Shown here: in pieces, positions 1 through 64,000 of the stretch
Layout of the letters: each line of letters begins with the position of its first letter
Numbering within the stretch: position 1 is the stretch's first letter
Assembly (NCBI GenBank): GCA_963749835.1
Contig: CAVVOD010000003.1
Span: 257,045-321,044 of the forward strand
Direction of reading: 5' to 3'
DNA: 64,000 nucleotides
Origin: an uncultured Acidobacteriota bacterium
GTDB lineage: Bacteria > Acidobacteriota > Vicinamibacteria > Vicinamibacterales > 2-12-FULL-66-21
Notes under the pieces: generated by a model
What the model was told of the DNA's origin: nothing
Databases searched by the model: none
The model's input: only the letters and a program-made list of their open reading frames with translations
Position numbers and translations under genes: made by a program

Positions 1-439
1 TCACGAGGCCGCCGCCTCTCCGCACGTACGCGTCGAGGTTGGCGCGATCTTCCATGCTCAGATACCCGGCATCCCCTTTGTACATGACGACCACATCAGA
101 GCTCGCAAGCTCCTTCGCTGACGGAAAGTGCAGGCCGCCATCGACAAGCGCATTGCGGTTCATCAGCAGCTTGCTCCAGTCGGCAAGGAACTGCGGATAG
201 TCGTGCTGCCCTTCCGAATGCGTCTTCAACCCGGCATAGATGAACACGCGGAGGGGCGGCGTCGAGAACGGGCTGGGCTGCGGACCGCCGCGGCCCTGCT
301 GCGCGCCCGGGGCCTCGGGCGTCTGTTGGACGGCCCGCGTGGTTCCCGGCTGTGCGGCCGGGGCGGCCGCCTGCCGCGCGATGACGGTCGAACCGGCCAG
401 CGCTGTCACGGCGACGAGCAGAGGAATTCGAATCTTCAT
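1..439 (-). CDS. ThuA-like domain protein, exported; N-terminal part only (3' end lies beyond the window start)
   Basis: Absent from the ORF track because it runs off the window. My translation from ATG (complement of 437-439) gives MKIRIPLLVAVTALAGSTVIARQ (signal peptide) ...LRVFIYAGLKTHSEGQHDYPQFLADWSKLLMNRNALVDGGLHFPS...VVVMYKGDAGYLS, with no stop before position 1. The ThuA assignment is from memory of the family. Confidence 0.5.
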   Translation of the reverse strand, partial: MKIRIPLLVAVTALAGSTVIARQAAAPAAQPGTTRAVQQTPEAPGAQQGRGGPQPSPFSTPPLRVFIYAGLKTHSEGQHDYPQFLADWSKLLMNRNALVDGGLHFPSAKELASSDVVVMYKGDAGYLSMEDRANLDAYVRRGGGLV

Positions 440-456
440 GAACATGTCTCCTGGAT

Positions 457-1905
457 CTATTTACCCTGGCGCGCGCTGGTCGTCTGGGACGTGCGCTTCG
501 AATACGTCTTGCTGAATCCGTTGCGGCTGTTCGTGACGGTGAACGTCCCGTTCTGCTCCGCCGACACCTTGATCCAGTAGGCCGGCGTGTGCGCGGCAGC
601 CGCTCCACCGCCGCGGCCTCCACCCGGCGCGCCGGGCGCTGCCGCCGGCGGTGCCGTGGCTCCGGGTGCGGTGCCAGCCTGAGACGCAGCGCCGGCCTGA
701 GCTGCAGTGCCAGCCTGAGCTGCAGCGCCGGCCTGAGGCGCAGCAGCCGGTGGCGCTGTCGCAGGCGCCGGCGATGCACCGGCAGATGGCGCACCGGCGG
801 ATGGCATAGCGGCGGGCGGCTGGCCAGGCGCAGCGGCAGCCGGAGGGCCACCCGCGCCAGGCGCGCCACCGCGTCCGGGTCCGCCACCTCGCGGCGGCGC
901 AGTGAGTACACCTGCGATGGTCGCGGCATCATCGACGTTCGCAATGAACACGCCCGCGCTGTTCTGTTCAATCCCTGCGCCGTATCCCCAGTGCAGCTGC
1001 CAGATATCCTCGAGCCCCGGCGAGGTCCGCATCGTCGGCATCGCCTGCGCCGCCGCACCCTTCCGGGTGCCGTTCTGCATCACCGCCACCCTCGGCTGCA
1101 CGCCGTGCACGAGCACGGGCGATCCTGACTGATCGATGCCGTGATGCGTCACGAAGTACACGTCCACGGTCCCGACCGGGTTGTTCGGGCACATCAGCTC
1201 GAACTCCTTGTTCCACAGGAGATCGCCGAGATCGATGCTCCGGAACTGACCGAACGTGACGACGCTCCCGACGGACTGCGCGTTCTCCGGGTCGTTCGTA
1301 ATCTCCTTCGGCGTGAACGATGCGCAGAGAGCGTTCGGCTTGCCCCCGCCGGGGAGGGGCGTCTTGAGGGAACCGCCCCCCGCGGTCACGATCCGCCAGT
1401 CGAGGCCTGTGATCGGCACGCGATCACCTGGCTTCACGACCAGGTGCCTGGCTTTGCCGTAGAGGTCCGCATACGCCTGCTGGAACCCTGCGACCTGCTC
1501 ACGCTCTTCGACGGTCGGACCATGATCGATGAACGTCCCGATCGGAATGCGCTTCGCGAGCTCCTGCATCCCGCCGACATGGTCAACGTGGTAATGCGTC
1601 GTCAGCAGGTAGTCGATGCGGGTGACACCGGCATCCGCGATCGCGGCCATGATGCGATCGGTATCGCGTCCACCGGGATTGCCGCTGTCGATGAGCAATG
1701 TCTGGCCCGTCGGGGACACGTAGAGCGCGGCCTTGCCCCCTTCGGTGTCCACGACGTAGACGACCAGCGGCTTCGTGGCCGCCGACGTCGTGGCGCGTCC
1801 CTGCGCGCGCGGAACGGCGGGGAACGCAACCGCCCCCGTAACAGCCAGGATCAGGACTGCGAACGAGCACTTCATGCGGGCCTCTCGGAACGGCGCGCGG
1901 AACAT
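457..1905 (-). CDS. MBL-fold metallo-hydrolase, secreted, with a long Ala/Pro/Gly linker and a small C-terminal domain
   Basis: 482-aa ORF. Signal peptide MKCSFAVLILAVTGAVAFPAVPRAQG and MBL motif LLTTHYHVDHVGG. A ~110-aa low-complexity tract includes GGGPGRGG and GGGRGGG. Confidence 0.85.
   Translation of the reverse strand: MFRAPFREARMKCSFAVLILAVTGAVAFPAVPRAQGRATTSAATKPLVVYVVDTEGGKAALYVSPTGQTLLIDSGNPGGRDTDRIMAAIADAGVTRIDYLLTTHYHVDHVGGMQELAKRIPIGTFIDHGPTVEEREQVAGFQQAYADLYGKARHLVVKPGDRVPITGLDWRIVTAGGGSLKTPLPGGGKPNALCASFTPKEITNDPENAQSVGSVVTFGQFRSIDLGDLLWNKEFELMCPNNPVGTVDVYFVTHHGIDQSGSPVLVHGVQPRVAVMQNGTRKGAAAQAMPTMRTSPGLEDIWQLHWGYGAGIEQNSAGVFIANVDDAATIAGVLTAPPRGGGPGRGGAPGAGGPPAAAAPGQPPAAMPSAGAPSAGASPAPATAPPAAAPQAGAAAQAGTAAQAGAASQAGTAPGATAPPAAAPGAPGGGRGGGAAAAHTPAYWIKVSAEQNGTFTVTNSRNGFSKTYSKRTSQTTSARQGK
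673..744. repeat. In-frame 18-nt tandem repeat x4 inside the MBL linker
   Basis: Units are gccagcctgagacgcagc / gccggcctgagctgcagt / gccagcctgagctgcagc / gccggcctgaggcgcagc. On the minus strand they encode the AAQAG(T/A)-type repeats. Confidence 0.8.
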
Positions 1906-2346
1906 CTACTTGATGGCCGAGAAATCGGCGGGGCTGAGGAACACGGATTCGACCTTCGTCGTCAGCGGACCGTCCTTCTCGGAGTCCGCCTTCGCCTTGA
2001 CCCAGTCCGGATCCGCGCGGAACGTAGCCCAGCTCTTCGCCGCCGCTTCACGGCTCGGGTGCGCAAGGAGATAGATGAGAGTGTTGTCGGCAAGTGGCTT
2101 GTCCAGCGGCACCCAGTAGCCGACGTTCGTCATGCCGGTCTTCTCGAACAGCTTGAGCGTGTGGTCACGAAAGCGCGCCTTCAACGCGTCGAGCTTTCCC
2201 GGAGGTGTCGTATAAGTGCGCATCTCGAACACGCGATCGGCCGCCGCGTGCAGCGTCACCTGCGGAGCAAATGCGCCGCGCAGGGCAAAGCCTGCCGCGA
2301 ACGCCGCGACGACGATGAGAATCACAGAGATTCGGTTCAAAGACAT
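1906..2346 (-). CDS. NIPSNAP family protein with an N-terminal membrane anchor/signal
   Basis: The track ORF is 1906..2562. I trimmed it to ATG at complement of 2344-2346, which is preceded by a GGAGGAG SD on the minus strand. Sequence: MSLNRISVILIVVAAFAAGFAL...RVFEMRTYTTPPGKLDALKARFRDHTLKLFEKTGMTNVGYWVP. The extra N-terminus of the longer ORF is Arg-rich junk. Confidence 0.75.
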   Translation of the reverse strand: MSLNRISVILIVVAAFAAGFALRGAFAPQVTLHAAADRVFEMRTYTTPPGKLDALKARFRDHTLKLFEKTGMTNVGYWVPLDKPLADNTLIYLLAHPSREAAAKSWATFRADPDWVKAKADSEKDGPLTTKVESVFLSPADFSAIK

Positions 2347-2491
2347 TCTTCTCCTCCAATGTGAAGTGCTGGTTGATTTCGTGGTGCGGTCAGCGCGCCG
2401 AGTCCCCCGCCTACGCCGCGAAGCGGCTACGGCGCGGCCTCGCCATAGCTCGCCTCCATCGCCCCGCGAGCGGAGGCGGGCGAGTCCCGAG

Positions 2492-3280
2492 TTATCGCGC
2501 AATCCATCCGCCATCGACGACAATCGACGTGCCCGTGACGTACGACGAGGCGCCCGACGCAAGAAAAACGACGGCGCCGGTCAGCTCGTCGACCTCTCCC
2601 CAGCGGCCCATCGGAATCTGCGCGACGAACTCCTTGTACTTCACTGGATCGTCGAGCAGCTGCCGGTTCATCTCGGTGGCAAAGGCGCCAGGGCAGATGG
2701 CGTTCGCGGTGACCCCGGTGCCCGCCCATTCGAGCGCAAGCACACGCGTCAGGTTGACGATGCCGGCCTTGGACGCGGCATAGGGTGCGCGCCCCGGCAG
2801 CGCGATGAAGCCCAGCACGGAGCCGAGGTTCACGACACGTCCCCACCCGCGCTCCACCATGCCCGGACCGAAGGCGCGGGCACACAGGAACGGCCCCTTG
2901 AGGTTCGTGTCGATTACCGCGTCCCAGTCCGCCTCGGTCAGCTGCTGAATGGGTCCGCGGATGTTGATCCCGGCGTTGTTCACGAGAATGTCGACCGGGC
3001 CGAGCTCCGCCTCGACCTCCGTCTTCAGCCGCTCGACGTCGGCCAGCTTGGTGACGTCCGCAGCAAAGCCCCGCGCCCGACGACCGGTCGCTGCGGTGAT
3101 TTTCCCGGCAGCTTCCCGGCACGCTTCGACCGAGCGCCCCGACAGCGCTACGTCGGCCCCGGCTTCCGCCAGCGCCGTGGCCATCGTGAGCCCGAGCCCG
3201 CGCGCCCCTCCCGTCACGAGCGCAATCTTTCCTTCGATTCGAAAACTGTCAAGAACGTTAATGTGTGGCATATCTCTCAT
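2492..3280 (-). CDS. SDR-family oxidoreductase (gluconate 5-dehydrogenase / 3-oxoacyl reductase-like)
   Basis: 262 aa. Contains the Rossmann motif [16 protein letters not shown], and the catalytic motif YAASKAG. Confidence 0.9.
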
Positions 3281-3301
3281 CAGCTGTCAGCTGTCAGCTC
3301 T
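3281..3301. repeat. Heptamer tandem repeat CAGCTGT x3
   Basis: cagctgt cagctgt cagctct. It abuts the SDR start codon and lies between the SDR and mutarotase genes. Confidence 0.7.
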
Positions 3302-3334
3302 TAGCCTTTCAAGTTCTGATGTCTGAGCGCTCGC

Positions 3335-4477
3335 TCAGAACCCCGACGGTCGTACCCAGAAGCTCTCCTGCCAGGCGCCGCCCGGAGGAATGCTCTGCAG
3401 CTCCTTGTAGAGTCCCGTGTGCGCCAGGTTCATCGCGTTGGTGATCCCGGCCATCGGTTCGAAACAGATGTAATTCCGATTCTGATCGCCGTTGCTCCGG
3501 CCCCGTCCGCCTGCCGCCGCCGGCGGCCCGCCTGCAGGCGGAGCCGCTGCCGGTTTGGGCGCGTAAATCACGACCGAACGGTAGTTCGGTCCGAGCAGGA
3601 CGTCCAGCCGCTGCGACTTCCCTTTCAGGCTCATGACCGCACGGCCCGTCTCGTCGCGCACGAGATCTCCGAAGACGTGATCGAGGTCGAAGTCCTTCAG
3701 GAGAATGGCGTGAGGATCCGGCAGCAGCTTTTCGATCGGCTCCGTCTCACCGGTCGGGACCTTGTTCGCCGCCAGCAGCCATTGCGTCTTCGCGCCGATC
3801 GACACGGTCCAGTCCTCGCGCTTCGAATCCGTCAGCTGAAAATACGGGTGAAACCCAATCGCGACGGGCATTGGATCGGTGCTCAGGTTGACGATTCTTG
3901 TTGTGACCTGCAGCACGCCGTTCTGGAGCCGGTACGTCATGTCGATCGTGTGGGCGAACGGAAACTGTTTGATCCAGGCGGGATTCTTGTAGAAGTCGAG
4001 CCGGCTCGTCATCCACGCGCTCTTCCCGTCGGACTTCACCTCGGTGACCTGCCACAGGTTGGTGGTCGTCACGAATCCGTGAATCGGTATCGTGCCTCTG
4101 ACGTTGCCAAGCTGCATGTCGAACGCATAGCGCTGGCCGTTGGCATAGAACGCCTGTTCATCGAGCCGATTCGCCCAGGGTCCCAGAAACGGAATCCCGT
4201 TGAAGCCGCCCGCCCCTTTCGCCTTGAAGGCCTCAACCGATTCGAACGGGAAATACAGAACGTTCTGCCCCTTCACTTTCATCTCGAATGCCTTGTTGCC
4301 GGACGACGGGATGATGGACACGACCGTTTGTGCTTTCGTGTCCTCGAGCCGTACGACATCGCCTTCGCGCACCGCGCGATACGCAGGCGCCGCGACAGCC
4401 TCGGCGCCGCCAGCCATGAGGGATACCGCCAGCGCGAGACGTATCAGGTTGAGTGGCACTGATGTCTGTCCTTCCAC
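3335..4477 (-). CDS. Aldose 1-epimerase (mutarotase) family protein, exported
   Basis: 380 aa. Signal-like N-terminus LALAVSLMAGGAEAVAAP. Family-like segments IPFLGPWANRL, IPIHGF and GFHPYFQL. Contains a PAAAPPAGGPPAAAGGRGRS insert. Confidence 0.85.
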   Translation of the reverse strand: MEGQTSVPLNLIRLALAVSLMAGGAEAVAAPAYRAVREGDVVRLEDTKAQTVVSIIPSSGNKAFEMKVKGQNVLYFPFESVEAFKAKGAGGFNGIPFLGPWANRLDEQAFYANGQRYAFDMQLGNVRGTIPIHGFVTTTNLWQVTEVKSDGKSAWMTSRLDFYKNPAWIKQFPFAHTIDMTYRLQNGVLQVTTRIVNLSTDPMPVAIGFHPYFQLTDSKREDWTVSIGAKTQWLLAANKVPTGETEPIEKLLPDPHAILLKDFDLDHVFGDLVRDETGRAVMSLKGKSQRLDVLLGPNYRSVVIYAPKPAAAPPAGGPPAAAGGRGRSNGDQNRNYICFEPMAGITNAMNLAHTGLYKELQSIPPGGAWQESFWVRPSGF

Positions 4478-4480
4478 CCG

Positions 4481-7114
4481 TTACTGCACCCCACGGCCCG
4501 CGCCCCCACGGCCACGAATCGCCTGCAGCTCCGTGTCCGTCCATGGGCGCGTCCGCGTTTTCGTCATTCCGCGGATCTCCAGGACATCTTCCGCCTCGAC
4601 GGGCGACCCAGTATGCGCCCACTCCCGGCGGATGTACGTCAGGACGGACGCAATCTGCTCGTCATTGAGCGCGCTCCCCAGGGGGGGCATCAAACCGATG
4701 GTCCCCTCTTTGCCGGCAAGCAGCACGCGGGCGGCGGCCCCCGCATCGGGAGCCGTCACGTAGCGTGAGTTCACGAGACTCGGCGCGATCTTCTCTTTTC
4801 CCATGCCGTCCGGCTGGTGGCAACCGACGCAGAGGCTCTTATAGATGTCGGAGCCCGCATCATAGCGCCGCTGCTGCTCTGCGTTCAGTGGAACGGCGGC
4901 CGTCACCACCGCTGCAGGTTTGCCGGTCCAGTCCAGCTTCGCAGCCACGCGCTTCGCCACGCTTCCGGTCTCGTCGTTCACCGCAGCCAGCCGCGTAAGC
5001 TCGAGTGGCTCGGCCGGAAGCGCGACGAGCTTGACGGGCTGCGCGACACCGCGGCCTCCGCCACGCCCTCCGCGTCCGCCGCCCGCAGCGGGAAGGCCGG
5101 TGTCCAGCCCCTGCAGAAGTGCACTCCGCTGCCACGCGGGCGTCGCCTCATCGCCGGCGCGCGCCAGCAGGCGCTGCACCGACGGAACGATCGCGCTCTT
5201 CGCAACGGCGGCTGCCAGCATCGTCACGGCGTCAGCCTCGCCCGCGGCGGGATGCGACTGCAGCACGCGCTCGAGCACGTCTCCTTCCGCGCCCCGCAGC
5301 CCGCTGATTGTGGCATCCACCACAATCTCGTCGCTGCCGTAACGCGAGAGCAGGGTCACGGCAGGCTCGGTCCGCGCGGCCTGCGGCAGTTCACCCAGGC
5401 TCGCTCCAAGCTGGCGCCGCACGGTCCAGGACGGATCGTCCATCAGCTTGAGCACCCCTGCCGTCAGCGGGGCAGTGCCCTCGCGCAGCCAGCGTTCCGA
5501 CAGCCGAATCGCCGCGGCCCGCACGTCAGCGGATTTGTCGCCGAGCGACTTCTGCACGCTCGGCGCGTCGAGCGCGTCGAGGCCGTCCAGCGTCCACAGC
5601 GCGTGCAGCTTGACCCGCCAGTCGGACGTCTGTCCAAGGAGCTTCGTCAGGAGCGGCGTGGCCTCCTTCGCATAGCGCTCGACGATCAGCTGCTGCGCCG
5701 TGTCGCGCCACCAGCCGTTCGGATGCGACAGCGTCTGCACCAGCTGCGCGGTCGTCGCCTTCGAGAGTGCCGGCGCCCGATCGCGCCGCGTCGTATCGTG
5801 GACGATGCGCCAGATGCGGCCGTGCCCGATCGGCTGCTGGAGGTCTCCCGCTTTGATGTAATCCCGCAGATAGTCCGTCCAGTAGATGGCCTCCTGGACA
5901 ACCCCTCGATACATGTCGACGACGTACAGCGTCCCGTCGGGACCTCCGAGCAGGTTCACGGGCCGGAAACGCTCGTCCCATGACGCGAGGATCTCACCCT
6001 TCTTATAGCCGTCCACGGCGGTGAGACGGCCCGCGCCATCGTCCACCACCTTGTATCGATGCACGAGATTCGTCGTCGAGTCCGTAATGAACGCGTCGCC
6101 GTAGAGCTCCTTCGGCAACCGGTCTCCGCGATAGATGACGGGAGTGCCGACGCCCTGAATCGTGACCGAGCTGTCGTCGGGCCGGAAGAACTGATCGCGA
6201 TATCCACGATTCACGCCGCGCGTCGCCCGGATCGGCCAGATCGTCGAGGCCTCGCGCGAGATGAGTGGATCGTACAAACCGCGCGTGCGCGCCAGGTTCG
6301 GGTTCCGTGAGTAGTACCGTGCGGCCACGAAATCGACGAACAGCGGCGCGTCGTTCACATTCCGGTAGATCCGGCCCGCGTCGTCCTGTGTGGCGCCCCA
6401 CTGGCCGCGGCTGAGCGTCGGCTGCGTTTCGAACTTGCCGTCCTTCAGGCGGAGGTGCCAGTCGTGCTCGGACGTGTAGATCGTGTTGTCGAGTCCCCAG
6501 AACAGGCTGTTCGCGTTGTGCTCGATGCTCGCTTCCCCGCGTCCGTAGGTGTTGTTGACCAGTTCCCTGGTGTCAGCCTTGAGATCGCCGTCCGTGTCTT
6601 TCATGAGCCACAGGTTCGGCGGCTCGCCGACGAGGACGCCTTGATCGAGCACCTTCAGCGACCGGGGCAGCACCAGCTTGTCGGCAAACACCGTCCGTGT
6701 GTCCATCACGCCGTCGCCGTTCTTGTCCTCGAGGACGATCACGTTGTTGATCGGCTCGCGCAGATTCATCGCGTTCGCGCCGGCCATGAACCCCGGCATC
6801 TCCAGCACCCAGAGCCGTCCGTCCGCGTCGAAATCGATCGCAATCGGATCCATCACGAGCGGCTCTTTCGCGACGAGCTCCGCATGGTATCCGGGCGGCA
6901 GCGAGAACGTCTTCAACTCCTCCTCTGCTGTCAGCACGGGGGCTTTCGTGGGCGTCTTCCGGACGGGCGGAGGCCACGGTCCGCGCTGCGATCTTGCCCC
7001 GGCGGATCCTGACGCGGGCCGCGAGGCGCGGGCCTGGAACGCGTGCACGACGCCAATCGACGCAACCGCGAGGACAACGAGGCCGGCAGCGACACGGGGC
7101 TTGAGCAAGGGCAT
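4481..7114 (-). CDS. PVC-type haem-binding CxxCH protein with a membrane-bound-dehydrogenase-like N-domain and HEAT-like repeats (paralog 1, no discoidin tail)
   Basis: 877 aa with a signal peptide. N-domain LKTFSLPPGYHAELVAKEPLVMDPIAIDFDADGRLWVLEMPGFM. Also HPNGWWRDTAQQLIV, helical repeats, and a C-terminal cytochrome c motif CVGCHQPDGMG. Contains a GGGRGGRGGGRG insert and an RGRGGAGRG C-terminus. Confidence 0.85.
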   Translation of the reverse strand: MPLLKPRVAAGLVVLAVASIGVVHAFQARASRPASGSAGARSQRGPWPPPVRKTPTKAPVLTAEEELKTFSLPPGYHAELVAKEPLVMDPIAIDFDADGRLWVLEMPGFMAGANAMNLREPINNVIVLEDKNGDGVMDTRTVFADKLVLPRSLKVLDQGVLVGEPPNLWLMKDTDGDLKADTRELVNNTYGRGEASIEHNANSLFWGLDNTIYTSEHDWHLRLKDGKFETQPTLSRGQWGATQDDAGRIYRNVNDAPLFVDFVAARYYSRNPNLARTRGLYDPLISREASTIWPIRATRGVNRGYRDQFFRPDDSSVTIQGVGTPVIYRGDRLPKELYGDAFITDSTTNLVHRYKVVDDGAGRLTAVDGYKKGEILASWDERFRPVNLLGGPDGTLYVVDMYRGVVQEAIYWTDYLRDYIKAGDLQQPIGHGRIWRIVHDTTRRDRAPALSKATTAQLVQTLSHPNGWWRDTAQQLIVERYAKEATPLLTKLLGQTSDWRVKLHALWTLDGLDALDAPSVQKSLGDKSADVRAAAIRLSERWLREGTAPLTAGVLKLMDDPSWTVRRQLGASLGELPQAARTEPAVTLLSRYGSDEIVVDATISGLRGAEGDVLERVLQSHPAAGEADAVTMLAAAVAKSAIVPSVQRLLARAGDEATPAWQRSALLQGLDTGLPAAGGGRGGRGGGRGVAQPVKLVALPAEPLELTRLAAVNDETGSVAKRVAAKLDWTGKPAAVVTAAVPLNAEQQRRYDAGSDIYKSLCVGCHQPDGMGKEKIAPSLVNSRYVTAPDAGAAARVLLAGKEGTIGLMPPLGSALNDEQIASVLTYIRREWAHTGSPVEAEDVLEIRGMTKTRTRPWTDTELQAIRGRGGAGRGVQ

Positions 7115-7178
7115 GGTGACTTGATCTGGCTGCGCATGGGCCGGGCCTGCGATCGAGCAGGCTCGGTCTCGTGGATAT

Positions 7179-8795
7179 CTACTGCACGGGAATCAGGCGT
7201 GCCACCACGCCGGGTGTCGACTGTGACAGGCTCTGGCCGGGCAACTGCATCGTCACGTACAGATATCCGTCGGGCCCGACGATGACGTCGCGGATACGGC
7301 CGAATTGATTGAAGAGCACTTCCTGGTGCGTGACTTTGTCGCCGGAAATCTCGAGACGCCGGAGCTGCTGGCCGGCGAGCCCGCCGACGAAGAGATTGTT
7401 CTTCCATCCGGGATACTTCGTGCCGGAATAGAACGCCATGCCGCCCGGTGCGATCGTCGGCGTGTAGTACACGACCGGCGGGTCCATGCCTTCCTGGGCC
7501 CGCTTGGTGATGCCGGGCTGAAGCCCCATGGTGACGACACCCCAGCCGTAGTTGTGGCCCGGCTCGATGATGTTGATCTCGTCGCCCCCCTGGGGTCCGT
7601 GCTCGGACTCCCACAGCTTGCCGCTGACGGGATCCCACGCAAGCCCCTGCGGATGCCGATGCCCGTAGCTCCAGATCGACGCCACGGCGCCCGCGCGATT
7701 GACGAACGGGTTGTCCTTCGGAACCGTGCCGTCGTCATTGACGCGATGGATCTTGCCGAGCGGATCACCGAGATCCTGGGCGTGCGTCATGTCGTTCTTC
7801 TCGCCGAGCGTGTAGAACAGGTGCCCCTCCTTGTCGAATGTGAAGCGCGACCCGTAGTGCGCGTTCGTCGAGGAGTACAGCTCCGGCTTGGCGCGGAAGA
7901 GGACCTGCTGGTCCGTCCACTCGTTGTTCTTGCTGATCTTGCCGCGCACGATGACCGTCATCGACGGCGGATCGGGAGGGCCGCCACGGCCTCGTCCACC
8001 CTGCGGAGCGGCGGCAGGCGCGGGAGGCGCTGCGGGATCGACCGGCGCGGGGGGGGGCGGCGCGTAGCCGGGCAGCGTCTCGGAGTAGGAGAGATAGATC
8101 CAGCCGTTGCGTGCGTACTGCGGGTGGACCTCGACGTCGAGCAGCCCGCCGTCCTGCTTCTCCCAGACCTTTGGTGTCCCCTTCACCGCGTCCGGCAGCA
8201 TGGCGCCCTTTTCGATGATGCGGAGGCGGCCCGGTCGCTCCGTCACGAGCAGACGGCCATCGGGCAGAAAGGCCAGGCCCCACGGCGTCTCGACATTGCG
8301 CGCGACGATATCGATCTTGAACGTCTGCTTTTCGGTCTTGATGATCTGACCGTTCGGATCGGCCACGTACTGCGGCTTTTCCTTCAGGTTCGCCCCCTGC
8401 ATGCGCAGGTAGGTGACGAGCTGCCAGATCTGCGGCTCGGTCAGCGCGGACTTGAACGCCACCATTTCCGTATTGGGGATGCCGTCGGCGATGATGGCGG
8501 CAATCGACTCATCGTCGGTCGCGCGAGTCCACTTGTCGTCGAAGAGCGTCGGGATCCTGCCACCCTCGAGTCCCGTGCCGTGGCAGCCGGCGCAGGTTTC
8601 GGTATAAAGGGTCGCGGCCGGGTTCCCGCGTCCACCGCCGCGCCCCGAAGGGGCTGCACGCGTCGGTTCGCTGGATGCCGGAGCGGCTGCCGTCGGATTC
8701 TGGGAAGGCGCCGCGGGCGCCTGCGCGAGAGCTGTCAACGTGGCGGCTAGAGTGCCGACGCCGAGAATTCCAGCCGCTGCGAGAAGTCGTTTCAC
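7179..8795 (-). CDS. Cytochrome c domain fused to a PQQ-dependent (soluble aldose/sorbosone-type) sugar dehydrogenase beta-propeller
   Basis: 538 aa with a signal peptide. N-terminal haem motif CAGCHGTG. Propeller segments PWGLAFLPDGRLLVTERPGRL, YGHRHPQGLAWDP and GPQGGDEINIIEPGHNYGWG. Confidence 0.85.
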   Translation of the reverse strand: MKRLLAAAGILGVGTLAATLTALAQAPAAPSQNPTAAAPASSEPTRAAPSGRGGGRGNPAATLYTETCAGCHGTGLEGGRIPTLFDDKWTRATDDESIAAIIADGIPNTEMVAFKSALTEPQIWQLVTYLRMQGANLKEKPQYVADPNGQIIKTEKQTFKIDIVARNVETPWGLAFLPDGRLLVTERPGRLRIIEKGAMLPDAVKGTPKVWEKQDGGLLDVEVHPQYARNGWIYLSYSETLPGYAPPPPAPVDPAAPPAPAAAPQGGRGRGGPPDPPSMTVIVRGKISKNNEWTDQQVLFRAKPELYSSTNAHYGSRFTFDKEGHLFYTLGEKNDMTHAQDLGDPLGKIHRVNDDGTVPKDNPFVNRAGAVASIWSYGHRHPQGLAWDPVSGKLWESEHGPQGGDEINIIEPGHNYGWGVVTMGLQPGITKRAQEGMDPPVVYYTPTIAPGGMAFYSGTKYPGWKNNLFVGGLAGQQLRRLEISGDKVTHQEVLFNQFGRIRDVIVGPDGYLYVTMQLPGQSLSQSTPGVVARLIPVQ

Positions 8796-8809
8796 TGAGG
8801 TTCCTTATG

Positions 8810-8835
8810 GCTGACAGCTGTTAGCTGTCGGCCGA
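8810..8835. repeat. Heptamer tandem repeat GCTGNNN (about 4 units)
   Basis: gctgaca gctgtta gctgtcg gccga. It lies between the stop of paralog 2 and the start of the PQQ dehydrogenase gene. Confidence 0.6.
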
Positions 8836-11598
8836 TCATTTCGTTCCGCCGACCGCCCACACCCGCACCTGCTGAATGCCCCAGGCCTCGCCATTCTGCG
8901 CCGAACCGGTCTGATTGATCCGAATGAACCGGGCCTGCGCGCGAGCAAACGATATCGTGGTCCTTGGAGTTGACCCGGGTCCCTGCGCGACAGGCGGTTG
9001 CCACGTGGTCCCGTCCATCGACACCTGGACACTGTACGCGACCGGCCCGACGGCCGCGGGACCACCGCCCCGGCCGCCGCGGCCGCGGCCTCCGGCGCCC
9101 TGAACGAACGAATCGATCTGGAGATCCGCGATCGTCGCCGGCTGCGGCAGCTCGATCTGGAACCACATGCCCGGCTGCTGAGGCGCGCCCGTGTCCCATC
9201 GCGCGCCCGGCGTTGCGCCGAGGACATTGACCGCCGCCGCCGTGTTGTGACTCGCGCTGACCTTCCATTCCGATGTGTTCGTCAGCGGCGCCGGAACCGT
9301 CGCGAGGAGCTCGGCGAGCGTCCACGGCGCTTTCCGCGGCGTGGCCTTGCGAACCGCCGCCACCTGATCGGATGTCACGAGACCCGCGGAGTTGCCGAAA
9401 CTGTTGCGCACATAGCTGGTGACGTCGGCCAGCCATCCGTCCGTATTGGTGCCCATCGGCACCATGACACCGCCGGGGTAGTTTTTGTCCTCGATGGGCC
9501 CTGTCAGGCCGTGGAGCAGCACCTTGATCGCATACTCGCGATGCCCTGCGACGCGTGGTGAGCCGGCCAGCGATGGCGCGAGCGTCATCCCCTCCGCACC
9601 GCCGGACATCGGCGCCCCCTTGCCATCGGGGGCATGACACGAACTACAGAGCTCCTTGTAAGTGCCTTCGCCGCGGACCATCGATTTCCGCTGGTCCGGC
9701 GAGAAGTTCATGAAGGTGGCTCCCGCGTCGGCGAGCGACGGCCTCTGCCCGAGGTATGCGCCGGGCTTGAGGATCTGCGCGCCGATCTCCTTCACCCCGC
9801 GCACCTGGCTCGCAGCAGCGGTTGCCGCGATGATCTTCGCCGCGTCAGGAACCTTCTGGAGGTTCAGCGTCAGCATCGCCTGGATGATCACGTTCGGATC
9901 GGCGTCCTCCGTCATCGCTCTGTAGTCCGTGGCGAATGACTTGTCCTTCGCCTTGTAGAGCGATTCGCTCGCGCGAATGGCCTGGATCCGGATCTGCGGA
10001 TCCGGGCTCTTCATCAGCTCACGCGCCAGCTTCGCGTCGAACGCCCCCAACCCCTCGAGGGTCCACAGCGCATGAATCCGTGCGAGCTGGTTCGCGGACC
10101 CGCGCGCCATCGTGAGCAGCGCGGGAACGACCGACTTGTCCTGGCCGAGCACCAGCAGCTTCTGGGCCGTGTCGCGCCACCAGCCGTTGGGATGTTCGAG
10201 ATGCGCCACGAGCTGCGCGGGCGTCTCGCTGTACATCCTGGGCGGCGTGAAGCCCGCCGGCTTGCTCTCATGGCTGATCCGCCAGACACGACCCCAGTTG
10301 TGCTGCTTGTCCAGTTCGTACTGATCGATCTTCTTCCGCAGGTACGAATTCGGACCGACGAACTGCGCGTCCTGGATGATACCGGTGTACATGTCCGACA
10401 GGTACAGTGTGCCGTCAGGCGCGTTCGAGATGCTGACGGGACGGAAGAGGGGATCCGTCGAGCGGATGAACTCCGATTTCGGATAGGCGTTCCGAAGCTG
10501 GGTCAGCCCGTCAGTGACCACGACTTTCGCGCGCCTCACGATGCGCCCGACCGGCTCGTTGAAGAAGAGGTCGCCGACGAGATCCGCGGGGAGACGATCG
10601 CCACGGTAAATTTCCACGCCCGACGCCGCCGTGAAATGATTCAGCGTCCCGTCGGGCATCCGCACCCGCCGCATGCCGCCCTGCATGTCCGCGATGCTCC
10701 CGGGAGCGGGCCAGGGGATCAGGAAGTCAGGCTCGAAGTTGTCCGGCACATTGAACGCGCCGTACGCAATCGGAGCCTGGATGTTGACCGGACCGAGCTC
10801 GCCACCGCCGTCCACCCACCACGTCTTCCCGTAATTGTCCTGCGCCGACCACCACTGCCCGCCGTTCGGCTCGGTCTCTTCGCGCAGGATCTTTCCGCCG
10901 GGCGCCATTCGCAGACGGTACGGGTTGTAGGTGGTGTAGATCCAGTTGTCGAGCGCCCACGTCATCCCGCCGGGCTGCCACTCCATGTTCTGGACGCGGC
11001 CGACCCCCTGGTAGAAGAGCTCCTTCTTGTCGGCAACGCCATCGCCATTCGTGTCGGTGTACTTGTAAAGGTCGCGATTGTCGGTTTCGAGGGCGAGGAT
11101 GACGCCGTCGCCCAGCGGAAAGGCAATCCGCGGCATCACCATGTTGTCGATGAACACGGTGTGCTTGTCGTACACGCCGTCTCCGTCCGTGTCCTCGTGG
11201 CGGGAGATGCGGGAGATCGGAGCGCGTGACTCGGAGCCCTCGGCGTCCCGCATGTACGAGCGCATCTCGAGCACGTACATCCTGCCGTTCCCGTCGAACG
11301 TGACGCCGACGGGATCCTGGATCAGCGGATCGGCGAGCACCGGCTCGATCCTGTATCCCTCGGGCAGCAGAAACAGCTTCTGTTGCGTCTCCGGGTCAAG
11401 CCGCACGACAGGTGGTCGCTTGAGAAAATCCGCACCAGCGGTTGCTTCGTCGAATCCGCCGCGGCCGGCCGGTTGCGGCGCGGCCGGTGCAGCCGGCGGT
11501 GGCTGGATTGGCGCCTGGGCGGCCTGCGTGAGAACGAGCGCGCTTGCGGCCAGGAGCACCACGACGAGCAAGCCGAGCCGAGGTCCGAACCGTTTCAT
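8836..11598 (-). CDS. PVC-type haem-binding CxxCH / dehydrogenase-like protein with a C-terminal discoidin (F5/8 type C)-like domain (paralog 2)
   Basis: The track ORF is 8836..11649. I moved the start to ATG 11598 (MKRFGPRLGLLVVVLLAASALVL signal peptide). Contains QQKLFLLPEGYRIEPVLADPLIQDPVGVTFDGNGRMYVLEMRSYM, HPNGWWRDTAQKLLVL and CSSCHAPDGKG. Tail: PGMWFQIELPQ...YSVQVSMDGTTW...ARFIRINQTG, with a GAGGRGRGGRGGG insert. Confidence 0.85.
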   Translation of the reverse strand: MKRFGPRLGLLVVVLLAASALVLTQAAQAPIQPPPAAPAAPQPAGRGGFDEATAGADFLKRPPVVRLDPETQQKLFLLPEGYRIEPVLADPLIQDPVGVTFDGNGRMYVLEMRSYMRDAEGSESRAPISRISRHEDTDGDGVYDKHTVFIDNMVMPRIAFPLGDGVILALETDNRDLYKYTDTNGDGVADKKELFYQGVGRVQNMEWQPGGMTWALDNWIYTTYNPYRLRMAPGGKILREETEPNGGQWWSAQDNYGKTWWVDGGGELGPVNIQAPIAYGAFNVPDNFEPDFLIPWPAPGSIADMQGGMRRVRMPDGTLNHFTAASGVEIYRGDRLPADLVGDLFFNEPVGRIVRRAKVVVTDGLTQLRNAYPKSEFIRSTDPLFRPVSISNAPDGTLYLSDMYTGIIQDAQFVGPNSYLRKKIDQYELDKQHNWGRVWRISHESKPAGFTPPRMYSETPAQLVAHLEHPNGWWRDTAQKLLVLGQDKSVVPALLTMARGSANQLARIHALWTLEGLGAFDAKLARELMKSPDPQIRIQAIRASESLYKAKDKSFATDYRAMTEDADPNVIIQAMLTLNLQKVPDAAKIIAATAAASQVRGVKEIGAQILKPGAYLGQRPSLADAGATFMNFSPDQRKSMVRGEGTYKELCSSCHAPDGKGAPMSGGAEGMTLAPSLAGSPRVAGHREYAIKVLLHGLTGPIEDKNYPGGVMVPMGTNTDGWLADVTSYVRNSFGNSAGLVTSDQVAAVRKATPRKAPWTLAELLATVPAPLTNTSEWKVSASHNTAAAVNVLGATPGARWDTGAPQQPGMWFQIELPQPATIADLQIDSFVQGAGGRGRGGRGGGPAAVGPVAYSVQVSMDGTTWQPPVAQGPGSTPRTTISFARAQARFIRINQTGSAQNGEAWGIQQVRVWAVGGTK

Positions 11599-11799
11599 CC
11601 GTTGAACCTTTCGCACCGGCGGGCGATGAGCGACTGGCCGAACGTGCACAATACCGCCACTCTGCAGGGGGGCGAAGCGCAGGAAGACGTCATTGTGACA
11701 ACAATCCGATGGCGATTACGAGCAAAGGCCGTCGGCCGTTTACCTGCCACGCCGACGGTCCCGGAGTCTTCCTCCGGCTGAAGCCGGAAGCTGCCAGTC

Positions 11800-11889
11800 G
11801 AGTCCCGAATCCCGAACCCGAATCCCGAACCCGAACCCGAGACCCGAGTCCCGAACCGATCCCCGATCCCCGATCCCTATTCCCGAGTT
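11800..11889. repeat. C3-tract tandem array (CCCGAAT/CCCGAAC/CCCGAGN/CCCCGAT units, about 13 C-tracts); G-rich on the minus (sense) strand
   Basis: gagtcccgaatcccgaacccgaatcccgaacccgaacccgagacccgagtcccgaaccgatccccgatccccgatccctattcccgag. It overlaps the stop codon of paralog 3. Confidence 0.85.
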
Positions 11890-14771
11890 TGCGCCGGCTG
11901 ATACACGCGGAATTTCTGGATCGACCACGACGCCGCGTCGTCGGGAGTCGCCGTTTGCGTGATGCGCACGAACTTCGCGGAAACCGGCGCGAACGTGATG
12001 ACGGTCGTCGTCCCCGCCCCCTGTCCTTCTGCGACCGGGCTCCACGAGGCACCATCACTCGATACCTGGACGGTATATGCCCGAGGAAACCCGGAGATCA
12101 TCGTGAATCCCCCGCGGCCGCCGAACTGTCCGGGCCCTGCGGCGCGCGCACCCGCCGGCGCACCAGCTCCTCGTCCTTGAACCGGAGTCGGACCCGGCCC
12201 CGGAGTCCCAGCTGTTCCGGGAGTTGCAGGGGCCGCGCCGCGAGCGCCCCTGCCGCCTGCGGGAGTCGCCGCGGAATCGAACTGGATCTCGGTGATGGAC
12301 GTGGCCGCCGGCAGCTCCACCTGGAACCACATGCCCGGCTGCTGAGGAGCGCCCGTGGACCATGTCCCCGTCGCCAGCGCATTCGCTGCGGCGTCGGGGT
12401 TATGGCTCGCCGTGGCCGTCCATGCTGGCTGCGACGCGAGGAGCACCGGGAGCGAGGCCTCGAGCTCGGCGACGGTCCAGGGCGTGTTGCGATTCGCATC
12501 CGCGGCCCGTGCCCGCGCGACATCCGCCGGTGAGATCAGGGACGCACTGTTCCCAAGGCTGGTCCGAACGTACGACGTCACGGCCGCCATCCAGTCGTCC
12601 TTGTTGGTGCCCATCGGCACCATGACGTCGGTGTAGGTGGTGCCCTGCACGGGCCCCGTCAGTCCGTGCAGCACCGCCTTGATCAGATAATCGCGATGCC
12701 CCAGCACGCGCGGCGAGCCCGTGAGCGGCGGCGCCTTCATCGTCCCGGCCGGCGCTCCATCGACGGGCATGCCCTTTCCGTCCGGTCCGTGACAGGCCGA
12801 GCACAGCTCCGCGTAAATGCCCGCCCCCTCCTGAACGAGCGCCTGCTCCGCCGGCGTCACGGGACCGCCCCGGCCACCGCCGCCGAATCCACCGCCAGTC
12901 GTCGGCGGACGCAGCATCAGGTTGCCGATCTCCTGCACGCCGCGCGCCTTGTTTGCGGCCTGCGCGGCCGTGACTACCTCTTTGAGATCCGCCGCCTTGA
13001 ACAGCTTCAGCGTCAGCATCGCCTGGAGGCTGACGCGCGCGTCCTCATCCTTCGCAAGCTGACGGAAGTCCGCATCGAACGACGTGTCCCCGGCTTTGTA
13101 GAGGGATTCGCTCACACGGATGGCCTGAACCCTGACGAGCGGGTTCAGATCCTTCATCAGGGCGCGCGCCAGCGCCGCGTCGAGTGCGCCAAGCCCTTCG
13201 AGCGTCCACATCGCATGAAAACGTCCCAGCACGCTGGTCGAGTTGCGCGCCATGACCTGCAGCGCGGGCACGACCGACGTGTCCTGACGGAGCACGAGCA
13301 GCTTCTGCGCCGTGTCGCGCCACCAGCCATTCGGATGATCGAGATGCGCGACGAGCTGCGCCGGCTTCTCGTCGAGCATGCGCGGCTGCGTCCGATCCGG
13401 TTCGATGCCGTCGTACACGAGACGCCAGATTCGGCCGTGGCTGATGACTTTGTCGAGCTGAAGCTGGTGAATTTTTGCGCGCAGATACGATCCAGGTTCC
13501 GTCCACTGCGATTCCTGGATGATGCCGTGGTACATGTCCACGATATACAGCGTGCCGTCGGGGGCCGTCGCCATGTTCACGGGTCGGAACAGCGGATCCA
13601 GGCTCAGGATGAACTCGGAATTCGGATAGGGATTGCGCAGCTGCGTGAGCCCCTCGGTCACCACCACCTTCGAGCGTCGAACGAGCCGTCCCACCGGCTC
13701 GGCGAAGATCAGATCGCCACGGAGATCCGCCGGCAGCCTGTCGCCCCGGAATATGTCGGGACCACAGGTGGCGGTGAAATGATTCAGCACCCCGATCGGC
13801 ATCCGGACGCGGCTCATGCCTCCCTGCATGTCGGCGATACTGGGCGCCGGCCACGTCACCTCGAACCCCGGCTCGAACTGGTCCGCCACGTTGAAGGCGC
13901 CGTACACGATCGGCGTCTGGAAATTGAGCGGGCCGCGTTCGCCCCCCGCGTCGACGAACCAGGGCTTGCCGTGATCGTCCTGCGTCAGCCCCCACTGCCC
14001 GAAATTCGGAGCGGTCGGTTCCTTGATCACGCCACCCGGCGTCCAGCGGATCCGGAAGGCGTTGTAGGTGCTGTAGATCCAGTTGTCCAGCGCCCAGATG
14101 AACCCGCTCTGCTGGTGCTCGAGATTCCCACGCCGCCCGGCGCCGCTGAAGAACAGCTCCTTCTTTTCTGCGACACCGTCGCCCGTCGTGTCCGTGTACT
14201 TGAAAATATCGTCCGCGTCGGTCTCCATCGTCAGCACGCTGCCCTTGTCGAGAGGGAGGATGAACCGCGGCAGGACCAGCTTGTCGATGAACACGGAGTG
14301 ACGATCGAAGGTGCCGTCGCCTTTCGTGCTCTCGTGCATGCTGATGCGGCTCACGGGCTCGAACTCGCGGCTGCCGTCGACGTCGAGCATGTAGCTGCGC
14401 ATCTCGTTCACGTAGAGCCGGCCATTGCCGTCGAACGCGATCGCGGTTGGATTGATGATCTCCGGATCGGAGAGCACCAGCTCCATCCGGTAGCCGGGGG
14501 GCAGGATGAAGCGCTTCTGCTGCTCCTCCGGCGTGAGCGGCTGGACGGGCGGTTTCGGGGAAAAGTCTCCAGCCATCGGCTGGTTTCCTCGAGCCGGACC
14601 CTGGGCCGGCGCTCCCTGGCCACTCCGGCCTGCCGGCGCGGGGCCGGACGCCGGTGCGGGCGCCTGCGGTGCGCCTTGCGGCTGGGCAAACACCGTCAAA
14701 CACGCGAGCCACACCAGCGACACGATCGGCACCCACGTTTTCGACAGCTTTTTCGTTTTCATTTCTGGCAT
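11877..14771 (-). CDS. PVC-type haem-binding CxxCH / dehydrogenase-like protein with a discoidin-like tail (paralog 3)
   Basis: The track ORF is 11877..15134. The likely start is ATG 14771 or 14762 (MPEMKTKKLSKTWVPIVSLVWLACLTVFAQ). Contains QQKRFILPPGYRMELVLSDPEIINPTAIAFDGNGRLYVNEMRSYM, HPNGWWRDTAQKLLVL and CSACHGPDGKG. Tail: PGMWFQVELP...YTVQVSSDGASW...AKFVRITQTA, interrupted by a long GGRG/Pro-Ala insert. Confidence 0.85.
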   Translation of the reverse strand: MPEMKTKKLSKTWVPIVSLVWLACLTVFAQPQGAPQAPAPASGPAPAGRSGQGAPAQGPARGNQPMAGDFSPKPPVQPLTPEEQQKRFILPPGYRMELVLSDPEIINPTAIAFDGNGRLYVNEMRSYMLDVDGSREFEPVSRISMHESTKGDGTFDRHSVFIDKLVLPRFILPLDKGSVLTMETDADDIFKYTDTTGDGVAEKKELFFSGAGRRGNLEHQQSGFIWALDNWIYSTYNAFRIRWTPGGVIKEPTAPNFGQWGLTQDDHGKPWFVDAGGERGPLNFQTPIVYGAFNVADQFEPGFEVTWPAPSIADMQGGMSRVRMPIGVLNHFTATCGPDIFRGDRLPADLRGDLIFAEPVGRLVRRSKVVVTEGLTQLRNPYPNSEFILSLDPLFRPVNMATAPDGTLYIVDMYHGIIQESQWTEPGSYLRAKIHQLQLDKVISHGRIWRLVYDGIEPDRTQPRMLDEKPAQLVAHLDHPNGWWRDTAQKLLVLRQDTSVVPALQVMARNSTSVLGRFHAMWTLEGLGALDAALARALMKDLNPLVRVQAIRVSESLYKAGDTSFDADFRQLAKDEDARVSLQAMLTLKLFKAADLKEVVTAAQAANKARGVQEIGNLMLRPPTTGGGFGGGGRGGPVTPAEQALVQEGAGIYAELCSACHGPDGKGMPVDGAPAGTMKAPPLTGSPRVLGHRDYLIKAVLHGLTGPVQGTTYTDVMVPMGTNKDDWMAAVTSYVRTSLGNSASLISPADVARARAADANRNTPWTVAELEASLPVLLASQPAWTATASHNPDAAANALATGTWSTGAPQQPGMWFQVELPAATSITEIQFDSAATPAGGRGARGAAPATPGTAGTPGPGPTPVQGRGAGAPAGARAAGPGQFGGRGGFTMISGFPRAYTVQVSSDGASWSPVAEGQGAGTTTVITFAPVSAKFVRITQTATPDDAASWSIQKFRVYQPAQTRE

Positions 14772-14838
14772 AACCCCTATCGCCGCGCCGACCCGGCGCT
14801 CAGCCTTCGGCACGTCGTCACCGCACAGCGAACGACTG

Positions 14839-14860
14839 TCGATGCAATCGTTTGCATCGA
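14839..14860. promoter_or_regulatory. Candidate LacI-family operator (perfect 9-bp inverted repeat around a CG-centred core)
   Basis: TCGATGCAA-TCGT-TTGCATCGA. The inner 14-mer TGCAATCGTTTGCA fits the generic LacI/GalR half-site pattern TGNAA.CG.TTNCA. It lies in the divergent region between paralog 3 (start 14771) and lacI. Confidence 0.5.
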
Positions 14861-14995
14861 TTTCCACCATCGGTGTACACCCCCGCAGGCAGGTTGTCAA
14901 AGACGTTGCGCTCTGCGAAACGCATGCGATTGCTGGATCAATTTGTGGCTCGCCGTGGCCGAGGCGGATATGATGGCGACGTTTCGGGGGGCCAT

Positions 14996-16000
14996 TTGTC
15001 GAACATTTACCAAGTCGCCAAGCGCGCCGCTGTGTCGACCGCAACGGTGTCCCGTGTCCTGAGCCGCCCCGACGTCGTTTCTCCGGAAACCAGGCGCCGG
15101 GTGATGGACGCCGTAAACCTTCTCGGTTACGCACCCAACTCAGCCGCCAAGCACCTCCGCACGCTCCGCTCAGGCCAGCTCCTCGTCATGGTTCCCGACA
15201 TCTCCAATCCCTTCTTCTCGCTCATTCTTCGCGGTATCGAAGAGGCGGCTCGGAAGGAAGGCTATGCCGTGCTGCTCGGCGACACGCAGCACGACGAAGA
15301 GCGGGAAGAACGCTATGCGCTGATGCTCAAGCGGAAGGAAGCCGACGGCCTGATATTCCTCGGTCACCGGCTGCCCCGGACGGCCGCAGGGCTGGTCCGC
15401 TCGTCGTTGCCAGGATGCGCGCCGATCGTCAATGGCTGCGAATTCAGTCCGACGCTCGGTATTCCCAGCGTGCACATCGACAACGCGACCGCGGCGTCCG
15501 AAGCGATGCATCACCTCTACGAGCTCGGGCACCGGCGCATCGGCGTCGTGACCGGTCCACTCGTCAGTCCTCTCAGCCGGGATCGACTGGAGGGGGCCAC
15601 CAGGCGCGCGCAAATCCAGGGAGCCCAGGACGACGTGTTCGTCGCCCAGGGGGATTTCACCATCGAGTCGGGCTCTCTCGCCGGCGATCAGCTGCTCGAT
15701 CAGCCGGAGCCCCCGACGGCGATCTTCTGTTTCAACGATGAAATGGCGATTGGCGTGCTCGGGAGCGCCCGCCGCCGCAACCTCCGCGTGCCCGAGGACC
15801 TCTCCCTCGTCGGATTCGACGACGTGCGGTACGCGGCCCACACGAATCCGCCGCTGACGACAATTGCGCAGCCCATGCAGGAGATCGGCGAGCGCACCGT
15901 CCGCCTGCTGCTCGACATACTGAACGGCAGAACTGTAGCGCCCGTCTCGGTCACGCTTCCCCACAAGCTCGTGGTCCGCTCGAGCACCGCGCGGATCTGA
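14996..16000 (+). CDS. LacI-family transcriptional regulator
   Basis: The track ORF is 14852..16000. The HTH NIYQVAKRAAVSTATVSRVLS begins right after an in-frame TTG at 14996, which is preceded by GGGGGG. ATG 14924 is an alternative start. A periplasmic-binding-protein-like effector domain follows (LLVMVPDISNPFF, AIFCFNDEMAIG). Confidence 0.85.
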   Translation: MSNIYQVAKRAAVSTATVSRVLSRPDVVSPETRRRVMDAVNLLGYAPNSAAKHLRTLRSGQLLVMVPDISNPFFSLILRGIEEAARKEGYAVLLGDTQHDEEREERYALMLKRKEADGLIFLGHRLPRTAAGLVRSSLPGCAPIVNGCEFSPTLGIPSVHIDNATAASEAMHHLYELGHRRIGVVTGPLVSPLSRDRLEGATRRAQIQGAQDDVFVAQGDFTIESGSLAGDQLLDQPEPPTAIFCFNDEMAIGVLGSARRRNLRVPEDLSLVGFDDVRYAAHTNPPLTTIAQPMQEIGERTVRLLLDILNGRTVAPVSVTLPHKLVVRSSTARI

Positions 16001-16007
16001 TCAACGT

Positions 16008-16041
16008 CGGGATTCGGGGGGGCGGGATTCGGGGCTCGGGC
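16008..16041. repeat. G-tract array (GGGATTCGGG-type), plus-strand G-rich
   Basis: cgggattcgggggggcgggattcggggctcgggc, with five G3+ tracts. It lies between the lacI stop and the beta-helix gene and is the reverse-complement family of the CCCGAAT arrays. Confidence 0.6.
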
Positions 16042-16080
16042 TACGCTGGACCCTTCCACGTCGCCGGATTAACCTCTGTC

Positions 16081-17151
16081 ATGACCACCAGGCCAGATCA
16101 GCGTCGCGCTTTCCTCCAAATCCTGCTTGCGGCGGGGGTGCTTCCCGTCCGGGCTTTCGGTGGCCAGCGGAAGGTCGCCTTCGACGCCGAGAAGACGGTG
16201 CATCATGTCTATCCGACGGGCCGGATCCAGGACGCGCTGGAAGCCGCGGCGGGAGATCCCGTCAACAAGACCGTCCAGGTCCACGCGGGAACGTACCGTC
16301 CGTCCTCCAGGGGACAGGCGCTCATCTGGCTCAATGCCCGGCACGACGGCATCACACTGGAGGCGGTCGGTGAGGTGATCCTCACTGCCGCCAATGCGGA
16401 GATCTCCGACCCCCGGGCGCCCAGCCATCCCGCAATCGTGAACCACGTGGTCTACTTCGGGGACGGCGTGTCACGCAAGACCGTGTTCCGCGGCTTCAAA
16501 ATCACGGGCGCCAAGAACTTCACGACTGGGTCCGGGGAGAAATCCCCGATCGAATCGGACGACATTCGAAAGACCGCGTTCTTCTATACCGACGGCGGGG
16601 CGATCAAGATTTACGCGCGGTCGTATCCCACGATTGAAAACGTCGACGTCTATGAAAACTATGCGAGTCCGTGCGGAGGGGGCGTGTCGGTCGAGCACCT
16701 CGGCGATCCCCGGGATTCCGTGCTCTTCCGGAACTGCATCTTTCGCAACAACGGCACGCAGACGACGGGATCGGCCGTTGATCTCTTACACGGCAGCCGG
16801 GCAACGATCGAAAACTGCCTCTTCGTCGGCAACGTCTCCAACATGGGCGTTGACTACGTCGGGCTGCTGACCGGCGGCGAGTATCATCCGGAGCATGGCT
16901 CCGGCGCGATGACGGTATTCGAGGGATCGCGCGCAACGGTCAGCCGCAGCACGTTCACGGGCAACTGGAACGGCGTGGATGACGGCGGGACCGGCAGCAC
17001 GTACGTCGCGTCGATCTTCTGGATGAACACGATGGCAGGTGGGATCTCCGCTGGCTCCCGCTATGAGCTCGACATCCTCGACGGCGCCGGGGTCAAGGGC
17101 TCGTTCATCCATGGTGACGGTGAACGACCTCAGAGGGACGATCAAAGCTGA
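16081..17151 (+). CDS. Right-handed parallel beta-helix repeat protein with a twin-arginine signal (possible polysaccharide lyase/hydrolase)
   Basis: 356 aa. TAT-like N-terminus MTTRPDQRRAFLQILLAAGVLPVRAFG. Periodic beta-helix rungs: FRNCIFRNNG, IENCLFVGNVSN, VSRSTFTGNWNG. Confidence 0.7.
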   Translation: MTTRPDQRRAFLQILLAAGVLPVRAFGGQRKVAFDAEKTVHHVYPTGRIQDALEAAAGDPVNKTVQVHAGTYRPSSRGQALIWLNARHDGITLEAVGEVILTAANAEISDPRAPSHPAIVNHVVYFGDGVSRKTVFRGFKITGAKNFTTGSGEKSPIESDDIRKTAFFYTDGGAIKIYARSYPTIENVDVYENYASPCGGGVSVEHLGDPRDSVLFRNCIFRNNGTQTTGSAVDLLHGSRATIENCLFVGNVSNMGVDYVGLLTGGEYHPEHGSGAMTVFEGSRATVSRSTFTGNWNGVDDGGTGSTYVASIFWMNTMAGGISAGSRYELDILDGAGVKGSFIHGDGERPQRDDQS

Positions 17152-17330
17152 CATCAACACGTTCGACCCTCCTGATCCTCGCTTCGACGCACAGTTTTCT
17201 CCCCAGGCGCCTCAGTACAGCGACGTGGGATATCGACCCGTGAAGACGTCGGCGGCAGAGCGGCCGACGCGGCGGTAGCGAGGAGCGGCTGCCCACGCGT
17301 CCCGCAGGAGTCCTCGCAATCAGGCGGGCG

Positions 17331-19400
17331 TCACTGCTCGCGGACTTCGATCCGCGAATTCATCTTGATGGGTGCCGGCACGGTCTGTTTCTTCCCGGAA
17401 GGCCAGAGGACCTCGATGCTGTCCACAGCCTCCGCGGCGCCGAGCCCGAAGTACAGCGGGTAGAGGCTGTGCGACAGGTAGCCCGGAGTTGCCGTCCAGG
17501 ACCTTCGTGTAGGTCGCCGCTCCGGCGGTGACCTTGACCACCGCCCCGAGCCCGTCGCGATTCGACGTGGTGCCGGTGAGCTTCACCTCGAGATAGTGCA
17601 CGCCGCGTCTTCTCGGTCAGGTTGCTGACGAGCACCATCGGCGCGGCGTTGAACTCGTTGGTGACGATGTCGAGATCGCCGTCGCCGTCGACGTCGAAGA
17701 TCGCCGACGAGCGCGTGCCGCGCGCGCCCCAGACCGCCACTCGTCCCGTCGCGCCGGCGGCATCCGTGTGGCCCTTGTCCTTGCCGGACGCATCCAGCTC
17801 GAACCACGGCGTCGCCACGCCGCCCTTTGCGCGGCTCGACGCCGAGCACGAACTCCGCGTCGACGAATCGTTGCCCGCGGTCGTTGAGCTTCACCGAATT
17901 GATCATGTAGCGCTCCGGATAGTTCATGCCGGACGCGATGAACGTGTCGTCGTATCCGTCGGCATTGAGGTCGCCGACGCTCGGTCCCCACGGGCAGTAG
18001 TTCTCGACGCCCATGGCGTCAGACGCTTCGCGGAACTTCCCCGGCCCCTCTTTGACGAACAGCGAGTTGCCCCAGATGCTCGTCTTGCCGTCGCCGCGGA
18101 AGGACACCGGCCATTCCATGGTCGACTTCATCCTTCTCGCGCTCGGGGCCGATCATCGTCGCTCATGTCGGAGTGCATGTCGGTGATGAAGATGTCCAGG
18201 CGGCCGTCGTTGTTGACGTCGAACACCTTGATGCCCATCGCGCCCCAGGACGTCCGCGGGAACACCTCACGGCTCTTCTTGACGAAGCGCTTGCCGCCGA
18301 CGTTCTCGTAGTACTCGTCGTCGCCCTGCATGTTCAGCACATACAGATCGAGCCAGCCGTCGTCGTTGACGTCGACCGCGCTCGCGTCGCCCGACCACGA
18401 CAGATCCATGAGGCCCGTCCGCTTCGAGACGTCGACGAAGCGGTTGCCTCCCTCGTTGCGATACAGGATGCTTCGCTCGGCGCGCTCCGGCTTCAGGTGG
18501 CCGTGAGAACGCGTCCTCGAACGCCACGTAGTACTTGTAGCCGTCGCCCGCGATCGTGTTCGTCGTGTACCGTCCGACGTTGACGAGGAACAGGTCGAGC
18601 CGGCCGTCGCGGTCGTAGTCGAAGAACACCGCGCCGACGAGTGCCCGACGTAGTTGAGGCCGGAGGCCGCGGAGATGTCGCGGAAGCGGCCGTGGCCGTC
18701 GTTCTCGAAGAGCATGTTGCCGCCGCGAACGGTCGTGACGTACAGGTCCGCATCGCCGTCGTTGTCGATGTCGGCGAACGAGGCGGAGACGCCGACCTTG
18801 TCCGGCGACCGCCACGCCGGCCGACGCGGTGATGTCCTCGAACCTGCCGCCGCCGGCGTTCTTCCAGAGCTGGTTGCCGCCAACCTGGTTGACGAAGTAG
18901 ATGTCGGACAGGCCGTCGCCGTCGACGTCCGCGATCGCCATGCCGTTGCCATGATCGTAGTGCGCCGCCTTGTACGTCTTGCCGGCATCGTCGACGATTC
19001 GGTGCTTGAAGGTGATGCCGCTCTCGGTCAGGCGGTCCGTGAACTGGAAATCGTGGAACACGGGGAGTGCGGCCACGGTCTTGATCTGCGCGTCCCGAAC
19101 CGCCTGGAGCCCCGGTGTGTCCTCCAAGTCGGGCGGAACGACACGGACGGTGGGGGTCTGAGCGGCGGAGTCCGCGGGTCTTTGAGCGGTGGAGTCCGCG
19201 GTTCCTCGAGCGGCGGAGTCCGCGGGTGCTCGAGCGGCGGAGTCCGCGGGTGCTTGAGCCGTGACCACGGCTCCCGTCGGCCCCACGAGCAGCGCCGCCA
19301 CCATCGCGACGACGATGAAGAGCAAGGTCCAGGCGATGCGCGCGTACGCTGATCGCGTGAGGTGATGGGTCGTGCAGCCCGAGGCCCGTTCTGGAATCAA
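17331..19400 (-). pseudogene. ASPIC/UnbV + FG-GAP/VCBS repeat (CRTAC1-like) protein gene broken by about 7 frameshifts
   Basis: The homologous reading hops between track ORFs 18267..19400, 18128..18988, 17583..18131, 17360..17818 and 17320..17601, then a final frame that I translated myself (GYLSHSLYPLYFGLGAAEAVDSIEVLWPSGKKQTVPAPIKMNSRIEVREQ*, stop at complement of 17331-17333). Repeat motifs: IADVDGDGLSDIYFVN, FADIDNDGDADLYVTT, FFDYDRDGRLDLFLVN, VDVNDDGWLDLYVLN, VFDVNNDGRLDIFITD, GDLNADGYDD, FDVDGDGDLDIVTN. UnbV-like segment: LTGTTSNRDGLGAVVKV. Confidence 0.8.
19160..19255. repeat. In-frame 24-nt tandem repeat x4 in the N-terminal region of the ASPIC/UnbV gene
   Basis: Four gagcggcggagtccgcgggtNNNN units. 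On the minus strand they encode the (A)PADSAA(R/Q)-type octapeptide repeats. Confidence 0.75.
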
Positions 19401-19415
19401 CAGATGCTCCTGCGA

Positions 19416-20186
19416 CTAGTGACCGTGGCCTCCCAGAATGGCCTTTGCTTCGGCGGCGGGGATTTCGCGGACGAAGATGTTGCGGAACCGAATCTCTGAG
19501 CCGTGGGTCTGGAGCTCGATGGGACCACGGGCGACTGGCGGCTGCGCGCGGTCGAAGAAGTTGTCGAGGACCTGCCCCTCGACTGTCGGCTTGTCGTTCA
19601 ACCAGACCCACACGCGTGAGCCCGCCATCCTGATCCGGAGGGTGTTCCACTCGCCGACGGGGTTGTCCGCCTTGACCAGCGGCCACTTGCCGGGGTTGTC
19701 GGGATTGTTGTTCCAGAGCGCGCCCGATCCTTTGGGCGCTCCGTTCCGCACTTCGCGAGGATTGTCGGGGTCCCACACCTGAACCTGCGGATAGCCGCGA
19801 AGGTAGACACCGGAGTCACCGTTGCGGCTGACCATCAGCCAGTCCACCTGAAACTCGAAGTCGCCGTAGTCCTTCTCGGTCGCGAGATGCGGGCTCTGTC
19901 CGTCCGAAACGATCTCCCCCTTCGCGGTGTCGACCTTCCAGTGGGCGTCGCGGGCGGTGTTCCACTCGGCCTGCTTGGCCGCCCGCTCTTCCTTCGTGAA
20001 CTTCGCCTCCTCGGCGGGATTGAAGTTCGGCTGCCGGCCGCGCCATCCGGTCAGATCCTTCCCGTTGAACAGCTGGGTGAAGCCCTTGGGCGTTTTCACC
20101 GGTGCCGGCGCCTGCGCCGAGGCTGCCACCGCACACGTCATTGTCACGATTGCGGCCATGGACCATCGCATCAGCGTCATTCGCAT
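19416..20186 (-). CDS. DUF1080 (3-keto-disaccharide hydrolase family) protein, exported
   Basis: 256 aa with signal peptide MAAIVTMTCAVAASAQA. Family-typical FTQLFNGKDLTGWRG, GDFEFQVDWLMVSRNGDSGVYLRG and ELQTHGSEIRFRNIFVREI. Confidence 0.85.
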   Translation of the reverse strand: MRMTLMRWSMAAIVTMTCAVAASAQAPAPVKTPKGFTQLFNGKDLTGWRGRQPNFNPAEEAKFTKEERAAKQAEWNTARDAHWKVDTAKGEIVSDGQSPHLATEKDYGDFEFQVDWLMVSRNGDSGVYLRGYPQVQVWDPDNPREVRNGAPKGSGALWNNNPDNPGKWPLVKADNPVGEWNTLRIRMAGSRVWVWLNDKPTVEGQVLDNFFDRAQPPVARGPIELQTHGSEIRFRNIFVREIPAAEAKAILGGHGH

Positions 20187-20341
20187 CTCCTCGTCGAGCC
20201 GCGATTGTACATCGGACGCGCGCGGGGTCCGGGATTCACGCGGGCTGCCGCGCTATAATTCCGCGCTCTGGTGGATGCTCATGCGCCGATCGCGAGTCTC
20301 GAGCTCCGCACTTCATCGACGACGACGCGAGGAGAGAACTG

Positions 20342-21397
20342 ATGGGACGTCCGTGGCGAGTGGCGATCATGGGACTGGGACACTGGTACTCCGCGTACAA
20401 CATGGCTCGCGCGCTTCGTGAGTATCCCCGCGCGACGCTCGTGGCTGCGGCATCGCCGGACGGAACGCAGCTCGGCGCATTCACCGACGCATTCGGCGTT
20501 CCCGGCTACGAGAGCTACGAGGAGCTTCTCCAGCGTGAGGACGTGGACATCATCCAGACCGCGGCCCCCGTGTCGGAGCTCGCGGAACTGGCCATCATGG
20601 GTGCGCGGGCGGGCAAGCACCTGATCATCGGCAAGCCGATGGCGATGACGATCGCCGAGGCCGATCGCATGGTCGACGCCGTCACGACCGCCGGCGTGGT
20701 TTGCTTTCCGTTCCAGGGAAACATGCGCCTGCGCGGCGCGGACCTGAAAGAGCGGATCGACAGTGGGGCGATCGGCGAGGTGGCGGTGATACACCAGACC
20801 TGCCGCTGGTCCATCGCGGAGGATGCGAGCGGCTCCGGCACTCCGGGCTGGTTTGCGGATCCCGCGCACGTGCCCGGCGGGGCGCTCATCGACGAGGGGA
20901 TCTACTGGATCGATTTCTTCCGGTGGGTGGCGAACAGTGAAGTCGTACGGGTCGAAGCCAGAATCGCGAATCTCGTGCACAAGGACATCGCCGTTGAGGA
21001 CTGGGGCATGGCGACGTTCACGTTCGACAACGGCATCATTGCGACGCTCGAAGCCTCGTGGACCATCAACTCGCCCCGCAAGACCGGCCCGTCACCGAAA
21101 CACAACAGCGTGGTCCGTCTCGAGCTCGTTGGAACAAGGGGAGAGATTATCGATCAGTGGTTTCGCGCACCCGGTCGCGCCGTCCTCGCCGCCGGTGCGG
21201 CGGACTGGGTGTACGAGCGTCAGTCGGAGCCGACCTACGCGCCGGCGGCGCCGTTCCCATTGACGCACCTCATCGAGTGCCTCGAGCAGAAGCGTCAGCC
21301 GGCCGCAGGCATCGAGGATGCCAGGAAGTCGTTCGTGATCGCGATGGCGGCCTACGACTCGGCCCGCGACCAGCGCCCGGTTGCACTTGAGTGGTGA
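20342..21397 (+). CDS. Gfo/Idh/MocA family oxidoreductase
   Basis: The track ORF is 20102..21397. I trimmed it to ATG 20342 behind GGAGAG. Sequence: MGRPWRVAIMGLGHWYSAYNMARAL... (Rossmann N-terminus). Divergent from the DUF1080 gene. Confidence 0.85.
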   Translation: MGRPWRVAIMGLGHWYSAYNMARALREYPRATLVAAASPDGTQLGAFTDAFGVPGYESYEELLQREDVDIIQTAAPVSELAELAIMGARAGKHLIIGKPMAMTIAEADRMVDAVTTAGVVCFPFQGNMRLRGADLKERIDSGAIGEVAVIHQTCRWSIAEDASGSGTPGWFADPAHVPGGALIDEGIYWIDFFRWVANSEVVRVEARIANLVHKDIAVEDWGMATFTFDNGIIATLEASWTINSPRKTGPSPKHNSVVRLELVGTRGEIIDQWFRAPGRAVLAAGAADWVYERQSEPTYAPAAPFPLTHLIECLEQKRQPAAGIEDARKSFVIAMAAYDSARDQRPVALEW

Positions 21398-21415
21398 GCC
21401 TCCGGCCGCGCCCGG

Positions 21416-24349
21416 CTATGGAATCGTGACGCGGACGGTCCGCTCGGTGATGGGACCCGGGGTTCCGAGCGCGTAGACCACCAGATCGTAGGTTCCCGAC
21501 GGCAGGGGCATCGTGCTGAGATGAAAGCCGCTCCACTTGGCCTGCCCTCCGAAGGCGCTCGCCACGTCGAGCCGTTGGTCCGTCGGCGTTGTTGCGCCGG
21601 CAAAGGTTGGTGCACCTCCGGAGGTGGGATAGGCCCAGACATGAATCGCGCTGACGCCGACAGCGTCCAGTGCTGCCGCCTCGTCCATCGCCCAGCCGGC
21701 GATTGTCACCGCCCCCGGGACGGTGGGGTCCGGCGTCGCGTCGTCGATTGACATCCGGCGCACAGGGGTCGGCGCCGCGACGAACACCCCGCCCGAGAAC
21801 GCTCCATCGTAGGCGTAGAAGCCCGCCAGCTGCTGGACTGCGTCGCCGCGGCCAGCCGTCCACACGCGGACGTGCGGACCTCCGCCAGGACCGGCACCGG
21901 TGATGATCTCAGCGTAGCCGTCGCCATCGATGTCGCCCGCGGCGACGCGCACACCTCCTGCGAACGCCGCGGAGTACGCGAAGAAGCCCAGAAGCTCCGA
22001 GCCGTCGTGCACGTTCCACACGCGAACGTGCGGTCCCCCGCCTGCGCCGGCGCCCGTGACCACGTCGGCATAGCCGTCACCGTTGACGTCACCCGCGGCC
22101 ACATACACGCCACCGCGAAATGCCGGGTCGTAGCTGAAGAACCCGGTCAACTCCTGGAGGCTGCTGACATGCCCCGAGTTCCAGATGCGAACGTGCGGGC
22201 CTCCGCCGGGTCCCGCGCCGGTGATCACATCGGCACGGCCGTCACCATTGACGTCCCCCGCGGCTACGCGCACACCGCCGACGAACCGCGGGCTGTAGGG
22301 CACGAACTCGCCAACCGGCAATGTCAGCTTGCGACCCGTCGGACCGTCGAACACGCGGACAAGGGGCGACCGACCCTCTCCTGAACCCACGATGATGTCG
22401 GCGATACCGTCGCCGTTCACATCGCCTGCCGCCACGAACACGCCGCCGCTGAAGGTCCGCTCGAATGCCGCGAAGGTGCGCACGAGGACGCCGTCCGCAC
22501 CGTTGTAGACCCGCACCGTCGGCTCCGTGCCTCCTCCCGCGCCTGTGACGACGTCAACCACGCCGTCGCCGTTGACGTCTGCGAGCGCCACGCGCACGCC
22601 GCCCGAGAATCCGGGCGGCGCGAGGAAGCTCCCGAGCGGTCCCGCAATCTGCCCGTTCGTCAGGTCGAATGAACGAACGTGCGCGGTCCCGCCCGCGCCG
22701 GGGCCCGTCGTAATCCACCGCGCGGCTCCGACATTGAGCGTGTGGGCCGCGCTGGCGCTGCACGCGCCGTCCTCCACACGCACCGTGAACGAAGCGCTCA
22801 CGTTGACCTGTGGCGTGCCGCTGATGGTGCCGTTGCTCGCGAGCGTCAGGCCCGGCGGCAGCGTCCCGGCGGACACCATGAACGTCGCGATGCTGGTCGC
22901 CCCGCCGGCCGGCACCATCGTGGAATACTCAGCGGCAAGCCGCCCCGCCGGCAGGACACCCCCCGCGACGGTCAGCACGCAGGCCGTCGGCCCCACCAGG
23001 AAACTCTGTGTGGACGTCGGAGCACTGGTGTAGTCCACATTCCCTGCCTGGTCGGCGGCAATCGCGCAGACGCCCAGGGCGAGCACAGTGACGGTGTCCC
23101 CCGAGACGGTGCAGACCGAGGTGGCGGTGGACGAGAACGTCACGGGATTGCCAGAAGATCCGCCGGTCGCTGCGACCGTGAACGGCGCATCGCCAAGAGC
23201 CTTGCTGCTCAAAGCGCCGAACGCGATCGTCTGGCTCGTCATGGGATGGACTGGCGTGACGGCCACCGACGCGGCACTCAGAGGTCCAGTGCCCGTGCTG
23301 TTGGTGGCCGTGACCCTGAATGTGTAGGGCGTGCCATTCGTGAGGCCCGCCACGACGAGGGGACTGCCCGCGCCCGCCGCAGTCAGGCCGCCGGGCGAGG
23401 AGGTCACGGTATACGCGGTGATTGCCGCCCCTCCGTTGCTGGCGGGAGCCGCGAACGCGACACTGGCACTCGTGTCACCGGCGGTCGCTGCGACGGCTGT
23501 CGGCGCACCGGGGACCACGGCGACCGGTGTCACCGCGCTTGACTGGGCGGACGTTGGGCTGGCACCCACCAAATTGACCGCGACGACGGCGAACGTGTAT
23601 GCGGTCCCGTTCGTCAGGCCCGTCATATTGACGCTCGTTGCGGGTGGAAATCCGACCAGCGACACGAAGGTCCCGTTCTGAACACCGCCGATGTATTTGA
23701 AGACGCGGTATGACGTGACCGCCTCCGCGCCGGCCGAGGCCAGCGTCCACGACACCAGCGCGGTCGCGTTGCCAGGAACAGCGGCCACGGCAGTTGGGGT
23801 GGAAGGCGCTTCGACGAAACTGATGGTCGCCGTGCCCTTCGACGCGCTGTTGTAGCCACCCAGGCCGATAAAATAGGTCGTTCCAGCCGTCGCAGTGAAC
23901 AACAACTGCGCATCGAGACCATAAGAGTCGTCGTTCTGGGTGACGAGCGTCGTACCATCGCCCGTTCGAACCTCCAGCGTATTATCCCAGCCGGACGGAG
24001 CCAGAGACGTCGCGCGAACGGCGAATGTCGCCGTGGTGCCTGGCGTCCAGCTCCACCAGGTGACGTTGTTCCACCTTTGGCTCGGCTGTGATGGTGGCGA
24101 TGAGATGCCGGTGCTGTCCCCGATGAACGAGCCAGGCGGCGTGATCGGCAGCGTGACGGCAGTCCCGATCGAATCGCCGCCGTTGAATGCCATGACGAGC
24201 GTCGTGGTGAAGGCTGCGAGTCCAAGCATCACCGCCAGTGCCAGCGCGGGCCCGGCGAACAGACGACGGACGGACATGCGAATACGCATCAGAGTCACCT
24301 TGCTTGTCATGGACGGACGGCTTGACATCCGTTTGCGTGAATTCGGCAA
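21416..24349 (-). CDS. Large secreted multidomain protein: PPC-like domain, 2 x fibronectin type III, Ig-like domains, 7-bladed FG-GAP propeller, C-terminal domain
   Basis: 977-aa ORF. FN3-like segments: TSYRVFKY...GLTNGTAYTFAVVAVN and ITAYTVTSS...GLTNGTPYTFRVTATN. Seven repeats of F(S/A)GGVxVAxGDVNGDGxxDxxTGAG. The start is uncertain (MRIRMSVRRLFAGPALALAV is a plausible signal peptide). Confidence 0.8.
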   Translation of the reverse strand: MPNSRKRMSSRPSMTSKVTLMRIRMSVRRLFAGPALALAVMLGLAAFTTTLVMAFNGGDSIGTAVTLPITPPGSFIGDSTGISSPPSQPSQRWNNVTWWSWTPGTTATFAVRATSLAPSGWDNTLEVRTGDGTTLVTQNDDSYGLDAQLLFTATAGTTYFIGLGGYNSASKGTATISFVEAPSTPTAVAAVPGNATALVSWTLASAGAEAVTSYRVFKYIGGVQNGTFVSLVGFPPATSVNMTGLTNGTAYTFAVVAVNLVGASPTSAQSSAVTPVAVVPGAPTAVAATAGDTSASVAFAAPASNGGAAITAYTVTSSPGGLTAAGAGSPLVVAGLTNGTPYTFRVTATNSTGTGPLSAASVAVTPVHPMTSQTIAFGALSSKALGDAPFTVAATGGSSGNPVTFSSTATSVCTVSGDTVTVLALGVCAIAADQAGNVDYTSAPTSTQSFLVGPTACVLTVAGGVLPAGRLAAEYSTMVPAGGATSIATFMVSAGTLPPGLTLASNGTISGTPQVNVSASFTVRVEDGACSASAAHTLNVGAARWITTGPGAGGTAHVRSFDLTNGQIAGPLGSFLAPPGFSGGVRVALADVNGDGVVDVVTGAGGGTEPTVRVYNGADGVLVRTFAAFERTFSGGVFVAAGDVNGDGIADIIVGSGEGRSPLVRVFDGPTGRKLTLPVGEFVPYSPRFVGGVRVAAGDVNGDGRADVITGAGPGGGPHVRIWNSGHVSSLQELTGFFSYDPAFRGGVYVAAGDVNGDGYADVVTGAGAGGGPHVRVWNVHDGSELLGFFAYSAAFAGGVRVAAGDIDGDGYAEIITGAGPGGGPHVRVWTAGRGDAVQQLAGFYAYDGAFSGGVFVAAPTPVRRMSIDDATPDPTVPGAVTIAGWAMDEAAALDAVGVSAIHVWAYPTSGGAPTFAGATTPTDQRLDVASAFGGQAKWSGFHLSTMPLPSGTYDLVVYALGTPGPITERTVRVTIP

Positions 24350-24665
24350 ACCGGATGAACGGGGGGGATGAATGGCTTCGCGCGCGAGGGCCGATCCGTC
24401 GAGAGCCCGCTATCGATGACTCCGATGCAGCAAGGTGGACGCCGCCGAACCAGGGCTCATTTGGCGGACTTTCGGCGCGAGCCACACGTGATCCGCTCAC
24501 GGCATTCCACGGGTGTGCACTGTGCGCAGTTTCCCAGTGCGGTTACCGCACACCCTGTGGCGGAGGCGGGGCATGAACGCGAAGCCCGGATTGCGAGCCT
24601 CGGTGGGACGGAGCGAACGAGTACGGCCCGGCCGCGCCGGAGAACGGCGAGCCGGGCCGCCGTTG

Positions 24666-25872
24666 TCAGATCACCGGTGTCGGGGTCGTCAGCGCCGCCA
24701 GGACTTCTTTGTAGAGATACTTGGCTCCTTCGACACCGTTCAAGGGACCTTCTTCGTACTCGAGCGCGAAAGTGCCTTTGAAGCCGGCCGCGAGCATGAT
24801 GCGGACCGAGCGCTGGACGTCATTCTTCTCGCCCCACCGATCCCAGGTACTTCGCGTGGACGTTGGTGTGCGAGTACGGCGCCAGCGCTTTCAATCCGCT
24901 CACCAGCATGTAGTCGTACTCCCAGTTGCAGAAGTCCGGCGAAGCCTCGCAATACGGGCTGTTGACTTCGTCGATGATCGTGCGGATGTTGATGGGATCG
25001 GCCGCGAGTCCCCAGTGGTTCTCGAGCGTCACCCTGATGCCCAGGTTCCCGCCGTAGTCGGCCATCTCCTTGTACGACTCGATCGCGCTCTTGAGGTACG
25101 GCATGATCTCGTCGTTCTTCGGATATCCGTTCCTGGGATCGATGGCGGCCTGCGGCCTGATGCTCGGCCCGAGCGCCCGCGGCGAGTTCATGCGCACGGA
25201 CTTCGCCCCGATGATCGCGGCGCCGGCCAGCCACTTCTTGCCCACCTCGACACCGGCTTTGCGGAGCGCCTCATCGGGTCCCGCGAGATCGTTCGGCGCG
25301 TTGTTGGAGATGTGCTGCACCTTCGTGCCCGTCGTCACCAGCTTCGCGGCCAGCTGGTCCAGCCACTTCTTCCCGGACAACGTGGACGGATCGAACGTAC
25401 GCCCTGCGAACATGCTGTCGTCGGTCACGTCCCCGAAGAGTCCCGAAAAGATGTCCATGTGGGTGACGCCCGGGAACGTGTCCTTCGTCCACTGCGGGAA
25501 ATCGAGCATCGTGATCTCGCCGTACTTCTTCTTCATCTCTTCCGAGCTCACGCCGGCATTGACCGGGCCGCGCGCCGGGTTCGGAGCTGGAGCGGGCGGT
25601 GCACCCGCTGCGGCACCCGGCTGTCCCGCGCCGCCTCGCCCCGCGGCGCCTGCACCCGCGCCACGACCGCCTCCCGGGCGTGACTTGAAGATGTACCGGA
25701 TCGGGTAGGAGTTCGACGCGATGCGCGCCAGCCGATCCTTTTCCGCCCGCTCCTGGGCAATGAGCTGCTCTCTCGGCGTCAGCATCAGGCCGGCCGCCGT
25801 CAGTCCGGCGCCGGCGGTCTTGAAGAAGTCACGGCGGTCGAGACCCCGGCCGTTGTCAGTCGTGTCACTCAT
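24666..25872 (-). pseudogene. TAT-exported xylose-isomerase-like TIM-barrel (sugar phosphate isomerase/epimerase family) protein with a 1-nt frameshift near the 3' end
   Basis: The track ORF 24820..25872 has a twin-arginine N-terminus GLDRRDFFKTAGAGLTAAGL. After ...HTNVHAKY the homologous reading continues in another frame (WDRWGEKNDVQRSVRIMLAAGFKGTFALEYEEGPLNGVEGAKYLYKEVLAALTTPTPVI*, stop at complement of 24666-24668). There is one extra base at about 24846. Confidence 0.75.
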
Positions 25873-26013
25873 TGTGTGCGTCCTTCTCTGCCGCTCCAGG
25901 TATCCGGCGAGGCTCGTGTTTTAGAATTCTTACCGTTTCACCGCCGAGGTCAAAGCAGAATTTGTGTTGTATCGTTCATGGAGGTTCGCGGGTTTCTGTC
26001 CTGAGAGGTGTGC

Positions 26014-27216
26014 ATGGCGCTGACTGTCACGAAGGATGTGATCCTCCCGGCCACGGTTACCGGATCGTGGCCGCGTCCGCGGTGGTTCGACATGAGCATG
26101 TGGGCGAAGCCGCTCGACACGTGCATGCAGGACATCCGGTTCCGTGAGAAGTTCCAGGATGCGCTCGCGGTGGTGACGAGCGATCAGGAGCGCGCGGGGC
26201 TCGACATCCTGACGCACGGAGATTTTCACTGCGACGAGGACTTCGGGGGCCGGAGCTGGCACCACTATCCGCTGCAGCGGTGGACGGGCTTCGAAGGGGA
26301 CGCGCTGCAGTCGGAAGAAACCCGCAGCGAGTGGCTGCGGTATCCTCCGGGCACGCTGCTGAACGAGATCTACACCGGCTGGCGATGGCCGCACGTCACC
26401 GGGAAGATCGAGCACCGGCCGCTCGGTTACGACAAGATCTGGCGGATTGCCCAGAGCAAGTCGCGAAAGCCGGTCCGGTTCGGCACCTGCTGCTCGCAGG
26501 TGATGGGCCTGTTCCTCGATATCCATACCGCCAAGTACAAGGACAACCGCGAGGTCCTGTGGGACATGGCGGTGGCGATGAACACCGAGCTCCTCGCGCT
26601 GCGCGATGCGGGCTGCCGGTGCATCCAGATTGAAGAGCCGACCCTCCACTTCATGGCGAACACGTTCGGCGCCAAACACGAGAAGGTCAAGTTCATGGTC
26701 GAGTGCTACAACCGCGAAGTGCAGGGGCTCGACGATGTGGAGATCTGGATCCACACGTGCTGGGGCAATCCGAACATGCAGCGGGTGATGGACGACACGA
26801 GCTACGAAGCCTCGTTCGATCTCTACCTGAACGAGATGCGGGGGGACGTCTGGACGATCGAGACGAAGGATCGGGATTTCAGGAACATCGAGCTGTTCGG
26901 GCGTCAGAAGGGGAAGCTGCCGAAGAAGGTCTGCATCGGCGCCGTCAGTCACCGGACGCTGCAGGCCGATCGGCCGGAGGAGGTCGCCGGAGCCGTCCGC
27001 AAGGCGCTCGAGCACATCGCGCCCGAGCAGCTGATCGTGTCGAGCGATTGCGGATTCGGGCGCCAGGGCTGCAACCGCGAGATTGCGTTTTACAAGGCCA
27101 GCGCCATCGCCCAGGGCTGCAACATCGTCCGCAAAGAGCTGGGCGTGGCGCAGACGTATGTGCCCGCCGCCGATCCCGCCCTGCAGATCGATATCGTCCC
27201 GAAGACGGCCCGGTAA
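26014..27216 (+). CDS. Cobalamin-independent methionine synthase (MetE C-terminal / Meth_synt_2)-like protein
   Basis: The track ORF starts at GTG 26008. ATG 26014 follows GAGAGG. Zn-ligand-like contexts: IWIHTCWGN and IVSSDCGFG. About 400 aa, single domain. Confidence 0.8.
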   Translation: MALTVTKDVILPATVTGSWPRPRWFDMSMWAKPLDTCMQDIRFREKFQDALAVVTSDQERAGLDILTHGDFHCDEDFGGRSWHHYPLQRWTGFEGDALQSEETRSEWLRYPPGTLLNEIYTGWRWPHVTGKIEHRPLGYDKIWRIAQSKSRKPVRFGTCCSQVMGLFLDIHTAKYKDNREVLWDMAVAMNTELLALRDAGCRCIQIEEPTLHFMANTFGAKHEKVKFMVECYNREVQGLDDVEIWIHTCWGNPNMQRVMDDTSYEASFDLYLNEMRGDVWTIETKDRDFRNIELFGRQKGKLPKKVCIGAVSHRTLQADRPEEVAGAVRKALEHIAPEQLIVSSDCGFGRQGCNREIAFYKASAIAQGCNIVRKELGVAQTYVPAADPALQIDIVPKTAR

Positions 27217-27249
27217 ATGGGGACACTCACCTTTACGCTAAGTCATTGA
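27217..27249 (+). repeat. Copy 1 of the conserved 33-nt element / micro-ORF MGTLTFTLSH*
   Basis: atggggacactcacctttacgctaagtcattga. It starts immediately after the TAA stop of the MetE-like gene. Confidence 0.8.
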
Positions 27250-27264
27250 AAACACAGGCACGAA

Positions 27265-27297
27265 TTGGGGACACTCACCTTTACGCTAACTTGTTGA
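27265..27297 (+). repeat. Copy 2 of the 33-nt element (TTG start; LGTLTFTLTC*)
   Basis: ttggggacactcacctttacgctaacttgttga. It forms an inverted pair with copy 3, separated by a 30-nt spacer. Confidence 0.8.
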
Positions 27298-27327
27298 TTC
27301 GAAAGCCCGAAAAATCGCGGTTTGTTT

Positions 27328-27360
27328 TCAACAACTTACGCTAAAGGTGAGTGTCCCCAT
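27328..27360 (-). repeat. Copy 3 of the 33-nt element (minus strand; MGTLTFSVSC*)
   Basis: The reverse complement reads atggggacactcacctttagcgtaagttgttga. It ends 18 nt upstream of the creatininase-family ATG. Confidence 0.8.
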
Positions 27361-27378
27361 TTTCGGGAGTGATGAGAT

Positions 27379-28173
27379 ATGAAGCCAGCGACAGTGTTCC
27401 TCGGCGAGATGACGAACCCGGAGGTCGAAGCGTTCCTGACGTCGAACCATACGGTCATCGTGCCGACGGGCGCGACGGAGCAGCATGGCCCGCACGGGCC
27501 CCTCGCGACGGACGTGCTCATTCCCAACGAAATCGCGCGACGCGTGGCCCCCACGATCGGCGCGGTGGTCGCCCCGCCGCTCGCCTACACGCTCTCGTAT
27601 CCCCACATCGGCTTCACGGGCCTCGTCTACATCCGCATTCCGACCTTCATGGCGCTCATCGAGGACCTCTGCGCGTCGTTTGCCGCCTCCGGATTCCGTC
27701 GGATCATCTTCCTGAACGGGCACTACGACAACACGTACGCAATCGCGTACGCGTGCGCCAACGCGGCGGAGCGGATGCCGAAGGGCGTGCAGGCCTTTCC
27801 CGTCAACTACTGGGATGCGTTGAGCGAGGCCGAAGTCGCCGAGTTCTCAGGACTGAAGAACGGACTCCACGCCAATCTGGCCGAGACGTCCGCCGTGATG
27901 GCCATCAATCCCGACCTCGTCGATCTCGAGAAGGCCAACGCGGAGTTTCCGCCGTTCCCGGAGTTCACCGTGCCGAACATCGGCGCCGTGCACTCCGCGT
28001 TCTTCTTCAGCAACCCGGGGTCGGTTCACTGGGCGACGAAGTCAGGGACGTGGGGGGACGCACGGAAATCAAACCCCGAGGCCGGCGAGCGCTACCTCGA
28101 GGCGGGCGTGCGTTCGACGCTCGCGTTGATCGACAACATCGATCGGACCTTCGCCGCGATGCCCCCTCGCTGA
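27379..28173 (+). CDS. Creatininase (creatinine amidohydrolase) family protein
   Basis: 264 aa. Family-typical N-terminus VIVPTGATEQHGPHGPLATDVLI and NGHYDN. Confidence 0.85.
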   Translation: MKPATVFLGEMTNPEVEAFLTSNHTVIVPTGATEQHGPHGPLATDVLIPNEIARRVAPTIGAVVAPPLAYTLSYPHIGFTGLVYIRIPTFMALIEDLCASFAASGFRRIIFLNGHYDNTYAIAYACANAAERMPKGVQAFPVNYWDALSEAEVAEFSGLKNGLHANLAETSAVMAINPDLVDLEKANAEFPPFPEFTVPNIGAVHSAFFFSNPGSVHWATKSGTWGDARKSNPEAGERYLEAGVRSTLALIDNIDRTFAAMPPR

Positions 28174-28272
28174 CGGGCATGCGTCCTGACGTCCCACAAA
28201 CGGATAGTGGGGTCAGACGCCGGTCGTCGGTTTACGTACTGTCCGGGCCCGGAGCGTGGGCGTCGTCTCGGT

Positions 28273-29196
28273 TTATTTGTCGGCAATGCGCGTTGGTGCC
28301 AGCACGTTCATCCCCGGCACCTTGACCGCCACGTTGATCTTGTCGGACGTTTTCTCCCCCTGGCGCTGCGAATACGTGACAGCGTACTGGTTGCGCAGGA
28401 GCGACTGGGCGAGCTGCTGGAGGCTGCTGACGAGCCCGGCAGCCGCGACGATCTCGTCGCGCGTCCCACCCGACTGCTTGGGCCCCTCGCCGAGCACCTC
28501 ACTGAGATTCATGTTTTCACCCAGGAGCCCCGAGGGCTTCTGAATCGCAACGGTGGACCGTATGGCGGAGCTCGACACCTGGACAACGTGAAGCGCGGCC
28601 CCGCTCCTGCGCAGCTCATTGAGGACGTGATCGGCTGGGAGCGTGCTGTGCTCTTCACCGCCGACCGTCAGGGCCAGGATGATGCCGCGTCGCGGACGCC
28701 CCTTCGCCGTGAAGTCGCGGGCAGTCTCCGAGATGCCTTCGAGGAGCTGACCGCCATCCGCGGTCGCCGGACGCTGACCGAGCCGGGCGATGGCCTCGCT
28801 CAGTTCGCGCCCGTCGCCGGTGTAGTCGACGATCTTCTGCGTCTGGCCCGTCACCTCGCTGATGGCGAACTCGGCATTCCCGTGCAGCTTCTCGATGAAC
28901 TTGCCGACGCCGTACCGGAAGAAGCCCGTTCCGTTGTCGTCGACGATGACCGCGATCCGCAGCGGCGCGGCGGCCGGCTCCGCGCTCAGCACCTCGCGGA
29001 CCTTACCGCCGATCTTGACCACGAAGTCGGCGGGCCCGAGATCGGGAACCGATGATCCGACCTTGTCCGTCACGGTGACGTATACCGTCCGGTAAAGGGG
29101 TTCAACCTGCGGCTGCCCTGCCTGCGGGCCGGCGGCACTCGGGCCGACCAGGGCGAGTTGCAGGACGCCGAACGACAAGGCGAGCATCCACGCCAT
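28273..29196 (-). CDS. VWFA-related 'acidobacterial' domain protein, exported
   Basis: 307 aa with a signal peptide. The N-terminal pattern YRTVYVTVTDKVGSSVPDLGPADFVVKIGGKVREVLSAEP followed by a VWA-like fold is what I remember for the VWFA-related Acidobacterial domain family. Confidence 0.7.
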   Translation of the reverse strand: MAWMLALSFGVLQLALVGPSAAGPQAGQPQVEPLYRTVYVTVTDKVGSSVPDLGPADFVVKIGGKVREVLSAEPAAAPLRIAVIVDDNGTGFFRYGVGKFIEKLHGNAEFAISEVTGQTQKIVDYTGDGRELSEAIARLGQRPATADGGQLLEGISETARDFTAKGRPRRGIILALTVGGEEHSTLPADHVLNELRRSGAALHVVQVSSSAIRSTVAIQKPSGLLGENMNLSEVLGEGPKQSGGTRDEIVAAAGLVSSLQQLAQSLLRNQYAVTYSQRQGEKTSDKINVAVKVPGMNVLAPTRIADK

Positions 29197-29241
29197 GGCC
29201 TGACCCCCAATTCCGCGCGTCCCGCGAGTCGCGGGCCGACG

Positions 29242-30663
29242 TTACCGCGTGCCGGATCCCGCCCGCTCCCCCTGCTCGTCCATCATGAGCGGCGGCGGCT
29301 CCGCAGCGACAAGATACTCGAACTCGCGCCGGAATTCCTCTTCGGTGAGTTTTGCCGTCGATGCGAGCCTGGCGACTTCGTGCGGATCCTCGATATCGTC
29401 GCGCCGCAGCCGGATCATGTAGCGCCGCGCAATCGCGTAGCGCGTGGACGAGACGTCCACCAGCCGCACGGCCGTGCGCCCGGTCACGCCGTCCATCATC
29501 TCTGAGAACGGGATCGGCACGAAGTGCCCTCCCTGCATCGAGATCATCGCGGCGTTGCCGCCCGCGAGCAGATACTTCGCGGCACAGTAGCCCAGGTCGC
29601 GGGTGTACTCCATGTCGAACGGGATCGGATCTGCGCACCGGAGCTCGTACCCGATGTTCTTGGCGGCAATCGTGGTCTTGATGCCCAGCCCGCGCAGCCG
29701 CTCGGTGACTTTCGCCTTGAGAATCTCTCCGAGATTGACCTCCGCGATCCGCAGGTGCCCGTGGGCATCGCGCTCCACGTCGGCCAGTCCGACGAGATCC
29801 TCTTCGGCGACGTCGAGCACGACCCCTTCCGCAATAATCGCCACGCCGTCGCGTCGCCCGCCGGCCATGCGCTTGATGATGCTCGCGGTCAGCGTGTCCA
29901 CAATCGTCTTGAGCCGGATCGGGGAGCCGAACTCCTCGGTGATGAGCGTGACCGTCGCCCCGGCCGCCTTGCCGATGCCGAGCGCGAGGTGCCCCGCCTT
30001 GCGCCCCATGGCAATCACGAAATACCAGCGCGTGGTCGTCTTGGCATCGACCATGAGGTTCTTCACGATATCGACGCCGTAGTGTCGAGCCGACTGATAC
30101 CCGAACGTGTCGACGTGCGCCGGCAGGTCGAGGTCGTTGTCGATCGTCTTCGGCACGTGCACGACACGAATGCGGCCGGCGGCGTGCTGCTCCAGCTTCA
30201 TCGCGGAGAACGCGGTGTCGTCGCCGCCGATCGTCACGAGCTGGGAGACGTCGAGCCGCAGGAGCGACATGACCGTGTTCTCGAGCAGCTGCGGATCTTT
30301 GGTCGGATTCGCACGTGCGATGCCGAGGTGCGAGCCGCCACGGAAGTGAATCCGGCTCACCGCGTCGATCGTGAGGGGCATCACGTGATCGATGTCCCCC
30401 TGCATGAGCCATTCGAAGCCGTCCCGAACGCCGACCACGTCGATCCCTTCGAGCCGGGCCCTGATGGTGGCAGCGCCGATGACGCTGTTGATCCCGGGCG
30501 CAGGCCCGCCGCCGACGAGAATTGCAAGCTTGTTATGGTGTTCCACGAGAGTCCTCAGAATACCCGGCACTTCCGGTCCGCCGGCGCTGTAATCGATTGC
30601 AGGCAGCCGGATTATACCTCTACCGCATGCGCGAAGACCGAACCGATCTCCGGCGCCGCTCAC
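29242..30663 (-). CDS. 6-phosphofructokinase (ATP- or PPi-dependent, long form)
   Basis: 473-aa ORF with a GTG start; the true start is uncertain. Motifs: ILVGGGPAPGINSVI, TIGGDDTAFSA, PKTIDNDL. Confidence 0.85.
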   Translation of the reverse strand: MSGAGDRFGLRACGRGIIRLPAIDYSAGGPEVPGILRTLVEHHNKLAILVGGGPAPGINSVIGAATIRARLEGIDVVGVRDGFEWLMQGDIDHVMPLTIDAVSRIHFRGGSHLGIARANPTKDPQLLENTVMSLLRLDVSQLVTIGGDDTAFSAMKLEQHAAGRIRVVHVPKTIDNDLDLPAHVDTFGYQSARHYGVDIVKNLMVDAKTTTRWYFVIAMGRKAGHLALGIGKAAGATVTLITEEFGSPIRLKTIVDTLTASIIKRMAGGRRDGVAIIAEGVVLDVAEEDLVGLADVERDAHGHLRIAEVNLGEILKAKVTERLRGLGIKTTIAAKNIGYELRCADPIPFDMEYTRDLGYCAAKYLLAGGNAAMISMQGGHFVPIPFSEMMDGVTGRTAVRLVDVSSTRYAIARRYMIRLRRDDIEDPHEVARLASTAKLTEEEFRREFEYLVAAEPPPLMMDEQGERAGSGTR

Positions 30664-30714
30664 GGCGCGGCCGCTGACGCGCAGATCGGCCTGCGCGTCA
30701 GGTGAGCTCCGGGA

Positions 30715-31956
30715 CTACGACCGATACGGCTCGCGCCCGGTCCCCTGAATCGGAATGTCCTGCGCCGCCAGCACCTCGTGCTGCAGCGCATACATGCACG
30801 CCGCCGCCGCATCGACGTGCCGGACGAACGCAATCGATCCCTGGAGGATCGGCTTCACCCGCGCACGATCCTGGAGGCGGGCCGGCGGGTACTCGTGTTC
30901 GACGACGAGGTGCGTGTTGGCCACGTCGAGCTTCAGCAGCTCCCGCGCCGCGAGCTGGTGATCGAACCAGTCGACCGACCGGTTCTGCAGGTAAGCGAGG
31001 GGGTCGTGCCGGGCCGTGCCGGGCAGCTCGTGCTCGGCGAGCACGATCTGCTTCTTCCACGCGTTCAGCTGCTCCGCCGGGTTGTCCGTCGGCTTCCCGT
31101 CCTTCCAGTCACCGCGCTCGACCGTCTGGCCGCCGTAGCCCCACTCGGACACGCCTTTGGCGTGCACGACCTGCCCTTTCACGTGGAAGCCGCCGATGAG
31201 GAAGTTGTATCCGCTGTCCTTCAGAAACTGGAAGATCGACCGCGTGTCCTGCCCCATCAGAATGGCGTGCGACGGATCGTAGTGAATCCGGAACTGATCG
31301 CCCACGCCATGCTTCTCGCAGATGCGGTGCAGCGCGATCCACGTTCCCGGCGTGTAGGCGATGTTGTTGTGCCAGATGTCGCCCGTCGTCCAGCCTGGCA
31401 TCGGGCACTGCTCGACACGGTAGGTGAGGCCGCGCGCCTTCGCGTCCTTGAGGAGCGGCACGAACCACTGCTCGAAGTCGAGCAGGTTCTGGTCCATGCT
31501 GTGCTGGTGGTTGCGCCCGACGAACCCGCACACCGCATCAACCCCGAGAAGCGTCGCGGCGTCGAACACGCGATGCATGAAGTCGTACTTCTTGGCACGG
31601 ATGACCGGGTCGTGATGGAGCAGATTGTCGAAGTACCCGATCTCGGAAATGCCGATGCCGCTGGCGTCGAGCGCAGCCTTGACGCGGCGCACGCGATCCT
31701 TGTCGAACGGCTTGCGCAGATCGAGGGTGTTGGCCACGGGGTCGAGCTGCGCCTCGAGCGGAACGTCGCTCTCCGTCGGGTGAAGCGCCGAGGCCAGCTG
31801 GATGTAGCTCGCACCCAGCTCTTTCGCAAATTCCACCCACTCTTCGATCGCGCGGTCAGGGTCCGCATCGCGGATGTCCCGCGGCGTCAATTCCTGGAGC
31901 GCGGCCGTCAGGATGCCGACCTTCATGAACTTTGGTTCGAACGGTTGAATTTTCAT
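30715..31956 (-). CDS. Xylose-isomerase-like TIM-barrel (sugar phosphate isomerase/epimerase family) protein, long form
   Basis: The track ORF is 30715..32067. I trimmed it to ATG 31956 ([20 protein letters not shown]...). The start is 7 nt after the stop of the upstream Gfo/Idh/MocA gene. Confidence 0.8.
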
Positions 31957-31963
31957 AGCGTCT

Positions 31964-33148
31964 CTAAGATTTGTAAGCGACCGTGGTCCACTGGGATCCG
32001 TTGCGCGCGCTCTCGAGAATGGCTTCGACGACGCAGTTCGCGCGGTACCCGTCTTCGAATGTGGCAAATGCCGGTGGATGAGGATCCGAAGGCTTCTTGC
32101 CGGCGGCGATGAATCCGTAAATATCCCGCATCACGTTGCAGAAGGCGTCAGCCCAGGATTCCTGGTGCCCGCCGGGGAGGTGCGCGTAGCGGCCCGCTTC
32201 GGTGTCGAGCAGCGAAGGATCCTTCGCGAGGACTTCGTTGGCCTTGTCGCGGCGTCCGATCCACAGCTGGTTCTGGCTCTCCTGGTGCCATCTGAGCGAC
32301 GCGCTCGACCCGCAGATCTCGAGCTGCAGATCGTTCTTGTGTCCCGCACAGACCTGACCCACGGAAAAGCTGCCCTTGGCTCCGTTGTCGAAGCGCAGCA
32401 GCACCGACGCGAGATCCTCGACCTTGATGTCCACTTCTTCGACCGCCTGGTCGGCTCCGGCGACCGCAAACGCCTCGCGCGATCCCTTCGGCTTCTTGCG
32501 TATCGGGATGACGGTCGTGATGTCCCCCAGCACGTGCGTGATCTTCAACCCGCTGATGTGCTGAGCCAGATCGCACCAGTGGGAGCCGATATCGCCCAGC
32601 GCCGACGAGGCGCCCCCCTTGTCCGGTTCGAGACGCCAGGAATAGTCCGTGTCCTTCAGGAGCCAGTCCTGGAGGTAATGGCCGACGAGAAACGTCGGAC
32701 GCCCGATGTCGCCGCGCGCGATGGCATTGCGCGCCTGCTGCACGAGCGGGTTGCCGCGATAGTTGAACGTGACGGCGTGGACGATGCCGGCCTTGTTGGC
32801 CTGGTCGAGCAGCGTCTTCGCCTCCGCCGCCGTCATCGCGAGCGGCTTGTCGGAGATGACGTGCTTCCCTTTCGCAATCGCCGCGGCATTCACGGGGTAG
32901 TGCAGGTAGTTGGGGGTCGCATTGTGGACCACCTGGATGTCCGGATCGTCCAGCAGCGCTTCGTAGCTTCCATAGGCCTTTCGCGCGCCGAGCGCTTCGG
33001 CCTTCTTTTCAGCCGACGCCTGGCTGCTGCCGGCCACGGCCACAACGTCCACGTATCCCAGCCTGCGGACCGCGTCCACATGATGGGGTCCGACGAACCC
33101 TGCACCAACGATTCCCATCCCAATCCGTTTCACGGCAAAGTCCTCCAC
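31964..33148 (-). CDS. Gfo/Idh/MocA family oxidoreductase
   Basis: 394 aa with Rossmann N-terminus [25 protein letters not shown]. Confidence 0.85.
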
Positions 33149-33150
33149 AC

Positions 33151-33296
33151 GAGCTATCAGCTGACAGCTATCAGCCCTCAGCTTCGCCTGCAGTTTCGAG
33201 TTCCGCGTCAGTTCCCAGTCTTCCGCTTCCAGGTCCCATTCTTTGGCTACTGGACCGGTTACGGCGCCGCTGATAGCTGACAGCTGAAAGCTCCGA
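33151..33296. repeat. Heptamer arrays arranged as inverted arms (CAGCTAT-type left, GCTGATA-type right) around CAGTTTC-type units
   Basis: Left arm: gagctat cagctga cagctat cagccct cagcttc. Centre: cagtttcgagttccgcgtcagttcccagtcttccgcttccaggtcc. Right arm: gctgata gctgaca gctgaaa gctccga. It fills part of the gap between the paralog 4 stop and the Gfo start. Confidence 0.7.
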
Positions 33297-33468
33297 TGCG
33301 CCGCCCAGCATACACCGCCGTCGCGGCCCCCAGGCGCGCGCGTCCGCGCCCTGGTGTCCTGACCGCATGGTTCGCGACATAACTGCCGGGCGGGGCATCC
33401 CGCCTGGCAGCGTTGCCATGCGGGCGCCGCGCTCCGGGACTTATGCCACGATCCACGCGGTCAGGACA

Positions 33469-36240
33469 CTAGCTTCCCGCTCCTGGTCTGTACAACCGCA
33501 GCCGCAGCATCGACCAGGGCGGAGCCCCCTCGACGGATGCTGTCTGCGTCAGCCGCACGAACTTTGCCTGCACGGGAGAGAACCGGATTGCGGTACTCAC
33601 TCCGGTCCCGGCTCCCCTGGCGACAGTCGTCCACTGTGTGCCGTCTGTGGAAATGTCGACGACGTATTCGCGCGGAAATCCTGAGGTCGGCGGTGGCGCG
33701 CCGGCGCCGCGCCCTCCGCCGATGCGTGACGAGTCGAACTGGATCTCCGTGACTGGCGTCGCCTGCGGAAGCTCGACCTGGAACCACATGCCGGGCGCCT
33801 GCGAAGTGCCGCTGCTCCACGTCGCGAAGTTGAACGCCTGGGCAGCCTTCTCCGTGTTGTGGCTCGCCGTCGCTTTCCACCCGGCATCGGCGGGGAGTGC
33901 GGCCGGCACCGATGCGACGAGTTGATCGAAGGTCCAGTTCGCCGTCCGGCTCGAGGTCGCCGCGCGCACGCGCGCGACGTCCGCGGCCGATACGAACGGC
34001 GCGGCGTTACCGTACGTGTTGCGGATGTACGACGCGATCGACGCAATCCACTCATCGCGGTTGGACCCCATGGGCACCATCACGCCACCGGCATAGGCCC
34101 GGCCGTCCAGGGGACCCGTCAGCCCGTGCAGCAGGGTCTTGATGACGTAGTCGGGGTGCCCGGTGATGCGTGGGTTGCCGACGAACGCCGGAGCCATGAT
34201 CGTGCCGGCTGCCGCCCCCGCGAGTGGCGCGCCTCGTCCGTCATCGCCGTGGCACGAAGAGCACAGCTCTTTGTGAATCGCATCCCCGCGCTGCATGGCG
34301 GCAAGCTCGTCCTCCGAGAACGGGTTGTTGCCCGGACGTCCGTAGGTCAGCGCCGGCGGATTCAGGATCTGCCGGCCGACTTCCTGGACGCCGCGCGCCG
34401 GGTTCGCTGCCTGCGCGGTCGCGACCGTCTCCGCAACTCTGGGCTCCTTGAGGACGTTCAGTGTCAGCATCGCCTGGATCACGACGTCCACATCGGTGTC
34501 CTGCGCGAGCCTGCGGTAGTCGCCCGCCAGGGATCGATCGCCGGCTTTATAAAGCGTCTCGCTCACGCGAATCGCCTGTATCCGCATCTTCGGATTCGGA
34601 TCCTCCAGCTGCTGCCGCACGAGTGCGGCATCGAGCGCGCCCAGTCCCTCCAGCGTCCACATCGCATGGAACCGGCCGAAGAGGCTCGGCGACGAGCGCA
34701 CCATCTTCTGCAGCGCCGGGACCACGGATTGGTCCTGCTCGAGGACGAGCAGCTGCTGCGCCGTGTCGCGCCACCAGCCGTTCGGATGATCGAGGTGAGT
34801 CACGAGCTGCGCCGCGGTCTCGTTCAGCATGCGCGGCTGCGTTCGATCGCGCCCGGTGCTCTCGTGCGACAGACGCCAAATCCGTCCGCGTCGCACGATT
34901 TTCGCCAGCTGATACTGATCGATCTTCGCACGCAGGTAGCTGCCCGGCTGGGTCCACGTCCCTTCCTGGATGATCCCGCGATACAGATCGACGATGTATT
35001 CGGTGCCGTCGGGAGCGGTGGCGATATCGACGGGACGGAACAGATGGTCCGTCGATCGAATGAACTCGGAGTGCTCCCACTGGTGCACGTTCTGGAGTTG
35101 CGTGAGCCCCTCGGTCACGACCGGCCTCACGCGGCGCACGATCCGGGCGACCGGTTCGCCATAGAGATAATCGCCGAGCAGATCCTTCGGCATCCGGTGG
35201 CCACGGACGAAGTCGTTGCCCGCGGATCCCGTCACGCTCACAAGCGTCAGATCCGGACGACGTATCGCGCTCGTGCCCGGCTGAAAATCGCCAACCCCCG
35301 AAACGCCCCAGGGAATCTCGAACCCCGGTGCGAGTTGATCCGGCACTCTGAAGTTGCCGTAGTGAATCGGGAACTGGAAGTACGACGGCAGCCCGCTGGC
35401 GCCTCCCTGAAACCACATCTTGCCGAAATCGTCGTGCGTGATCCCCCACTGCGCGCCATTGGTGCCTGTCGGCTCCCGGACAACGCCGTTCGGCGTCCAC
35501 CGGACCCTGAAGGCGTTGTAGGTGCTGTACAGCCAGTTGTCCATGCCCCAGTGGAGGCTGCTCTGCTGATGCTCGACGTTGCCGGCCCGCCCGAAGTTCG
35601 TGGTGAAGAGCTCCTTCTTGTCGGCCACTCCGTCACCGTTCGTGTCCGTGTACCGCCATACCTCATCCTGGTTCGACTCCATCGTCAGAATGCTGTTGGC
35701 GCCGAACGGCAGCACGAACCGCGGAAACACCAGCTTGTCGACGAAGACCGAATGTTTCTCGTACACGCCGTCGTGGTTCACGTCCTCGTGCACGGAGATG
35801 CGTCCGATCGGATCGAGCTCGCCGGTCGCATCCGCATCCTGCATGTAGGCGCGGATCTCGACGACGAACATGCGGCCGTTGCCGTCGAACGCGATTTGCG
35901 TGGGCTCCTGGACGTCAGGCTCGGTGAGAACCGGCTCCATCTTGTAGCCGGGCTGCAGGACGAATCGCTTCTGCTGTTCCGCGGCAGAGACCGCGACAAT
36001 CGGCGGCTTGGGCGTCAGGTCCGCACCCTCGAACGGATCCGGACCACGCCCTCCGGTCCCGCGGGCGCCTGGCACGGGGGGGGCCCCCTGCGGTGGCGGC
36101 GTCGGCGTCGGCGCAGTCTGGACAGGTGCGGCCGACGGTGCCGTCGGTGTCTGCGCGACCACGACGAAGCAGGCGACATACACGCCCAGCGCGGCGGTGA
36201 GCAGCCGCGCGAAGCGCGAGCGGGCAAGTCTGGCGGTCAT
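33469..36240 (-). CDS. PVC-type haem-binding CxxCH / dehydrogenase-like protein with a discoidin-like tail (paralog 4)
   Basis: The track ORF is 33469..36261 (TTG start). The likely start is ATG 36240 (MTARLARSRFARLLTAALGVYVACFVVVAQ). Contains QQKRFVLQPGYKMEPVLTEPDVQEPTQIAFDGNGRMFVVEIRAYM, HPNGWWRDTAQQLLVL and CSSCHGDDGRG. Tail: PGMWFQVELPQ...YVVDISTDGTQW...AKFVRLTQTA. Confidence 0.85.
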   Translation of the reverse strand: MTARLARSRFARLLTAALGVYVACFVVVAQTPTAPSAAPVQTAPTPTPPPQGAPPVPGARGTGGRGPDPFEGADLTPKPPIVAVSAAEQQKRFVLQPGYKMEPVLTEPDVQEPTQIAFDGNGRMFVVEIRAYMQDADATGELDPIGRISVHEDVNHDGVYEKHSVFVDKLVFPRFVLPFGANSILTMESNQDEVWRYTDTNGDGVADKKELFTTNFGRAGNVEHQQSSLHWGMDNWLYSTYNAFRVRWTPNGVVREPTGTNGAQWGITHDDFGKMWFQGGASGLPSYFQFPIHYGNFRVPDQLAPGFEIPWGVSGVGDFQPGTSAIRRPDLTLVSVTGSAGNDFVRGHRMPKDLLGDYLYGEPVARIVRRVRPVVTEGLTQLQNVHQWEHSEFIRSTDHLFRPVDIATAPDGTEYIVDLYRGIIQEGTWTQPGSYLRAKIDQYQLAKIVRRGRIWRLSHESTGRDRTQPRMLNETAAQLVTHLDHPNGWWRDTAQQLLVLEQDQSVVPALQKMVRSSPSLFGRFHAMWTLEGLGALDAALVRQQLEDPNPKMRIQAIRVSETLYKAGDRSLAGDYRRLAQDTDVDVVIQAMLTLNVLKEPRVAETVATAQAANPARGVQEVGRQILNPPALTYGRPGNNPFSEDELAAMQRGDAIHKELCSSCHGDDGRGAPLAGAAAGTIMAPAFVGNPRITGHPDYVIKTLLHGLTGPLDGRAYAGGVMVPMGSNRDEWIASIASYIRNTYGNAAPFVSAADVARVRAATSSRTANWTFDQLVASVPAALPADAGWKATASHNTEKAAQAFNFATWSSGTSQAPGMWFQVELPQATPVTEIQFDSSRIGGGRGAGAPPPTSGFPREYVVDISTDGTQWTTVARGAGTGVSTAIRFSPVQAKFVRLTQTASVEGAPPWSMLRLRLYRPGAGS

Positions 36241-36261
36241 CTGCACTTCTCTCCCGAACAA

Positions 36262-36294
36262 ATGGGGACACTCACCTTTACAGTAAGTTGTTGA
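36262..36294 (+). repeat. Copy 4 of the conserved 33-nt element / micro-ORF MGTLTFTVSC*
   Basis: atggggacactcacctttacagtaagttgttga. It is divergent from, and 21 nt away from, the ATG of paralog 4. This is the same geometry as copy 3 relative to the creatininase gene. Confidence 0.8.
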
Positions 36295-36320
36295 GCCGTA
36301 TAGGGGAATCTAGGAACGTA

Positions 36321-36350
36321 TCAGCTCTCAGCTTTCAGACCTCAGCTCAG
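36321..36350. repeat. Heptamer tandem repeat TCAGCTC-type x4
   Basis: tcagctc tcagctt tcagacc tcagctc ag. Confidence 0.6.
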
Positions 36351-36419
36351 CGCACGGGGACCTTGGCCCATCATCCGGCGAGCCGTTGTGAGACTTTTCT
36401 TGTGGCCTGCATTCGTTCA

Positions 36420-37274
36420 CTAGTTCGGGAACAACGTGCGCAGGTGACGCAGGCCCTCTGTCGCCAGTGCATCCTGCGACGTGGCAAACGAGCGCCAGAT
36501 CGCGGCGGCGCGGGCGATCGACTTCACCTTGTTGGTGAACGACTCGATCACCATCGGACCCTTGTAGCCGATGTCGCCGCACGCCTTGGCGACCTCGTCC
36601 CAGGGCACATGACCCGAGCCTGGCGCACCGCGATCGTTCTCGCACGTGTGGAGGTGACGCATCCTCGGACCGGCGGCGCGAATCGCGTCCCCGATCGAGC
36701 GCTCTTCAATGTTCATGTGGAAGGTGTCGAGCAGGATCCCGCAGGACTTGTGATCCACGCGGTCCACGACCTCGATCGCCTGCGACGCCAGGTTCAGGAA
36801 GCTCGTCTCGAACCGGTTCAGCGGCTCGACACAGATCGTCACGCCGCGGTCGCCGGCGAATGTCGCCAGCTCGCGCAGCTGACCGACCAGCAGATCCAGG
36901 TCCTGCGTGCGCTCATCTGCGGTCTGCTGCCACGTCCTCCCGACGGCGCTGTACAACGGCCCGACGACATTGGCGGCGCCGAGCGTCTTCGCCGCGTCGA
37001 TGCAGTGCTTGACGTAGTCCATGCCGTTCGTGCGGATGCTCGCGTCCGGATGAATCAGGTCGCGGTCGGGCCCCATCGCGGCGCACACACTGACGGCCAG
37101 GTTGTTCGCCTTCGCGATCTCTCCACCCTTCTTGTAGTCGAGATCCGTGACGCTCTCGATCGGCACCTCGACGAGATCGAACCCCATGCCGGCGATCATG
37201 GGCGCCAGCCGGGCGAGCTCCTCGGTATTGATCGGTGACGACCAGACCCACGCGTTCACACCTATCTGCGCCAT
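36420..37274 (-). CDS. Xylose-isomerase-like TIM-barrel sugar epimerase/isomerase (ketose 3-epimerase-like)
   Basis: The track ORF is 36420..37412. I trimmed it to ATG 37274 (MAQIGVNAWVWSSPINTEELARLAPMIAGMGFDLVEVPIE...). Contains VEPLNRFETSFLN, LLDTFHMNIEE and HLHTCENDRG. Confidence 0.85.
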   Translation of the reverse strand: MAQIGVNAWVWSSPINTEELARLAPMIAGMGFDLVEVPIESVTDLDYKKGGEIAKANNLAVSVCAAMGPDRDLIHPDASIRTNGMDYVKHCIDAAKTLGAANVVGPLYSAVGRTWQQTADERTQDLDLLVGQLRELATFAGDRGVTICVEPLNRFETSFLNLASQAIEVVDRVDHKSCGILLDTFHMNIEERSIGDAIRAAGPRMRHLHTCENDRGAPGSGHVPWDEVAKACGDIGYKGPMVIESFTNKVKSIARAAAIWRSFATSQDALATEGLRHLRTLFPN

Positions 37275-37335
37275 GTTGCACTCCCCGATGAAATCAAAAC
37301 GAATCACTCCTCGCGGATCGTCGCCGCCGAGGCCG

Positions 37336-38211
37336 TCACGAGCCCAGTTTCTTGTACAGGATGTTCCGGTATTCGATCTTGAACGGCGGTCCGACGTGCA
37401 TCTGAAAGCCAAGCAGGCCTTCGGGCACGAAGTTCTTCACGTCCTCGTCAATCGTCATGCCCATCAGCTGACCGTTGATGATCTGTATCAGCACGGGGCC
37501 GCGGGCGATGATGTGATAGCGGTTCCAGCCGTTGATGTTCACGACACCCTTGAGCAGCGTGCCGTCGGCAATCGTCGCCAGCGTCTTGTACTTCGGACCG
37601 TCCGAAATGCGTGTCACCATCCCGCGCTTTGCCAGGACGACGTGTCCCGGCTTCCGTCCGCGCTCCTCGTGCACGTTGCCCAGATACTGACCCGAGAAGT
37701 CGATGTCTGCCTGGTAGCCTTTCAGAACCCACTTGCCGGCGTCCGGCAGCTCGATGCTCCGATACTGGATGCCGCTGTTCGTGCCGCTCAGCCTGAACTC
37801 CACCTTCAGCTCGAAGTCCTTGACCGTTCCGCCGCGCCAGATCAGGAAGCTGTTGGTCTTGACCACTTTCTCCGGCGTGGTCTCGCCGACGATCTCGCCG
37901 TTTTCGGCCCGCCAGAACGTCATGTCCCCGTCCCAGCCCGTGAGCGACTTGCCGTCGAAGATCGGCACGAACCCCGCGTCATCGTCCGGCTCATAGGTGG
38001 GGTAAATGCCGCCGCCCGCCTGAGGGGTTGAGCCCTGCGTCCCCGCTGCCGGTGGCGCACCCGGGGCGGTCTGCGCTCCCTGCCCCGCCGGGGCCTGCGG
38101 CGCGCCTTCCGCGCTCAATCCGACAACGGTGAGGGCCGCAACCAGAATGGCGAATCCGTGCCGGCTGCTACGCCAGGCGCCTGTTCGATGCTGCATGTTG
38201 TCTCCGTTCAT
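37336..38211 (-). CDS. DUF1080 (3-keto-disaccharide hydrolase family) protein, exported
   Basis: 291 aa with a signal peptide and a Pro/Ala/Gly-rich linker. Contains [51 protein letters not shown] and [22 protein letters not shown]. Confidence 0.85.
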
Positions 38212-38264
38212 CGCACACCCTGGCCCGCCTTCGCCGCCAAGCGGCTACAGCCTGGCGCGCCGCT

Positions 38265-38328
38265 GGCACCTTGGCACCTTGGCACTCTGGCACCGTGGCA
38301 CCTTGGCACCCTGGCACTTCGGCGCCCT
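38265..38328. repeat. Octamer tandem repeat GGCACCTT x8
   Basis: ggcacctt ggcacctt ggcactct ggcaccgt ggcacctt ggcaccct ggcacttc ggcgccct. It lies in the divergent region between DUF1080 (start 38211) and xylA. Confidence 0.9.
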
Positions 38329-38373
38329 GTCTGATTGCGCGCAGTCCGCGTCCCCGAGTAATCTAGCGCGTTC

Positions 38374-39616
38374 GTGGCGCTGCATGATACCGCAGCTAAA
38401 CCGTTGCACGGGGCTGAGGCGCATGGCCCCGCAGGAGACCTCGTCCGATGTCCGACCAGGTACACCCCTCGTCCTGAGCACAAGTTCTCATTCGGCCTGT
38501 GGACCGTCAGCAACCGCGGCCGGGATCCGTTCGGTGAAGCGGTGAGGCCGGCTCTTCCGCCCGTTGATGCGGTCGCGATGCTGGGAGAGGTCGGCGCGTG
38601 GGGCGTCAACCTTCACGACAACGACCTGGTGCCCATCGACGCCACGCCGTCCGAGCGCGATCAGATCGTGAAGGACTTCCAGGCCGCCTGCGCGCGCCAC
38701 AACGTCGTCGTGCCGATGGCCACGGTGAATCTTTTTTACGATCCCGCGTTCAGGGACGGCGCCTTCACGGCCAACGATCCGGCCGTGCGCGCGTACGCGA
38801 TCCAGAAGACGATGCGCGCGATGGATCTGGGAGCCGAGCTCGGTGCCAAGACGTTCGTGCTCTGGGGAGGACGCGAAGGGGTGGAGACGGATGCGTGCCG
38901 GCGTCCGGACGAAGCGGTGAAGCGGCTGCGGGAAGCGATCAATTACCTGGTCCGGTACTCGCTCGACAAGAAGTACGGATTCCGCTTCGCGATGGAAGCC
39001 AAGCCGAACGAGCCGCGCGGGGACATCTACATGGCGACGACCGGCGCATATCTGGGACTCATTCCCACGCTCGAGCACCCGGAGCTCGTCGGGGTCAATC
39101 CGGAAGTGGCCCACGAAACCATGGCCGGCTTGAACTTCCTCCACGCCGTCGCACAGGCGCACGAGGCCGGCAAGCTCTTTCACATCGATCTGAACGACCA
39201 GGCGCCGGGCCGCTACGATCAGGACTACCGCTTCGGATCGACCAACATCAAGTGCGCCTTCTTCCTCGTCAAGTTCCTCGAGGAGGTGGGATACGACGGC
39301 CCGCAGGCACTTCGACGCGCACGCCTATCGCACGGAGGACTACGACGGCGTCCGTGATTTCGCCCGCGGCTGCATGCGGACGTATCTGATCCTCAAGGAG
39401 CGTGCGGAGCGCTGGGGCGCGGACGCGGAGATCCAGGCCATGGTCAAAGACCTTGGGAAAGCGTCCGCCAGCGTTCCGCCGATGACGGAATACTCGACGA
39501 AAGCAGGCGACGGCCTCCTCGAGCACACGTTCGACAGAGCCGCCCTCGCCAGCCGCGGGCTCGGCTACGAGCGGCTCGACCAGCTGACGATGGAAGTGAT
39601 CCTGGGAGCGCGGTAG
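38374..39616 (+). pseudogene. Xylose isomerase (short, actinobacterial-type class I) with a 1-nt frameshift near codon ~310
   Basis: Track ORF 38374..39357 reads [25 protein letters not shown]..., [26 protein letters not shown]. The C-terminus continues in ORF 39374..39616 (RTYLILKERAERW...). Reading [23 protein letters not shown] requires dropping one base at 39301-39307. The start is also unclear: ATG 38448 (MSDQ) is out of frame by one base with YTPRPEHKF. Confidence 0.8.
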
Positions 39617-39618
39617 AC

Positions 39619-39798
39619 ATCAGCCGTCAGCAATCGGCTCTCAGCTATCAGCTATCAGCACGGACTGAAGGTTAAGAGCAGAAACCTGAGACCTTGTATT
39701 GCCAGTTTCCAGTAGCCAGTTTCCAGTGGCCGGCCGGGGACTGGGAACCGATGACTGGCAACTGGGAACTGAACTGACCACTGAGAGCTGAGAGCTGA
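39619..39798. repeat. Composite intergenic repeat block: TCAGCTA heptamers, a CCAGTTT/ACTGGGA inverted arm pair, GAGAGCT heptamers
   Basis: atcagccgtcagcaatcggctctcagctatcagctatcagca ... gccagtttccagtagccagtttccagtggccggccggggactgggaaccgatgactggcaactgggaactgaactgaccactgagagctgagagctga. It fills the xylA-xylB gap from 3 nt after the stop to 5 nt before the ATG. Confidence 0.75.
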
Positions 39799-39802
39799 AT
39801 TT

Positions 39803-41297
39803 ATGCCCGTCCTAGGAATCGACGTTGGAACGACCGGCTCGCGTGCGCTGCTGCTCGGTGAAGACGGACGCCTGATCGCGTCGACGACGGCGGACCATGC
39901 GCCGTTCCGGTCGCCGCAGGCGGCATGGGCCGAACAGGATCCGGACGACTGGTGGCGCGCGTCGCAGGAGGCGGTCCGTTCGCTGCTGACGCGGACCGGC
40001 ATCTCCCCCAAGGCGATCTCCGCCGTTGGCCTCTCGGGGCAGATGCACGGCGCGGTGCTGCTCGACGATGGCGGCAGGGTGCTGCGGCCGGCGATCATCT
40101 GGTGCGACCAGCGCACCGAGCAGGAGTGCCGGTGGCTCGATGGGCATGTCGGTCCGGCGCGCCTCCTGGAGCTCACCGCCAATCCGGCGCTCACCAACTT
40201 CACGCTCACGAAACTGCTCTGGGTCCGCACCCACGAACCGACGATCTGGAGCCGCGTGAAGCACGTGCTCCTCCCGAAGGATTACATCCGGTATCGACTG
40301 AGCGGCGAGTTCGCGATCGATGTCGCGGATGCCTCCGGAACGCTCATGCTCGACGTCGTCCGCCGCCGCTGGTCGCAGGACATGATGGAGATCGTCGGCA
40401 TCGATGCCGGTGTGCTGCCGGCGCTCTTCGAGTCGCCGGAAGTGTGCGCGCGCGTATCGGAGCAGGGGTCTGCATCGACGGGAATCCCCGCCGGCACACC
40501 TGTCGTCGCGGGTGCGGGTGACCAGGCCGCCGGCGCCGTGGGCATGGGAATCACGCGTCCCGGCACCGTGAGCGCGACCCTGGGAACATCAGGCGTGGTC
40601 TTCGCGGCTACCGACCGGCCCTTCCTGGATCCCGGTGGCCGCCTCCATACGTTCTGCCACGCGATCCCCGATCGATGGCACGTCATGGGGGTCACGCAGG
40701 CGGCGGGGTCTGTCGCTCCGGTGGCTGCGCGATCAGTACGGACTGTCGGAGGCGGGCGATCGCGCGTACGAATCCATGGTGACGGAGGCCTCCGGCGTCG
40801 CGCCCGGAGCCGAGAATGTCCTGTGGGCGCCGTATCTCATGGGTGAGCGCACGCCACACCGGGATCCGAACGTCCGCGCCGCGTTGCTGGGGCTCGCCGC
40901 CAGCCACACGCGCGGACACGTCGTCCGCGCCGTGATGGAAGGCGTGGCGTTCAGCCTGCGCGACTCGTTCACGATTTTTGCGGAGCTCGGCCTGCCGGTG
41001 GAGAAAGTCCGGGTCGGCGGTGGCGGCGCCCGCTCTGACGTGTGGCGTCAGATACAGGCGGACGCCTATGGGATGAGCGTCGAAACAGTCGAGACCGAGG
41101 AGGGAGCTGGATATGGCGCGGCGCTGCTGGCCGGTGTCGGCGCCGGGTACTGGAAATCCGTGGACGAGGCGTGCGATGCCGTCGTCCATACAGCACAGGT
41201 GACGCCCGCCCGGGCGGACGTCGTCCCGGTCATGAGCGACCGCTACGCCCAGTATCGGCGGGTCTATCCGGCCCTTCGGACGATCTACAACCCCTGA
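39803..41297 (+). pseudogene. Xylulokinase (FGGY family) with a 1-nt frameshift at about 40707-40712
   Basis: Track ORF 39803..40846 reads MPVLGIDVGTTGSRALL..., GLSGQMHGAVLLD. It continues in ORF 40635..41297 from SLRWLRDQYGLSE... through PYLMGERTPHRDPN and VGGGARSDVWRQIQADAYG. Confidence 0.8.
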
Positions 41298-41383
41298 AGA
41301 ATCGACCCCGGCAGGAGTCCTGCCGTTTTATCGCCTGTTTTCGGACTTCCTGGTCTCCTTTATTCAGCCGCGGACGTTGCGGC

Positions 41384-42034
41384 ATGCGGGGGATTCGTTT
41401 TATGATCCCCCTCATGGCTACCTTCAAAGTTCCTCGCTGGATTAACCAATCCGTTATCGGTATCTCGGTCGTGGTCACGCTGACGGCGGTATTCGGCGCG
41501 GGTATGCCACCTGATGTCGACCAGAATGCGGCGCCGCCCGCGGCGGCTGCGAAAGACGGGCTGTGCCCGGCTGGATTCACTGGCTCGCCGGAGACGAAGT
41601 GCGTCGATGTCAACGAGTGCGCGGTCCGCAATGGCGGATGCAACAAGCTCGCGGCGTGCGTCAATACTCCTGGTTCGAGAACATGCGGTGGGTGCCCGGA
41701 GGATTTTGCGGGTAACGGGTATGTGGGGTGCTTCGATGCGAACGAATGCCCCAACGGGGACTGCACCAGCCGTCTGCCGATCGGGTTCGAGACCGCGGAG
41801 CCTCCGACGGTGACGACGTCGGGAGACGTGACCGTCGCTTCGACCTCGGCCACCGGAGGTGTCGCCACGTTCACCGCGACGGCAGAGGACAAGGTCGATG
41901 GCAAGCTATCGGCGTCCTGCTCGCCGGCATCAGGATCGACGTTCCCCGTCGGGAAGACGACCGTCAGCTGCTGGGCCACCAACAGCCTCGGCAAGCTGAA
42001 GACCGCATCGCTGGCGGTCACGGTGACGAAGTAG
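41384..42034 (+). CDS. Small secreted protein with a calcium-binding EGF-like module and a C-terminal HYR (hyalin repeat)-like Ig domain
   Basis: The start is uncertain (ATG 41384, 41402 or 41414) and there is a hydrophobic anchor INQSVIGISVVVTLTAVFGAG. cbEGF-like segment: CVDVNECAVRNGGCNKLAACVNTPGSRTCGGC. HYR-like segment: GGVATFTATAEDKVDGKLSASCSPASGSTFPVGKTTVSCWATNSLGK. Confidence 0.65.
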   Translation: MRGIRFMIPLMATFKVPRWINQSVIGISVVVTLTAVFGAGMPPDVDQNAAPPAAAAKDGLCPAGFTGSPETKCVDVNECAVRNGGCNKLAACVNTPGSRTCGGCPEDFAGNGYVGCFDANECPNGDCTSRLPIGFETAEPPTVTTSGDVTVASTSATGGVATFTATAEDKVDGKLSASCSPASGSTFPVGKTTVSCWATNSLGKLKTASLAVTVTK

Positions 42035-42047
42035 CGCTGCGCGCGTC

Positions 42048-42136
42048 GGGATCAGGGATCAGGGATCAAAATCGTGGGTTCTTCAGAATCCCAATCCCCA
42101 ATCCCGAGCCCCGAATCCCGAGTCCCGAATCCCGAT
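42048..42136. repeat. GGGATCA x3 followed by an AATCCC/GAATCCCGA C-tract array (inverted arrangement) between convergent genes
   Basis: gggatcagggatcagggatca aaatcgtgggttcttcag aatcccaatccccaatcccgagccccgaatcccgagtcccgaatcccga. Confidence 0.8.
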
Positions 42137-42159
42137 ACGCGTGCCGAAGGCGAGCTCCG

Positions 42160-43269
42160 CTATGCGAGCATCTCCTTGGAGATCTGCAGGCACTTCGCCA
42201 CTTCGACGATCGGGTCCCCCGGATACTCGAACTCCACGTTCCCGGGAATGTCCCACTTGTTCTGCTGAAGCAGCTTCAATACCGGCTTGATCGGCGTGTC
42301 TCCCTCGCCCCACGGCACGTTCGCGCCGTGATTCTTCTTCCGATCCTTGAGGTGCAGGTGCGTGATCCGGGCGTGATGCTCCTGGATGTACGGCACCGGG
42401 TCGAAGTTCGCGGCCGTGAAGTGGCCGATATCCAGATTGATCGCGTGGTACTTGGAGGCCGCAAGAATCGTCGCGAAGCTCTCGGGCGTCGCGGTCTCGT
42501 CCGGGTTGTCCAGGTTGTCGTGGCCGTGGAAGGCAAGCAGGATCTTGTGCTTGTCGGCAAACGGCGCGGTCCGCTTCGCCATGCTTACCTGGGTCGAGGT
42601 CGAGATCGCCTTCACACCCAGCGCCCCCGCCATCATGAACGCGTACTCGATCTCATCGTCTTTGGTGTTCTTGACGTTCATGTTGAAGCAGAGGATCCGC
42701 AGGTCGATGCCGGCGTCGGTGATCTTCTTCTTCACCGGCGCGAACGTTGCGGCCGTCGCGGCCATCCGCCACTTGCGGAGGGCCTCAGCGCGAGCGTCAG
42801 CTTCTGCCTGTTCCTCCGGCGTCAGCACCCGTCGTCCGCCGCCCTGCCGTCCGGCAGGTGCGGGCCCTGCTGGAGCGGCACCCGCAGCTGGAGCCGGTGT
42901 CCCGCCAGAGGCCGCAGTGGGAGGCGCAGCTGCGGGAGGTGCCGGGGGCGACCCGCCGGCAGTTCCACGACCGCGGCCGCCTGCCGGCGCCATCGGGATC
43001 GGGGCGCCTGCCAGCATCTCGGCGTGGTTCGACATCAACTCCATTTCGCTCAGCCCGATCGTCACATAGGCGGTGATGATGTCCGCGGGGTTGGGGATCG
43101 AGCGGAAGCTGTAGGTGATTGCGCCGATCTGTACGCCGTTGATCTTCGAATCGATCGGCCCGAAGGCCTTCAGGTTGCCGAGAGCGAGCGTCACCGGCAG
43201 CCCGGCGAGCGCGAGTTTGCCGAAGTCTCTGCGTGAGTACAGAAATTCATCCCTGTCGCTGATGGCCAT
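42160..43269 (-). CDS. TAT-exported xylose-isomerase-like TIM-barrel protein with a ~70-aa GGRG/Pro-Ala insert
   Basis: 369 aa. Twin-arginine N-terminus YSRRDFGKLALAGLPVTLALG. Insert: APAGGRGRGTAGGSPPAPPAAAPPTAASGGTPAPAAGAAPAGPAPAGRQGGGRR. The C-terminal barrel (AFHGHDNLDNPDE, HLHLKDRKKNHGANVPWGEGDTP) has an architecture paralogous to 24666..25872. Confidence 0.8.
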   Translation of the reverse strand: MAISDRDEFLYSRRDFGKLALAGLPVTLALGNLKAFGPIDSKINGVQIGAITYSFRSIPNPADIITAYVTIGLSEMELMSNHAEMLAGAPIPMAPAGGRGRGTAGGSPPAPPAAAPPTAASGGTPAPAAGAAPAGPAPAGRQGGGRRVLTPEEQAEADARAEALRKWRMAATAATFAPVKKKITDAGIDLRILCFNMNVKNTKDDEIEYAFMMAGALGVKAISTSTQVSMAKRTAPFADKHKILLAFHGHDNLDNPDETATPESFATILAASKYHAINLDIGHFTAANFDPVPYIQEHHARITHLHLKDRKKNHGANVPWGEGDTPIKPVLKLLQQNKWDIPGNVEFEYPGDPIVEVAKCLQISKEMLA

Positions 43270-43379
43270 GCCTGCCTTCTCCTGATCTGAAACGAGTGCG
43301 AACGGCGTGCGCAGTCCGGGCGTACCCCGCGCTCCAGACTGCGGATGTTAACACTTCGGACCTCGGCGAGCGCCGTGGC

Positions 43380-44012
43380 TCATCCCTCGGCTCTTCGCCG
43401 GCCAAGCCACATCTTCCCTGCGAGAATCGCCAGACCTGGCAGCGCCAGCGCTCCGGCAAACGTCAGCAGGAACGATCCGGCCTGCATGGAAAACGCGCCG
43501 ACCGCCGAGTACGCGAACGCGATACCGAGATCCGCGAGGGCGGTGAGCCACAGGAAAGGCACGAGCGGGCTTCTCACGAGCCCCGCAAAGACCACGCTCG
43601 ATTCTGCCAGGACAGGAATCGGCCGGCAGATGACGATGGCGAAGAGCCCGTAGCGGTCCATGATCTTCCCGGCGCGCGACAGTCCCTCGGCCCCCACGAG
43701 CCGCCGCGCCGGCACTGCCGAGTACGCGCCGAACACATAGCCGATCAGGCATCCGAGCGTCATGCCGATCCAGACAACTGCCGCCCCCCACCAGAATCCC
43801 AGCAGTACACCGGCACCGGTGGAGACAATGCTCGACGGCACCGGGAGGAAGACGTCGAGCGCGAGCAGCGCGAGAATCGCCGCGGCTGTCGCCCAGCCGG
43901 ACGCGTTCCCCTGAGCCAGCCATGTGGAGAGCTGCTCGAACTGTTTCTCGAACACGAGAAACGGCACGAGGACGATGCCGATGAGAATTGTCCACAGAAT
44001 GGCCCAGCGCAA
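43380..44012 (-). CDS. VTT-domain (DedA / TVP38-TMEM64 family) membrane protein
   Basis: 210 aa, polytopic. Contains ALDVFLPVPSSIVSTGAGVLLGFWWG. Confidence 0.7.
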   Translation of the reverse strand: MRWAILWTILIGIVLVPFLVFEKQFEQLSTWLAQGNASGWATAAAILALLALDVFLPVPSSIVSTGAGVLLGFWWGAAVVWIGMTLGCLIGYVFGAYSAVPARRLVGAEGLSRAGKIMDRYGLFAIVICRPIPVLAESSVVFAGLVRSPLVPFLWLTALADLGIAFAYSAVGAFSMQAGSFLLTFAGALALPGLAILAGKMWLGRRRAEG

Positions 44013-44065
44013 GACTCACCTCTACCCTGACGATGGACGGGGATCGCAAACGTGAAGCCGCTCTG

Positions 44066-46141
44066 TCAGAAATCGAATCGATCGATATTCGTCTTGGTGA
44101 ACATCGTGGGCGCGCCGAGCACGATCTCGGTGCCGCGGATCTGGATCTTTCCGAGCCGGCCGGCGTCGATCGACGTGGTGCCCTGGGGAATCTTGTTCTG
44201 CGCGACGAGCGACCCCGCAAGGACGGCGAGGTAACCGAGGTCTCGTGTGTTCCAGAGGACGACCGTCTGGACCCAGCCGTCGTGCACGTACGGCTTGTTG
44301 ATGTTCGGCAGCGAAAGGCCGATGACGTTGACGTCGCGCCGGTTCGCCTGGCGCACCGCTTCCGCGGCCCCAGGCACGGCAGGCGCCGAGATCGCCATCA
44401 CCAGCCTGACCGCCGGAAAGACGCGCATGATCGTCTGCGTCTCGGCGAACGCCTTGTCCCGATCGTCGTCGCTCGGACGCACGGTGGCGAGCTTCAGGTT
44501 CGGGTATTTCTCCGCCAGGCGCTTCTTGATGAACGCAATCCACTCGTTCTGGTTTGCCGCGCTCAATGCCCCGGTGATGATCGCGAACTCACCCTTGCTG
44601 CCGAGAAGCCGGGCGGCCTCGTCCGTCAGGGTGTTCCCGATGCCTTCTGACGTCGCCTGGTTGACGAAATAGTCGCGTGCATCCGGCTCGGCATCGGCGT
44701 CCCAGGTGATGACGTGGATCCCGCGCTCCCGGGCTTTGCGGAGCACGCTCGAGAGGCCACCGCGGTTCTCGACCGCCACGGCAATCACGTCCACCTTTCT
44801 CGTGATCCAGTTCTCGACCAGCTCGTTCTGTTTCGCGGCATCGAGGCTCGTCGGTCCGTCCCAGATCAGGTCCACCCCAAGCTCCTTCGCCGCCTCCTCT
44901 GCGCCTGCACGGCAGCTGACGAAATAGGGGTCCCCTTTCGCCTTCGGCATGACCGCGATCACCAGGCGTTTCGCGGCCGGCACGGGGCCGGGCGCGGCGG
45001 TGTCTGCCGGCCTGCTCGCAGCGGGAGACAATGACCGCACCAGCCAGACATTCGTCGCGGCCACGATCAGCGACCCGGCGACGATCGCTCCGCACAACAC
45101 GGCAACCTGACTGTTCCTCACGGGCATGTCCTCTGGGTCAACGGCCAGCGTATCCGCTTCCGGTGTCGAATATACCTTGGGGGCGTGCCGCGCGCGGCTG
45201 CGCAGCCGGTCGATCGCGATCGTCGCGACGAGCAGCGTGCCGGTCAGGACGCCGGTCAGCTCGGAGGGTAGCGCCGCGAGATGCAGCCCGTTTCGCAGCA
45301 CCGACAACGCGAACAGCCCGATGAGCGTGCCCCACAGCGTGCCTCTCCCGCCGAACACGGACGTACCGCCGAGGACCACAGCGGTGATGGCGTCCAGTTC
45401 GTAGCCGGTCCCCGCGTCCGACTTTGCCTGGCCCATGTGCGCGACATACACGATGGCGGCGACGCTCGAGACGAGCCCGGCGAGCACATACGCGAGCGCC
45501 ACGCGCCGCGGAACCGGAATCCCGGCGTAACGCGCGCCAGCCGCGCCGAAGCCGATCGCATACCAGGCGCGTCCGATGACCGAGCGATGGAGGAGCACGG
45601 CGTAGACCGCCAGCACAATCGCGAACAGCGGCAGCTGCGCCGGAATCACGCCCCAGAGATATCCCTGTCCGAGTGAAACGAAGCGCGCCGGAAAGCCCGT
45701 GTAGTTGACGGCGCCCTGCGTGAGCCCCTCGGCAATGCCGCGAAAGAGTGAAAACGTTCCAAGCGTGACGATGATCGGGGGGATGTTCAGTCGCGCGATG
45801 AGGACGGCGTTCAAGCCTCCGCCGGCGCATCCCGCGAGCATCGCCAGCGCCGCGGCTCCCGCGATCGGCACGTGCCAGTCCTGGGCGGCCGCTCCAAACA
45901 CCACGGCCGCAAGCCCCATCATCGACCCGACCGACAGATCGATGCCGCCGCTGATGATGACGGGCGTCAGGGCAATCGCCAGCAGTCCGAGCTCGACGCT
46001 CAGGCGCGTGATTTCGAAAAAGTTGCCGAGCGTGAGAAAGTTCCGCGCGATCACCGAGAAGAGCGCGATCTCGGCGAGGAGCGCCAGCAGCACGATCCAT
46101 TCGCCGTTCGGAAACCAGCGCGTCCGCCAGTCGCGGATCAT
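44066..46141 (-). CDS. Sugar ABC transporter permease (RbsC/LsrC-like) in one uninterrupted frame with an LsrB/RhaS-like periplasmic sugar-binding domain
   Basis: 691-aa ORF. Residues 1-~315 are a polytopic permease (TPVIISGGIDLSVGSMMGLAAV). From the internal ATG at complement 45127 the sequence is MPVRNSQVAVLCGAIVAGSLIVAATNVW (signal-anchor-like), then an SBP (VIAVMPKAKGDPYFVSCRAGAEEAAKELGVDLIWDGPTSLDAAKQNELVENWI). No stop separates the two parts. Confidence 0.75.
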   Translation of the reverse strand: MIRDWRTRWFPNGEWIVLLALLAEIALFSVIARNFLTLGNFFEITRLSVELGLLAIALTPVIISGGIDLSVGSMMGLAAVVFGAAAQDWHVPIAGAAALAMLAGCAGGGLNAVLIARLNIPPIIVTLGTFSLFRGIAEGLTQGAVNYTGFPARFVSLGQGYLWGVIPAQLPLFAIVLAVYAVLLHRSVIGRAWYAIGFGAAGARYAGIPVPRRVALAYVLAGLVSSVAAIVYVAHMGQAKSDAGTGYELDAITAVVLGGTSVFGGRGTLWGTLIGLFALSVLRNGLHLAALPSELTGVLTGTLLVATIAIDRLRSRARHAPKVYSTPEADTLAVDPEDMPVRNSQVAVLCGAIVAGSLIVAATNVWLVRSLSPAASRPADTAAPGPVPAAKRLVIAVMPKAKGDPYFVSCRAGAEEAAKELGVDLIWDGPTSLDAAKQNELVENWITRKVDVIAVAVENRGGLSSVLRKARERGIHVITWDADAEPDARDYFVNQATSEGIGNTLTDEAARLLGSKGEFAIITGALSAANQNEWIAFIKKRLAEKYPNLKLATVRPSDDDRDKAFAETQTIMRVFPAVRLVMAISAPAVPGAAEAVRQANRRDVNVIGLSLPNINKPYVHDGWVQTVVLWNTRDLGYLAVLAGSLVAQNKIPQGTTSIDAGRLGKIQIRGTEIVLGAPTMFTKTNIDRFDF

Positions 46142-47097
46142 GCAGGCTCGACCACGGCAGCAACCGTGTGAACATCGCGGCGGGCGCGCACCGCATCGAT
46201 CGCCACGGCGGTGAGGATGATGCCCCCCTGGAGCGCCCTCTCCCAGTAGGCATTGACGCCGAGAAACGTCAGAGCCGGACCGATCGCACCGAGCAGCACG
46301 ACTCCCAGGAGTGTGCCCGCAAGGTTGCCCTGTCCACCCCTCACGGCGGCGCCGCCGACGACGGCCGCGGCGATGACCTTCATCTCCAACCCGATTCCGG
46401 CGTTGCTGGGGATCTGGTTGAAGCGGACCGAGTTCAGGAGTGCGGCGAGCCCGGTCAGCGCCCCGGCCAGCGCAAAGACCGAGCAGGTGATCCGAGCCGT
46501 GTTGAGTCCCGCCAGTCGCGCGGCGTGCTCATTGGATCCGGTGGCGTAGATCGCACGCCCGGCCGCGAGGTTCCGCATGCCCCATCCCAGCCCCACTTGC
46601 AGCGCCGCGACAATCGCGAGAGCCACGACCGGGTACGCGCTCTGCGAAAGGCCGAACCACTGAAATCCGGCCGGCAGATTCTGGACCCACGCGCCCTGTG
46701 TCGCCCAGCGCAGCGCGTCCCTGAGGGCGACCATCGTGGCGAGCGTCACGACGACCGAGGGGATGCGGACGTAGGCGACAAGCGCTCCGTTCAGACCGCC
46801 GAGCGCCGCCCCCACCAGGCACGCGGCCACCGCCGCGACAGCCACCGGCGCACCTGATTTCGCGACAACCCCTGCCGCGACGCCGCAAATGGCGAAGACC
46901 GATCCGACCGAGATGTCGATATGGCCGGTCAGGATGACGAGCGTGGCGCCGAGCGCCACGATCAGCACCGGCATGTTGCCGAGAAACAGATCGCTCAGGT
47001 TGTCGCGCGCGAAATAGCCCGGCGCCGCGGCCGCAAGGAGAATCCCCAGCGCCGCAATCGCCAGCGCGATTGATGCTTCTCTCCGGTGTCTTAGCAT
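46138..47097 (-). CDS. Sugar ABC transporter permease (RbsC/LsrD-like)
   Basis: 319 aa, polytopic. Contains LTGHIDISVGSVFAICGV. It has a 4-nt ATGA overlap with the downstream permease-SBP ORF. Confidence 0.85.
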   Translation of the reverse strand: MLRHRREASIALAIAALGILLAAAAPGYFARDNLSDLFLGNMPVLIVALGATLVILTGHIDISVGSVFAICGVAAGVVAKSGAPVAVAAVAACLVGAALGGLNGALVAYVRIPSVVVTLATMVALRDALRWATQGAWVQNLPAGFQWFGLSQSAYPVVALAIVAALQVGLGWGMRNLAAGRAIYATGSNEHAARLAGLNTARITCSVFALAGALTGLAALLNSVRFNQIPSNAGIGLEMKVIAAAVVGGAAVRGGQGNLAGTLLGVVLLGAIGPALTFLGVNAYWERALQGGIILTAVAIDAVRARRDVHTVAAVVEPA

Positions 47098-47106
47098 CCC
47101 TAGTCA

Positions 47107-47143
47107 CTAATCCCCAATCCCGAATCCCCAATCCCGAGTCCGG
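47107..47143. repeat. C-tract array AATCCCC/AATCCCG x4 (G-rich on the minus strand, 5' of the permease gene)
   Basis: ctaatccccaatcccgaatccccaatcccgagtccgg. Confidence 0.7.
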
Positions 47144-47243
47144 CCAATTACACCACGACCCGTTGCCGTTCGTTGGCGGGCCCGGCGCTGAGGGGTCGCC
47201 GGTGGCCCTGGCACATGGCTCAACCGTCGCGTGTGCCCCGGAA

Positions 47244-47306
47244 GCACGTGGCACGTAGCACGTAGCACGTAGCACGTAGCACGTAGCACGTAGCACGTAG
47301 CACGTG
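47244..47306. repeat. Heptamer tandem repeat: GCACGTG + GCACGTA x7 + GCACGTG (9 units)
   Basis: Counted base by base from line 47221. There are seven identical GCACGTA units flanked by two CACGTG-containing units. The array ends 12 nt before ATG 47319. Confidence 0.95.
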
Positions 47307-47318
47307 AGAGACTCTGCC

Positions 47319-48797
47319 ATGCGCTGGTGCGTCCTGCTTCTCGTGCTCGTCGCCGTTCCCGTCGGCGCCCAGTCGCCGCGCGAGTTCCGCTGGGCGGCGG
47401 ACCCCGAAGGAGGCGCCCCGTACGTCGAGGCGGATGCGGCAGATCCTTCCCGCGTGCAGGGCTTCGAAGTCGAGATTGCCGACCTGATTACACGCGCACT
47501 CGGTCGAACGCCCCGGTTCATCTTCGTCACGTACGCCTCCATCGATCAATCAGTGGCGCGCGGAGACGTCGAGCTCGGCCTGAACGGACTCGAGGACACC
47601 CCGGCCCGCCGTGCCGCCATGGCCGTCACGGTCCCGTACTACGAGTTCCGGGAAGTCCTCTCCGTCAGGACCGCCGACGCCTCGCGGTTCCGCACCTTGT
47701 CGGACCTGAAGGGGCGGCGCGTCGGGACGCTGGGAGGAACCCTCGCATACGAGATCCTGCTCGGCGCCGGCGGCCGGTTTGGCATCGAGGCCGTGTCCTA
47801 CGACGACGACGTGCATCCCTATAGCGATTTGCTGCTCGGGCGCGTGGACGCCGTTTTACTCGACAACGTGATCGCCGAACGCCGCGGACGTCAGATGACC
47901 GGCGTCGCGATTCAGCCGGAGACCGTCGCGATCGGTCACTACGTGGGCGTACTCGCGCCCCAGAACACCGCCATGCGTGATGACGTCAGCGCCGCGCTGC
48001 TCGGCGCCATGCGTGACGGCTCCCTGGAACGCATCCTTCGGAAGTGGCGGATATGGAACGACGATCAGCCGGCACTCCACGCGAAGCTGCTCAGCGGCTC
48101 CGCACCCATCGCGAGCGCCCAGGAGAGCGCGGCTGCCCCTCCCGCCACACGGTGGCAGATAACGCGACGCTATCTGCCGACGCTCCTCCGCGCGGCGGGT
48201 GTGACGCTCGTCCTCTCCTGCGTTTCCATGGCTGCCGCGGTCGTCCTCGGCATGTTGATCGCAAGCGGCCGCGTGTATGGCGCGGCACCTGTGCGGTTCA
48301 TCCTGACGGGCTACGTGGAGCTGATGCGCGGGACGCCCATCCTGCTCCAGTTGTTCGTCATCTATTACGGACTTGCGGCGGCCATCAAATTGCCGGCCTT
48401 CGTGGCGGCGCTGACGGGGCTGGCGCTGAACTATGCCGCCTACGAGAGCGAGATCTATCGCGGGGCGCTCGAGTCCGTCCCCACCGGGCAGCTCGAGGCG
48501 GCGCGGACACTCGGGTTCACCGAGCGGCAGATCCTGACGCTCATTCGCGGCCCCCAGGCATTTCGCCTGGCGCTCCCTCCGATGACGAACGACTTCGTCG
48601 CGCTGCTGAAAGACTCGTCGCTCGTCTCGGTGCTGACGGTCGTTGAACTGACGAAGCAGACGCAGATCTTCGCCGCCAACATCGGCAGCTGGGTCATTCC
48701 CGGGTCGCTCTGCGCCGCCCTGTACCTCGCCATGTCGCTGCCGCTCGCGGGGGCCGCGCGGCGTCTCGAACGGCGGTGGAAGGCCGCGACGTCATGA
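47319..48797 (+). CDS. Polar amino-acid ABC transporter, substrate-binding domain fused to the permease (GlnP/HisM-like)
   Basis: The track ORF starts at GTG 47304. ATG 47319 gives the signal peptide MRWCVLLLVLVAVPVGAQS. There is an SBP-like half, then TM segments and the EAA-loop region ALNYAAYESEIYRGALESVPTGQLEAARTLGF. Confidence 0.85.
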   Translation: MRWCVLLLVLVAVPVGAQSPREFRWAADPEGGAPYVEADAADPSRVQGFEVEIADLITRALGRTPRFIFVTYASIDQSVARGDVELGLNGLEDTPARRAAMAVTVPYYEFREVLSVRTADASRFRTLSDLKGRRVGTLGGTLAYEILLGAGGRFGIEAVSYDDDVHPYSDLLLGRVDAVLLDNVIAERRGRQMTGVAIQPETVAIGHYVGVLAPQNTAMRDDVSAALLGAMRDGSLERILRKWRIWNDDQPALHAKLLSGSAPIASAQESAAAPPATRWQITRRYLPTLLRAAGVTLVLSCVSMAAAVVLGMLIASGRVYGAAPVRFILTGYVELMRGTPILLQLFVIYYGLAAAIKLPAFVAALTGLALNYAAYESEIYRGALESVPTGQLEAARTLGFTERQILTLIRGPQAFRLALPPMTNDFVALLKDSSLVSVLTVVELTKQTQIFAANIGSWVIPGSLCAALYLAMSLPLAGAARRLERRWKAATS

Positions 48798-49474
48798 GCA
48801 CGGTGCTCGACGTGCGCGGCGTTCATCTTCGTCGCGGGGCACGCCGGATCCTGACCGGCATCACCTTCACGGTCCCTCGCGGCGCCATCGTCGCACTCAT
48901 GGGATCGTCAGGGTCGGGAAAGACGACGATCCTGCGGGCGATCGCGGGGCTCGAGCGCTTCGATGAAGGAGCGATTGCCATCGACGGGCTCGAGGTCAGC
49001 GGAGGGCGCAGGCTGTCCGGGCATGCGCTGCGGCAATGGCGAAGCCGTATGGGGTTCGTCTTTCAGTTCCATCACCTGTTCGAGCACCTGACAGCGATCG
49101 ACAACGTGACGCTCGCGCCCGTGCACGTCCACCGCGTGACGAAATCCGCGGCCGAAACCCGGGCGCGCGAGCTGCTGGACTCGCTTGGCGTCGAGCACCG
49201 CGCGGGAGCGCTGCCCCGGGAACTCTCAGGAGGCGAGGCCCAGCGGGTGGCCATCGCCCGCGCACTGGCGCTCGATCCGCCGTTGCTGATGATGGACGAG
49301 CCGACGGCCTCGCTCGACCCCGAGCGTCGCACCGACCTGGGCGTGCTCCTCCGCGCCCTTGCCGCGCGCGGACGGGCGGTCCTCATCTCCACGCATGACG
49401 ACGTATTCGCGCGTGATTTCACGACCGACGTCCGCCGCCTTGCGGATGGTGCGCTCGTCGAACCCGGACCCTGA
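48794..49474 (+). CDS. Amino-acid ABC transporter ATP-binding protein
   Basis: Walker A GSSGSGKTT, signature LSGGEAQRVAIARAL, Walker B LLMMDEPT. ATGA overlap with the upstream permease stop. Confidence 0.9.
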   Translation: MSTVLDVRGVHLRRGARRILTGITFTVPRGAIVALMGSSGSGKTTILRAIAGLERFDEGAIAIDGLEVSGGRRLSGHALRQWRSRMGFVFQFHHLFEHLTAIDNVTLAPVHVHRVTKSAAETRARELLDSLGVEHRAGALPRELSGGEAQRVAIARALALDPPLLMMDEPTASLDPERRTDLGVLLRALAARGRAVLISTHDDVFARDFTTDVRRLADGALVEPGP

Positions 49475-49489
49475 TATCCTTCGGCCGTC

Positions 49490-51711
49490 ATGACTACCTT
49501 GCCCTTTCTGCTTGCTCTGACCCTGAGCTTCAGCGCGCAGGCCGCTCCAGACCAGCCGAAGCCGCAGACCGCTGACAAGAGCGCGATCAATGAAGAGCTC
49601 CTGGACGCCGCACGATCCGGCAACCTGGCGCGTGTCACGAAAGCGCTCGACCAGGGGGCCGACGTCAACGCGGCCAACCGATACAGAGCCACGGCCCTGC
49701 TGGCCGCGGCCGACAAGGGATACATCGAGGTCGTCAAGCTCCTGATCGAGCGCGGCGCGGACCTCAATATCCAGGACACCTTCTACAAGGCCCGCGCGAT
49801 CGACATGGCCGGACAGAACGGCCACACCGCCGTCGTTATGCTGCTGCTCGAAAAAGGATCGCTCGGATCCGGGGACGTGCTGCGGGGCGCGGCCGGCGAG
49901 GGAAACCTCCCGCTCATCCGCGCGGCGCTGAATGGCAAAGATCTGACGAGAGATGAACTGATGGTGGCCGTCGCCAATGCCAGGCGCGGCTCCAACGCGG
50001 AAGCCACGGCAGCGATCGAGAAGAAGCTGGCGTCGATGCCGCCGGATCCGAACGCGATCACGGTTGAGCGAGGTCTGCTGCAGTCATACGCCGGCACCTA
50101 TCGCAACGACCAGACCGGATACACGCTGATCGTCACGCTGTCAGGCGACGAGTTCGGCGCCGCCCCTCCGGGGCGGCCGCCGGGACCGCTCGTCCCAACA
50201 TCGCAGACTTCCTTCAGGATGCTGGGGGCGCCGGTGACCGTCGCATTCTCCGGCCGTGGCGGGATGATCGAGCGCGTCGAGCTCACGCAGGGCACAACGA
50301 CGCAGTCGCTCGTCCGCGTTGCCGAGAGCGCATCCGCATCGGCGGCGCCAGGTGCACCCCCACCGCCGGCCGCCAATGCGCCCGCCGCGTCGCCGCCCGC
50401 ACCCGCATCCTCAGTCCCTTCGCCTGCGCCGGCGAAGCGTGCCGCGGCCATGCCGTGGCCGGCGTTCCGTGGAGCCAACGCGGCGGGCAATGGCGACGGC
50501 CAGGGAGCCGTGAGCGAGTGGAATGTCGACGCCGGAAAGAACGTCCGCTGGAAGACGCCGATCCCCGGCATCTCGAACGCGAGCCCGGTGGTCTGGGGCG
50601 AGAGGATCTTCGTCGTCAGCGCGGTGAGCAGCGCCGGCGACAAAACGTTCCGCACAGGTCTCTATGGCGACGTGAAGCCGGTGGAGGATCTGTCGGAACA
50701 CACCTGGAAGATGTTCTGTCTCGACAAGAAGACCGGGAAGATCCTGTGGGACAAGACCGCGTTCACCGGCCTGCCGAAAGTGAAGCGCCACACCAAGGCG
50801 TCGCAGGCGAACTCCACACCTGCGACCGACGGCACGCACGTGGTCGCACTCTTCGGATCCATCGGGCTGCTCGCCGCCTGGGACATGAACGGCAAAGCCC
50901 TCTGGACGAAAGAGGTCGGCGTACTCGACAGCGGATGGTTCTTCGATCCCACTGTACCAGTGGGGACATTCGAGCTCGCCCATCATTCACGACGGCAAGG
51001 TGATCGTGCAGGCGGACGTCCAGAAGCACTCGTTCATTGCCGCCTTCGACGTGAAGACGGGCGCCGAGGTGTGGCGTACGCCGCGCGAGGAAATATCGAG
51101 CTGGGGAACCCCGACGATCTTCGAGGGACAGATCGTCACGAACGCACCGACCGTGCGTGGCTACGACGTCAAGACCGGGAAAGAACTGTGGAAGCTCGGT
51201 CCGAACTCGGAGGTCACCGTGGGTACGCCGGTCGTCGGCGACGGCCTCGTGTACATCACCGGTGGGTATCCGCCCGTTCGTCCGGTCTATGCCGTGAAGC
51301 CGGGTGCGAGCGGCGACATCAGCATGCCGAAGGACAAGTCGTCCAGCGACGTCATCGCGTGGAGCAACACGTCGGGCACGTACATCCCGACACCGCTGGT
51401 ACTACCAGGGGATCCTCTACACGTGCGGCAACGACGGAGTGGTCACCGCGTATGACGCAAAATCCGGCGAACGCATCTACCGGTCGCGCGTCGGTGGCGG
51501 CGGCGCATTCGCCGCCTCACCCATCGCGGCGGACGGCAGGCTCTACTTCGCAAACGAGGATGGCGACGTCATCGTCGCACTCGCCGGACGGAAGTACGAG
51601 GAGGTCGCAAAGAACTCCATGAAGGAGGTCATCATGACCACCCCGGCGATCTCCGACGGGCTCATCATCGTGCGCACGCTGGGTCACGTTTACGGCATCG
51701 GGGAGAAATGA
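49490..51711 (+). pseudogene. Secreted ankyrin-repeat + PQQ-like beta-propeller protein, interrupted by two frameshifts (about 50950 and about 51400)
   Basis: Track ORFs 49490..51622, 51000..51455 and 51304..51711 carry consecutive homologous parts. They are ankyrin repeats (LLDAARSGNLARVTKALDQGADVNAANRYRATALLAAADKGYIEVVKLLIERGADLN), propeller blades (WPAFRGANAAGNG...SPVVWGERIFVVS), then YQWGHSSSPIIHDGKVIVQAD in frame 2 and YYQGILYTCGNDGVVTAYDAKSGERIY in frame 3. Confidence 0.75.
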
Positions 51712-51712
51712 G

Positions 51713-51790
51713 CAGGGTGCCAGGGGTGCCAGGGGTGCCAGGGGTGACCAGGGGTGACAGGGCGACAGGGCGACAGGGCGACAGGGCGAC
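51713..51790. repeat. G-tract tandem array: (GGGGTGCCA)x3, (GGGGTGAC[C]A)x2, (GGGCGACA)x4
   Basis: cagggtgccaggggtgccaggggtgccaggggtgaccaggggtgacagggcgacagggcgacagggcgacagggcgac. It starts 2 nt after the stop codon. Confidence 0.85.
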
Positions 51791-51831
51791 GGAGTGAGCG
51801 TCGCGCCCGCCCGGTGATTCGCGGCACCTGG

Positions 51832-52890
51832 TCAGACGATGGTCGGTGTTCCGCGATCGTCGAGCACCTCGGCGCGCGTGAAGACTGACAGGAGGCTGCT
51901 GGCCGTGACGAGGACGATCGGGCCGAGCACGAGGCCGATGAACCCGAACGCGGAGACGCCTCCAAGCAGACCGAGAAAGATCACCAGGCCGCTCGACGTC
52001 GTGCGGCCGCTGAGAAGGAGCGGCCGCAGGATATTGTCGATCATGCCGATGCCGACCACGCCGACGACGATGAGGATGACGGCGCGGGCGATCTCACCGG
52101 AGAGCATCAGCCAGATGGCGGTCGGCGCCCAGACGAGCGCGGATCCTACCAGGGGAATGAGCGAGCAGATCGCCATTGCGACGGCCCACAGAACTGGTGC
52201 GCTGATACCGAGCATCCAGAACGCGAACCCGCCGACAGTGCCCTGAACGGCCGCGACGAGAAGACCGGCGCCAACGCTGGCGATCACGAGGTCCCGGGTT
52301 TCGGACACCAGGCGATCGCGCTCCCGCTCCGGCAGCGGAAGCAGATCGCGGATTCGCCGGCCGAGCCCGTGACCGTCCCGCAGCAGGAAGAACAGGCTGA
52401 ACAGCATCACAAACAGGCTGCCCAGCGTGGCGAACGCATCGGCCAGGACACCGCCCGCTCGCGGCGCGAGAAACGTCAGCGCGCGCTGCACGCCTTGACG
52501 GAGGAGCGCCGCGGGATCTTCCGGCAACGCCATCGGGCTCCGACGCCGCACCACCTCCCACGCCCGATCGATTTGCTCCGGCGCGGTGAGCGACGCCTGC
52601 TGGACGTACTCGATCATCTGCGGCACTTCGCGCGCGAGCACGGACACGAGCATCACGGCGGGCGCTACGATCAACACCGCCGTAATGAGTGTCGTCGCCA
52701 GCGCCGCGCCGTTGTTCCCCAGCCGCGCGGAGAGCTGCATGTAAATGGGATGGAGCGTCATCGCGAACACGGCCGCCCACCCGAGCGATGCGAGGAACGG
52801 GCTGAGCACGACGTACGCGAGATACCCCATCAGCAGCACCAGTGCATAGAACAGCACGAGTGCGAAACGCTCCCGAGAGGTTTGTGGCAT
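51832..52890 (-). CDS. AI-2E family transporter (PerM/UPF0118)
   Basis: The track ORF is 51832..53112. I trimmed it to ATG 52890 (MPQTSRERFALVLFYALVLLMGYLAYVVLSPFL...). Polytopic, with a family-like tail GIGMIDNILRPLLLSG. Confidence 0.8.
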   Translation of the reverse strand: MPQTSRERFALVLFYALVLLMGYLAYVVLSPFLASLGWAAVFAMTLHPIYMQLSARLGNNGAALATTLITAVLIVAPAVMLVSVLAREVPQMIEYVQQASLTAPEQIDRAWEVVRRRSPMALPEDPAALLRQGVQRALTFLAPRAGGVLADAFATLGSLFVMLFSLFFLLRDGHGLGRRIRDLLPLPERERDRLVSETRDLVIASVGAGLLVAAVQGTVGGFAFWMLGISAPVLWAVAMAICSLIPLVGSALVWAPTAIWLMLSGEIARAVILIVVGVVGIGMIDNILRPLLLSGRTTSSGLVIFLGLLGGVSAFGFIGLVLGPIVLVTASSLLSVFTRAEVLDDRGTPTIV

Positions 52891-52981
52891 GTTGACAATG
52901 CATTGTACGACCAAGGCGGCCGGCCGCATCACGGGACGCGAGTTGCACGTCAGAGGACGATGTGAACCCGATGCTGAGAGC

Positions 52982-53358
52982 TCAACGCGACCCGCGCTTC
53001 GGCGGACGGGCGGGCGTCCGACGCGCGGCAGCCAGTTCGTGGGCAGAGCGCAGCCGTTCCGCGACCTCTGCCCAGTCCGGCGCTCCATCAAGGTAGATGC
53101 CCACCCACCCACTTGGACCTGCGTACGGCGGCACGAAATAACGATCCGGCGATCGCGTGATCAGCAGGTCCTGCGTGGCATGGGTGGCTTTGCACCACAC
53201 GGCGTGCCGTCCGGCGCCGTGGTGATTGGCGGCGTTCGCGAAGCTGGCAAACATCCTCTTGCCGGCCCAGAAGGTGGGCTCGCCGTGGGACAGTTTCTCC
53301 CACGCGTCCGGCAGGGCAAGGCAGATGCGCCGCAGGCGATCGAGAGGGCTACGCGGCA
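52982..53358 (-). CDS. MmcQ/YjbR family protein (putative DNA-binding)
   Basis: The track ORF is 52982..53485. A TTG at complement 53356-53358 gives MPRSPLDRLRRICLALPDAWEKLSHGEPTFWAGKRMFASF..., the typical family length. The start is uncertain. Confidence 0.55.
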
Positions 53359-53490
53359 AGACACCGACTCCAGCTGTCGGGCGCGTGCCGACCGATCCTG
53401 CCGACCGTTCCGGAAATTGGGCGCATGCCGCCAGTATCCCCGAACGTGTGGTGAAATCGCGGTTGATTCTGACGTATATTCTCACCCGAG

Positions 53491-54075
53491 GTGACTGTCA
53501 TGACGCACGTTCGATCCATTCAACTCGCTGTGCTCTTCGTCGTCTTGAGTGCCGCCCCGGTCGTTGTCGCAAGAGCCAGTGCGCAGCAGATGCCGCCGAT
53601 GCCGAAGCCCGGTCCCGAACACGAGATCCTGAAGATGGATGCGGGCACCTGGGACGCGAGCGTCGAAATCGTTCCCGGGCCGGGAGCGCCCCCGATGACG
53701 TCGAAGGGCGTCGAGGTCAGCACGATCGGCTGTGGAGGCATGTGCCTGATCACGGACTTCAAAGGGGAGCTCATGCCGGGCGTGGCGTTCCAGGGACACG
53801 GCGTGATGACCTGGGATGCGGCAAAGAAAAAGTACACAGGGAGCTGGACCGACTCGATGGCGTCGGGCCTGGCCATCAGCTCGGGCACGTACGATCCGGC
53901 GACGAAGAAGGCGACGGGCACGATGGAAGGGCCCGGCATGACCGGCGAGATCGTCAAGAGCCGGACGGTGGTGGAATACAAAGGCACCGACGAGCGTGTG
54001 ATGACCGCTTACACGCCTGGCCCTGATGGAAAAGAGACGCAGTCGTTACGAATCACGTACACGCGTCGGAAGTAG
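53491..54075 (+). CDS. DUF1579-like exported protein
   Basis: 194 aa with a signal peptide. Contains PEHEILKMDAGTWDASVEI...GHGVMTWDAAKKKYTGSWTDSM. The family call is from memory. Confidence 0.5.
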   Translation: MTVMTHVRSIQLAVLFVVLSAAPVVVARASAQQMPPMPKPGPEHEILKMDAGTWDASVEIVPGPGAPPMTSKGVEVSTIGCGGMCLITDFKGELMPGVAFQGHGVMTWDAAKKKYTGSWTDSMASGLAISSGTYDPATKKATGTMEGPGMTGEIVKSRTVVEYKGTDERVMTAYTPGPDGKETQSLRITYTRRK

Positions 54076-54154
54076 CTGCCGGCTCTGCAGCCGGAATCCT
54101 GCGTCTCAGCACAGCACGGCCGTTCGGGCGAGCGGCGCTCGGGCCTCGATTTCG

Positions 54155-54871
54155 TCAGTGAGTCGGCTGAACCGTGAACACCAGGATGTGCTGCCATGGC
54201 AGCACGTCGATCACGCGGTCGAACGTAAAGCCTTCCGTCTCGAGCTCCATGCGCGCCTCGCGCACAGACATCTTGTGCTCCACGCGAATGGGCACCCAAT
54301 CGCTCTCCTTGCGGAACTCGATCAGCACGAGCCTGCCATCGCGCTTCATCGCACGCTTGAGCGATCGCAGGAACGCCTGCGGCTGCGCGAGCTCGTGATA
54401 CACGTCCACCATCAGGGCCAGGTCGATCGCGCCGTCCGGAAGCCTCGATTCGGTCGGCGTGCCGAGGACGAGCTCCACGCTGGCGCTGCCCTTCCCCGCG
54501 GTCGTCGTCTCGGCGAGCTTTTTTTTGATCAACGCGAGCATCTCCGGCTGGATGTCCGTCGCATAGACGCGCCCGCCCTGCCCGACAACCTCTGCCAGCC
54601 GCACGGTGTAATATCCCGAGCCCGCACCGATGTCAGCGACCGTCTGACCGGCGCGTATGTCGAGTGCGGCAATCGCCCTGGTCGGCGCTTCCTCGCGCTC
54701 CCGCTCCGGACGGTCGAGCCACGCGGCTCCCTGCGCATCCATGACTGACGCGATGCGCCGGCCGGACACCGGATGCGAACCCTGCGCAAACGTGAACGCG
54801 GTCGCGGTGATGGCGGCGGCCGCAAGGACGAGAAGGATCAGCCGCGCGTGAAGAGACCGGCGGGGCGTCAT
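54155..54871 (-). CDS. Class I SAM-dependent methyltransferase with a signal/anchor
   Basis: The track ORF is 54155..55030. I trimmed it to ATG 54871 (MTPRRSLHARLILLVLAAAAITATAF). SAM motif VADIGAGSGYYT. Confidence 0.8.
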   Translation of the reverse strand: MTPRRSLHARLILLVLAAAAITATAFTFAQGSHPVSGRRIASVMDAQGAAWLDRPEREREEAPTRAIAALDIRAGQTVADIGAGSGYYTVRLAEVVGQGGRVYATDIQPEMLALIKKKLAETTTAGKGSASVELVLGTPTESRLPDGAIDLALMVDVYHELAQPQAFLRSLKRAMKRDGRLVLIEFRKESDWVPIRVEHKMSVREARMELETEGFTFDRVIDVLPWQHILVFTVQPTH

Positions 54872-54929
54872 GACCACTGACGCGATGGTAACGCAGACGC
54901 CAGGCGAAGTGCTGATTTGCCGGCGACCG

Positions 54930-55349
54930 CTATTTCCGGGTCGGGCGCCTGATACGGAGGTGGGATACACGTGCCAGGGCGTCGTAGTCGCGGTCCTTAT
55001 GGAGAACCTCGAGACCGTGTCGCATCGCACAGGCCGCGATGAGGCAGTCGACGCCTGACCTGATCGTGACGCCTGCCCGACGCGCTCCCCGATACAACCC
55101 TACCGCATCGTCGAACACCGCGCTCGTGAGGGGGGATTCGACGATGGGCAGGGCGTACATGGCGTCCCGGGCGAGCTGGTAGGCGCCCTCATCGCGAAAG
55201 CCCTGCAACACTTCCTGGATGACGGGAAGACAGGTGACCACGTCCTCGAAGTCTACGACCTGGTCCAGCTTGAAGCGAGAGGGTTTTCGAAAGACGTCGA
55301 TCCAGATCGACGTATCAACGAGAACCACGGCGCCGGGTCCGAAAGGCAC
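54930..55349 (-). CDS. PIN-domain ribonuclease toxin VapC
   Basis: VVLVDTSIWIDVF... and CLIAACAMRHGLEVLHKDRDY. GTG at complement 55328 is an alternative start. It overlaps the vapB stop. Confidence 0.8.
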   Translation of the reverse strand: MPFGPGAVVLVDTSIWIDVFRKPSRFKLDQVVDFEDVVTCLPVIQEVLQGFRDEGAYQLARDAMYALPIVESPLTSAVFDDAVGLYRGARRAGVTIRSGVDCLIAACAMRHGLEVLHKDRDYDALARVSHLRIRRPTRK

Positions 55350-55545
55350 CGCGGTCCTCGCGGACGACGGACAGGTTACCTTCCCACAAGCCGGAGCCTG
55401 CCAGCTCTAGAATGCGCTTCGCCTTGGCGCGACGGACGAAATCCTCCAGCGCGCGCTCGACCGTACGGGAGTACGTGCGCTCACCACTCAGCCTGGTGGC
55501 CTCCTCGAGCAGATCGCCGTTCAGCACAAGATTTGTGCGTCTCAT
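55315..55545 (-). CDS. VapB-type antitoxin
   Basis: 76 aa. MRRTNLVLNGDLLEEATRLSGERTYSRTVERALEDFV. Immediately upstream of and overlapping the PIN gene. Confidence 0.7.
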   Translation of the reverse strand: MRRTNLVLNGDLLEEATRLSGERTYSRTVERALEDFVRRAKAKRILELAGSGLWEGNLSVVREDRGAFRTRRRGSR

Positions 55546-55707
55546 GTGTATTGAGTGTAATCCCCCAACACTACTTCGTCAAACCCGGTGGTCCAGCGAT
55601 CTGCCGTCTCACCGTCGCAGTCCCGTTTCTGAGGCACTTCAAGTCCTATCGTCAGCTCAGCCGCAGGCATCCTGTACGATGGTCCCGCAAAATTCACCGG
55701 AGGGCAG

Positions 55708-58429
<2,722 letters not shown>

Positions 58430-58579
58430 CCCGTCTCGACACGGCCCGCGGGCGTTGCAAAAAAGAGAACTGTTTCGACCGGCGCGGCGTACGGGGTTGC
58501 ACTCACGGATGTTGCAGAGCCCGTGCCACGCGGTTTTCGTGAATGGCGGGCCCACTCTTCTGTCTGGCTCGGGCTTTGA

Positions 58580-58963
58580 CTACTTCGAAGGACGGCGCAG
58601 TGTCTTCTTCTTCGCGGCCTTCTCCTTCATGAGTGCTTCGGCGATTTCGGCCATCGCAAAAGTGCGTTCGTCGTCCAGGGATCGGATGGCCGGTTGATTC
58701 CACCAGGAGCGCCTGGGAGACGGGCTCGTCTCGTCCCAGTGGTTCATCACGGCATCGAACATTCGCCCTTCTGCCAATTCGACAACATCGTCATCGTGGT
58801 AGAACTCGTCGTCGAGCCGCCGTTTCAAGTGAAACGGCACTACCTCCTTCCACCTTTGATCACCGACCTTTCTGTTGAGCGTGCGTCGCATGGTGTCGCG
58901 GAACTCAGCAACGCGTGCCGGGGATCCAAGCACTACCAGGCGATTGAGGTAAGTCACAGACAT
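58580..58963 (-). CDS. Hypothetical protein (127 aa), lower-GC
   Basis: The ORF has codon-like third-position bias. MSVTYLNRLVVLGSPARVAEFRDTMRRTLNRKVGDQRWKEV... with a Lys-rich C-terminus. No family recognised. Confidence 0.45.
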   Translation of the reverse strand: MSVTYLNRLVVLGSPARVAEFRDTMRRTLNRKVGDQRWKEVVPFHLKRRLDDEFYHDDDVVELAEGRMFDAVMNHWDETSPSPRRSWWNQPAIRSLDDERTFAMAEIAEALMKEKAAKKKTLRRPSK

Positions 58964-58980
58964 TCGGTTCTCCGCTTGAA

Positions 58981-58997
58981 GCTGATAGCTGATAGCT
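58981..58997. repeat. Heptamer repeat GCTGATA x2 (+ partial)
   Basis: gctgata gctgata gct. It lies in the divergent gap between the hypothetical gene and vapB. Confidence 0.5.
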
Positions 58998-59035
58998 ATG
59001 TTGACATCTGATGCGTGATGCGAGATGTTAACGAG

Positions 59036-59260
59036 GTGCGGACAACATTGGATATAGAGGACGACGTGCTGCAGGCGGCGAAAGAGATTGCCGCCAGTCG
59101 TGGCGTGACTGCGGGCAGCGTGGTGTCCGAACTGATCCGCAAAGCCCTCCAGCCTGCGGCCGGTGCAGCGCGCGTGCGCAATGGTGTGCCCCTGCTTTCA
59201 CGCCCACCGGGAACGCCGGTGATGACGATGAAGGTGGTCAATGAATTGAGAGACGAGTGA
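59036..59260 (+). CDS. VapB-type antitoxin
   Basis: The track ORF is 59015..59260. GTG 59036 gives (M)RTTLDIEDDVLQAAKEIAASRGVTAGSVVSELI, the usual VapB N-terminus. Confidence 0.7.
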   Translation: MRTTLDIEDDVLQAAKEIAASRGVTAGSVVSELIRKALQPAAGAARVRNGVPLLSRPPGTPVMTMKVVNELRDE

Positions 59261-59703
59261 GGCGTCCGGCGTTGCTCGATGTGAACGTGCTCGTCGCACT
59301 GTTCGATGCCGCGCACGTGCACCACGAAGCGGCCCACGACTGGTTCTCGGACAACCGGAAGGACGGCTGGGCGACCTGCGCGATTACGGAGAACGGATTC
59401 CTGCGTGTCCTGACGAATCCAAAGTCTGGCCTGACTGAACGTGCGCCCGCGATCCTCGACGGCCTCAGAGTCTTCTCCGCCAGCGGCCACCATGTGTTCT
59501 GGCCGGACGTCCTGTCGCTTCGCGACGAGCTATTCGACCTGTCACAGGCCCAGGGTCATCGTCAGGTGACCGACATCTACCTGCTGGGACTCGCGGCAAA
59601 AATGGGCGGCGTACTTGCGACGTTCGACCGATCGATCCCGGTGAAGGCCGTCAGAAACGCGCGAGCCGACACGCTTGCGGTCATCGCATCGGTCGCTGAC
59701 TGA
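59257..59703 (+). CDS. PIN-domain ribonuclease toxin VapC
   Basis: 148 aa. MRRPALLDVNVLVALFDAAHVHHEAAHDWF and VTDIYLLGLAAKMGGVLATFD. 4-nt overlap with vapB. Confidence 0.85.
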   Translation: MRRPALLDVNVLVALFDAAHVHHEAAHDWFSDNRKDGWATCAITENGFLRVLTNPKSGLTERAPAILDGLRVFSASGHHVFWPDVLSLRDELFDLSQAQGHRQVTDIYLLGLAAKMGGVLATFDRSIPVKAVRNARADTLAVIASVAD

Positions 59704-59742
59704 CGCACGACTCGATCGTCGCGCAGGCGGGCGGCTGCTGGT

Positions 59743-59991
59743 TCAGGAAATCACGTCGTCCATCAACCCTTGTATCTCGGAGCGCCATTGCAGGCGCTGC
59801 GTGACGTCGGCTCGCCGTGCGGCGACCCAGGCGAGCACCTGCGCGAGCTCGCACGCATCCTCACACGGTGCTGTGGTTCCCTGGACGCGAACGCGATCCG
59901 TGAGTTTCTGCGCATGCGGGGCCACCCTCTTGTGCGCCGGGGTCCCGTCGTAACCGGATGCAGCGACGCCGGAGACTCGGGCGGCGGCCAT
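59743..59991 (-). CDS. Hypothetical small protein (82 aa)
   Basis: The ORF has high third-position GC and is last in a minus-strand run after vapBC and the 60104..60352 ORF. No family recognised. Confidence 0.35.
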   Translation of the reverse strand: MAAARVSGVAASGYDGTPAHKRVAPHAQKLTDRVRVQGTTAPCEDACELAQVLAWVAARRADVTQRLQWRSEIQGLMDDVIS

Positions 59992-60103
59992 CGGTCCTCA
60001 GGCCGCAGCGACAGGCCCGTCCAATGTGGAAGCCTCATTGAAGGCAGTCTACCGGGAGGCCGTGACAGGTCGGGTCATACGCCCGTTGTTCGCCCGCGCC
60101 GAT

Positions 60104-60352
60104 TCAGGCCTCGGGCTTTGTCTTCAACAGGGCGTCGTTTTCCTTGATAAACGCACGAATTTCGTCAGCCATGGACAGCAGCCTGGTCCACTGCTCCTTG
60201 TAGAGCGTCACCGGGAACCGGCCAAGCCCGTAGACCGAGACGCCGCCTTTCTCGCTCACTTTGAGGCTGACGCTTCGGCCTCGCTGGCTCTTGAGTTGCT
60301 CATTCTCCGCTTTGAGCCGCGCGAGTTCGGCTTTCAAGTCTTCGTCTGACAT
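60104..60352 (-). CDS. Hypothetical small coiled-coil protein (82 aa)
   Basis: MSDEDLKAELARLKAENEQLKSQRGRSVSLKVSEKGGVSVYGLGRFPVTLYKEQWTRLL... It looks like a conserved small protein, but I cannot name a family. Confidence 0.5.
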   Translation of the reverse strand: MSDEDLKAELARLKAENEQLKSQRGRSVSLKVSEKGGVSVYGLGRFPVTLYKEQWTRLLSMADEIRAFIKENDALLKTKPEA

Positions 60353-60397
60353 CTGGGATCTCCAATTGTGTGACGCCGATCAGGGCTCGGAATCTGG

Positions 60398-60805
60398 CTA
60401 GAGAATGCGGCCGTGCAGCATGATGGGCAGAACGGCAGCGAACCGCGTGAAGTCGGCGTCGGCAGTCAGGATCGGAAGGTTACGCCGTTCGGCCGCCGCA
60501 CAGATCAGGAAGTCAGTATTTGATCCCTGCACCCCCTGCGCACGACATGTGTTGAAGTGCTCGGCCGCCCGCTCGAAGTCGGCCGTGTCGAGTGGTTCGT
60601 CGGAAAACGGCCGCAGGTGATGCCGCAACCGCTCAAACGTGTCGTGACTACGGATGCCGCTCAGCAGCTCCTGGCGGATCACGCCGAGCATCGCGACTCG
60701 TCCTTCGTCGATGAGCGACCGGAGCTCGTCCACCGCGGCGCTCGGCTGGGACGTGCGACGACGCAGCGCGAGCGACCATACGGAAGTGTCGACCACGACC
60801 TTCAT
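60398..60805 (-). CDS. PIN-domain ribonuclease toxin VapC
   Basis: 135 aa. MKVVVDTSVWSLAL and GSNTDFLICAAAERRNLPILTADADF. Confidence 0.85.
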   Translation of the reverse strand: MKVVVDTSVWSLALRRRTSQPSAAVDELRSLIDEGRVAMLGVIRQELLSGIRSHDTFERLRHHLRPFSDEPLDTADFERAAEHFNTCRAQGVQGSNTDFLICAAAERRNLPILTADADFTRFAAVLPIMLHGRIL

Positions 60806-61002
60806 CGTCGGCGCCGCTGTTTCTTGTAGTCGTACTTCGGATCGTAGTCCACCGTGCCGAAGAGCCTTGCGACCTGCGCCTGGCGGCGTCGGGCGATATA
60901 CTCCTGCAGCGCCTCGGTGACAGCTTCTTTCTTGGTACGCCGGCCCCCCACTGCCACGGCTTCCTCGACGAGGGAGGGATCGAGGTCAAGGTTGGTTGCC
61001 AC
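60802..61002 (-). CDS. VapB-type antitoxin
   Basis: 66 aa. MATNLDLDPSLVEEAVAVGGRRTKKEAVTEALQEYI. 4-nt overlap with vapC. Confidence 0.75.
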   Translation of the reverse strand: MATNLDLDPSLVEEAVAVGGRRTKKEAVTEALQEYIARRRQAQVARLFGTVDYDPKYDYKKQRRRR

Positions 61003-61110
61003 TCACACATTACACCACACATTTGTCTGTGTGGACAAGTACTGCCAAGCTGGCACGTCGCTGCCAGCTCTTGACCGGCCCGGGGTCTGGCAGCGGTAGG
61101 GGACAGCGCG

Positions 61111-62064
61111 CTATCCCGCCGCCGTGACCTCGTCGTAAGCGGGCCCGAGCGGACGGGCGATCAGCGGGCCGTAGTCCTCGAAGCCTTTGATGATGTCGGT
61201 TGACGCCACGATCTGTTCGCGGGTCTTCCCTGCCTTCACCTGTGAGCGGACGTATTCGAGGAGCGCCGTCAGGTAGGTCGCATGATGATTGAGGTCGGCG
61301 CGGCTGCCGGTCACATCGAACTTCGGGCCTGCGTGGCCGAAGATGTAGATCGTATCCGCGGGCAGCTCCGCCGCGACCTTCTGGAGCACCACCGTCCAGT
61401 TCGCGATCGACGCGCCGTTCGTGCGGTCGATCACCGGGTGCGCGCGGTTGAACATCAAGTCCCCCATGTGCGCGACGTTCGCCCTTTCGAAGACGATCAC
61501 GACATCGCCGCCTGTGTGCGCAGAACCGTAGTGCTTCACAGATACGCGCTCGTCGCCGTGGTCGAATGCCAGGGCGTCCGTCAGCGTCTTGTCTGGAACC
61601 ACGGGCTCCGTCGGCGCAGGTGTTGTCGGCGCCGGTTTCTGCTCCGCGCGCCGCGACATGGCGAGCTCGAAGCTGGACTTCATGTACTTCGGCACGTTCG
61701 CGTGGCCGATGATCTGCTTCGTCTTTGGCCGGAACACGCCGTTGCCGCCGGTATGGTCGCCGTGATGATGACTGTTGACGAGCGTCGCGATGTCGGTCTT
61801 GCCCGACGTCTTCAACAGCTGCTCGACGCATAGCGCCGCGGTGTCGGGAAACTGGCTGTCGACCGCCACCACGCCTGTCGGATTGATGAGCCACCCGATT
61901 GTCCCGCCGCGCGCCGTCCAGTACCCGGTGTTCCGCCTGATCTCTTTGAACACCGGCGTAACCGGTTCTGGTGGCTGCTGGCCAAACAGCGTCAGCCGCC
62001 CGGAAGTGCTGGCCGCGATCGCGGCGGTGGAGGTCGCGAGGAAGTGACGGCGTGAGATAGGCAT
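61111..62064 (-). CDS. MBL-fold metallo-hydrolase with a twin-arginine signal
   Basis: 317 aa. MPISRRHFLATSTAAIAASTSG and NSHHHGDHTGGN. Confidence 0.85.
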   Translation of the reverse strand: MPISRRHFLATSTAAIAASTSGRLTLFGQQPPEPVTPVFKEIRRNTGYWTARGGTIGWLINPTGVVAVDSQFPDTAALCVEQLLKTSGKTDIATLVNSHHHGDHTGGNGVFRPKTKQIIGHANVPKYMKSSFELAMSRRAEQKPAPTTPAPTEPVVPDKTLTDALAFDHGDERVSVKHYGSAHTGGDVVIVFERANVAHMGDLMFNRAHPVIDRTNGASIANWTVVLQKVAAELPADTIYIFGHAGPKFDVTGSRADLNHHATYLTALLEYVRSQVKAGKTREQIVASTDIIKGFEDYGPLIARPLGPAYDEVTAAG

Positions 62065-62077
62065 GGGGGAGATGATA

Positions 62078-62148
62078 CAGCTATCAGACTTCAGCTATCA
62101 GCTATGAGTGGTCAGCCTGAAAGCTGACCGCTGATGGCTGACGGCTGG
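62078..62148. repeat. CAGCTAT heptamers, a perfect 7-bp hairpin, then GCTGA-type units (inverted arrangement)
   Basis: cagctatcagacttcagctatcagctatgag t GGTCAGC ctgaaa GCTGACC gctgatggctgacggctgg. Confidence 0.7.
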
Positions 62149-62152
62149 AGAG

Positions 62153-62706
62153 TCACACCAGCTCGGGCTCCCCTGCCGGCAGTTCGAGGCGGCTGATCGA
62201 GGGCAGCGACGGGACGAGACCCTGCAGGTCCCCATACATGCCGGAGATGTTGAACGTCACCGATTCGATCTGCTTCGTGCGCTTCGCCCACTGCCGCTCG
62301 GCCGCCCGTCGCTCCTGATCCAGATCTCCACGCACCCGTGCGAACGACTCGACGATGGCTTCGACGCGCTGCCTGAACTCGACGCCCGACAGGTACCGGT
62401 GAAGCAGCTCGAGCTTCTCCCCTTTGTTGAGCGCTGCGCTCCGAGTTTGCGAGACCTGCAACAGATTTGACCGGAGCAGGGCCGCCACCGGTGCTGCGCA
62501 GATGAAGTCCGTGACGATGACTCCCTCGATCAGCGCGAACCGGCGGCACCCTTTCGGGAGACAAACTGGGAACGCAGCGCGCGCTCGCGTTTCTCGAGCG
62601 TTTCTTCGTACTGCTCCCTTATGGAGCTCTCGATTTCAGCCCGCAGCGCGCGGGTCAGGGGAATCTTCTTGCCGCAGGATGGACAGGAGATGGATTGTTC
62701 GGCCAT
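62153..62706 (-). pseudogene. DUF2130-family gene remnant (N-terminal zinc-ribbon piece joined out of frame to the C-terminal ~135 aa; middle missing)
   Basis: N-terminal piece from ATG 62706: MAEQSISCPSCGKKIPLTRALRAEIESSIREQYEETLEKRERALRSQF, then a stop. The C-terminal piece in another frame reads FALIEGVIVTDFICAAPVAALLRSNLLQVSQTRSAALNKGEKLELLHRYLSGVEFRQRVEAIVESFARVRGDLDQERRAAERQWAKRTKQIESV. The DUF2130 layout is from memory. Confidence 0.55.
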
Positions 62707-63024
62707 GGCACCTCGCTTCTGGAGCGAGTGTATGAGGGGGCCGTGACAGGGCTGGTCATACGTGTTGTGTTCGCCTCCCACCATCCCTACTTGTGGAGTC
62801 GAGATCAGTGTGCGGGAGAGCCGATTGCCGGTTCATCCACGGTGCTTCTCGACCACGGTCGTCAGCGCGTTGCGCACATCCCCGTCATTTCGGTTCAGCC
62901 GGAGAACGATCGAGATCCCGCCTAGCGAGGGGTCAGGACAGGGCGGGTCATGCGCCCACCTTTCGCCAGACGAACTGGGAGGTATGAGCCTTTCCGACTG
63001 AAAGCGGAAGCCACGTGGCGGAGT

Positions 63025-63744
63025 TCAGGGACGCCGGCAGAGAAAGACTTCGGAGCCGAGTCCCTCGATCACACAGTCGACGTTCTCTGCCCTGAACCCC
63101 ACGCTCGACAGGATCCGCAGCCACGTATCCCTGGCGAAGAGTCCCTCGATGTGCTGATCGTGGTGCACGGTGACCTTGCCGTCCTCTCGAAGGGCGAACA
63201 CGTAGTCGGTCGTGAAGGTGCTGTCGGTCGGATCGGGATCCCAGAACCACTCCACGCACCGAAGAGAACGGCCATCAGCATCCCCGACCAGCAGGTCGCT
63301 CCTCTCCACGAACGTCTCCTTCACGCAGTCCGGCGCGAAGACGGCGGCACCCCCCGGACGCGTGTGCACGAACGCGGTCTCCGCTACGGCCTGGAGATCC
63401 TCTTCGGTGGTGATGTACATGACGGCGTCGTGCACGAAGACGGCGTCGAACAGCCGCCCGAGCCGCAGCGAGCGCATGTCGCCGATGAGGTGCTCGCAGT
63501 CCGGGTTCTGGCGTCGGCTGAGCGCGAGCATGTCGGCCGAGCGATCAGTCAGCGTGCACCGGAACTGGCGCTTCATGTGAAACGCGTTGTTCCCGGCGCC
63601 GCAGCCGAGCTCGAGCAACGTTTCCGCAGCACCCGAGACGCCGCGCACGAGCGCGGCCTCGTAGCACGCCGCCTCGTCGGCATGGTCCTCGACAGGATCC
63701 AGGAGGGGATACCAATGGGCCGCGAGCTCACTATAAATAAGCAT
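63025..63744 (-). CDS. Class I SAM-dependent methyltransferase
   Basis: 239 aa. SAM motif LLELGCGAGNNAF, then FDAVFVHDAVMYI. Confidence 0.8.
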   Translation of the reverse strand: MLIYSELAAHWYPLLDPVEDHADEAACYEAALVRGVSGAAETLLELGCGAGNNAFHMKRQFRCTLTDRSADMLALSRRQNPDCEHLIGDMRSLRLGRLFDAVFVHDAVMYITTEEDLQAVAETAFVHTRPGGAAVFAPDCVKETFVERSDLLVGDADGRSLRCVEWFWDPDPTDSTFTTDYVFALREDGKVTVHHDQHIEGLFARDTWLRILSSVGFRAENVDCVIEGLGSEVFLCRRP

Positions 63745-64000
63745 CTTGCTCCTCGAGAGCGAGTCCTGATGTCGCCACAGCGCACTATCGTAGCCGAGGG
63801 ACGACCGCCGTTCTACCGAGTGGGGAGGAGAGCGTTTTCATCGGCTGCATGAGGCGCAATCTGCACTTCCCTCCACCCGCCGGTGTGGCAGCCGCTGCCA
63901 CTTCAATCTTCTCGTCGCGCGATTCCGTCCTGATCTCGAAGCGCCGAACATGGCCCGTTGTTCGCACGAGTGACGATGCTAGGATGGAGGCGCGATGACG

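Follow-up and report, generated by a model that had tools for sequence, protein, structure and literature searches.

Genes and repeat arrays of the window

The window analysed here, a 64,000-nt stretch of DNA from an uncultured bacterium of the class Vicinamibacteria (order Vicinamibacterales, phylum Acidobacteriota), encodes sugar-metabolism enzymes, ABC transporters, dehydrogenases and similar proteins; a Pfam scan of about 40 of its proteins returned no transposase, RAYT (Y1 transposase) or cas domains. Several window genes carry apparent frameshifts where their counterparts in a related metagenome assembly, L001, are intact, so the window consensus is not error-free. Between the genes lie tandem arrays of 7-, 8- or 9-nt units, listed below with their state in L001 and in two other independent assemblies, L002 and L003; "TRF" marks arrays reported by that program, and folding values are predictions.

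3280..3301, no strand assigned: (TCAGCTG)x2.9 (TRF), adjoining the start codon of an SDR gene (2492-3280, minus strand); in mRNA sense it reads AGCTGAC AGCTGAC AGCTG, followed directly by ATG.
8809..8835, no strand assigned: weak array GCTGACAGCTGTTAGCTGTC, a small palindrome of three imperfect units under the TRF threshold, which fills the 40-nt spacer of two minus-strand genes (hairpin -16.1 kcal/mol, z -4.5).
11799..11889, minus strand: about 12 units of the CCCGAAT/CCCGAAC type (TRF), G-rich on the sense (minus) strand, with three G4 motifs; overlaps the stop codon of the gene at 11877-15134.
16008..16041, plus strand: weak G-rich element of two GGGATTC units flanking a G-run, with one G4 motif, in a divergent gap; not reported by TRF.
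33151..33296, minus strand: inverted pair of (TCAGCTN)x4.6 at 33152-33183 and (NAGCTGA)x3.4 at 33269-33292 (TRF), separated by degenerate CAGTTNC sequence (fold -65 kcal/mol, z -4.05); in sense orientation the NAGCTGA arm stops 2-3 nt short of the GTG start of the gene at 31964-33148.
36321..36350, no strand assigned: (TCAGCTN)x4 (TRF), unpaired, flanked by two minus-strand genes.
38263..38329, no strand assigned: (TGGCACCT)x8, period 8 (TRF), in a divergent gap, predicted unstructured (z +1.85); conserved in L001, with 8-nt indels.
39619..39798, plus strand: nested inverted arrays (TRF) filling the gap of two plus-strand genes. Outer arms are (TCAGCNN)x6 at 39619-39660, 2 nt past the stop, and (CTGAGAG)x2.6 at 39781-39798, with ATG 4 nt further on; inner arms are of CCAGTTT type (39701-39731) and ACTGGGA type (39736-39771). 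L002 keeps the inner pair; L001 has the interior replaced.
42048..42136, no strand assigned: inverted pair of (GGGATCA)x3 and (GAATCCC-type)x7 (TRF; fold -56.3 kcal/mol, z -4.6), conserved in L001 and L002. The gap is convergent, judged by called L001 orthologues, and the transcript of either strand has a G-rich array just past its stop.
47107..47143, minus strand: (AATCCCC/AATCCCG)x4-5 (TRF), 10 nt upstream of the start of a minus-strand permease gene and G-rich (GGGGATT) on its sense strand; about 9.6 units in L001 against about 5 here.
47243..47306, plus strand: (GCACGTA)x9 (TRF), partly self-complementary (z -2.8), 12 nt ahead of the ATG of an ABC transporter gene; L001 has a (GCACGTA)n array, L003 a degenerate one and L002 none.
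51713..51790, plus strand: (GGGGTGCCA)x5 of period 9, then (GGGCGACA)x5 of period 8 (TRF), with two G4 motifs, in a convergent gap; starts 2 nt past the stop that the L001 orthologue uses. At the orthologous site L001 has CCAGGGTG x8 and L003 has AGGTGCCA(G) x7.
58980..58997, no strand assigned: (AGCTGAT)x2.6 (TRF), in a divergent gap with a TTGACA box just downstream; L001 has TGACGGC/TGATAGC units here.
62078..62148, minus strand: inverted pair of (CAGCTAT)x4 and (GCTGACN)x3.6 (TRF), filling the 88-nt spacer of two minus-strand genes (fold -34.8 kcal/mol, z -4.7).

A preliminary description of this DNA had named units in 17 intervals, and these units are present in all 17, at most of them with a TRF period of 7, 8 or 9. 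Four intervals are weaker or had to be redescribed: 8810-8835, 16008-16041, 33186-33235 (a degenerate CCAGTTT stretch, to which TRF assigns period 21 at 33201-33243) and 39701-39772, where CCAGTTT-type units do occur, as an inverted pair of arrays rather than a single one. Its statement that most gaps are filled was too strong: 13 of the 36 gaps of at least 25 nt, about a third, bear arrays (about 40% once gaps artefactual to gene calls are removed), and all arrays together make up about 11% of intergenic bases. Restriction of a few unit families to intergenic DNA is borne out, with period-7 arrays covering 538 of 5921 intergenic bp (9.1%) versus 32 of about 58,000 coding bp (0.06%). Such arrays covered 534 bp of the real gaps, whereas in 100 dinucleotide-preserving shuffles they averaged 4.5 bp and never exceeded 40 bp.

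TRF reports 19 period-7 arrays in the window, three of period 8 and one intergenic array of period 9 (51715-51762). The period spectrum has its maximum at 7 both here and in 75 related loci, and periods 5, 6, 10 and 11 have no comparable excess in either set. Intergenic DNA of the related loci (1.29 Mb in all) carries 28.9 bp/kb at period 7, 6.8 at period 8 and 1.4 at period 6; their coding DNA carries 1.7 bp/kb at period 7.

The arrays adjoin gene boundaries, as had been described. They start 0-5 nt past stops at 39619, 51713, 8835 and 62148, and they end 0-13 nt short of starts at 3281, 33151, 39798, 47107, 47306 and 62078. Genes of all kinds have them upstream and downstream, and divergent gaps show no depletion (4 of 8 bear arrays, though these are small numbers). 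Array-free gaps hold ordinary small hairpins, and a consensus scan of 20 kb of the window found no enrichment of canonical terminators or sigma-70-like promoters.

Units, array length and inverted pairing

At least five unrelated unit families, as well as periods 8 and 9, occur within this one 64-kb window. TCAGCTN-type units are found at 8 sites and GGGATTC/GGGGATT-type units at 4-5, and the non-G-rich families (TCAGCTN, GCACGTA, CCAGTTT and TGGCACCT) are as common as the G-rich ones. The choice of units is not random: TCAG/CTGA occurs 25 times in units where 6.5 occurrences are expected, and GATT/AATC 21 times where 5 are expected. These cores, TCAG/CTGA and GATT, are also common to units of the 75 related loci. 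Unit repertoire varies by lineage, with a TCAGC core (variants TCAGCTN, TCAGCAA, TCAGCCA) conserved across Vicinamibacterales lineages, and in L002 the unit families of the window are present at other sites too.

Array length has its mode at 4 units by two detectors, for G-rich and other units, and in host and viral loci alike; rather than decaying monotonically, lengths peak at about 4 and fall steeply beyond 5. Because non-G-rich units prefer the same length, G4 formation is not the sole reason for it. Of the 9 canonical (G3+N1-7)x3 G3+ sequence motifs of the window, 8 lie inside arrays, namely the G-rich ones.

Where a G-rich array follows a gene end by no more than 60 nt, the G-rich strand is the sense strand in 10 cases versus 1, and in the clade of the window the stop-bearing orientation NAGCTGA adjoins start codons and TCAGCTN comes after stops. 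Strand bias overall is weak (co-directional gaps, 27 vs 27 in host and 87 vs 58 in viral loci), and other Vicinamibacterales lineages have related arrays in either orientation. It had been pointed out that a stop triplet in units of 7 or 8 nt passes through every reading frame in the course of three units, which is correct; we find nothing to give it importance, given the free orientation in other lineages and the weak strand bias.

Many arrays are paired with an inverted copy and would thus form hairpins, a feature that the preliminary description had overlooked. If an inverted partner is defined as the same unit on the opposite strand within 150 nt, 45 of 183 host arrays (about a quarter) have one, versus 8 with a direct partner, and among 448 viral arrays 81 have an inverted and 12 a direct one, so that inverted partners outnumber direct partners 5- to 7-fold. 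Inverted pairs are predicted to form long hairpins with periodic mismatches; their median z is -6, and z is below -3 in 90-95% of cases (-4 to -4.7 for window pairs). They persist at orthologous gaps down to 83% protein identity. Intrinsic terminators are GC-rich hairpins with a U-tract directly behind them at a gene end; the inverted pairs give predicted hairpins (z -4 to -6), and a U-tract comes after 2 of 21 host and 8 of 39 viral pairs. For about 70% of arrays no inverted partner was detected; these fold no better than shuffles (median z -0.4 to -0.8), and the non-G-rich ones among them lack a structural explanation.

Turnover in relatives and occurrence in phages

The arrays recur at orthologous positions in L001, L002 and L003, which answers the concern that they might have been created by assembly or sequencing. 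That the window consensus contains errors speaks for such an artefact, but independent assemblies of other samples have the same arrays in the same places, the arrays are shorter than one read, and (GCACGTA)n occurs at many loci with varied flanks in soil-metagenome contigs; we regard an artefact as practically excluded.

Comparison of the window with L001 shows indels of 8, 21 and 28 nt and exchanged units in the arrays, whereas array-free gaps differ by substitutions and 1-nt indels only. Whole units have been gained or lost between near-identical relatives with flanks about 95% identical, and at 83% protein identity 2 of 4 orthologous gaps no longer have the array or have a different one, as expected under neutral turnover. 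Phage contigs carry the same arrays as the host at higher density. In one bona fide head module of a phage (L104), nearly every gene is set off from the next by an array or array hairpin, with clear Shine-Dalgarno sequences downstream.

Variation in copy number between close relatives might suggest phase variation, with flanking genes turned on and off as a promoter or leader gains and loses units, and three arrays (47107-47143, 47243-47306 and 58980-58997) do lie between a likely promoter and a start codon. However, the arrays are flanked by ordinary genes of metabolism and transport in a free-living soil bacterium, as against the surface, restriction or virulence genes that contingency tracts control; many arrays lie past stop codons or in convergent gaps, and published work on this kind of repeat also took a negative view. 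We consider contingency tracts very improbable.

Another possibility is that the arrays are a functionless mutational by-product, slippage products persisting in non-coding DNA where they do no harm, with the hairpin pairs arising by quasi-palindrome or template-switch copying. Rapid turnover by unit-scale indels, loss and replacement at orthologous gaps, lineage-specific repertoires, the weak overall strand bias and the absence of a link to particular gene classes all fit this reading, as does the polymerase-related slippage of heptamers that Mrazek is reported to have proposed. It is harder to reconcile with identical units at unlinked loci and in phage contigs, the non-random choice of units, the length peak near 4 with its sharp drop after 5, the excess of inverted over direct partners and the sense-strand preference of G-rich arrays past stops. 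We see neutrality as possible, if on balance unlikely.

The arrays could alternatively be remnants or ends of small mobile elements, the inverted pairs being either MITE-like terminal inverted repeats made of tandem transposase-binding sites or preferred insertion targets. Arms on opposite strands at variable distance, identical arms at many loci including those of phages, IS elements at a fixed distance from such sites in Geobacter metallireducens (PMC2700814), and a 3.4-kb indel in the window with one end 13 nt from an array are all compatible with this. Against it, no two pairs enclose the same sequence, the window pairs show no evident target-site duplications, most arrays are unpaired, single units change in situ, and no transposase was found among the roughly 40 window proteins scanned. 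We judge a mobile origin improbable, and MITEs proper are rejected by the unrelated interiors and missing target-site duplications despite the inverted arms.

Relation to known repeats and possible roles

We identify the window arrays, with high confidence, as intergenic heptanucleotide repeats of the LSSR / STRR type: they consist of head-to-tail 7-nt units (sometimes 8 or 9 nt), are almost restricted to non-coding DNA, recur at dispersed sites, vary in unit number and favour about 4 units, and their G-rich strand is the coding strand just past stops, the pattern of Rehm et al. (2015). Such arrays are known from cyanobacteria, Xanthomonas, Beggiatoa and Geobacter and have not been described in the Vicinamibacteria lineage. 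The preliminary claim that nothing equivalent had been described is thus mistaken, given STRR, heptanucleotide LSSRs and the repeats of PMC4692102, PMC4679880 and PMC2700814.

One close parallel is G. metallireducens, for which Aklujkar et al. (2009; PMC2700814) list GTTGCTYN x4 (24 pairs), TCTCCGTS[Y] x3 (21 pairs), MTYCTGA x5 (8 pairs) and GGACCGG x4 (49 loci) and propose that the sites bind IHF/HU-type regulators. As in the window, there are several families per genome with 7-, 8- or 9-nt units in 3-5 tandem copies, mostly as opposite-strand pairs at variable distance, in intergenic DNA including that between genes of one operon, and sites present in one species are missing from a close relative; MTYCTGA has a CTGA core in common with window units. 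G. metallireducens belongs to another phylum and has other unit sequences, its GGACCGG elements also lie within genes, unlike the window arrays, and that account does not cover phage occurrence, G4 content or length variation between strains.

The Xanthomonas GGGAATC and Nostoc GGGGA(C/T)T repeats (Rehm et al. 2015; PMC4692102) are likewise strongly intergenic heptamers with a preference for four units, unit numbers that vary at the same sites in related genomes, and a G-rich strand that is the coding strand within 50 bp past the stop, at times overlapping it; general metabolic genes are involved and inverted copies are noted. The AATCCCC array of the window is GGGGATT on its other strand, matching the Nostoc unit. 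Rehm et al. treat a single G-rich family, to which the window adds equally common non-G-rich ones, and array-bearing divergent gaps are not depleted here, unlike in their data. TAACTGA direct repeats of marine Beggiatoaceae, some Cyanobacteria and Bacteroidetes (MacGregor 2015; PMC4679880) differ by one base from the TAGCTGA of the window, which is not a direct repeat in the Beggiatoaceae genome studied there. They too contain stop triplets, stand immediately ahead of start codons at the expected place of a ribosome-binding site, and are patchily spread across phyla. That study concerns one unit, whose sets drop monotonically in number from 2 copies up, with one inverted set in 170 and a predicted lack of structure; the window has a variety of units, numerous inverted pairs and a strong predicted structure, and its arrays also occur past stops.

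As described in later papers, the STRR of cyanobacteria are tandem heptanucleotides of few families scattered in non-coding DNA (Mazel et al. 1990), reported inside the RNase P RNA gene too, and heptamers are the most abundant class of long SSR in many large GC-rich genomes (Mrazek et al. 2007). The window resembles them in its few families of tandem heptanucleotides in non-coding DNA and differs in lineage. We take STRR1 to be CCCCA(A/G)T, which as an array is identical to AATCCCC of the window; for STRR and long SSRs we know of no systematic account of inverted pairing or phage occurrence.

REP/BIME elements of enterobacteria and pseudomonads have one palindromic consensus of 20-40 nt and are spread by a RAYT transposase. 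The window arrays are like them in being intergenic, after stop codons and between cistrons, and in their imperfect hairpins, which are here predicted. They have no single conserved 20-40-nt imperfect palindrome; their stems are tandem 7-nt units with a variable seventh base, loops are unrelated, arm lengths vary by locus, units drift between lineages and most arrays are non-palindromic. CRISPRs are ruled out by the contiguous 7-9-nt units with no spacers, as against 23-50-nt repeats with unique spacers, and by the lack of cas domains in the Pfam scans.

The published proposals for Geobacter and for TAACTGA suggest that arrays may be multivalent binding sites, in which a factor contacts one 7-nt unit per subunit or domain and about four at once. 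Candidates would be the RNA binders proposed for TAACTGA (ribosomal protein S1, cold-shock or CsrA-like proteins) or a nucleoid protein of the IHF/HU kind, and the sites would form a regulon-like network copied by phages. The conserved TCAGC core, the preference for about 4 units whatever the unit, the sharing of units with phage contigs and the polarity of arrays in the window clade favour such a factor. Yet with at least five unrelated families and periods 8 and 9 in one 64-kb window, several factors or a very loose specificity would be required; polarity is lost in other lineages, arrays stand on both sides of all kinds of genes, and no candidate protein has been identified. Binding sites therefore seem to us rather unlikely.

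The account that we favour, at about even chances, is that the arrays are born by slippage, are confined to non-coding DNA and are retained as structural punctuation of transcripts. Arrays would arise and turn over by replication slippage, 7-nt loops being larger than MutS-type repair handles, and would survive only between genes because seven is not a multiple of three. They would be retained and shaped because they give transcripts structure in 5' leaders, intercistronic spacers and 3' trailers: hairpins of inverted pairs and G-quadruplexes of G-rich arrays would punctuate transcripts by 3'-end protection, by U-less termination or pausing, and by uncoupling neighbouring cistrons. Plain slippage does not account for the return of the same units at unlinked loci and in phage contigs, or for a mode near 4 units. 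The functional part of this account is more tentative than the whole, and we put it forward well short of even chances. As a functional analogue we propose enterobacterial REP/BIME, which act in mRNA 3'-end protection and attenuation; the window arrays may act comparably.

Somewhat less likely even than separate binding sites, in our estimate, is that the arrays are cis-elements of one dedicated system common to Vicinamibacteria, perhaps other soil bacteria, and their phages, with a factor that reads 7-nt steps, about four at once. If so, that factor would set the unit repertoire of each lineage and a quantum of about 28 nt, inverted pairs would be the high-affinity or structural form that marks gene boundaries in transcripts or DNA, and the recurrence of GGGGATT and of TAACTGA/TAGCTGA/MTYCTGA across phyla would reflect a conserved partner rather than chance.

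In practice, arrays of this kind cause breaks in short-read assemblies and wrong calls of gene starts, and they can serve as markers for strain typing. Arrays of intergenic heptanucleotides have been on record since 1990, and the window adds a new host at the level of phylum, the abundant and barely cultured soil class Vicinamibacteria. Here several unrelated units of one genome have a common period, a common length of about 4 units and frequent inverted pairing; the length preference is not tied to G-quadruplex potential, the published explanation, and in predicted phage genomes almost all genes of a head module are separated by the same arrays. Taken together, the findings on units, length and phages narrow the possible explanations, and suggest that something fixes period and length independently of sequence.

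Heptameric arrays between ordinary chromosomal genes

Coding DNA excludes the arrays. In the window, period-7 arrays cover 538 of the 5921 intergenic bases (9.1%) vs 32 coding bases (0.06%), and period-8 arrays cover 1.6% of intergenic vs 0.03% of coding bases. Period-7 coverage of the gaps was 534 bp; across 100 dinucleotide-preserving shuffles of them it averaged 4.5 bp, with a maximum of 40 bp. With a second detector on the window, intergenic DNA was not enriched at periods 4, 6, 10, 11 or 12, and was slightly enriched at period 5. Coverage, shuffles and period spectrum together establish the arrays as genuine, intergenic and specifically of 7-nt period, with 8- and 9-nt neighbours.

The units named in the preliminary description were found in every interval that it listed, most of them also being reported by TRF, and its placement of the arrays at gene ends holds as well: many start 0-5 nt past a stop codon and end 0-13 nt ahead of a start. 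Four of its intervals are nevertheless weak or were mis-described:

8810-8835, a small palindrome
16008-16041, two units flanking a G-run
33186-33235, degenerate
39701-39772, an inverted pair (two arrays of the same unit on opposite strands)

Its statement that most gaps are filled was too strong, as arrays occur in 13 of the 36 gaps of at least 25 nt and occupy ~11% of intergenic bases.

The surrounding genes, 56 as called from third-position G+C, make up 90.7% of the window, G+C stays at 62-68% throughout, and scans of the window returned no Rfam match and no tRNA gene. By domain annotation the products are of ordinary chromosomal kinds: sugar-related enzymes (glucose/sorbosone dehydrogenase, 3-keto-disaccharide hydrolases, xylose-isomerase-like TIM barrels, GFO/IDH/MocA oxidoreductases), phosphofructokinase and FGGY kinase, ABC transporters, a TonB-dependent receptor with a CarboxypepD_reg domain, VapBC pairs and methyltransferases. 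Homologues of one window transporter are metagenomic only, and the 80 closest genome records are nearly all MAGs labelled Acidobacteriota, Vicinamibacteria or Vicinamibacterales. Four large paralogues of 877-1085 aa share one architecture, DUF7133 / HEAT / cytochrome c (/ F5-8 type C), and three of them are consecutive, beside a cytochrome-c-fused glucose/sorbosone dehydrogenase:

4481-7114, DUF7133-type paralogue
8836-11649, DUF7133-type paralogue
11877-15134, DUF7133-type paralogue
33469-36261, DUF7133-type paralogue

Longer tandem repeats, with periods that are multiples of three, are a phenomenon distinct from the heptamer arrays:

19159-19259, 24 nt x4.2, in a stretch left uncalled by the rough gene call that may be coding
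667-750, 18/36 nt x4.3, inside a called gene

Whole-unit turnover at orthologous sites

Three syntenic contigs of relatives were recovered from other samples, as independent metagenome assemblies:

L001, 97% protein and 95-96% DNA identity to the window
L003, 90% protein identity
L002, 83% protein identity

The arrays are not an artefact, and they turn over by whole units, as at these sites:

47098-47303, first array: ~5 AATCCCS units in the window; 9.6 CCCGAAT/CCCGAGT units in L001; the L003 contig stops short of the array; none in L002
47098-47303, second array: 9 GCACGTA in the window and 9 in L001; a degenerate GCACGTA array in L003; none in L002
51713: GGGGTGCCA then GGGCGACA in the window; CCAGGGTG x8 in L001; AGGTGCCA(G) x7 in L003; L002 not syntenic here

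In pairwise alignments of the window with L001, indels within arrays measure 6-8 nt and ~21 nt; array-free gaps, together with the array-free core of an array gap, are ~95% identical and carry indels of 1 nt only. The gap at 39631-39800 is wholly replaced between the window and L001. At the 83% protein identity of L002, arrays are retained in 2 of 4 orthologous gaps, as a GGGATCA/AATCCCC pair and a CCAGTNN/NNACTGG pair, and the window's unit families also occur at other sites of that contig. The window genome itself was absent from all public sequencing runs, the best of which had 17% of words in common with it, and in one soil metatranscriptome two weak contigs fell on a coding region and none on the arrays.

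Comparison with the relatives also brought out several features separate from array turnover. L001 lacks a 3.4-kb segment of the window (55615-58968) that carries a small ORF and a gene for a TonB-dependent receptor, the flanks being 95-96% identical; 13 nt separate the segment's right end from the GCTGATA array at 58980. Three window genes look frameshifted, either with an intact orthologue in L001 or as two overlapping halves, and may reflect consensus errors of long-read assembly or pseudogenes:

39803-41297, FGGY kinase, 347 aa plus a second ORF vs 497 aa in L001
55708-58429, TonB receptor, two overlapping ORFs
49490-51711, ankyrin/PQQ protein, 710 aa vs 739 aa

Three other kinds of repeat were seen. 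The separate dispersed repeat GGGGACACTCACCTTTAC, for which zero copies are expected by chance, occurs three times in the gap 27217-27378, twice in direct and once in inverted orientation, and once more at 36264, and is absent from the 151 fetched loci. A REP-like small hairpin, CTTCCGCC-TGAA-GGCGGAAG, stands beside heptamer arrays or in their place, and one inverted array pair of L002 has it as its loop. Direct repeats TGATGCG TGATGCG AGATG, conserved in L001 and L003, lie directly past a TTGACA box and 5' of a small ORF paired with a PIN-domain gene, and look like an antitoxin operator and not like one of the heptamer arrays.

27219-27236, 27267-27284, 27341-27358 (-) and 36264-36281, copies of GGGGACACTCACCTTTAC
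~11768-11790 in the window (variant), and ~875-895, 935-955 and 4578-4600 in L002, the REP-like hairpin
59009-59027 in the window, 18367-18385 in L001 and 8656-8679 in L003, the TGATGCG direct repeats

Spread among lineages and in phage contigs

The intergenic period-7 excess recurs over 75 related high-G+C loci (1.29 Mb), as a trait of the lineage.

Tandem-repeat coverage by period in the 75 related loci, in bp per kb
Period 6: intergenic 1.4, coding 1.7
Period 7: intergenic 28.9, coding 1.7
Period 8: intergenic 6.8, coding 1.8
Period 9: intergenic 6.4, coding 4.9
Period 14: intergenic 8.3, coding 0.9

Heptamer arrays are nearly absent (one weak array in all) from lower-G+C loci (0.54-0.57) labelled Binatia, Deltaproteobacteria or Chloroflexota and from a Myxococcaceae genome. 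Lineages have unit cores in common without having identical units: TCAGCTN in the window clade, TCAGCAA in six loci and TCAGCCA/TCAGCCC in three. Single-linkage clustering of units gave one chained, uninformative cluster, and k-mer enrichment was used instead; among 116 locus-unit combinations, compared with random intergenic heptamers, TCAG/CTGA was observed 25 times vs 6.5 expected, GATT/AATC 21 vs 5, and CAAT/ATTG 19 vs 3.6. Soil and permafrost metagenome contigs at 47210-47317 reach 64-760-fold depth on (GCACGTA)n vs ~3-fold on its flanks, and soil contigs with this array run into many unrelated flanks. The array-only depth and the variety of flanks show (GCACGTA)n to be a common sequence of soil communities, present at many loci.

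When IMG/VR was searched for exact matches to four TCAGCTN units, 68 stretches (L084-L151) came up. Heptamer arrays of many unit families saturate these predicted phage contigs (57-72% G+C), in many of them at far higher density than in the window. An array is present in 149 of the 289 viral gaps of at least 40 nt, and coverage is 135 bp per kb intergenic vs 8.6 bp per kb coding, a density biased upward because the loci were picked for containing one such array. One of these contigs, L104 (1-14652), is a true phage head module with a head maturation protease, a scaffold protein and a major capsid protein, the last a distant relative of cultured-phage capsids; of its 14 gaps, 11 contain arrays or inverted-array hairpins, usually with a clear Shine-Dalgarno sequence between them and the next start. 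No host could be assigned to the array-rich viral contigs by blastn against Vicinamibacterales loci, which matched arrays alone, or by capsid comparison, in which the nearest cultured-phage capsids were at most 32% identical. The viral contigs had no match to (GCACGTA)x4.

Structure, known counterparts and possible role

Arrays are frequently paired in inverted orientation. Of 183 arrays across loci, 45 lie within 150 nt of an inverted partner of the same unit, vs 8 with a direct partner. The window holds:

33152-33183 with 33269-33292, inverted pair
62078-62105 with 62117-62148, inverted pair
42048-42068 with 42086-42136, inverted pair
39619-39798, two nested inverted pairs

As RNA, the window pairs are predicted to form strong hairpins (z of -4.05 to -4.7 relative to shuffled sequence; 0 of 200 shuffles folded as well), and predicted folds of pairs across loci have a median z of -6, with a mismatch at about every seventh base of the stem. 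A U-tract follows 2 of 21 host inverted pairs, and canonical terminators and sigma-70-like promoters were not in excess in a consensus scan of 20 kb. Unpaired arrays fold no better than shuffles; those that are G-rich contain 8 of the 9 canonical G4 motifs predicted in the window. Strand bias over all arrays is weak, though G-rich arrays directly after stops favour the sense strand 10 to 1. Arrays of the window clade read TCAGCTN after stops and NAGCTGA next to starts; a consistent transcription-strand polarity of TCAGC arrays was rejected, since it does not extend to lineages outside that clade. We also set aside a sigma-54 reading of the TGGCACCT array, whose -12 element is by eye out of register, and a HutP-like (NAG-N4)n reading of TAGCTGA arrays, which leaves other units unexplained.

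Array length has its mode at ~4 units and falls steeply past 5. This mode is the same with two detectors, in G-rich and non-G-rich units, and without the pattern used to pick the viral loci. Beyond a general preference for 4-5 units, copy numbers in the two arms of a pair show no clear correlation.

The preliminary description knew of no equivalent; there are several, in cyanobacteria, Xanthomonas, Nostoc, Beggiatoaceae, Bacteroidetes and Geobacter metallireducens. Later papers relay the finding of Mrazek et al. (2007) that in many genomes no class of long SSR is more abundant than heptanucleotides, and their proposal of a polymerase-related slippage bias. STRR heptamers are reported from Calothrix and Nostoc. 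GGGAATC in Xanthomonas and GGGGA(C/T)T in Nostoc are intergenic and variable in number, with four units preferred, and lie on the coding strand directly after stops; they formed G4 in vitro (Rehm et al. 2015, PMC4692102). TAACTGA repeats stand immediately 5' of start codons in Beggiatoaceae, Cyanobacteria and Bacteroidetes (MacGregor 2015, PMC4679880). The closest match to the window's array architecture is Geobacter metallireducens, with paired opposite-strand sites of 3-5 tandem 7-9-nt units in several families, proposed to bind global regulators, as well as GGACCGG x4 at 49 loci (Aklujkar et al. 2009, PMC2700814). We found nothing relevant in the literature on repeats in Acidobacteria or Vicinamibacter. 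The arrays are a heptanucleotide SSR system of an already known type, in a new lineage.

Plain neutrality of the arrays would match their fast turnover, but it does not fit four features, leaving unexplained the recurrent units, their non-random composition, the peaked length and the surplus of inverted partners. We favour a history in which arrays would be born by slippage and purged from coding DNA, because a 7-nt change there is a frameshift. Between genes they may be kept as transcript punctuation, by means of hairpins and G4 in leaders, at transcript 3' ends and in the spacers separating cistrons. It is also possible that some factor reads the array sequence in a 7-nt register, which if true would be the most interesting outcome.

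Follow-up and report, generated by a model that had tools for sequence, protein, structure and literature searches.

What do four large haem-c proteins, encoded among sugar enzymes, do for their bacterium? A first-pass annotation of the 64-kb stretch of DNA analysed here (the window) took them to be substrate-specialised variants of one uncharacterised redox enzyme. The window most likely derives from a soil-dwelling member of the Acidobacteriota, order Vicinamibacterales. As a genome finding the locus is ordinary, its genes being recognisable as members of a catalogued family, DUF7133/TIGR02604. This family is among the largest exported cytochrome-fusion families of soil Acidobacteria and the PVC phyla, and to our knowledge it has neither an agreed function nor a solved structure. 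The window provides a compact test bed of four intact paralogs, three that carry a CBM32 tail and one that does not; P1 shares its operon with a mutarotase and a bona fide cytochrome-c-fused PQQ aldose dehydrogenase, whereas P4 lies in a 3-keto-sugar cluster. Their activity, once settled, would tell by what means abundant soil bacteria link the oxidation of sugars outside the cytoplasm to respiration, and could yield direct-electron-transfer enzymes for biosensors.

Four intact paralogs with a common domain order

All four open reading frames are present where they had been reported, on the minus strand, and each is intact (877-964 aa) with an ATG start and a stop codon:

4481..7114, minus strand: P1, 877 aa; signal-peptide-like N-terminus, DUF7133 propeller, HEAT repeats and cytochrome c, without a discoidin tail
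8836..11598, minus strand: P2, 920 aa; signal-peptide-like N-terminus, propeller, HEAT repeats, cytochrome c and CBM32-like tail
11877..14771, minus strand: P3, 964 aa; four-domain layout as in P2
33469..36240, minus strand: P4, 923 aa; four-domain layout as in P2

The four proteins are true paralogs. Pairwise blastp alignment, which the first-pass annotation had called for, showed that their similarity spans the structured domains and not low-complexity segments. P2, P3, and P4 are 50-58% identical to one another over ~870-950 aa, i.e., their full length (E = 0), and P1 is 34-37% identical to them over ~540-570 aa (E 1e-81 to 1e-93), with an additional ~30% identity in the cytochrome domain. 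A tblastn search of the 64-kb window found no fifth copy. P2 and P3 had been described as a tandem pair; they are indeed adjacent, but they are not a recent duplication, being 58% identical and belonging to different old orthogroups. Of the sequence blocks thought to be common to all, HPNGWWRDTAQ and C..CH occur in each protein, whereas QQK.F and FDGNGR are absent from P1, which has EELKTF and FDADGRLWVLEMPGFM in their place. The tail motifs PGMWFQ..ELP and (A/K)(R/K)F(V/I)R(I/L).QT are present in P2-P4. The domain order predicted for all four is a signal-peptide-like N-terminus with a Pro/Ala/Gly linker, a six-bladed β-propeller, a HEAT spacer, and a class-I cytochrome c. As judged from their N-termini, they would be exported, single-haem cytochrome c fusions, to which a CBM32-type module is added in P2-P4.

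Membership in the DUF7133/TIGR02604 family

By their profile matches, P1-P4 are members of PF23500 (DUF7133) and NCBIfam TIGR02604 ('PVC-type heme-binding CxxCH protein'), and so represent a kind already catalogued rather than a new one. Their N-terminal domains score 262-313 bits against PF23500 (Pfam cut-off 27), and the proteins score 137-196 bits against TIGR02604 (cut-off 122.2), with P1 at 196; in Pfam, P1 matches DUF7133 (E 3e-93), HEAT_2, and Cytochrome_CBB3/Cytochrom_C. The family comprises 13,037 clusters at 50% identity (E<=1e-3). Cytochrom_C is carried by 46 of 52 diverse DUF7133 representatives, the combination of HEAT_2, Cytochrom_C/Cytochrome_CBB3, and CxxCH seen in P1-P4 recurs in 43-46 of the 52, and CxxCH is found in 97 of the 104 representatives that are 700 aa or longer. 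Because the propeller almost always travels with haem c, it can be argued that the job of the propeller is coupled to electron transfer. Elsewhere in the family DUF7133 is also fused to NPCBM, PA14, and F5/8C carbohydrate-binding modules and to ThuA. The four-domain form with an F5/8C tail accounts for thousands of proteins in the databases, spread over Acidobacteriota, Verrucomicrobiota, Planctomycetota, and Bacteroidota, and the novelty implied by the word 'uncharacterised' is lost accordingly; that P1-P4 are redox enzymes is something we infer. The propeller-HEAT-CxxCH order is the family standard, and nothing essential sets P1-P4 apart from other members. The Gly/Arg expansion of a tail loop is specific to Acidobacteriota, and in the P2 orthogroup a Trp replaces the His that follows an invariant Glu206.

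The HEAT spacer and the cytochrome c domain

Between the propeller and the haem lies a helical spacer. The following segments were located:

9769..10221, minus strand: P2 HEAT-repeat α-solenoid, ~residues 460-610, starting at HPNGWWRDTAQ (HEAT_2; helices at pLDDT 85-95)
9331..9675, minus strand: P2 class-I cytochrome c domain, ~residues 642-756 (Pfam)
4817..4831, minus strand: P1 haem-attachment motif CVGCH, residues 762-766
9634-9648, minus strand: P2 CSSCH
12789-12803, minus strand: P3 CSACH
34249-34263, minus strand: P4 CSSCH

The helical repeats noted earlier match Pfam HEAT_2, and the claim of haem c is borne out by CxxCH in all four proteins (residues 651-762), by Pfam Cytochrom_C, and by a conserved distal Met. 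The putative distal Met of P2 lies in the motif VMVPMG at residue 711. In alignments, the Met of this (V/L)M.P(M/L)G motif falls in the Met region of the cytochrome domains of nitrite reductases, and it is conserved to at least 90% among 52 diverse members. In PDB sequence searches the cytochrome domain matches those of Cu-nitrite reductases, c552, and cytochrome subunits of the dehydrogenases that act on fructose, glucose, and alcohol. The C-terminal domain common to P1-P4 is predicted to be a class I c-type cytochrome with His/Met ligation.

A CBM32-type tail with a Gly/Arg-rich loop in P2-P4

The tails and their inserts map as follows:

8848..9273, minus strand: P2 CBM32/discoidin tail, residues 776-917 (F5_F8_type_C E 3e-9; Foldseek)
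~11880-12437, minus strand: P3 tail (Pfam)
~33472-33870, minus strand: P4 tail (Pfam)
9046..9108, minus strand: P2 Gly/Arg-rich insert, residues 831-851, 21 aa, FVQGAGGRGRGGRGGGPAAVG, with low pLDDT at 834-848 (homologue comparison)
12090..12272, minus strand: P3 Gly/Arg/Ala/Pro-rich insert, residues 834-894, 61 aa (homologue comparison)
33679..33729, minus strand: P4 Gly/Arg-rich insert, residues 838-854, 17 aa, SRIGGGRGAGAPPPTSG (homologue comparison)

The discoidin-like tail is upheld in all three proteins by PF00754 (F5_F8_type_C) scores of 37.4 bits in P2, 46.9 in P3, and 43.7 in P4 against a gathering cut-off of 28.2, the best-matching stretch in P3 covering no more than the portion that follows the insert; Pfam gave no F5_F8_type_C match in P1. 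AlphaFold models the P2 tail as a β-sandwich (pLDDT ~80-94 outside the insert), and Foldseek pairs this model with CBM32 modules and the galactose oxidase N-domain (probability 1.0; TMt 0.71-0.76 to 4ZY9, 4A42, 2V72, and 7D2A). Pfam domain and fold are common to the P2 tail (TM ~0.75) and the CBM32/F5/8C modules of galactose oxidase (N-domain), M. viridifaciens sialidase, C. perfringens (CBM32s), and Paenibacillus (chitosan-binding modules). The tails of P2-P4 differ from these known modules in carrying a disordered Gly/Arg/Ala/Pro insert of 17-61 aa in one loop. A GGRG-rich insert had been said to split each tail, and it does so in P2, P3, and P4, but it is not a tail-specific feature: GGRG runs also occur in P1, in the HEAT-cytochrome linker of P3, and in three other predicted exported proteins of the window. 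Comparison with homologues points to an Acidobacteriota-specific expansion of a surface loop, not a separate domain.

The propeller resembles PQQ sugar dehydrogenases at the level of the fold

The propeller domains occupy the following positions:

5795..6928, minus strand: P1 propeller, residues 63-440 (Pfam PF23500, 313 bits)
10267..11394, minus strand: P2 propeller, residues 69-444 (Pfam, AlphaFold model, Foldseek, conservation analysis)
13413-14531, minus strand: P3 propeller (Pfam)
34861-35982, minus strand: P4 propeller (Pfam)

The P2 propeller was modelled with high confidence (pLDDT 89.8, pTM 0.92) as six groups of about four strands. Its best Foldseek matches in the PDB are the PQQ sugar dehydrogenases 2ISM, 1CQ1, 3A9G, and 2G8S and the AA12 enzyme 6I1Q, at TM ~0.45-0.55 and 11-15% identity, although propellers with no redox role (virginiamycin B lyase, NHL, luciferin-regenerating enzyme) come close to these scores. 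A six-bladed propeller is common to the P2 model, the PF07995 enzymes (A. calcoaceticus sGDH, E. coli Asd/YliI, TTHA0570), and fungal AA12. The proposed 'SGDH-like propeller' holds in this respect, but the PQQ-binding signature does not appear to accompany it. Pfam GSDH (PF07995) gave zero matches to the P1 and P2 propellers even at E<=10, and the SGDH motifs GHRNPQG and E(Q/H)GP..DE.N were absent from the window propellers by inspection. Traces of a sequence link were found in other comparisons: GSDH is matched weakly by 7 of 52 DUF7133 representatives, the window's own GSDH gene matches TIGR02604 in return at E 2.5e-7, and hhalign lines up blades 1 and 5-6 of DUF7133 with the SGDH family. 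The aligned first and last blades read FDG.GR..V.E / F.PDGR..V.E and FRPV..APDG.LY..D / R.RDV..PDG.LY..D. SGDHs lack the HEAT spacer and the two DxDxDG loops of the window proteins (Ca-loop-like; residues 136-144 and 182-190 in P2); the window propellers in turn appear to lack the HRN and Ca/PQQ-binding motifs, and their catalytic-His position is variable. In the P2 model, the likeness to PQQ sugar dehydrogenases appears to be the closest one, yet at fold level only.

Conservation within the family was mapped onto this model. The invariant E206 (P2 numbering) is followed by Trp207 in P2 and by His in P1, P3, and P4. As placed by predicted strand order, the SGDH catalytic-His position, which precedes strand A of blade 3, is Trp in 40 of 40 sequences of the P2 type; other subgroups from Acidobacteriota have Ser, Gly, or Ala there. 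The Arg matching sGDH Arg408 (FRPV) is 99% conserved. About a dozen polar residues are at least 93% conserved across 134 diverse propellers, and such conservation fits an active or ligand-binding site better than it fits a surface for docking. The predicted strand order would place the family-wide conserved Arg157, Glu206, Gln248/Trp249, Asp382, Arg386, and Asp402 on the propeller top face.

Four old orthogroups and their gene neighbourhoods

The flanking genes are, as previously stated, genes of sugar metabolism by their Pfam matches, and the surroundings of P1-P4 form a sugar-utilisation island:

3335..4477, minus strand: aldose 1-epimerase (mutarotase), exported by its N-terminus (Pfam Aldose_epim), beginning 3 bp downstream of the P1 end
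7179..8795, minus strand: predicted exported cytochrome c fused to a PQQ-type aldose sugar dehydrogenase (YliI/Asd-like), between P2 and P1 (Pfam GSDH E 2e-119 and Cytochrome_CBB3)
14852..16000, plus strand: LacI-family regulator, divergent from P3 (Pfam LacI and Peripla_BP)
19416-20186: second DUF1080 (PF06439) copy
31964..33148, minus strand: Gfo/Idh/MocA oxidoreductase closest to levoglucosan (sugar 3-) dehydrogenase, immediately downstream of P4
36420..37412, minus strand: xylose-isomerase-like TIM barrel (psicose-3-epimerase-like), directly upstream of P4
37336..38211, minus strand: DUF1080/3-keto-disaccharide hydrolase family protein, exported by its N-terminus, upstream of P4 (Pfam PF06439)

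The dehydrogenase at 7179..8795 matches 2G8S at E 1e-75 and keeps the motifs H..G.R, GHR.PQG, and EHGP..DE.N. A cytochrome-c-fused GSDH stands immediately upstream of the P1 orthologue in four of five genomes sampled, an aldose 1-epimerase lies near P1 orthologues in genomes L083, L085, and L087, and ThuA is found nearby, as are ILVD_EDD and FAA_hydrolase in L086. P2 orthologues are often solitary; in the close relative L085 a LacI-family regulator adjoins the P2 orthologue. A GFO and AP_endonuc_2 pair adjoins P4 orthologues in L082 and L088, and the GFO and TIM pair accompanies them in 3/3 cases. The same gene families that make up the 3-keto-glycoside pathway (Gfo/Idh/MocA dehydrogenase, DUF1080 hydrolase, xylose-isomerase-like TIM enzymes) surround P4 and its orthologues. 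The neighbourhoods of tailed homologues are heterogeneous across 36 loci from four phyla, AP_endonuc_2 being the commonest neighbour (4 and 5 occurrences in two locus sets). P1-P4 are distinct old orthogroups with different conserved neighbours, and the evidence is consistent with substrate-specialised variants of one enzyme.

Proposed function and alternatives

Our preferred reading, in which we have about even confidence, is that P1-P4 are periplasmic carbohydrate oxidoreductases, each with its own haem, that belong to old orthogroups on different sugar routes. The propeller top face would bind a sugar or glycan and oxidise it there, and the electrons would pass to the haem c of the same protein and on to a periplasmic or respiratory electron chain; the CBM32 tail would anchor P2-P4 on the glycan. 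Parallels would be quinohaemoprotein dehydrogenases, fungal AA12 or cellobiose dehydrogenases, and the neighbouring gene at 7179-8795, an SGDH-type case of electron hand-off to a fused cytochrome. Fungal pyranose dehydrogenase, which combines an AA8 cytochrome, an AA12 domain, and CBM1, likewise hands its electrons to the fused cytochrome. The route of P1 would be C1 aldose oxidation (PQQ dehydrogenase, mutarotase, MBL-fold protein, aldonate dehydratase) and that of P4 a 3-keto-sugar route (Gfo/Idh/MocA, TIM-barrel enzymes, DUF1080 hydrolase). We put forward only tentatively, with the chances against it, the broader proposal that a large class of carbohydrate dehydrogenases of the periplasm has gone unrecognised in the DUF7133-HEAT-cytochrome c proteins, each member reducing its own haem c and delivering electrons straight to the respiratory chain. 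These would be bacterial counterparts of AA12 and cellobiose dehydrogenases, with PQQ in a divergent pocket or another cofactor; the substrates of CBM-tailed forms would be glycans that are polymeric or bound to a surface, P4-type enzymes would make keto-glycosides for the adjacent DUF1080 hydrolase, and the His-to-Trp change fixed in the P2 orthogroup would mark altered chemistry.

The conserved polar residues of the propeller also bear on whether P1-P4 are instead electron-relay or docking proteins, whose propeller and HEAT repeats bind glycan or partner dehydrogenases (cytochrome-c-fused GSDH, ThuA/ThuB-like, Gfo-type) while the cytochrome alone is functional and shuttles electrons to the respiratory chain. 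Such conservation argues against docking, as do the cytochrome domain that the neighbouring GSDH has of its own and the many homologues that are solitary genes. We consider docking rather unlikely, even though HEAT repeats typically serve in protein-protein interaction, the residue at the putative catalytic His position varies, P1 orthologues adjoin the cytochrome-c-fused GSDH, and in relatives DUF7133 has ThuA fused to it or next to it. LacABC and ThuAB, which are periplasmic, are named cytochrome-c-dependent glycoside 3-dehydrogenases (PMC8121099), which would suit a relay; an FAD/GMC or ThuB-type catalytic domain is absent from all four window proteins. A part for P1-P4 in making 3-keto-glycosides is conjecture.

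It is doubtful that the propeller is instead a glycoside-cleaving enzyme, with the cytochrome an accessory or with cleavage proceeding via oxidation and then elimination. Plain hydrolysis leaves the near-universal cytochrome c fusion unexplained, and Pfam and PDB sequence searches found no similarity to CAZy GH families, although the conserved propeller Glu, Asp, and Arg would suit a glycosidase and CBM fusions exist in the family. BL21(DE3)pLysS, the host used in the founding report of a 'beta-propeller-type glycoside hydrolase', has an intact, IPTG-inducible lacZ. That report describes Lac161_ORF7 (GenBank AGW45552), a metagenomic 'novel beta-galactosidase' of 109 kDa from a Chthoniobacter-like verrucomicrobium, which reportedly released glucose from lactose with a Km of 1.8 mM and a kcat of 13 per s (PMC5342196). 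By its published domain description, the basis of this comparison, it shares with P1 the three-domain layout (TIGR02604, HEAT_2, Cytochrom_C) and a soil origin, and it lacks the discoidin tail of P2-P4. It was expressed in IPTG-induced E. coli, and its authors remark that the Km they report is the same as that of LacZ (PMC5342196); with the host lacZ intact, carry-over of the host enzyme is therefore possible. Since haem c would not be attached in aerobic E. coli, the assay says nothing on the cytochrome domain. This sole published assay of a family member, which reports lactose hydrolysis and not oxidation, is questionable. Planctomycete genomes contain 18-20 family copies each, and the papers describing them class the family as putative glycoside hydrolases co-expanding with DUF1080 and PF01408 (PMC5352709, PMC7397252).

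Non-catalytic periplasmic glycan binding or sensing, with a lectin-like propeller, CBM32, and a redox-sensing haem, would agree with the CBM32 tail and with fold matches that include six-bladed propeller lectins (Photorhabdus PHL) and NHL or HHIP binding domains, but is highly improbable given that P1-P4 have no output or signalling domain, lie in operons with catabolic enzymes, and carry a cytochrome domain closest to the electron-transfer cytochromes of dehydrogenases and nitrite reductases.

The names in use for the family are in conflict, one paper speaking of a glycosidase and the databases of a dehydrogenase or cytochrome.

Four paralogous propeller-cytochrome proteins

The four paralogous genes described in the first-pass annotation were confirmed as open reading frames (ORFs):

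4481-7114, minus strand, P1, 877-aa ORF
8836-11598, minus strand, P2, 920-aa ORF
11877-14771, minus strand, P3, 964-aa ORF
33469-36240, minus strand, P4, 923-aa ORF

Each start chosen in that annotation is an ATG followed by a signal-peptide-like hydrophobic stretch, and the window has a G+C content of 64-68%. P1-P4 are themselves intact, unlike four other genes of the window, which appear split. In blastp comparisons P2, P3, and P4 are 50-58% identical to one another over nearly their full length (E = 0), and P1 is 34-37% identical to P2-P4 over ∼550 N-terminal residues (E 1e-81 to 1e-93) and ∼30% identical in the cytochrome region. A low-complexity artefact was ruled out, since the identity spans propeller, HEAT repeats, cytochrome, and tail. 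No fifth copy was found in the 64 kb window by tblastn. The shared motifs quoted from the sequence are present, except that P1 differs in the first two.

Pfam gives the domain order DUF7133 (PF23500, E 1e-77 to 3e-93), HEAT_2, and Cytochrom_C or Cytochrome_CBB3, with F5_F8_type_C (37-47 bits; cut-off 28.2) confined to P2-P4; these matches and the structural models show that the earlier domain-level description was correct. All four proteins score above the NCBIfam cut-off for TIGR02604, 'PVC-type heme-binding CxxCH protein'. Each contains one CxxCH and, downstream, a methionine within (V/L)M.P(M/L)G that aligns with the Met region of copper-nitrite-reductase-fused cytochrome c domains and is at least 90% conserved among diverse family members. 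When the PDB was searched by sequence and by profile, the hits for the cytochrome domain were nitrite-reductase cytochrome domains, cytochrome c552, and the cytochrome subunits of dehydrogenases acting on fructose, glucose, and alcohol; those for the tail were the N-domain of galactose oxidase and chitosan-binding modules from Paenibacillus. The propeller gave zero matches in the same searches.

P1-P4 are recognizable members of a large catalogued family. P1, P2, and P4 each have thousands of full-length homologues of the same precomputed Pfam architecture, named 'mono/diheme cytochrome c family protein / glucose/arabinose dehydrogenase', 'discoidin domain-containing protein', or 'PVC-type heme-binding CxxCH protein'. 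When one genome per species was scanned, at least 597 relatives were recovered, with the four-domain form spanning Acidobacteriota, Verrucomicrobiota, Planctomycetota, and Bacteroidota. The best match (79% identity) is from an unclassified Acidobacteriota metagenome-assembled genome (MAG), and Vicinamibacterales MAGs give 71-72%, which suggests that the window itself derives from this clade. An exhaustive profile search (E≤1e-3) yielded 13,037 clusters at 50% identity. Among 52 diverse representatives, Cytochrom_C was found in 46, HEAT_2 in 43, F5/8C in 11, ThuA in 4, and NPCBM and PA14 in 1 each, and 97 of the 104 representatives that are 700 aa or longer contain a CxxCH motif. These counts indicate that, as judged from domain matches, the propeller nearly always comes fused to a haem c domain and is often accompanied by carbohydrate-binding modules. 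In a search of sequencing runs, only soil and permafrost DNA runs matched, with at most 13% of words, and no RNA runs did.

The propeller is distantly related to soluble sugar dehydrogenases

An AlphaFold model of full-length P2, built with 41 close homologues, was confident in the HEAT region (residues 460-610), the cytochrome (640-760), and the tail (775-917); the Gly/Arg insert (834-848) was disordered. Because the second half of the propeller (residues 244-410) had low confidence in this model, Foldseek matches to the PDB were exclusively to the tail. The tail matched CBM32 modules, among them those of galactose oxidase and sialidase, with probability 1.0 and TM ∼0.75, which confirms its assignment from sequence as a discoidin domain. 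The P2 propeller modeled alone from 129 sequences of four subfamilies (pLDDT 89.8, pTM 0.92) contains six groups of about four strands. Its top PDB matches are the PQQ soluble sugar dehydrogenases (SGDHs) TTHA0570, A. calcoaceticus sGDH, the Pyrobaculum enzyme, and E. coli Asd, with fungal AA12 likewise among the matches, yet TM is only 0.45-0.55 and sequence identity 11-15%. Close behind come the propellers of virginiamycin B lyase, luciferin-regenerating enzyme, NHL, and HHIP.

The window itself encodes a member of the PQQ-type sugar dehydrogenase family (GSDH):

7179-8795, minus strand, Asd/YliI-type PQQ aldose dehydrogenase with N-terminal cytochrome c and signal peptide, directly upstream of P1 orthologues

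This gene encodes a true Asd/YliI-type enzyme (2G8S, E 1e-75) and carries the SGDH signature AHYGSR, GHRHPQG, EHGPQGGDEIN, and GRIRDV..PDG. Only the last element has a counterpart in DUF7133, FRPV..APDG, whose Arg is 99% conserved in DUF7133 proteins. The Pfam GSDH model did not match the P1 and P2 propellers even at E≤10. Weak matches to it occurred in 7 of 52 diverse DUF7133 proteins (best E 6e-5), and across 150 family representatives just blades 1 and 5-6 aligned with the GSDH HMM. A profile comparison with the window's own GSDH, using two GSDH sequences, reached an hhalign probability of 24%, with the first and last blades convincing and the middle unreliable; hhalign against the single window GSDH sequence was uninformative, as only signal peptides aligned. 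The window GSDH matches TIGR02604 across its last blades (E 2.5e-7). The SGDH-like propeller of the first-pass annotation therefore stands as a six-bladed fold with SGDHs as best PDB matches, but the signature is mostly missing, and P1 and P2 lack a Pfam GSDH match. We conclude that the DUF7133 propeller is related to SGDH only distantly.

At least 93% conserved among 134 diverse members are Glu111, Arg157, Glu206, Gln248/Trp249, Arg332, Asp382, Arg386, and Asp402. In the predicted strand order these residues would map to strand ends on one face of the propeller, probably the one on which PQQ and substrate are bound in SGDHs, a correspondence drawn from strand order rather than superposed coordinates. 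The residue after the invariant Glu206, which by the same predicted order may correspond to the SGDH catalytic His, is His in the P1 type (44/44 relatives), in P3, and in P4 (43/44), and Trp in the P2 type (40/40 sequences; P2 residues 206-207 lie at window 10978-10983), with Ser, Gly, or Ala found in other subgroups of Acidobacteriota. Two conserved DxDxDG loops in the propeller are EF-hand-like and give faint Pfam EF-hand matches.

A Gly/Arg-rich loop expansion in the tail

The tail had been described as split by a GGRG-rich insert in each copy, and this holds for P2-P4, with the insert in one loop running from ...(I/F)DS to (F/Y/V)P(R/A).Y (lengths of 21, 61, and 17 aa in P2, P3, and P4, respectively). 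In Acidobacteriota homologues the same loop is expanded by 10 to >100 residues around a recurring GGRG core, whereas Verrucomicrobiota and Planctomycetota homologues have a short loop (..KS..DYPRGY), even in genomes of 64-67% G+C, and the listed Bacteroidota homologues showed no stretch rich in Gly and Arg. This distribution points to expansion of the loop within one lineage rather than to the fusion of a domain. High G+C as the sole cause was ruled out by the Verrucomicrobiota homologues at 0.64-0.67 G+C, which are without the insert.

GGRG or GGGRGG runs occur in seven window proteins (regions 457-1905, 4481-14771, 7179-8795, 24820-25872, and 33469-36240): P1-P4, the cytochrome-c-fused GSDH (twice), an MBL-fold protein, and a TIM barrel with a twin-arginine signal. 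All seven have export signals, and a check of 17 other proteins found no such run. The sites are linkers and surface loops; one GSDH run breaks blade 2.

The paralogs are old and keep different gene company

By identity, Acidobacteriota relatives fall into three types (P2-type, 67-79%; P3-type, 71-73%; P4-type, 57-66%), several of which co-occur within single genomes; verrucomicrobial proteins are nearest to P3. A close relative on a JGI soil metagenome contig (L085, ∼88% nucleotide identity) is collinear with the window over roughly the first 27 kb. Two genes are missing from it: P3 (window 11747-14655 compared), of which a 65-nt remnant corresponding to window 14425-14489 is left, and the gene at 21416-24349 for a 977-aa FG-GAP/fn3/He_PIG protein (window 21398-24669 compared). 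A recent tandem duplication giving P2 and P3 was ruled out, because the two are of distinct types and L085 has the same gene order without P3; at least one sister lineage has lost P3. We conclude that the paralogs are old, with different gene company.

P3, P2, the cytochrome-c-fused GSDH, P1, an aldose 1-epimerase, an SDR, a NIPSNAP protein, and the MBL-fold protein form a minus-strand run in which the P2-GSDH, GSDH-P1, and P1-epimerase gaps are 40, 64, and 3 bp. Upstream of P3, a LacI gene is transcribed divergently; scans for LacI operator palindromes, promoters, and terminators gave nothing above chance. The GSDH lies directly upstream of the P1 orthologue in three of four other contigs sampled (4/5 with the window), ThuA adjoins P1 orthologues in four, and a mutarotase is close by in three. 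One of these contigs runs on to an ILVD/EDD dehydratase and an FAA-hydrolase-family gene, a pair that is a hallmark of the oxidative aldose (Weimberg-type) route. As predicted from its domains, the GSDH shows periplasmic sugar oxidation wired to c-type cytochromes in the window organism.

P4 is accompanied by a psicose-epimerase-like TIM barrel, an exported DUF1080 protein (3-keto-disaccharide hydrolase family), a levoglucosan-dehydrogenase-like Gfo/Idh/MocA enzyme, and a second TIM barrel. In two other genomes P4 orthologues directly follow the Gfo and TIM pair, near ThuA-DUF7133 fusions. Such fusions, with the trehalose-utilisation domain ThuA N-terminal to propeller and HEAT and without cytochrome, adjoin P4 orthologues on two relatives' contigs (L082:3704-7345 and L088:825-2810), the latter also adjoining a 509-aa cupredoxin protein. 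P2 orthologues are often solitary in other genomes. Neighbourhoods at 36 loci from four phyla are otherwise mixed, the commonest carbohydrate neighbour being a xylose-isomerase-like TIM barrel. The idea of a single universal conserved operon was dropped, since window neighbour proteins had few tblastn matches in 80 related loci and bulk Pfam annotation of ∼214 neighbouring ORFs gave a heterogeneous context; the orthogroup-specific associations were kept.

Possible function

Searches on DUF7133, PF23500, and the family names showed the searchable literature to be thin. Two planctomycete genome papers counted 18-20 members of this family per genome, under the name 'beta-propeller-type glycoside hydrolases', together with 17-20 DUF1080 and 33-41 PF01408 proteins (PMC5352709, PMC7397252). 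Hydrolysis of 3-keto-trehalose by DUF1080 has since been demonstrated, and periplasmic glycoside 3-dehydrogenases such as LacABC and ThuAB are described as dependent on cytochrome c (PMC8121099), which makes a redox role plausible for the co-expanding propeller-cytochrome family. We propose, at roughly even confidence, that P1-P4 are periplasmic carbohydrate oxidoreductases that reduce their own haem c: the propeller would oxidise a carbohydrate and pass electrons to the haem c of the same protein, the CBM32 tail would target P2-P4, and the paralogs would each be pathway-specific. That these haem proteins serve instead in electron relay or docking is unlikely.

Cleavage of glycosides would accord with the one assayed family member, Lac161_ORF7, for which expression host matters. 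E. coli BL21(DE3)pLysS has a functional inducible lacZ. A soil cosmid allowed lac-minus S. meliloti to grow on lactose (Cheng et al., PMC5342196), and lactose hydrolysis with a Km of 1.8 mM was reported for purified Lac161_ORF7 (TIGR02604 + HEAT_2 + Cytochrom_C; PMC5342196). The protein was, however, made in IPTG-induced BL21(DE3)pLysS, and the authors themselves state that its Km equals that of LacZ (PMC5342196). Because of this host and this Km, the hydrolase assignment is unconfirmed, and we consider a glycoside-cleaving P1-P4 quite improbable. A non-catalytic binding role is very hard to credit.

Other features of the window

The following genes and ORFs were also noted:

17360-19400, minus strand, FG-GAP/ASPIC-like gene apparently split over at least two frames; intact in L085 (652 aa)
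24820-25872, minus strand, xylose-isomerase-like TIM barrel with twin-arginine (RRDFFK) export signal
38374-39616, plus strand, Arthrobacter-type xylose isomerase, apparently split over at least two reading frames
39803-41297, plus strand, FGGY kinase, apparently split over at least two reading frames
44066-46141, minus strand, ABC-transporter ORF fusing permease and solute-binding domains (BPD_transp_2 + Peripla_BP_4)
47304-48797, plus strand, ABC-transporter ORF fusing solute-binding and permease domains (SBP_bac_3 + BPD_transp_1)
49490-51622, plus strand, 710-aa ORF with N-terminal ankyrin repeats and a weak PQQ_2/BamB-like propeller match
55708-58429, plus strand, TonB-dependent receptor, apparently split over at least two reading frames

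The four split genes are either pseudogenes or indel errors of long-read assembly. The twin-arginine signal indicates that at least one member of the usually cytoplasmic xylose-isomerase-like family is, by prediction, periplasmic here. With a GC3 of 0.73, the 710-aa ORF has weaker codon bias than the genes around it. Tandem arrays with a short period of 6-8 nt occupy many intergenic regions (11799-11888, 33152-33292, 36321-36348, 38264-38317, and 39619-39798); CCCGAA repeats lie directly at the P3 3' end, and between the Gfo gene and P4 the AGCTATC/ATCAGCT arrays are arranged as an inverted pair.

Follow-up and report, generated by a model that had tools for sequence, protein, structure and literature searches.

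The window, a 64,000-nucleotide stretch of DNA from an uncultured soil member of the Acidobacteriota with a Vicinamibacteria-like genome, carries G-rich repeat arrays, here labelled A to E, whose neighbouring genes were identified from Pfam matches and gene calls. Array A (11799-11888), delimited by direct reading, regular-expression search and TRF, has its G-rich strand on the minus strand and comprises 12 tracts of G3-4, seen as C3+ on the plus strand. Its units are a 6-7-nt mixture of GGGGATC, GGGACTC, GGGTTC and GGGATTC, and a single 8-nt loop divides it, by regular expression, into two PQS at 11804-11852 and 11861-11884. On its 5' side lies a minus-strand gene (11877-15134) with DUF7133, cytochrome c, HEAT and F5/8 type C matches, whose product is membrane-bound dehydrogenase-like and whose homologs carry the names Acidobacteriota, Vicinamibacterales and Luteitalea; the array overlaps the TAG stop codon of this gene (11877-11879). 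A short GC hairpin of the form CTTCCGGC-loop-GCCGGAGG (11769-11793, minus strand) follows directly 3' of the array, and a paralogous minus-strand gene (8836-11649) starts 150-200 nt away from it.

Array B (16008-16041, plus strand) contains five G tracts of the GGGATTC type, with a PQS at 16009-16040. It begins 7 nt past the stop, at 16000, of a plus-strand LacI-family regulator gene (14852-16000, with a true start probably later than 14852) and ends 39 nt ahead of the next start, that of a plus-strand beta-helix protein gene (16081-17151) whose synteny is kept in relatives L196 and L197. Array C consists of two arms between convergent genes, a small plus-strand gene with weak EGF/HYR matches (41384-42034), the C-terminus of which is kept in relatives, and a minus-strand gene for a xylose isomerase-like TIM-barrel protein (42160-43269), the source of ortholog loci L116-L195. 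The left arm (42048-42068, plus strand), three copies of GGGATCA, starts 13 nt after the stop at 42034 and holds no canonical PQS by regular expression, its three GGG tracts being followed by a fourth only beyond a 10-nt loop. The right arm (42086-42135) has G on the minus strand, seven tracts and a PQS at 42090-42133, and lies 24 nt after the stop at 42160.

Array D (47109-47141, G on the minus strand) comprises four tracts in GGGATTG and GGGGATT units, with a PQS at 47112-47135, and is situated, within a divergent promoter region and with G on the sense strand, 11 nt ahead of the start codon (ATG at 47097) of a minus-strand ABC permease gene (BPD_transp_2, 46138-47097). Array E (51715-51790, plus strand) is built of five copies of GGGTGCCAG and then five of GGGCGACA, with a PQS at 51715-51786. 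It begins 3 nt past the stop (51709-51711) of a plus-strand PQQ beta-propeller frame (51304-51711), the frameshifted C-terminal portion of an Ank+PQQ gene (49490-51622). The convergent minus-strand gene for an AI-2E family transporter (51832-53112), to which the G tracts of E are antisense, has its stop 41 nt from the array, and a 6-bp stem-loop (GCGACG-GAGTGAG-CGTCGC, 51786-51804, plus strand) sits at the 3' edge of E. By TRF, the period is 7 and its multiples at A, B, C and D, with periods of 9 and 8 at E, which makes E a relative of the heptamer arrays and not a strict member of their class.

The preliminary description had reported these arrays as G-quadruplex (G4) motifs with G tracts on the sense strand of the neighbouring gene. 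Direct reading of the sequence and the regular-expression scan confirm that the arrays are real and lie where it placed them, and its statements on strands and neighbours proved correct after the Pfam gene check. The pattern G3+N1-7, four times over, is present in five of the six G-rich segments, the exception being 42048-42068 with three tracts only. The nine tracts reported at 51713-51790 stand, with loops of 5-6 nt in place of the claimed 5, as does the minus-strand placement of G at 11800-11889, where we count 12 tracts against the claimed 13 or so. From A to E, with the arms of C taken separately, the tracts thus number 12, 5, 3, 7, 4 and 9.

To gauge chance, the window was compared with 200 dinucleotide shuffles. 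The number of PQS by itself is weakly above chance (7, against 3.5 with sd 1.7 and a maximum of 9), with 41 G tracts falling within PQS against 14 (maximum 36), and six of the seven PQS are non-coding in a window that is about 15% non-coding. Tandem repetition and intergenic placement are not due to chance. Nor do we take the repeats to have been made or distorted by errors of long-read assembly, which is extremely improbable: two window genes are split by frameshifts, pointing to indels in the assembly or the genome, and G-run lengths may be off by one, but the segment 41985-42135, with array C, shows 0 differences from independent short-read unitigs of soil run X1, and arrays occur at the same sites in the independent assemblies L121, L196, L198 and L199.

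The arrays belong to the class of GGGNATC-type G-rich heptameric simple-sequence repeats described in Xanthomonas and Nostoc (Rehm et al. 2015, PMC4692102). [quoted passage not shown] The assignment follows from the agreement of the window arrays with that account: they are heptamers with G3-4, biased to intergenic, non-coding DNA and placed in sense orientation near stops, with one inverted pair between convergent genes and with variation at sites that are kept. When 185,579 species genomes were scanned, the class motif turned up in Lysobacterales, Acidobacteriota, Planctomycetota and other groups.

Within the window, the reported orientation holds locally, in that all five stop-proximal arrays, from -12 to +25 nt relative to a stop codon, have G on the coding strand, which places G tracts in RNA if transcription passes the stop; array D, in sense orientation in a 5'UTR, is the exception and belongs to a rare class. 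As a general rule, G on the sense strand failed. In a pooled sample of 111 periodic PQS arrays from 74 other independent loci, each with at least four tracts, the nearest gene had G on its sense strand for 55 arrays and on its antisense strand for 56, so that the wider check on strand bias found none overall and instead a dependence on position: within 50 nt of a stop, 44 arrays were sense and 12 antisense, and within 50 nt of a start, 34 were antisense and 5 sense. The median distance to an ORF was 13 nt on the 5' side of the G strand and 112 nt on its 3' side, a polarity obeyed by 92 of the 111 arrays. The rule is therefore one of position and not of sense strand, and it had been published before (PMC4692102); the intuitive version was a local sample of it.

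The placement data bear on two further readings. CsrA recognises a GGA motif, which offers a lead only, and the arrays might be putative protein-binding sites, either of the CsrA/RsmA type or for a DNA-binding protein reading sites of 7-bp periodicity. Most units do contain GGA (GGGATTC, GGGACTC, GGGGATC, GGGATCA, GGGATTA) at a regular 7-nt spacing; the same arrays and slots, however, also hold GGA-free units (GGGTTC, GGGGCTC, GGGTGCCAG, GGGCGACA), and with sense and antisense equally frequent we consider this very unlikely. Phase variation, in which changes of heptamer copy number would shift the spacing of a promoter or the length of a UTR and thereby toggle neighbouring genes, appears if anything more remote: copy number does vary between close relatives, and start codons follow B after 39 nt and D after 11 nt, but five of six arrays are placed by distance from a stop codon and not a promoter, the neighbours are ordinary sugar-metabolism and transport genes, and Rehm et al. 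likewise decided against it (PMC4692102). Contingency simple-sequence repeats of this kind sit within reading frames or promoter spacers of genes for surface or variably expressed products; the period here is 7-9 nt, not a multiple of 3, and the arrays lie past the stops of metabolic and transport genes.

The G4 potential of the arrays is real on paper. G4Hunter scoring, proposed with the preliminary description, gave means of 1.88 for B, 1.35 for C right, 1.30 for D, 1.21 for A, 1.18 for E and 1.14 for C left, mostly in the borderline range of 1.1-1.4. With G4 energies included in ViennaRNA, the minimum-energy RNA folds of A, B, D and E are predicted to contain a G4, the gain being 3-8 kcal/mol, and no ordinary hairpin at these four arrays beats shuffled sequences. 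At array C, the two arms (42048-42068 and 42086-42135) are predicted to form a long hairpin on either strand, at -57.3 (z -4.4) and -60.6 kcal/mol (z -2.9), and with the same energies no G4 enters the fold, the G/C hairpin being the stronger. Four tracts are the most frequent number in the pooled sample (43 of 111), although the search demanded at least four. In 53 unascertained arrays, variation was 3.6% at G positions against 7.9% at loop positions, 2.2-fold less; among 15 arrays from the window and protein-selected loci, G tracts were no better conserved than loops.

The preliminary description suggested that the arrays could act as RNA G4s in mRNA, serving as roadblocks, 3'-end stabilisers or intercistronic translation and processing signals; on this reading, the four-tract fold would be under selection. 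The canonical motif in five arrays, the modelled folds and the greater variability of loops would agree with this, as would the K+-dependent G4s formed in vitro by related DNA oligos and the predominance of four units in Xanthomonas arrays (Rehm et al. 2015, PMC4692102), together with rG4s validated by rG4-seq, reported as abundant and as regulating genes in some bacteria (Shao et al. 2020, PMC6974567). Guo & Bartel 2016, as summarised in PMC8191793, by contrast report that bacteria are depleted of RNA G4s and that these are harmful to them. Versions with three tracts are found in the same slots (C, left arm; site B of L197), antisense placement is as frequent as sense across taxa, and heptamer arrays free of GGG/CCC lie equally near ORF ends (median 11 nt, against 9 nt, with 70% within 20 nt). 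An RNA-G4 role is weakened by this equal closeness, by the loss of B at 97% identity, by canonical terminators and non-G4 arrays at orthologous sites (below) and by the hairpin that outcompetes the G4 at C, and we judge it unlikely. G4 capacity is probably not the cause of array placement. For genomes of 65% GC in general, G4 motif matches call for tandem-repeat and non-G4 controls ahead of structural claims.

Comparison of sites A, B and C in L196-L199, L116, L117, L121 and L129 revealed rapid turnover, in that relatives at 83-97% protein identity differ from the window at these sites in unit, in copy number or by having no array. Site A holds eight GGGATTC/GGGACTC units in L196 (97%), where the CTTCCGGC hairpin at 11769-11793 is also kept, GGGATTA units in L198 (90%) and about ten of GGGGATC in L199 (84%); in L197 (83%) the array is absent and a palindromic element stands in its place. 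Array B is missing in L196 and reduced to three tracts in L197, and at site C, L121 (94%) has 4+4 units where L129 (86%) lacks the array. Among the orthologs of the convergent site C are canonical hairpin-plus-T6 terminators (L118-L122, L153), inverted GTGCTGA arrays (L134, L136, L143) or inverted 9-mers (L123, L174, L175), and the inverted-pair layout of C recurs in L018, L102 and L121. The arrays are thus dispensable over short evolutionary distances, B being gone at 97% and C at 86% identity, and the stop-codon slot is common to G arrays, non-G4 heptamer arrays, palindromic elements and canonical terminators.

Such turnover would be expected of neutral or selfish by-products, that is, functionless slippage-prone repeats surviving where insertions are harmless, after stops and before ribosome-binding sites, with a strand bias arising from purifying selection against G-rich RNA beside starts and an incidental G4 potential. 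Presence, absence and unit exchange in close relatives, the proximity of arrays without G tracts to ORF ends, borders that are sharp and homogeneous as in young arrays, the scarcity of sense arrays near starts and the lack of a functional class among neighbouring genes (PMC4692102) all favour this possibility. Against it, site A retains a G-rich sense array across relatives at 84-97% despite the change of unit, inverted pairs recur between convergent genes where relatives carry terminators, G tracts vary less than loops in the 53 arrays, and neither directional growth nor decay generates the strong 5'-side polarity. We regard the neutral account as possible, though somewhat improbable.

The slot invites comparison with terminators. 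A scan found no canonical terminator at any array site, though the genome does have them (for example at 41309-41325), and a T tract follows none of the arrays, which therefore differ from intrinsic terminators; an array forms its own hairpin only at C, with small ones adjoining A and E. In the wider sample, no inverted partner and no stable hairpin lies within 70 nt of about 60% of the arrays near stops, and few have T runs, so a terminator role for single arrays is putative and would have to depend on G4 or R-loop chemistry.

We tentatively favour, at a probability of about 40%, the reading that the arrays are slippage-made 3'-end modules of the known G-rich heptamer class, with a G4 capacity incidental to their location. 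They would arise and turn over through slipped-strand replication, and would serve, or at least be tolerated, as structural modules of the 3' end that lack a U tract. At sites such as 42048-42135, with a G array and an inverted C array opposed between convergent genes, the RNA would fold into a long hairpin that may stop or protect both transcripts; a single array (A, B or E) may achieve the same through G-rich RNA, an R-loop or a G4, perhaps helped at A and E by the adjacent small hairpin. G4 capacity would then be a property of the unit and not the reason for its location. The equally numerous antisense arrays beside starts are unexplained by a 3'-end function. A stronger version, that stop-proximal G-heptamer arrays are a distinct one-directional transcript-end element that needs no U tract and replaces canonical intrinsic terminators in Vicinamibacteria, Lysobacterales and other soil lineages, seems doubtful; such an element would act as an RNA G4, through a stable rG:dC R-loop or, where it faces an inverted array, as a hairpin, and would be continually rebuilt by replication slippage.

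Should the arrays prove to mark or create the 3' ends of transcripts, this would explain how many high-GC soil bacteria terminate transcription where canonical hairpin-plus-U terminators are absent, and a repeat class without an assigned function since 2015 would gain one. Their practical value is more certain than their function. They are abundant in soil metagenomes, and contigs break at them (that of L198 ends within an array, and the soil unitigs stop at 42135); because they differ even among strains whose proteins are 97% identical, they are of use for telling strains apart and are a known assembly hazard.

Several known systems resemble the arrays in part. REP/BIME elements of enterobacteria are imperfect palindromes of about 35 nt, abundant in 3' untranslated and intercistronic regions, fast-evolving and thought to shield upstream mRNA from 3' exonucleases. 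The arrays are likewise abundant, short, fast-evolving repeats of such DNA, but are tandem heptamers where REPs are palindromic. The window also carries a palindromic element of about 116 nt (2385-2500); this and the CTTCCGGC hairpin are closer to REPs than the arrays are. Cyanobacterial STRR and the TAACTGA direct repeats of Beggiatoaceae (PMC4679880) are further bacterial heptamer arrays, tandem 7-nt units of which a genome has several families; they are intergenic, lie near gene ends and have a proposed role in post-transcriptional signalling. Units of both these kinds are not G4-capable, and the CAGCTGA, AGCACGT and TGGCACCT arrays that the window also carries are their better counterparts.

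With intrinsic (Rho-independent) and bidirectional terminators, the arrays share the slot just after stops and between convergent genes and, at 42048-42135, a strong GC-rich hairpin on both strands; they differ in lacking a U/T tract and, where the array is single (A, B and E), a hairpin of its own, and any termination by them is putative. The RNA G4 regulators of Shao et al. (2020) are likewise G-tract motifs in transcripts proposed to modulate expression, but are single motifs inside particular genes, whereas ours are repeat arrays, equal on both strands across taxa and known from DNA. The closest relatives remain the Rehm repeats, found on both the G-rich and the C-rich strand in Xanthomonas transcripts by RNA-seq, with function unassigned (PMC4692102). 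Loops here are mostly ATTC, ACTC or GATC where theirs are AATC, the units of E are 8-9 nt, D is sense at a start, the host is an acidobacterium, and G4 formation by these exact units is predicted from sequence. Both have in common a 7-nt unit with G3-4, intergenic location, placement on the coding strand in the 50 nt past a stop, convergent inverted pairs, and a site type that is kept while length and sequence vary among relatives.

The window has a G+C content of 65%, and TRF identifies numerous short-period tandem arrays in its intergenic gaps. By direct reading and a regular-expression search, we found seven matches to the canonical G-quadruplex (G4) pattern G3+N1-7 x4, six of which lie inside the arrays named in the preliminary description. 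Array A contributes two motifs with G on the minus strand, at 11804-11852 and 11861-11884, separated by an 8-nt loop within a single array of 12 tracts, where about 13 had been counted. Array B holds a plus-strand motif of five tracts (16009-16040), the right arm of array C a minus-strand motif of seven (42090-42133) and array D a minus-strand motif of four (47112-47135). Array E, on the plus strand at 51715-51786, has the nine tracts originally reported and is built from GGGTGCCAG x5 and GGGCGACA x5. The left arm of array C (42048-42068), part of a stretch listed as canonical, comprises GGGATCA x3, with three tracts and the next GGG separated by 10 nt, and does not match. The seventh match, at 3191-3212, is not part of an array. 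G4Hunter, the scoring proposed at the outset, returned means of 1.14-1.88, clearly over the usual threshold for array B alone.

Across 200 dinucleotide-preserving shuffles, the expected number of motifs was 3.5±1.7 (maximum 9) against the seven observed, and G tracts within motifs numbered 14 (maximum 36) against 41. Non-coding DNA makes up ~15% of the window, yet holds six of the seven motifs. The motif count by itself is weak evidence of anything beyond chance; the non-random features are tandem repetition and placement, not 'G4 motifs' as such. Short-read confirmation concerns array C, where unitigs of a soil metagenome showed zero differences; soil runs X1 and X16 are thin over arrays A and B. 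Two genes are split across frames, an FGGY sugar kinase (39803-41297; N domain 39803-40846, C domain 40635-41297) and an ankyrin + PQQ propeller gene (49490-51622 and 51304-51711), reflecting long-read assembly indels or genuine pseudogenes; in the former case, G runs elsewhere could be one base too long or too short. A search of the 64-kb window for tRNAs and Rfam families found none, and the arrays accordingly belong to no known RNA. An exact-protein look-up for two window proteins gave no match.

Genes were called with a codon log-odds model, and the neighbours of the arrays were verified by Pfam. The TAG stop of gene 11877-15134 (minus strand; DUF7133/cytochrome c dehydrogenase-like) falls inside array A, and a paralog follows the array. 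Array B lies 7 nt past a LacI-family stop and 39 nt ahead of a beta-helix gene, and two convergent genes have their stops 13 and 24 nt before the arms of array C. A PQQ-propeller frame, which continues the Ank+PQQ gene 49490-51622 after a frameshift and forms its C-terminus, has its stop at 51709-51711, and array E starts 3 nt past that stop. Array D occupies a divergent region in which an ABC permease gene has its ATG 11 nt downstream of the array. On these calls the strand statements of the preliminary description are correct, and G is locally on the coding strand: the five stop-proximal arrays are sense, and one, array D, is sense in a 5'UTR. A link between the G strand and replication direction was rejected for the window, where GC skew is negative throughout and the arrays divide about 3:3 by strand.

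Paralogous 'membrane-bound dehydrogenase-like' genes (DUF7133 / cytochrome c / HEAT / F5-8 type C) are clustered at 4481-15134; on the syntenic contig L196, a GSDH-type gene lies between the paralogs. Named homologs of protein 11877-15134 come from Acidobacteriota, Vicinamibacterales and Luteitalea, and the word share of window DNA in soil and permafrost metagenomes is only ~10%. Two transporter genes are fused, one joining an ABC permease (BPD_transp_2) to a periplasmic binding domain (Peripla_BP_4; 44066-46141) and the other a solute-binding domain (SBP_bac_3) to a permease (BPD_transp_1; 47304-48797). The window as a whole resembles a carbohydrate-utilisation region, its genes including LacI, FGGY kinase, xylose-isomerase-like TIM barrels, 3-keto-disaccharide hydrolase and sugar ABC transporters.

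A scan for GGGATTCGGGNYTCGGGATTCGGG with one genome per species yielded at least 115 loci. The source genome was not among the matches listed, whose carriers were Lysobacterales, Acidobacteriota (including Vicinamibacterales), Planctomycetota, Saprospiraceae, Nostoc and others. The 95 loci of at least 60% GC among the matches listed gave 162 periodic motif arrays, 151 with period 7, and our strand counts rest on the 111 arrays with both neighbours called. Sense orientation of the G strand does not stand as a general rule: relative to the nearest gene, 55 arrays were sense and 56 antisense, and those between co-directional genes comprised 35 sense and 44 antisense. Of the arrays no more than 50 nt from a stop, 44 were sense and 12 antisense, and of those as near to a start, five were sense and 34 antisense. 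The window's five stop-proximal arrays are of the majority class, and array D is of the rare class. The nearer ORF lay on the 5' side of the G strand in 92/111 arrays (p = 1e-12; median distance 13 nt on the 5' side, 112 nt on the 3' side), whichever way that ORF pointed. As a cause of this polarity, directional growth or decay was not supported, with array ends equally pure and both flanks at random identity.

Intergenic TRF arrays of period 6-9 whose consensus lacks GGG/CCC (n=54) lay a median of 11 nt from the nearer ORF end, 70% of them within 20 nt, as compared with 9 nt and 67% for G3/C3 arrays (n=128). Closeness to ORF ends is thus a trait of short-period arrays in these genomes, not of G4 capacity. 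Arrays of CAGCTGA, AGCACGT and TGGCACCT in the window share this closeness. A second family, not G4-capable, has units around the palindromic core CAGCTG (TCAGCTG, AGCTATC, AGCTGAT, CAGCTAT) and is found at 3280-3299, 33152-33183, 58980-58997 and 62078-62105, with further arrays at 33269-33292, 36321-36348, 39619-39659 and 62123-62147; four of its arrays are 3-22 nt upstream of minus-strand gene starts and would therefore sit in 5'UTRs. A near-perfect (AGCACGT) x9 (47243-47305) adjoins the predicted start (47304/47319) of the fused solute-binding/permease gene, sharing a divergent region with array D. The array (TGGCACCT)n at 38263-38329 is a reverse-complement relative of the array E unit GGGTGCCAG (51715-51762) that carries only GG, making G4-capable array E a variant of a non-G4-capable unit family.

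Using ViennaRNA, we found that both strands of the C region fold into a G-array/C-array hairpin (-57.3 kcal/mol, z -4.4, and -60.6 kcal/mol, z -2.9), with no G4 entering the minimum-energy fold. Arrays A, B, D and E gave no hairpin better than shuffles, and their predicted fold includes a G4, which gains 3-8 kcal/mol. Variability was 3.6% at G positions versus 7.9% at loop positions in 53 arrays not ascertained by the search pattern, many loop changes being towards G; the 15 unbiased arrays showed no difference. A look for RNA-seq runs carrying the window found none; RNA-like runs that cover a Xanthomonas locus consist of assembled contigs, strandless and broken at repeats, and were left out. 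Published views on bacterial RNA G4s are in conflict. Weighing the predicted G4s at four arrays against the shared placement of arrays devoid of G3 tracts, we consider a putative G4-specific RNA function improbable.

A window scan found no T tract after the arrays and no canonical terminator at array sites; canonical terminators are present elsewhere in the genome (e.g. 41309-41325), and many other 3' ends in the window have strong hairpins lacking T runs. A general slot 'between stop codon and terminator hairpin' was rejected as an explanation, since an inverted partner or stable hairpin occurs within 70 nt in only ~40% of stop-proximal arrays. Two copies of GGGGACACTCACCTTTACGCTAA, ~50 nt apart, lie at 27217-27320, just past the stop of gene 26008-27216.

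For site C, we compared the region downstream of the stop in 80 metagenome loci encoding orthologs of the TIM-barrel gene 42160-43269. The closest of those described here (L121, 94% protein identity) has four G units and four inverted C units, and two at 75-77% (L116, L117) have four G units and another C-rich array; a locus at 86% (L129) is without an array, its convergent stop only 5 nt off. Elsewhere the site holds CGCGGTT heptamers plus a canonical hairpin-T6 terminator (L118, L119, L153), a canonical bidirectional terminator alone (L120, L122), inverted GTGCTGA/TCAGCAC arrays (L134, L136, L143) or inverted 9-mers (L123, L174, L175). At site A, L196 (97%) carries GGGACTC/GGGATTC x8 followed by a small hairpin as in the window, L198 (90%) has GGGATTA units and L199 (84%) GGGGATC x~10; L197 (83%) has no array and instead a ~116-nt palindromic element, identical in kind to the one at window 2385-2500. 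At site B, the array is missing from L196 with flanks conserved, and L197 has three tracts.

The palindromic element 2385-2500 directly follows the stop (2492) of minus-strand gene 2492-3271, has an RNA MFE of -66.8 kcal/mol and bears GGGACTCG on either flank. Copies occur beside GGGATTC arrays in Acidobacteriota loci L103 and L104 as well as at site A of L197, and variant halves flank the L199 array; it looks like a REP/MITE-type element sharing the stop-proximal slot with the arrays. The small hairpin, CTTCCGGC-loop-GCCGGA(A/G)G, sits at array A's distal end (11769-11793), is kept in L196 (6115-6142) and belongs to a family also seen in L102 and, in soil reads, alongside GAATCCC arrays. Among soil runs X1-X4, the word depth of the GAATCCC array (42081-42151) reached 850 in run X4 with flanks at 0-9, and soil unitigs terminate at 42135. 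Very high depth on the motif, seen also in the run that gave the array C unitigs, shows it to be very abundant in soil communities, where it breaks short-read assemblies.

Stop-proximal sense placement and rapid turnover of the arrays are observed directly, as is their interchangeability with terminators and other repeats; the slots are stable and their contents quick to turn over. We tentatively favour, at a probability of about 0.4, a reading in which the arrays would arise by slippage and act as, or be tolerated as, 3'-end structure. Loss of the array between conserved flanks, as at site B of L196, would also suit a purely neutral reading in which the slot is simply tolerated, and inverted pairs between convergent genes, where relatives have terminators, would suit it less; we regard that reading as somewhat less likely.

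A literature search with the bare motif GGGATTC returned primer noise only, and one for functional follow-up of the class described in 2015 found none in the literature searched. The arrays belong to this known class of GGGNATC-type heptamer repeats, reported from Xanthomonas and Nostoc (Rehm et al. 2015, PMC4692102). Those repeats are intergenic, differ in length between species and form 70-75 convergent inverted pairs per genome; their DNA oligos fold into G4s in a K+-dependent manner, and transcripts contain both strands, with no function assigned (PMC4692102). They lie on the coding strand within 50 nt after stops, or on the non-coding strand within 50 nt before starts (PMC4692102), and the 'sense strand' rule is a local sample of this previously published, position-dependent rule.
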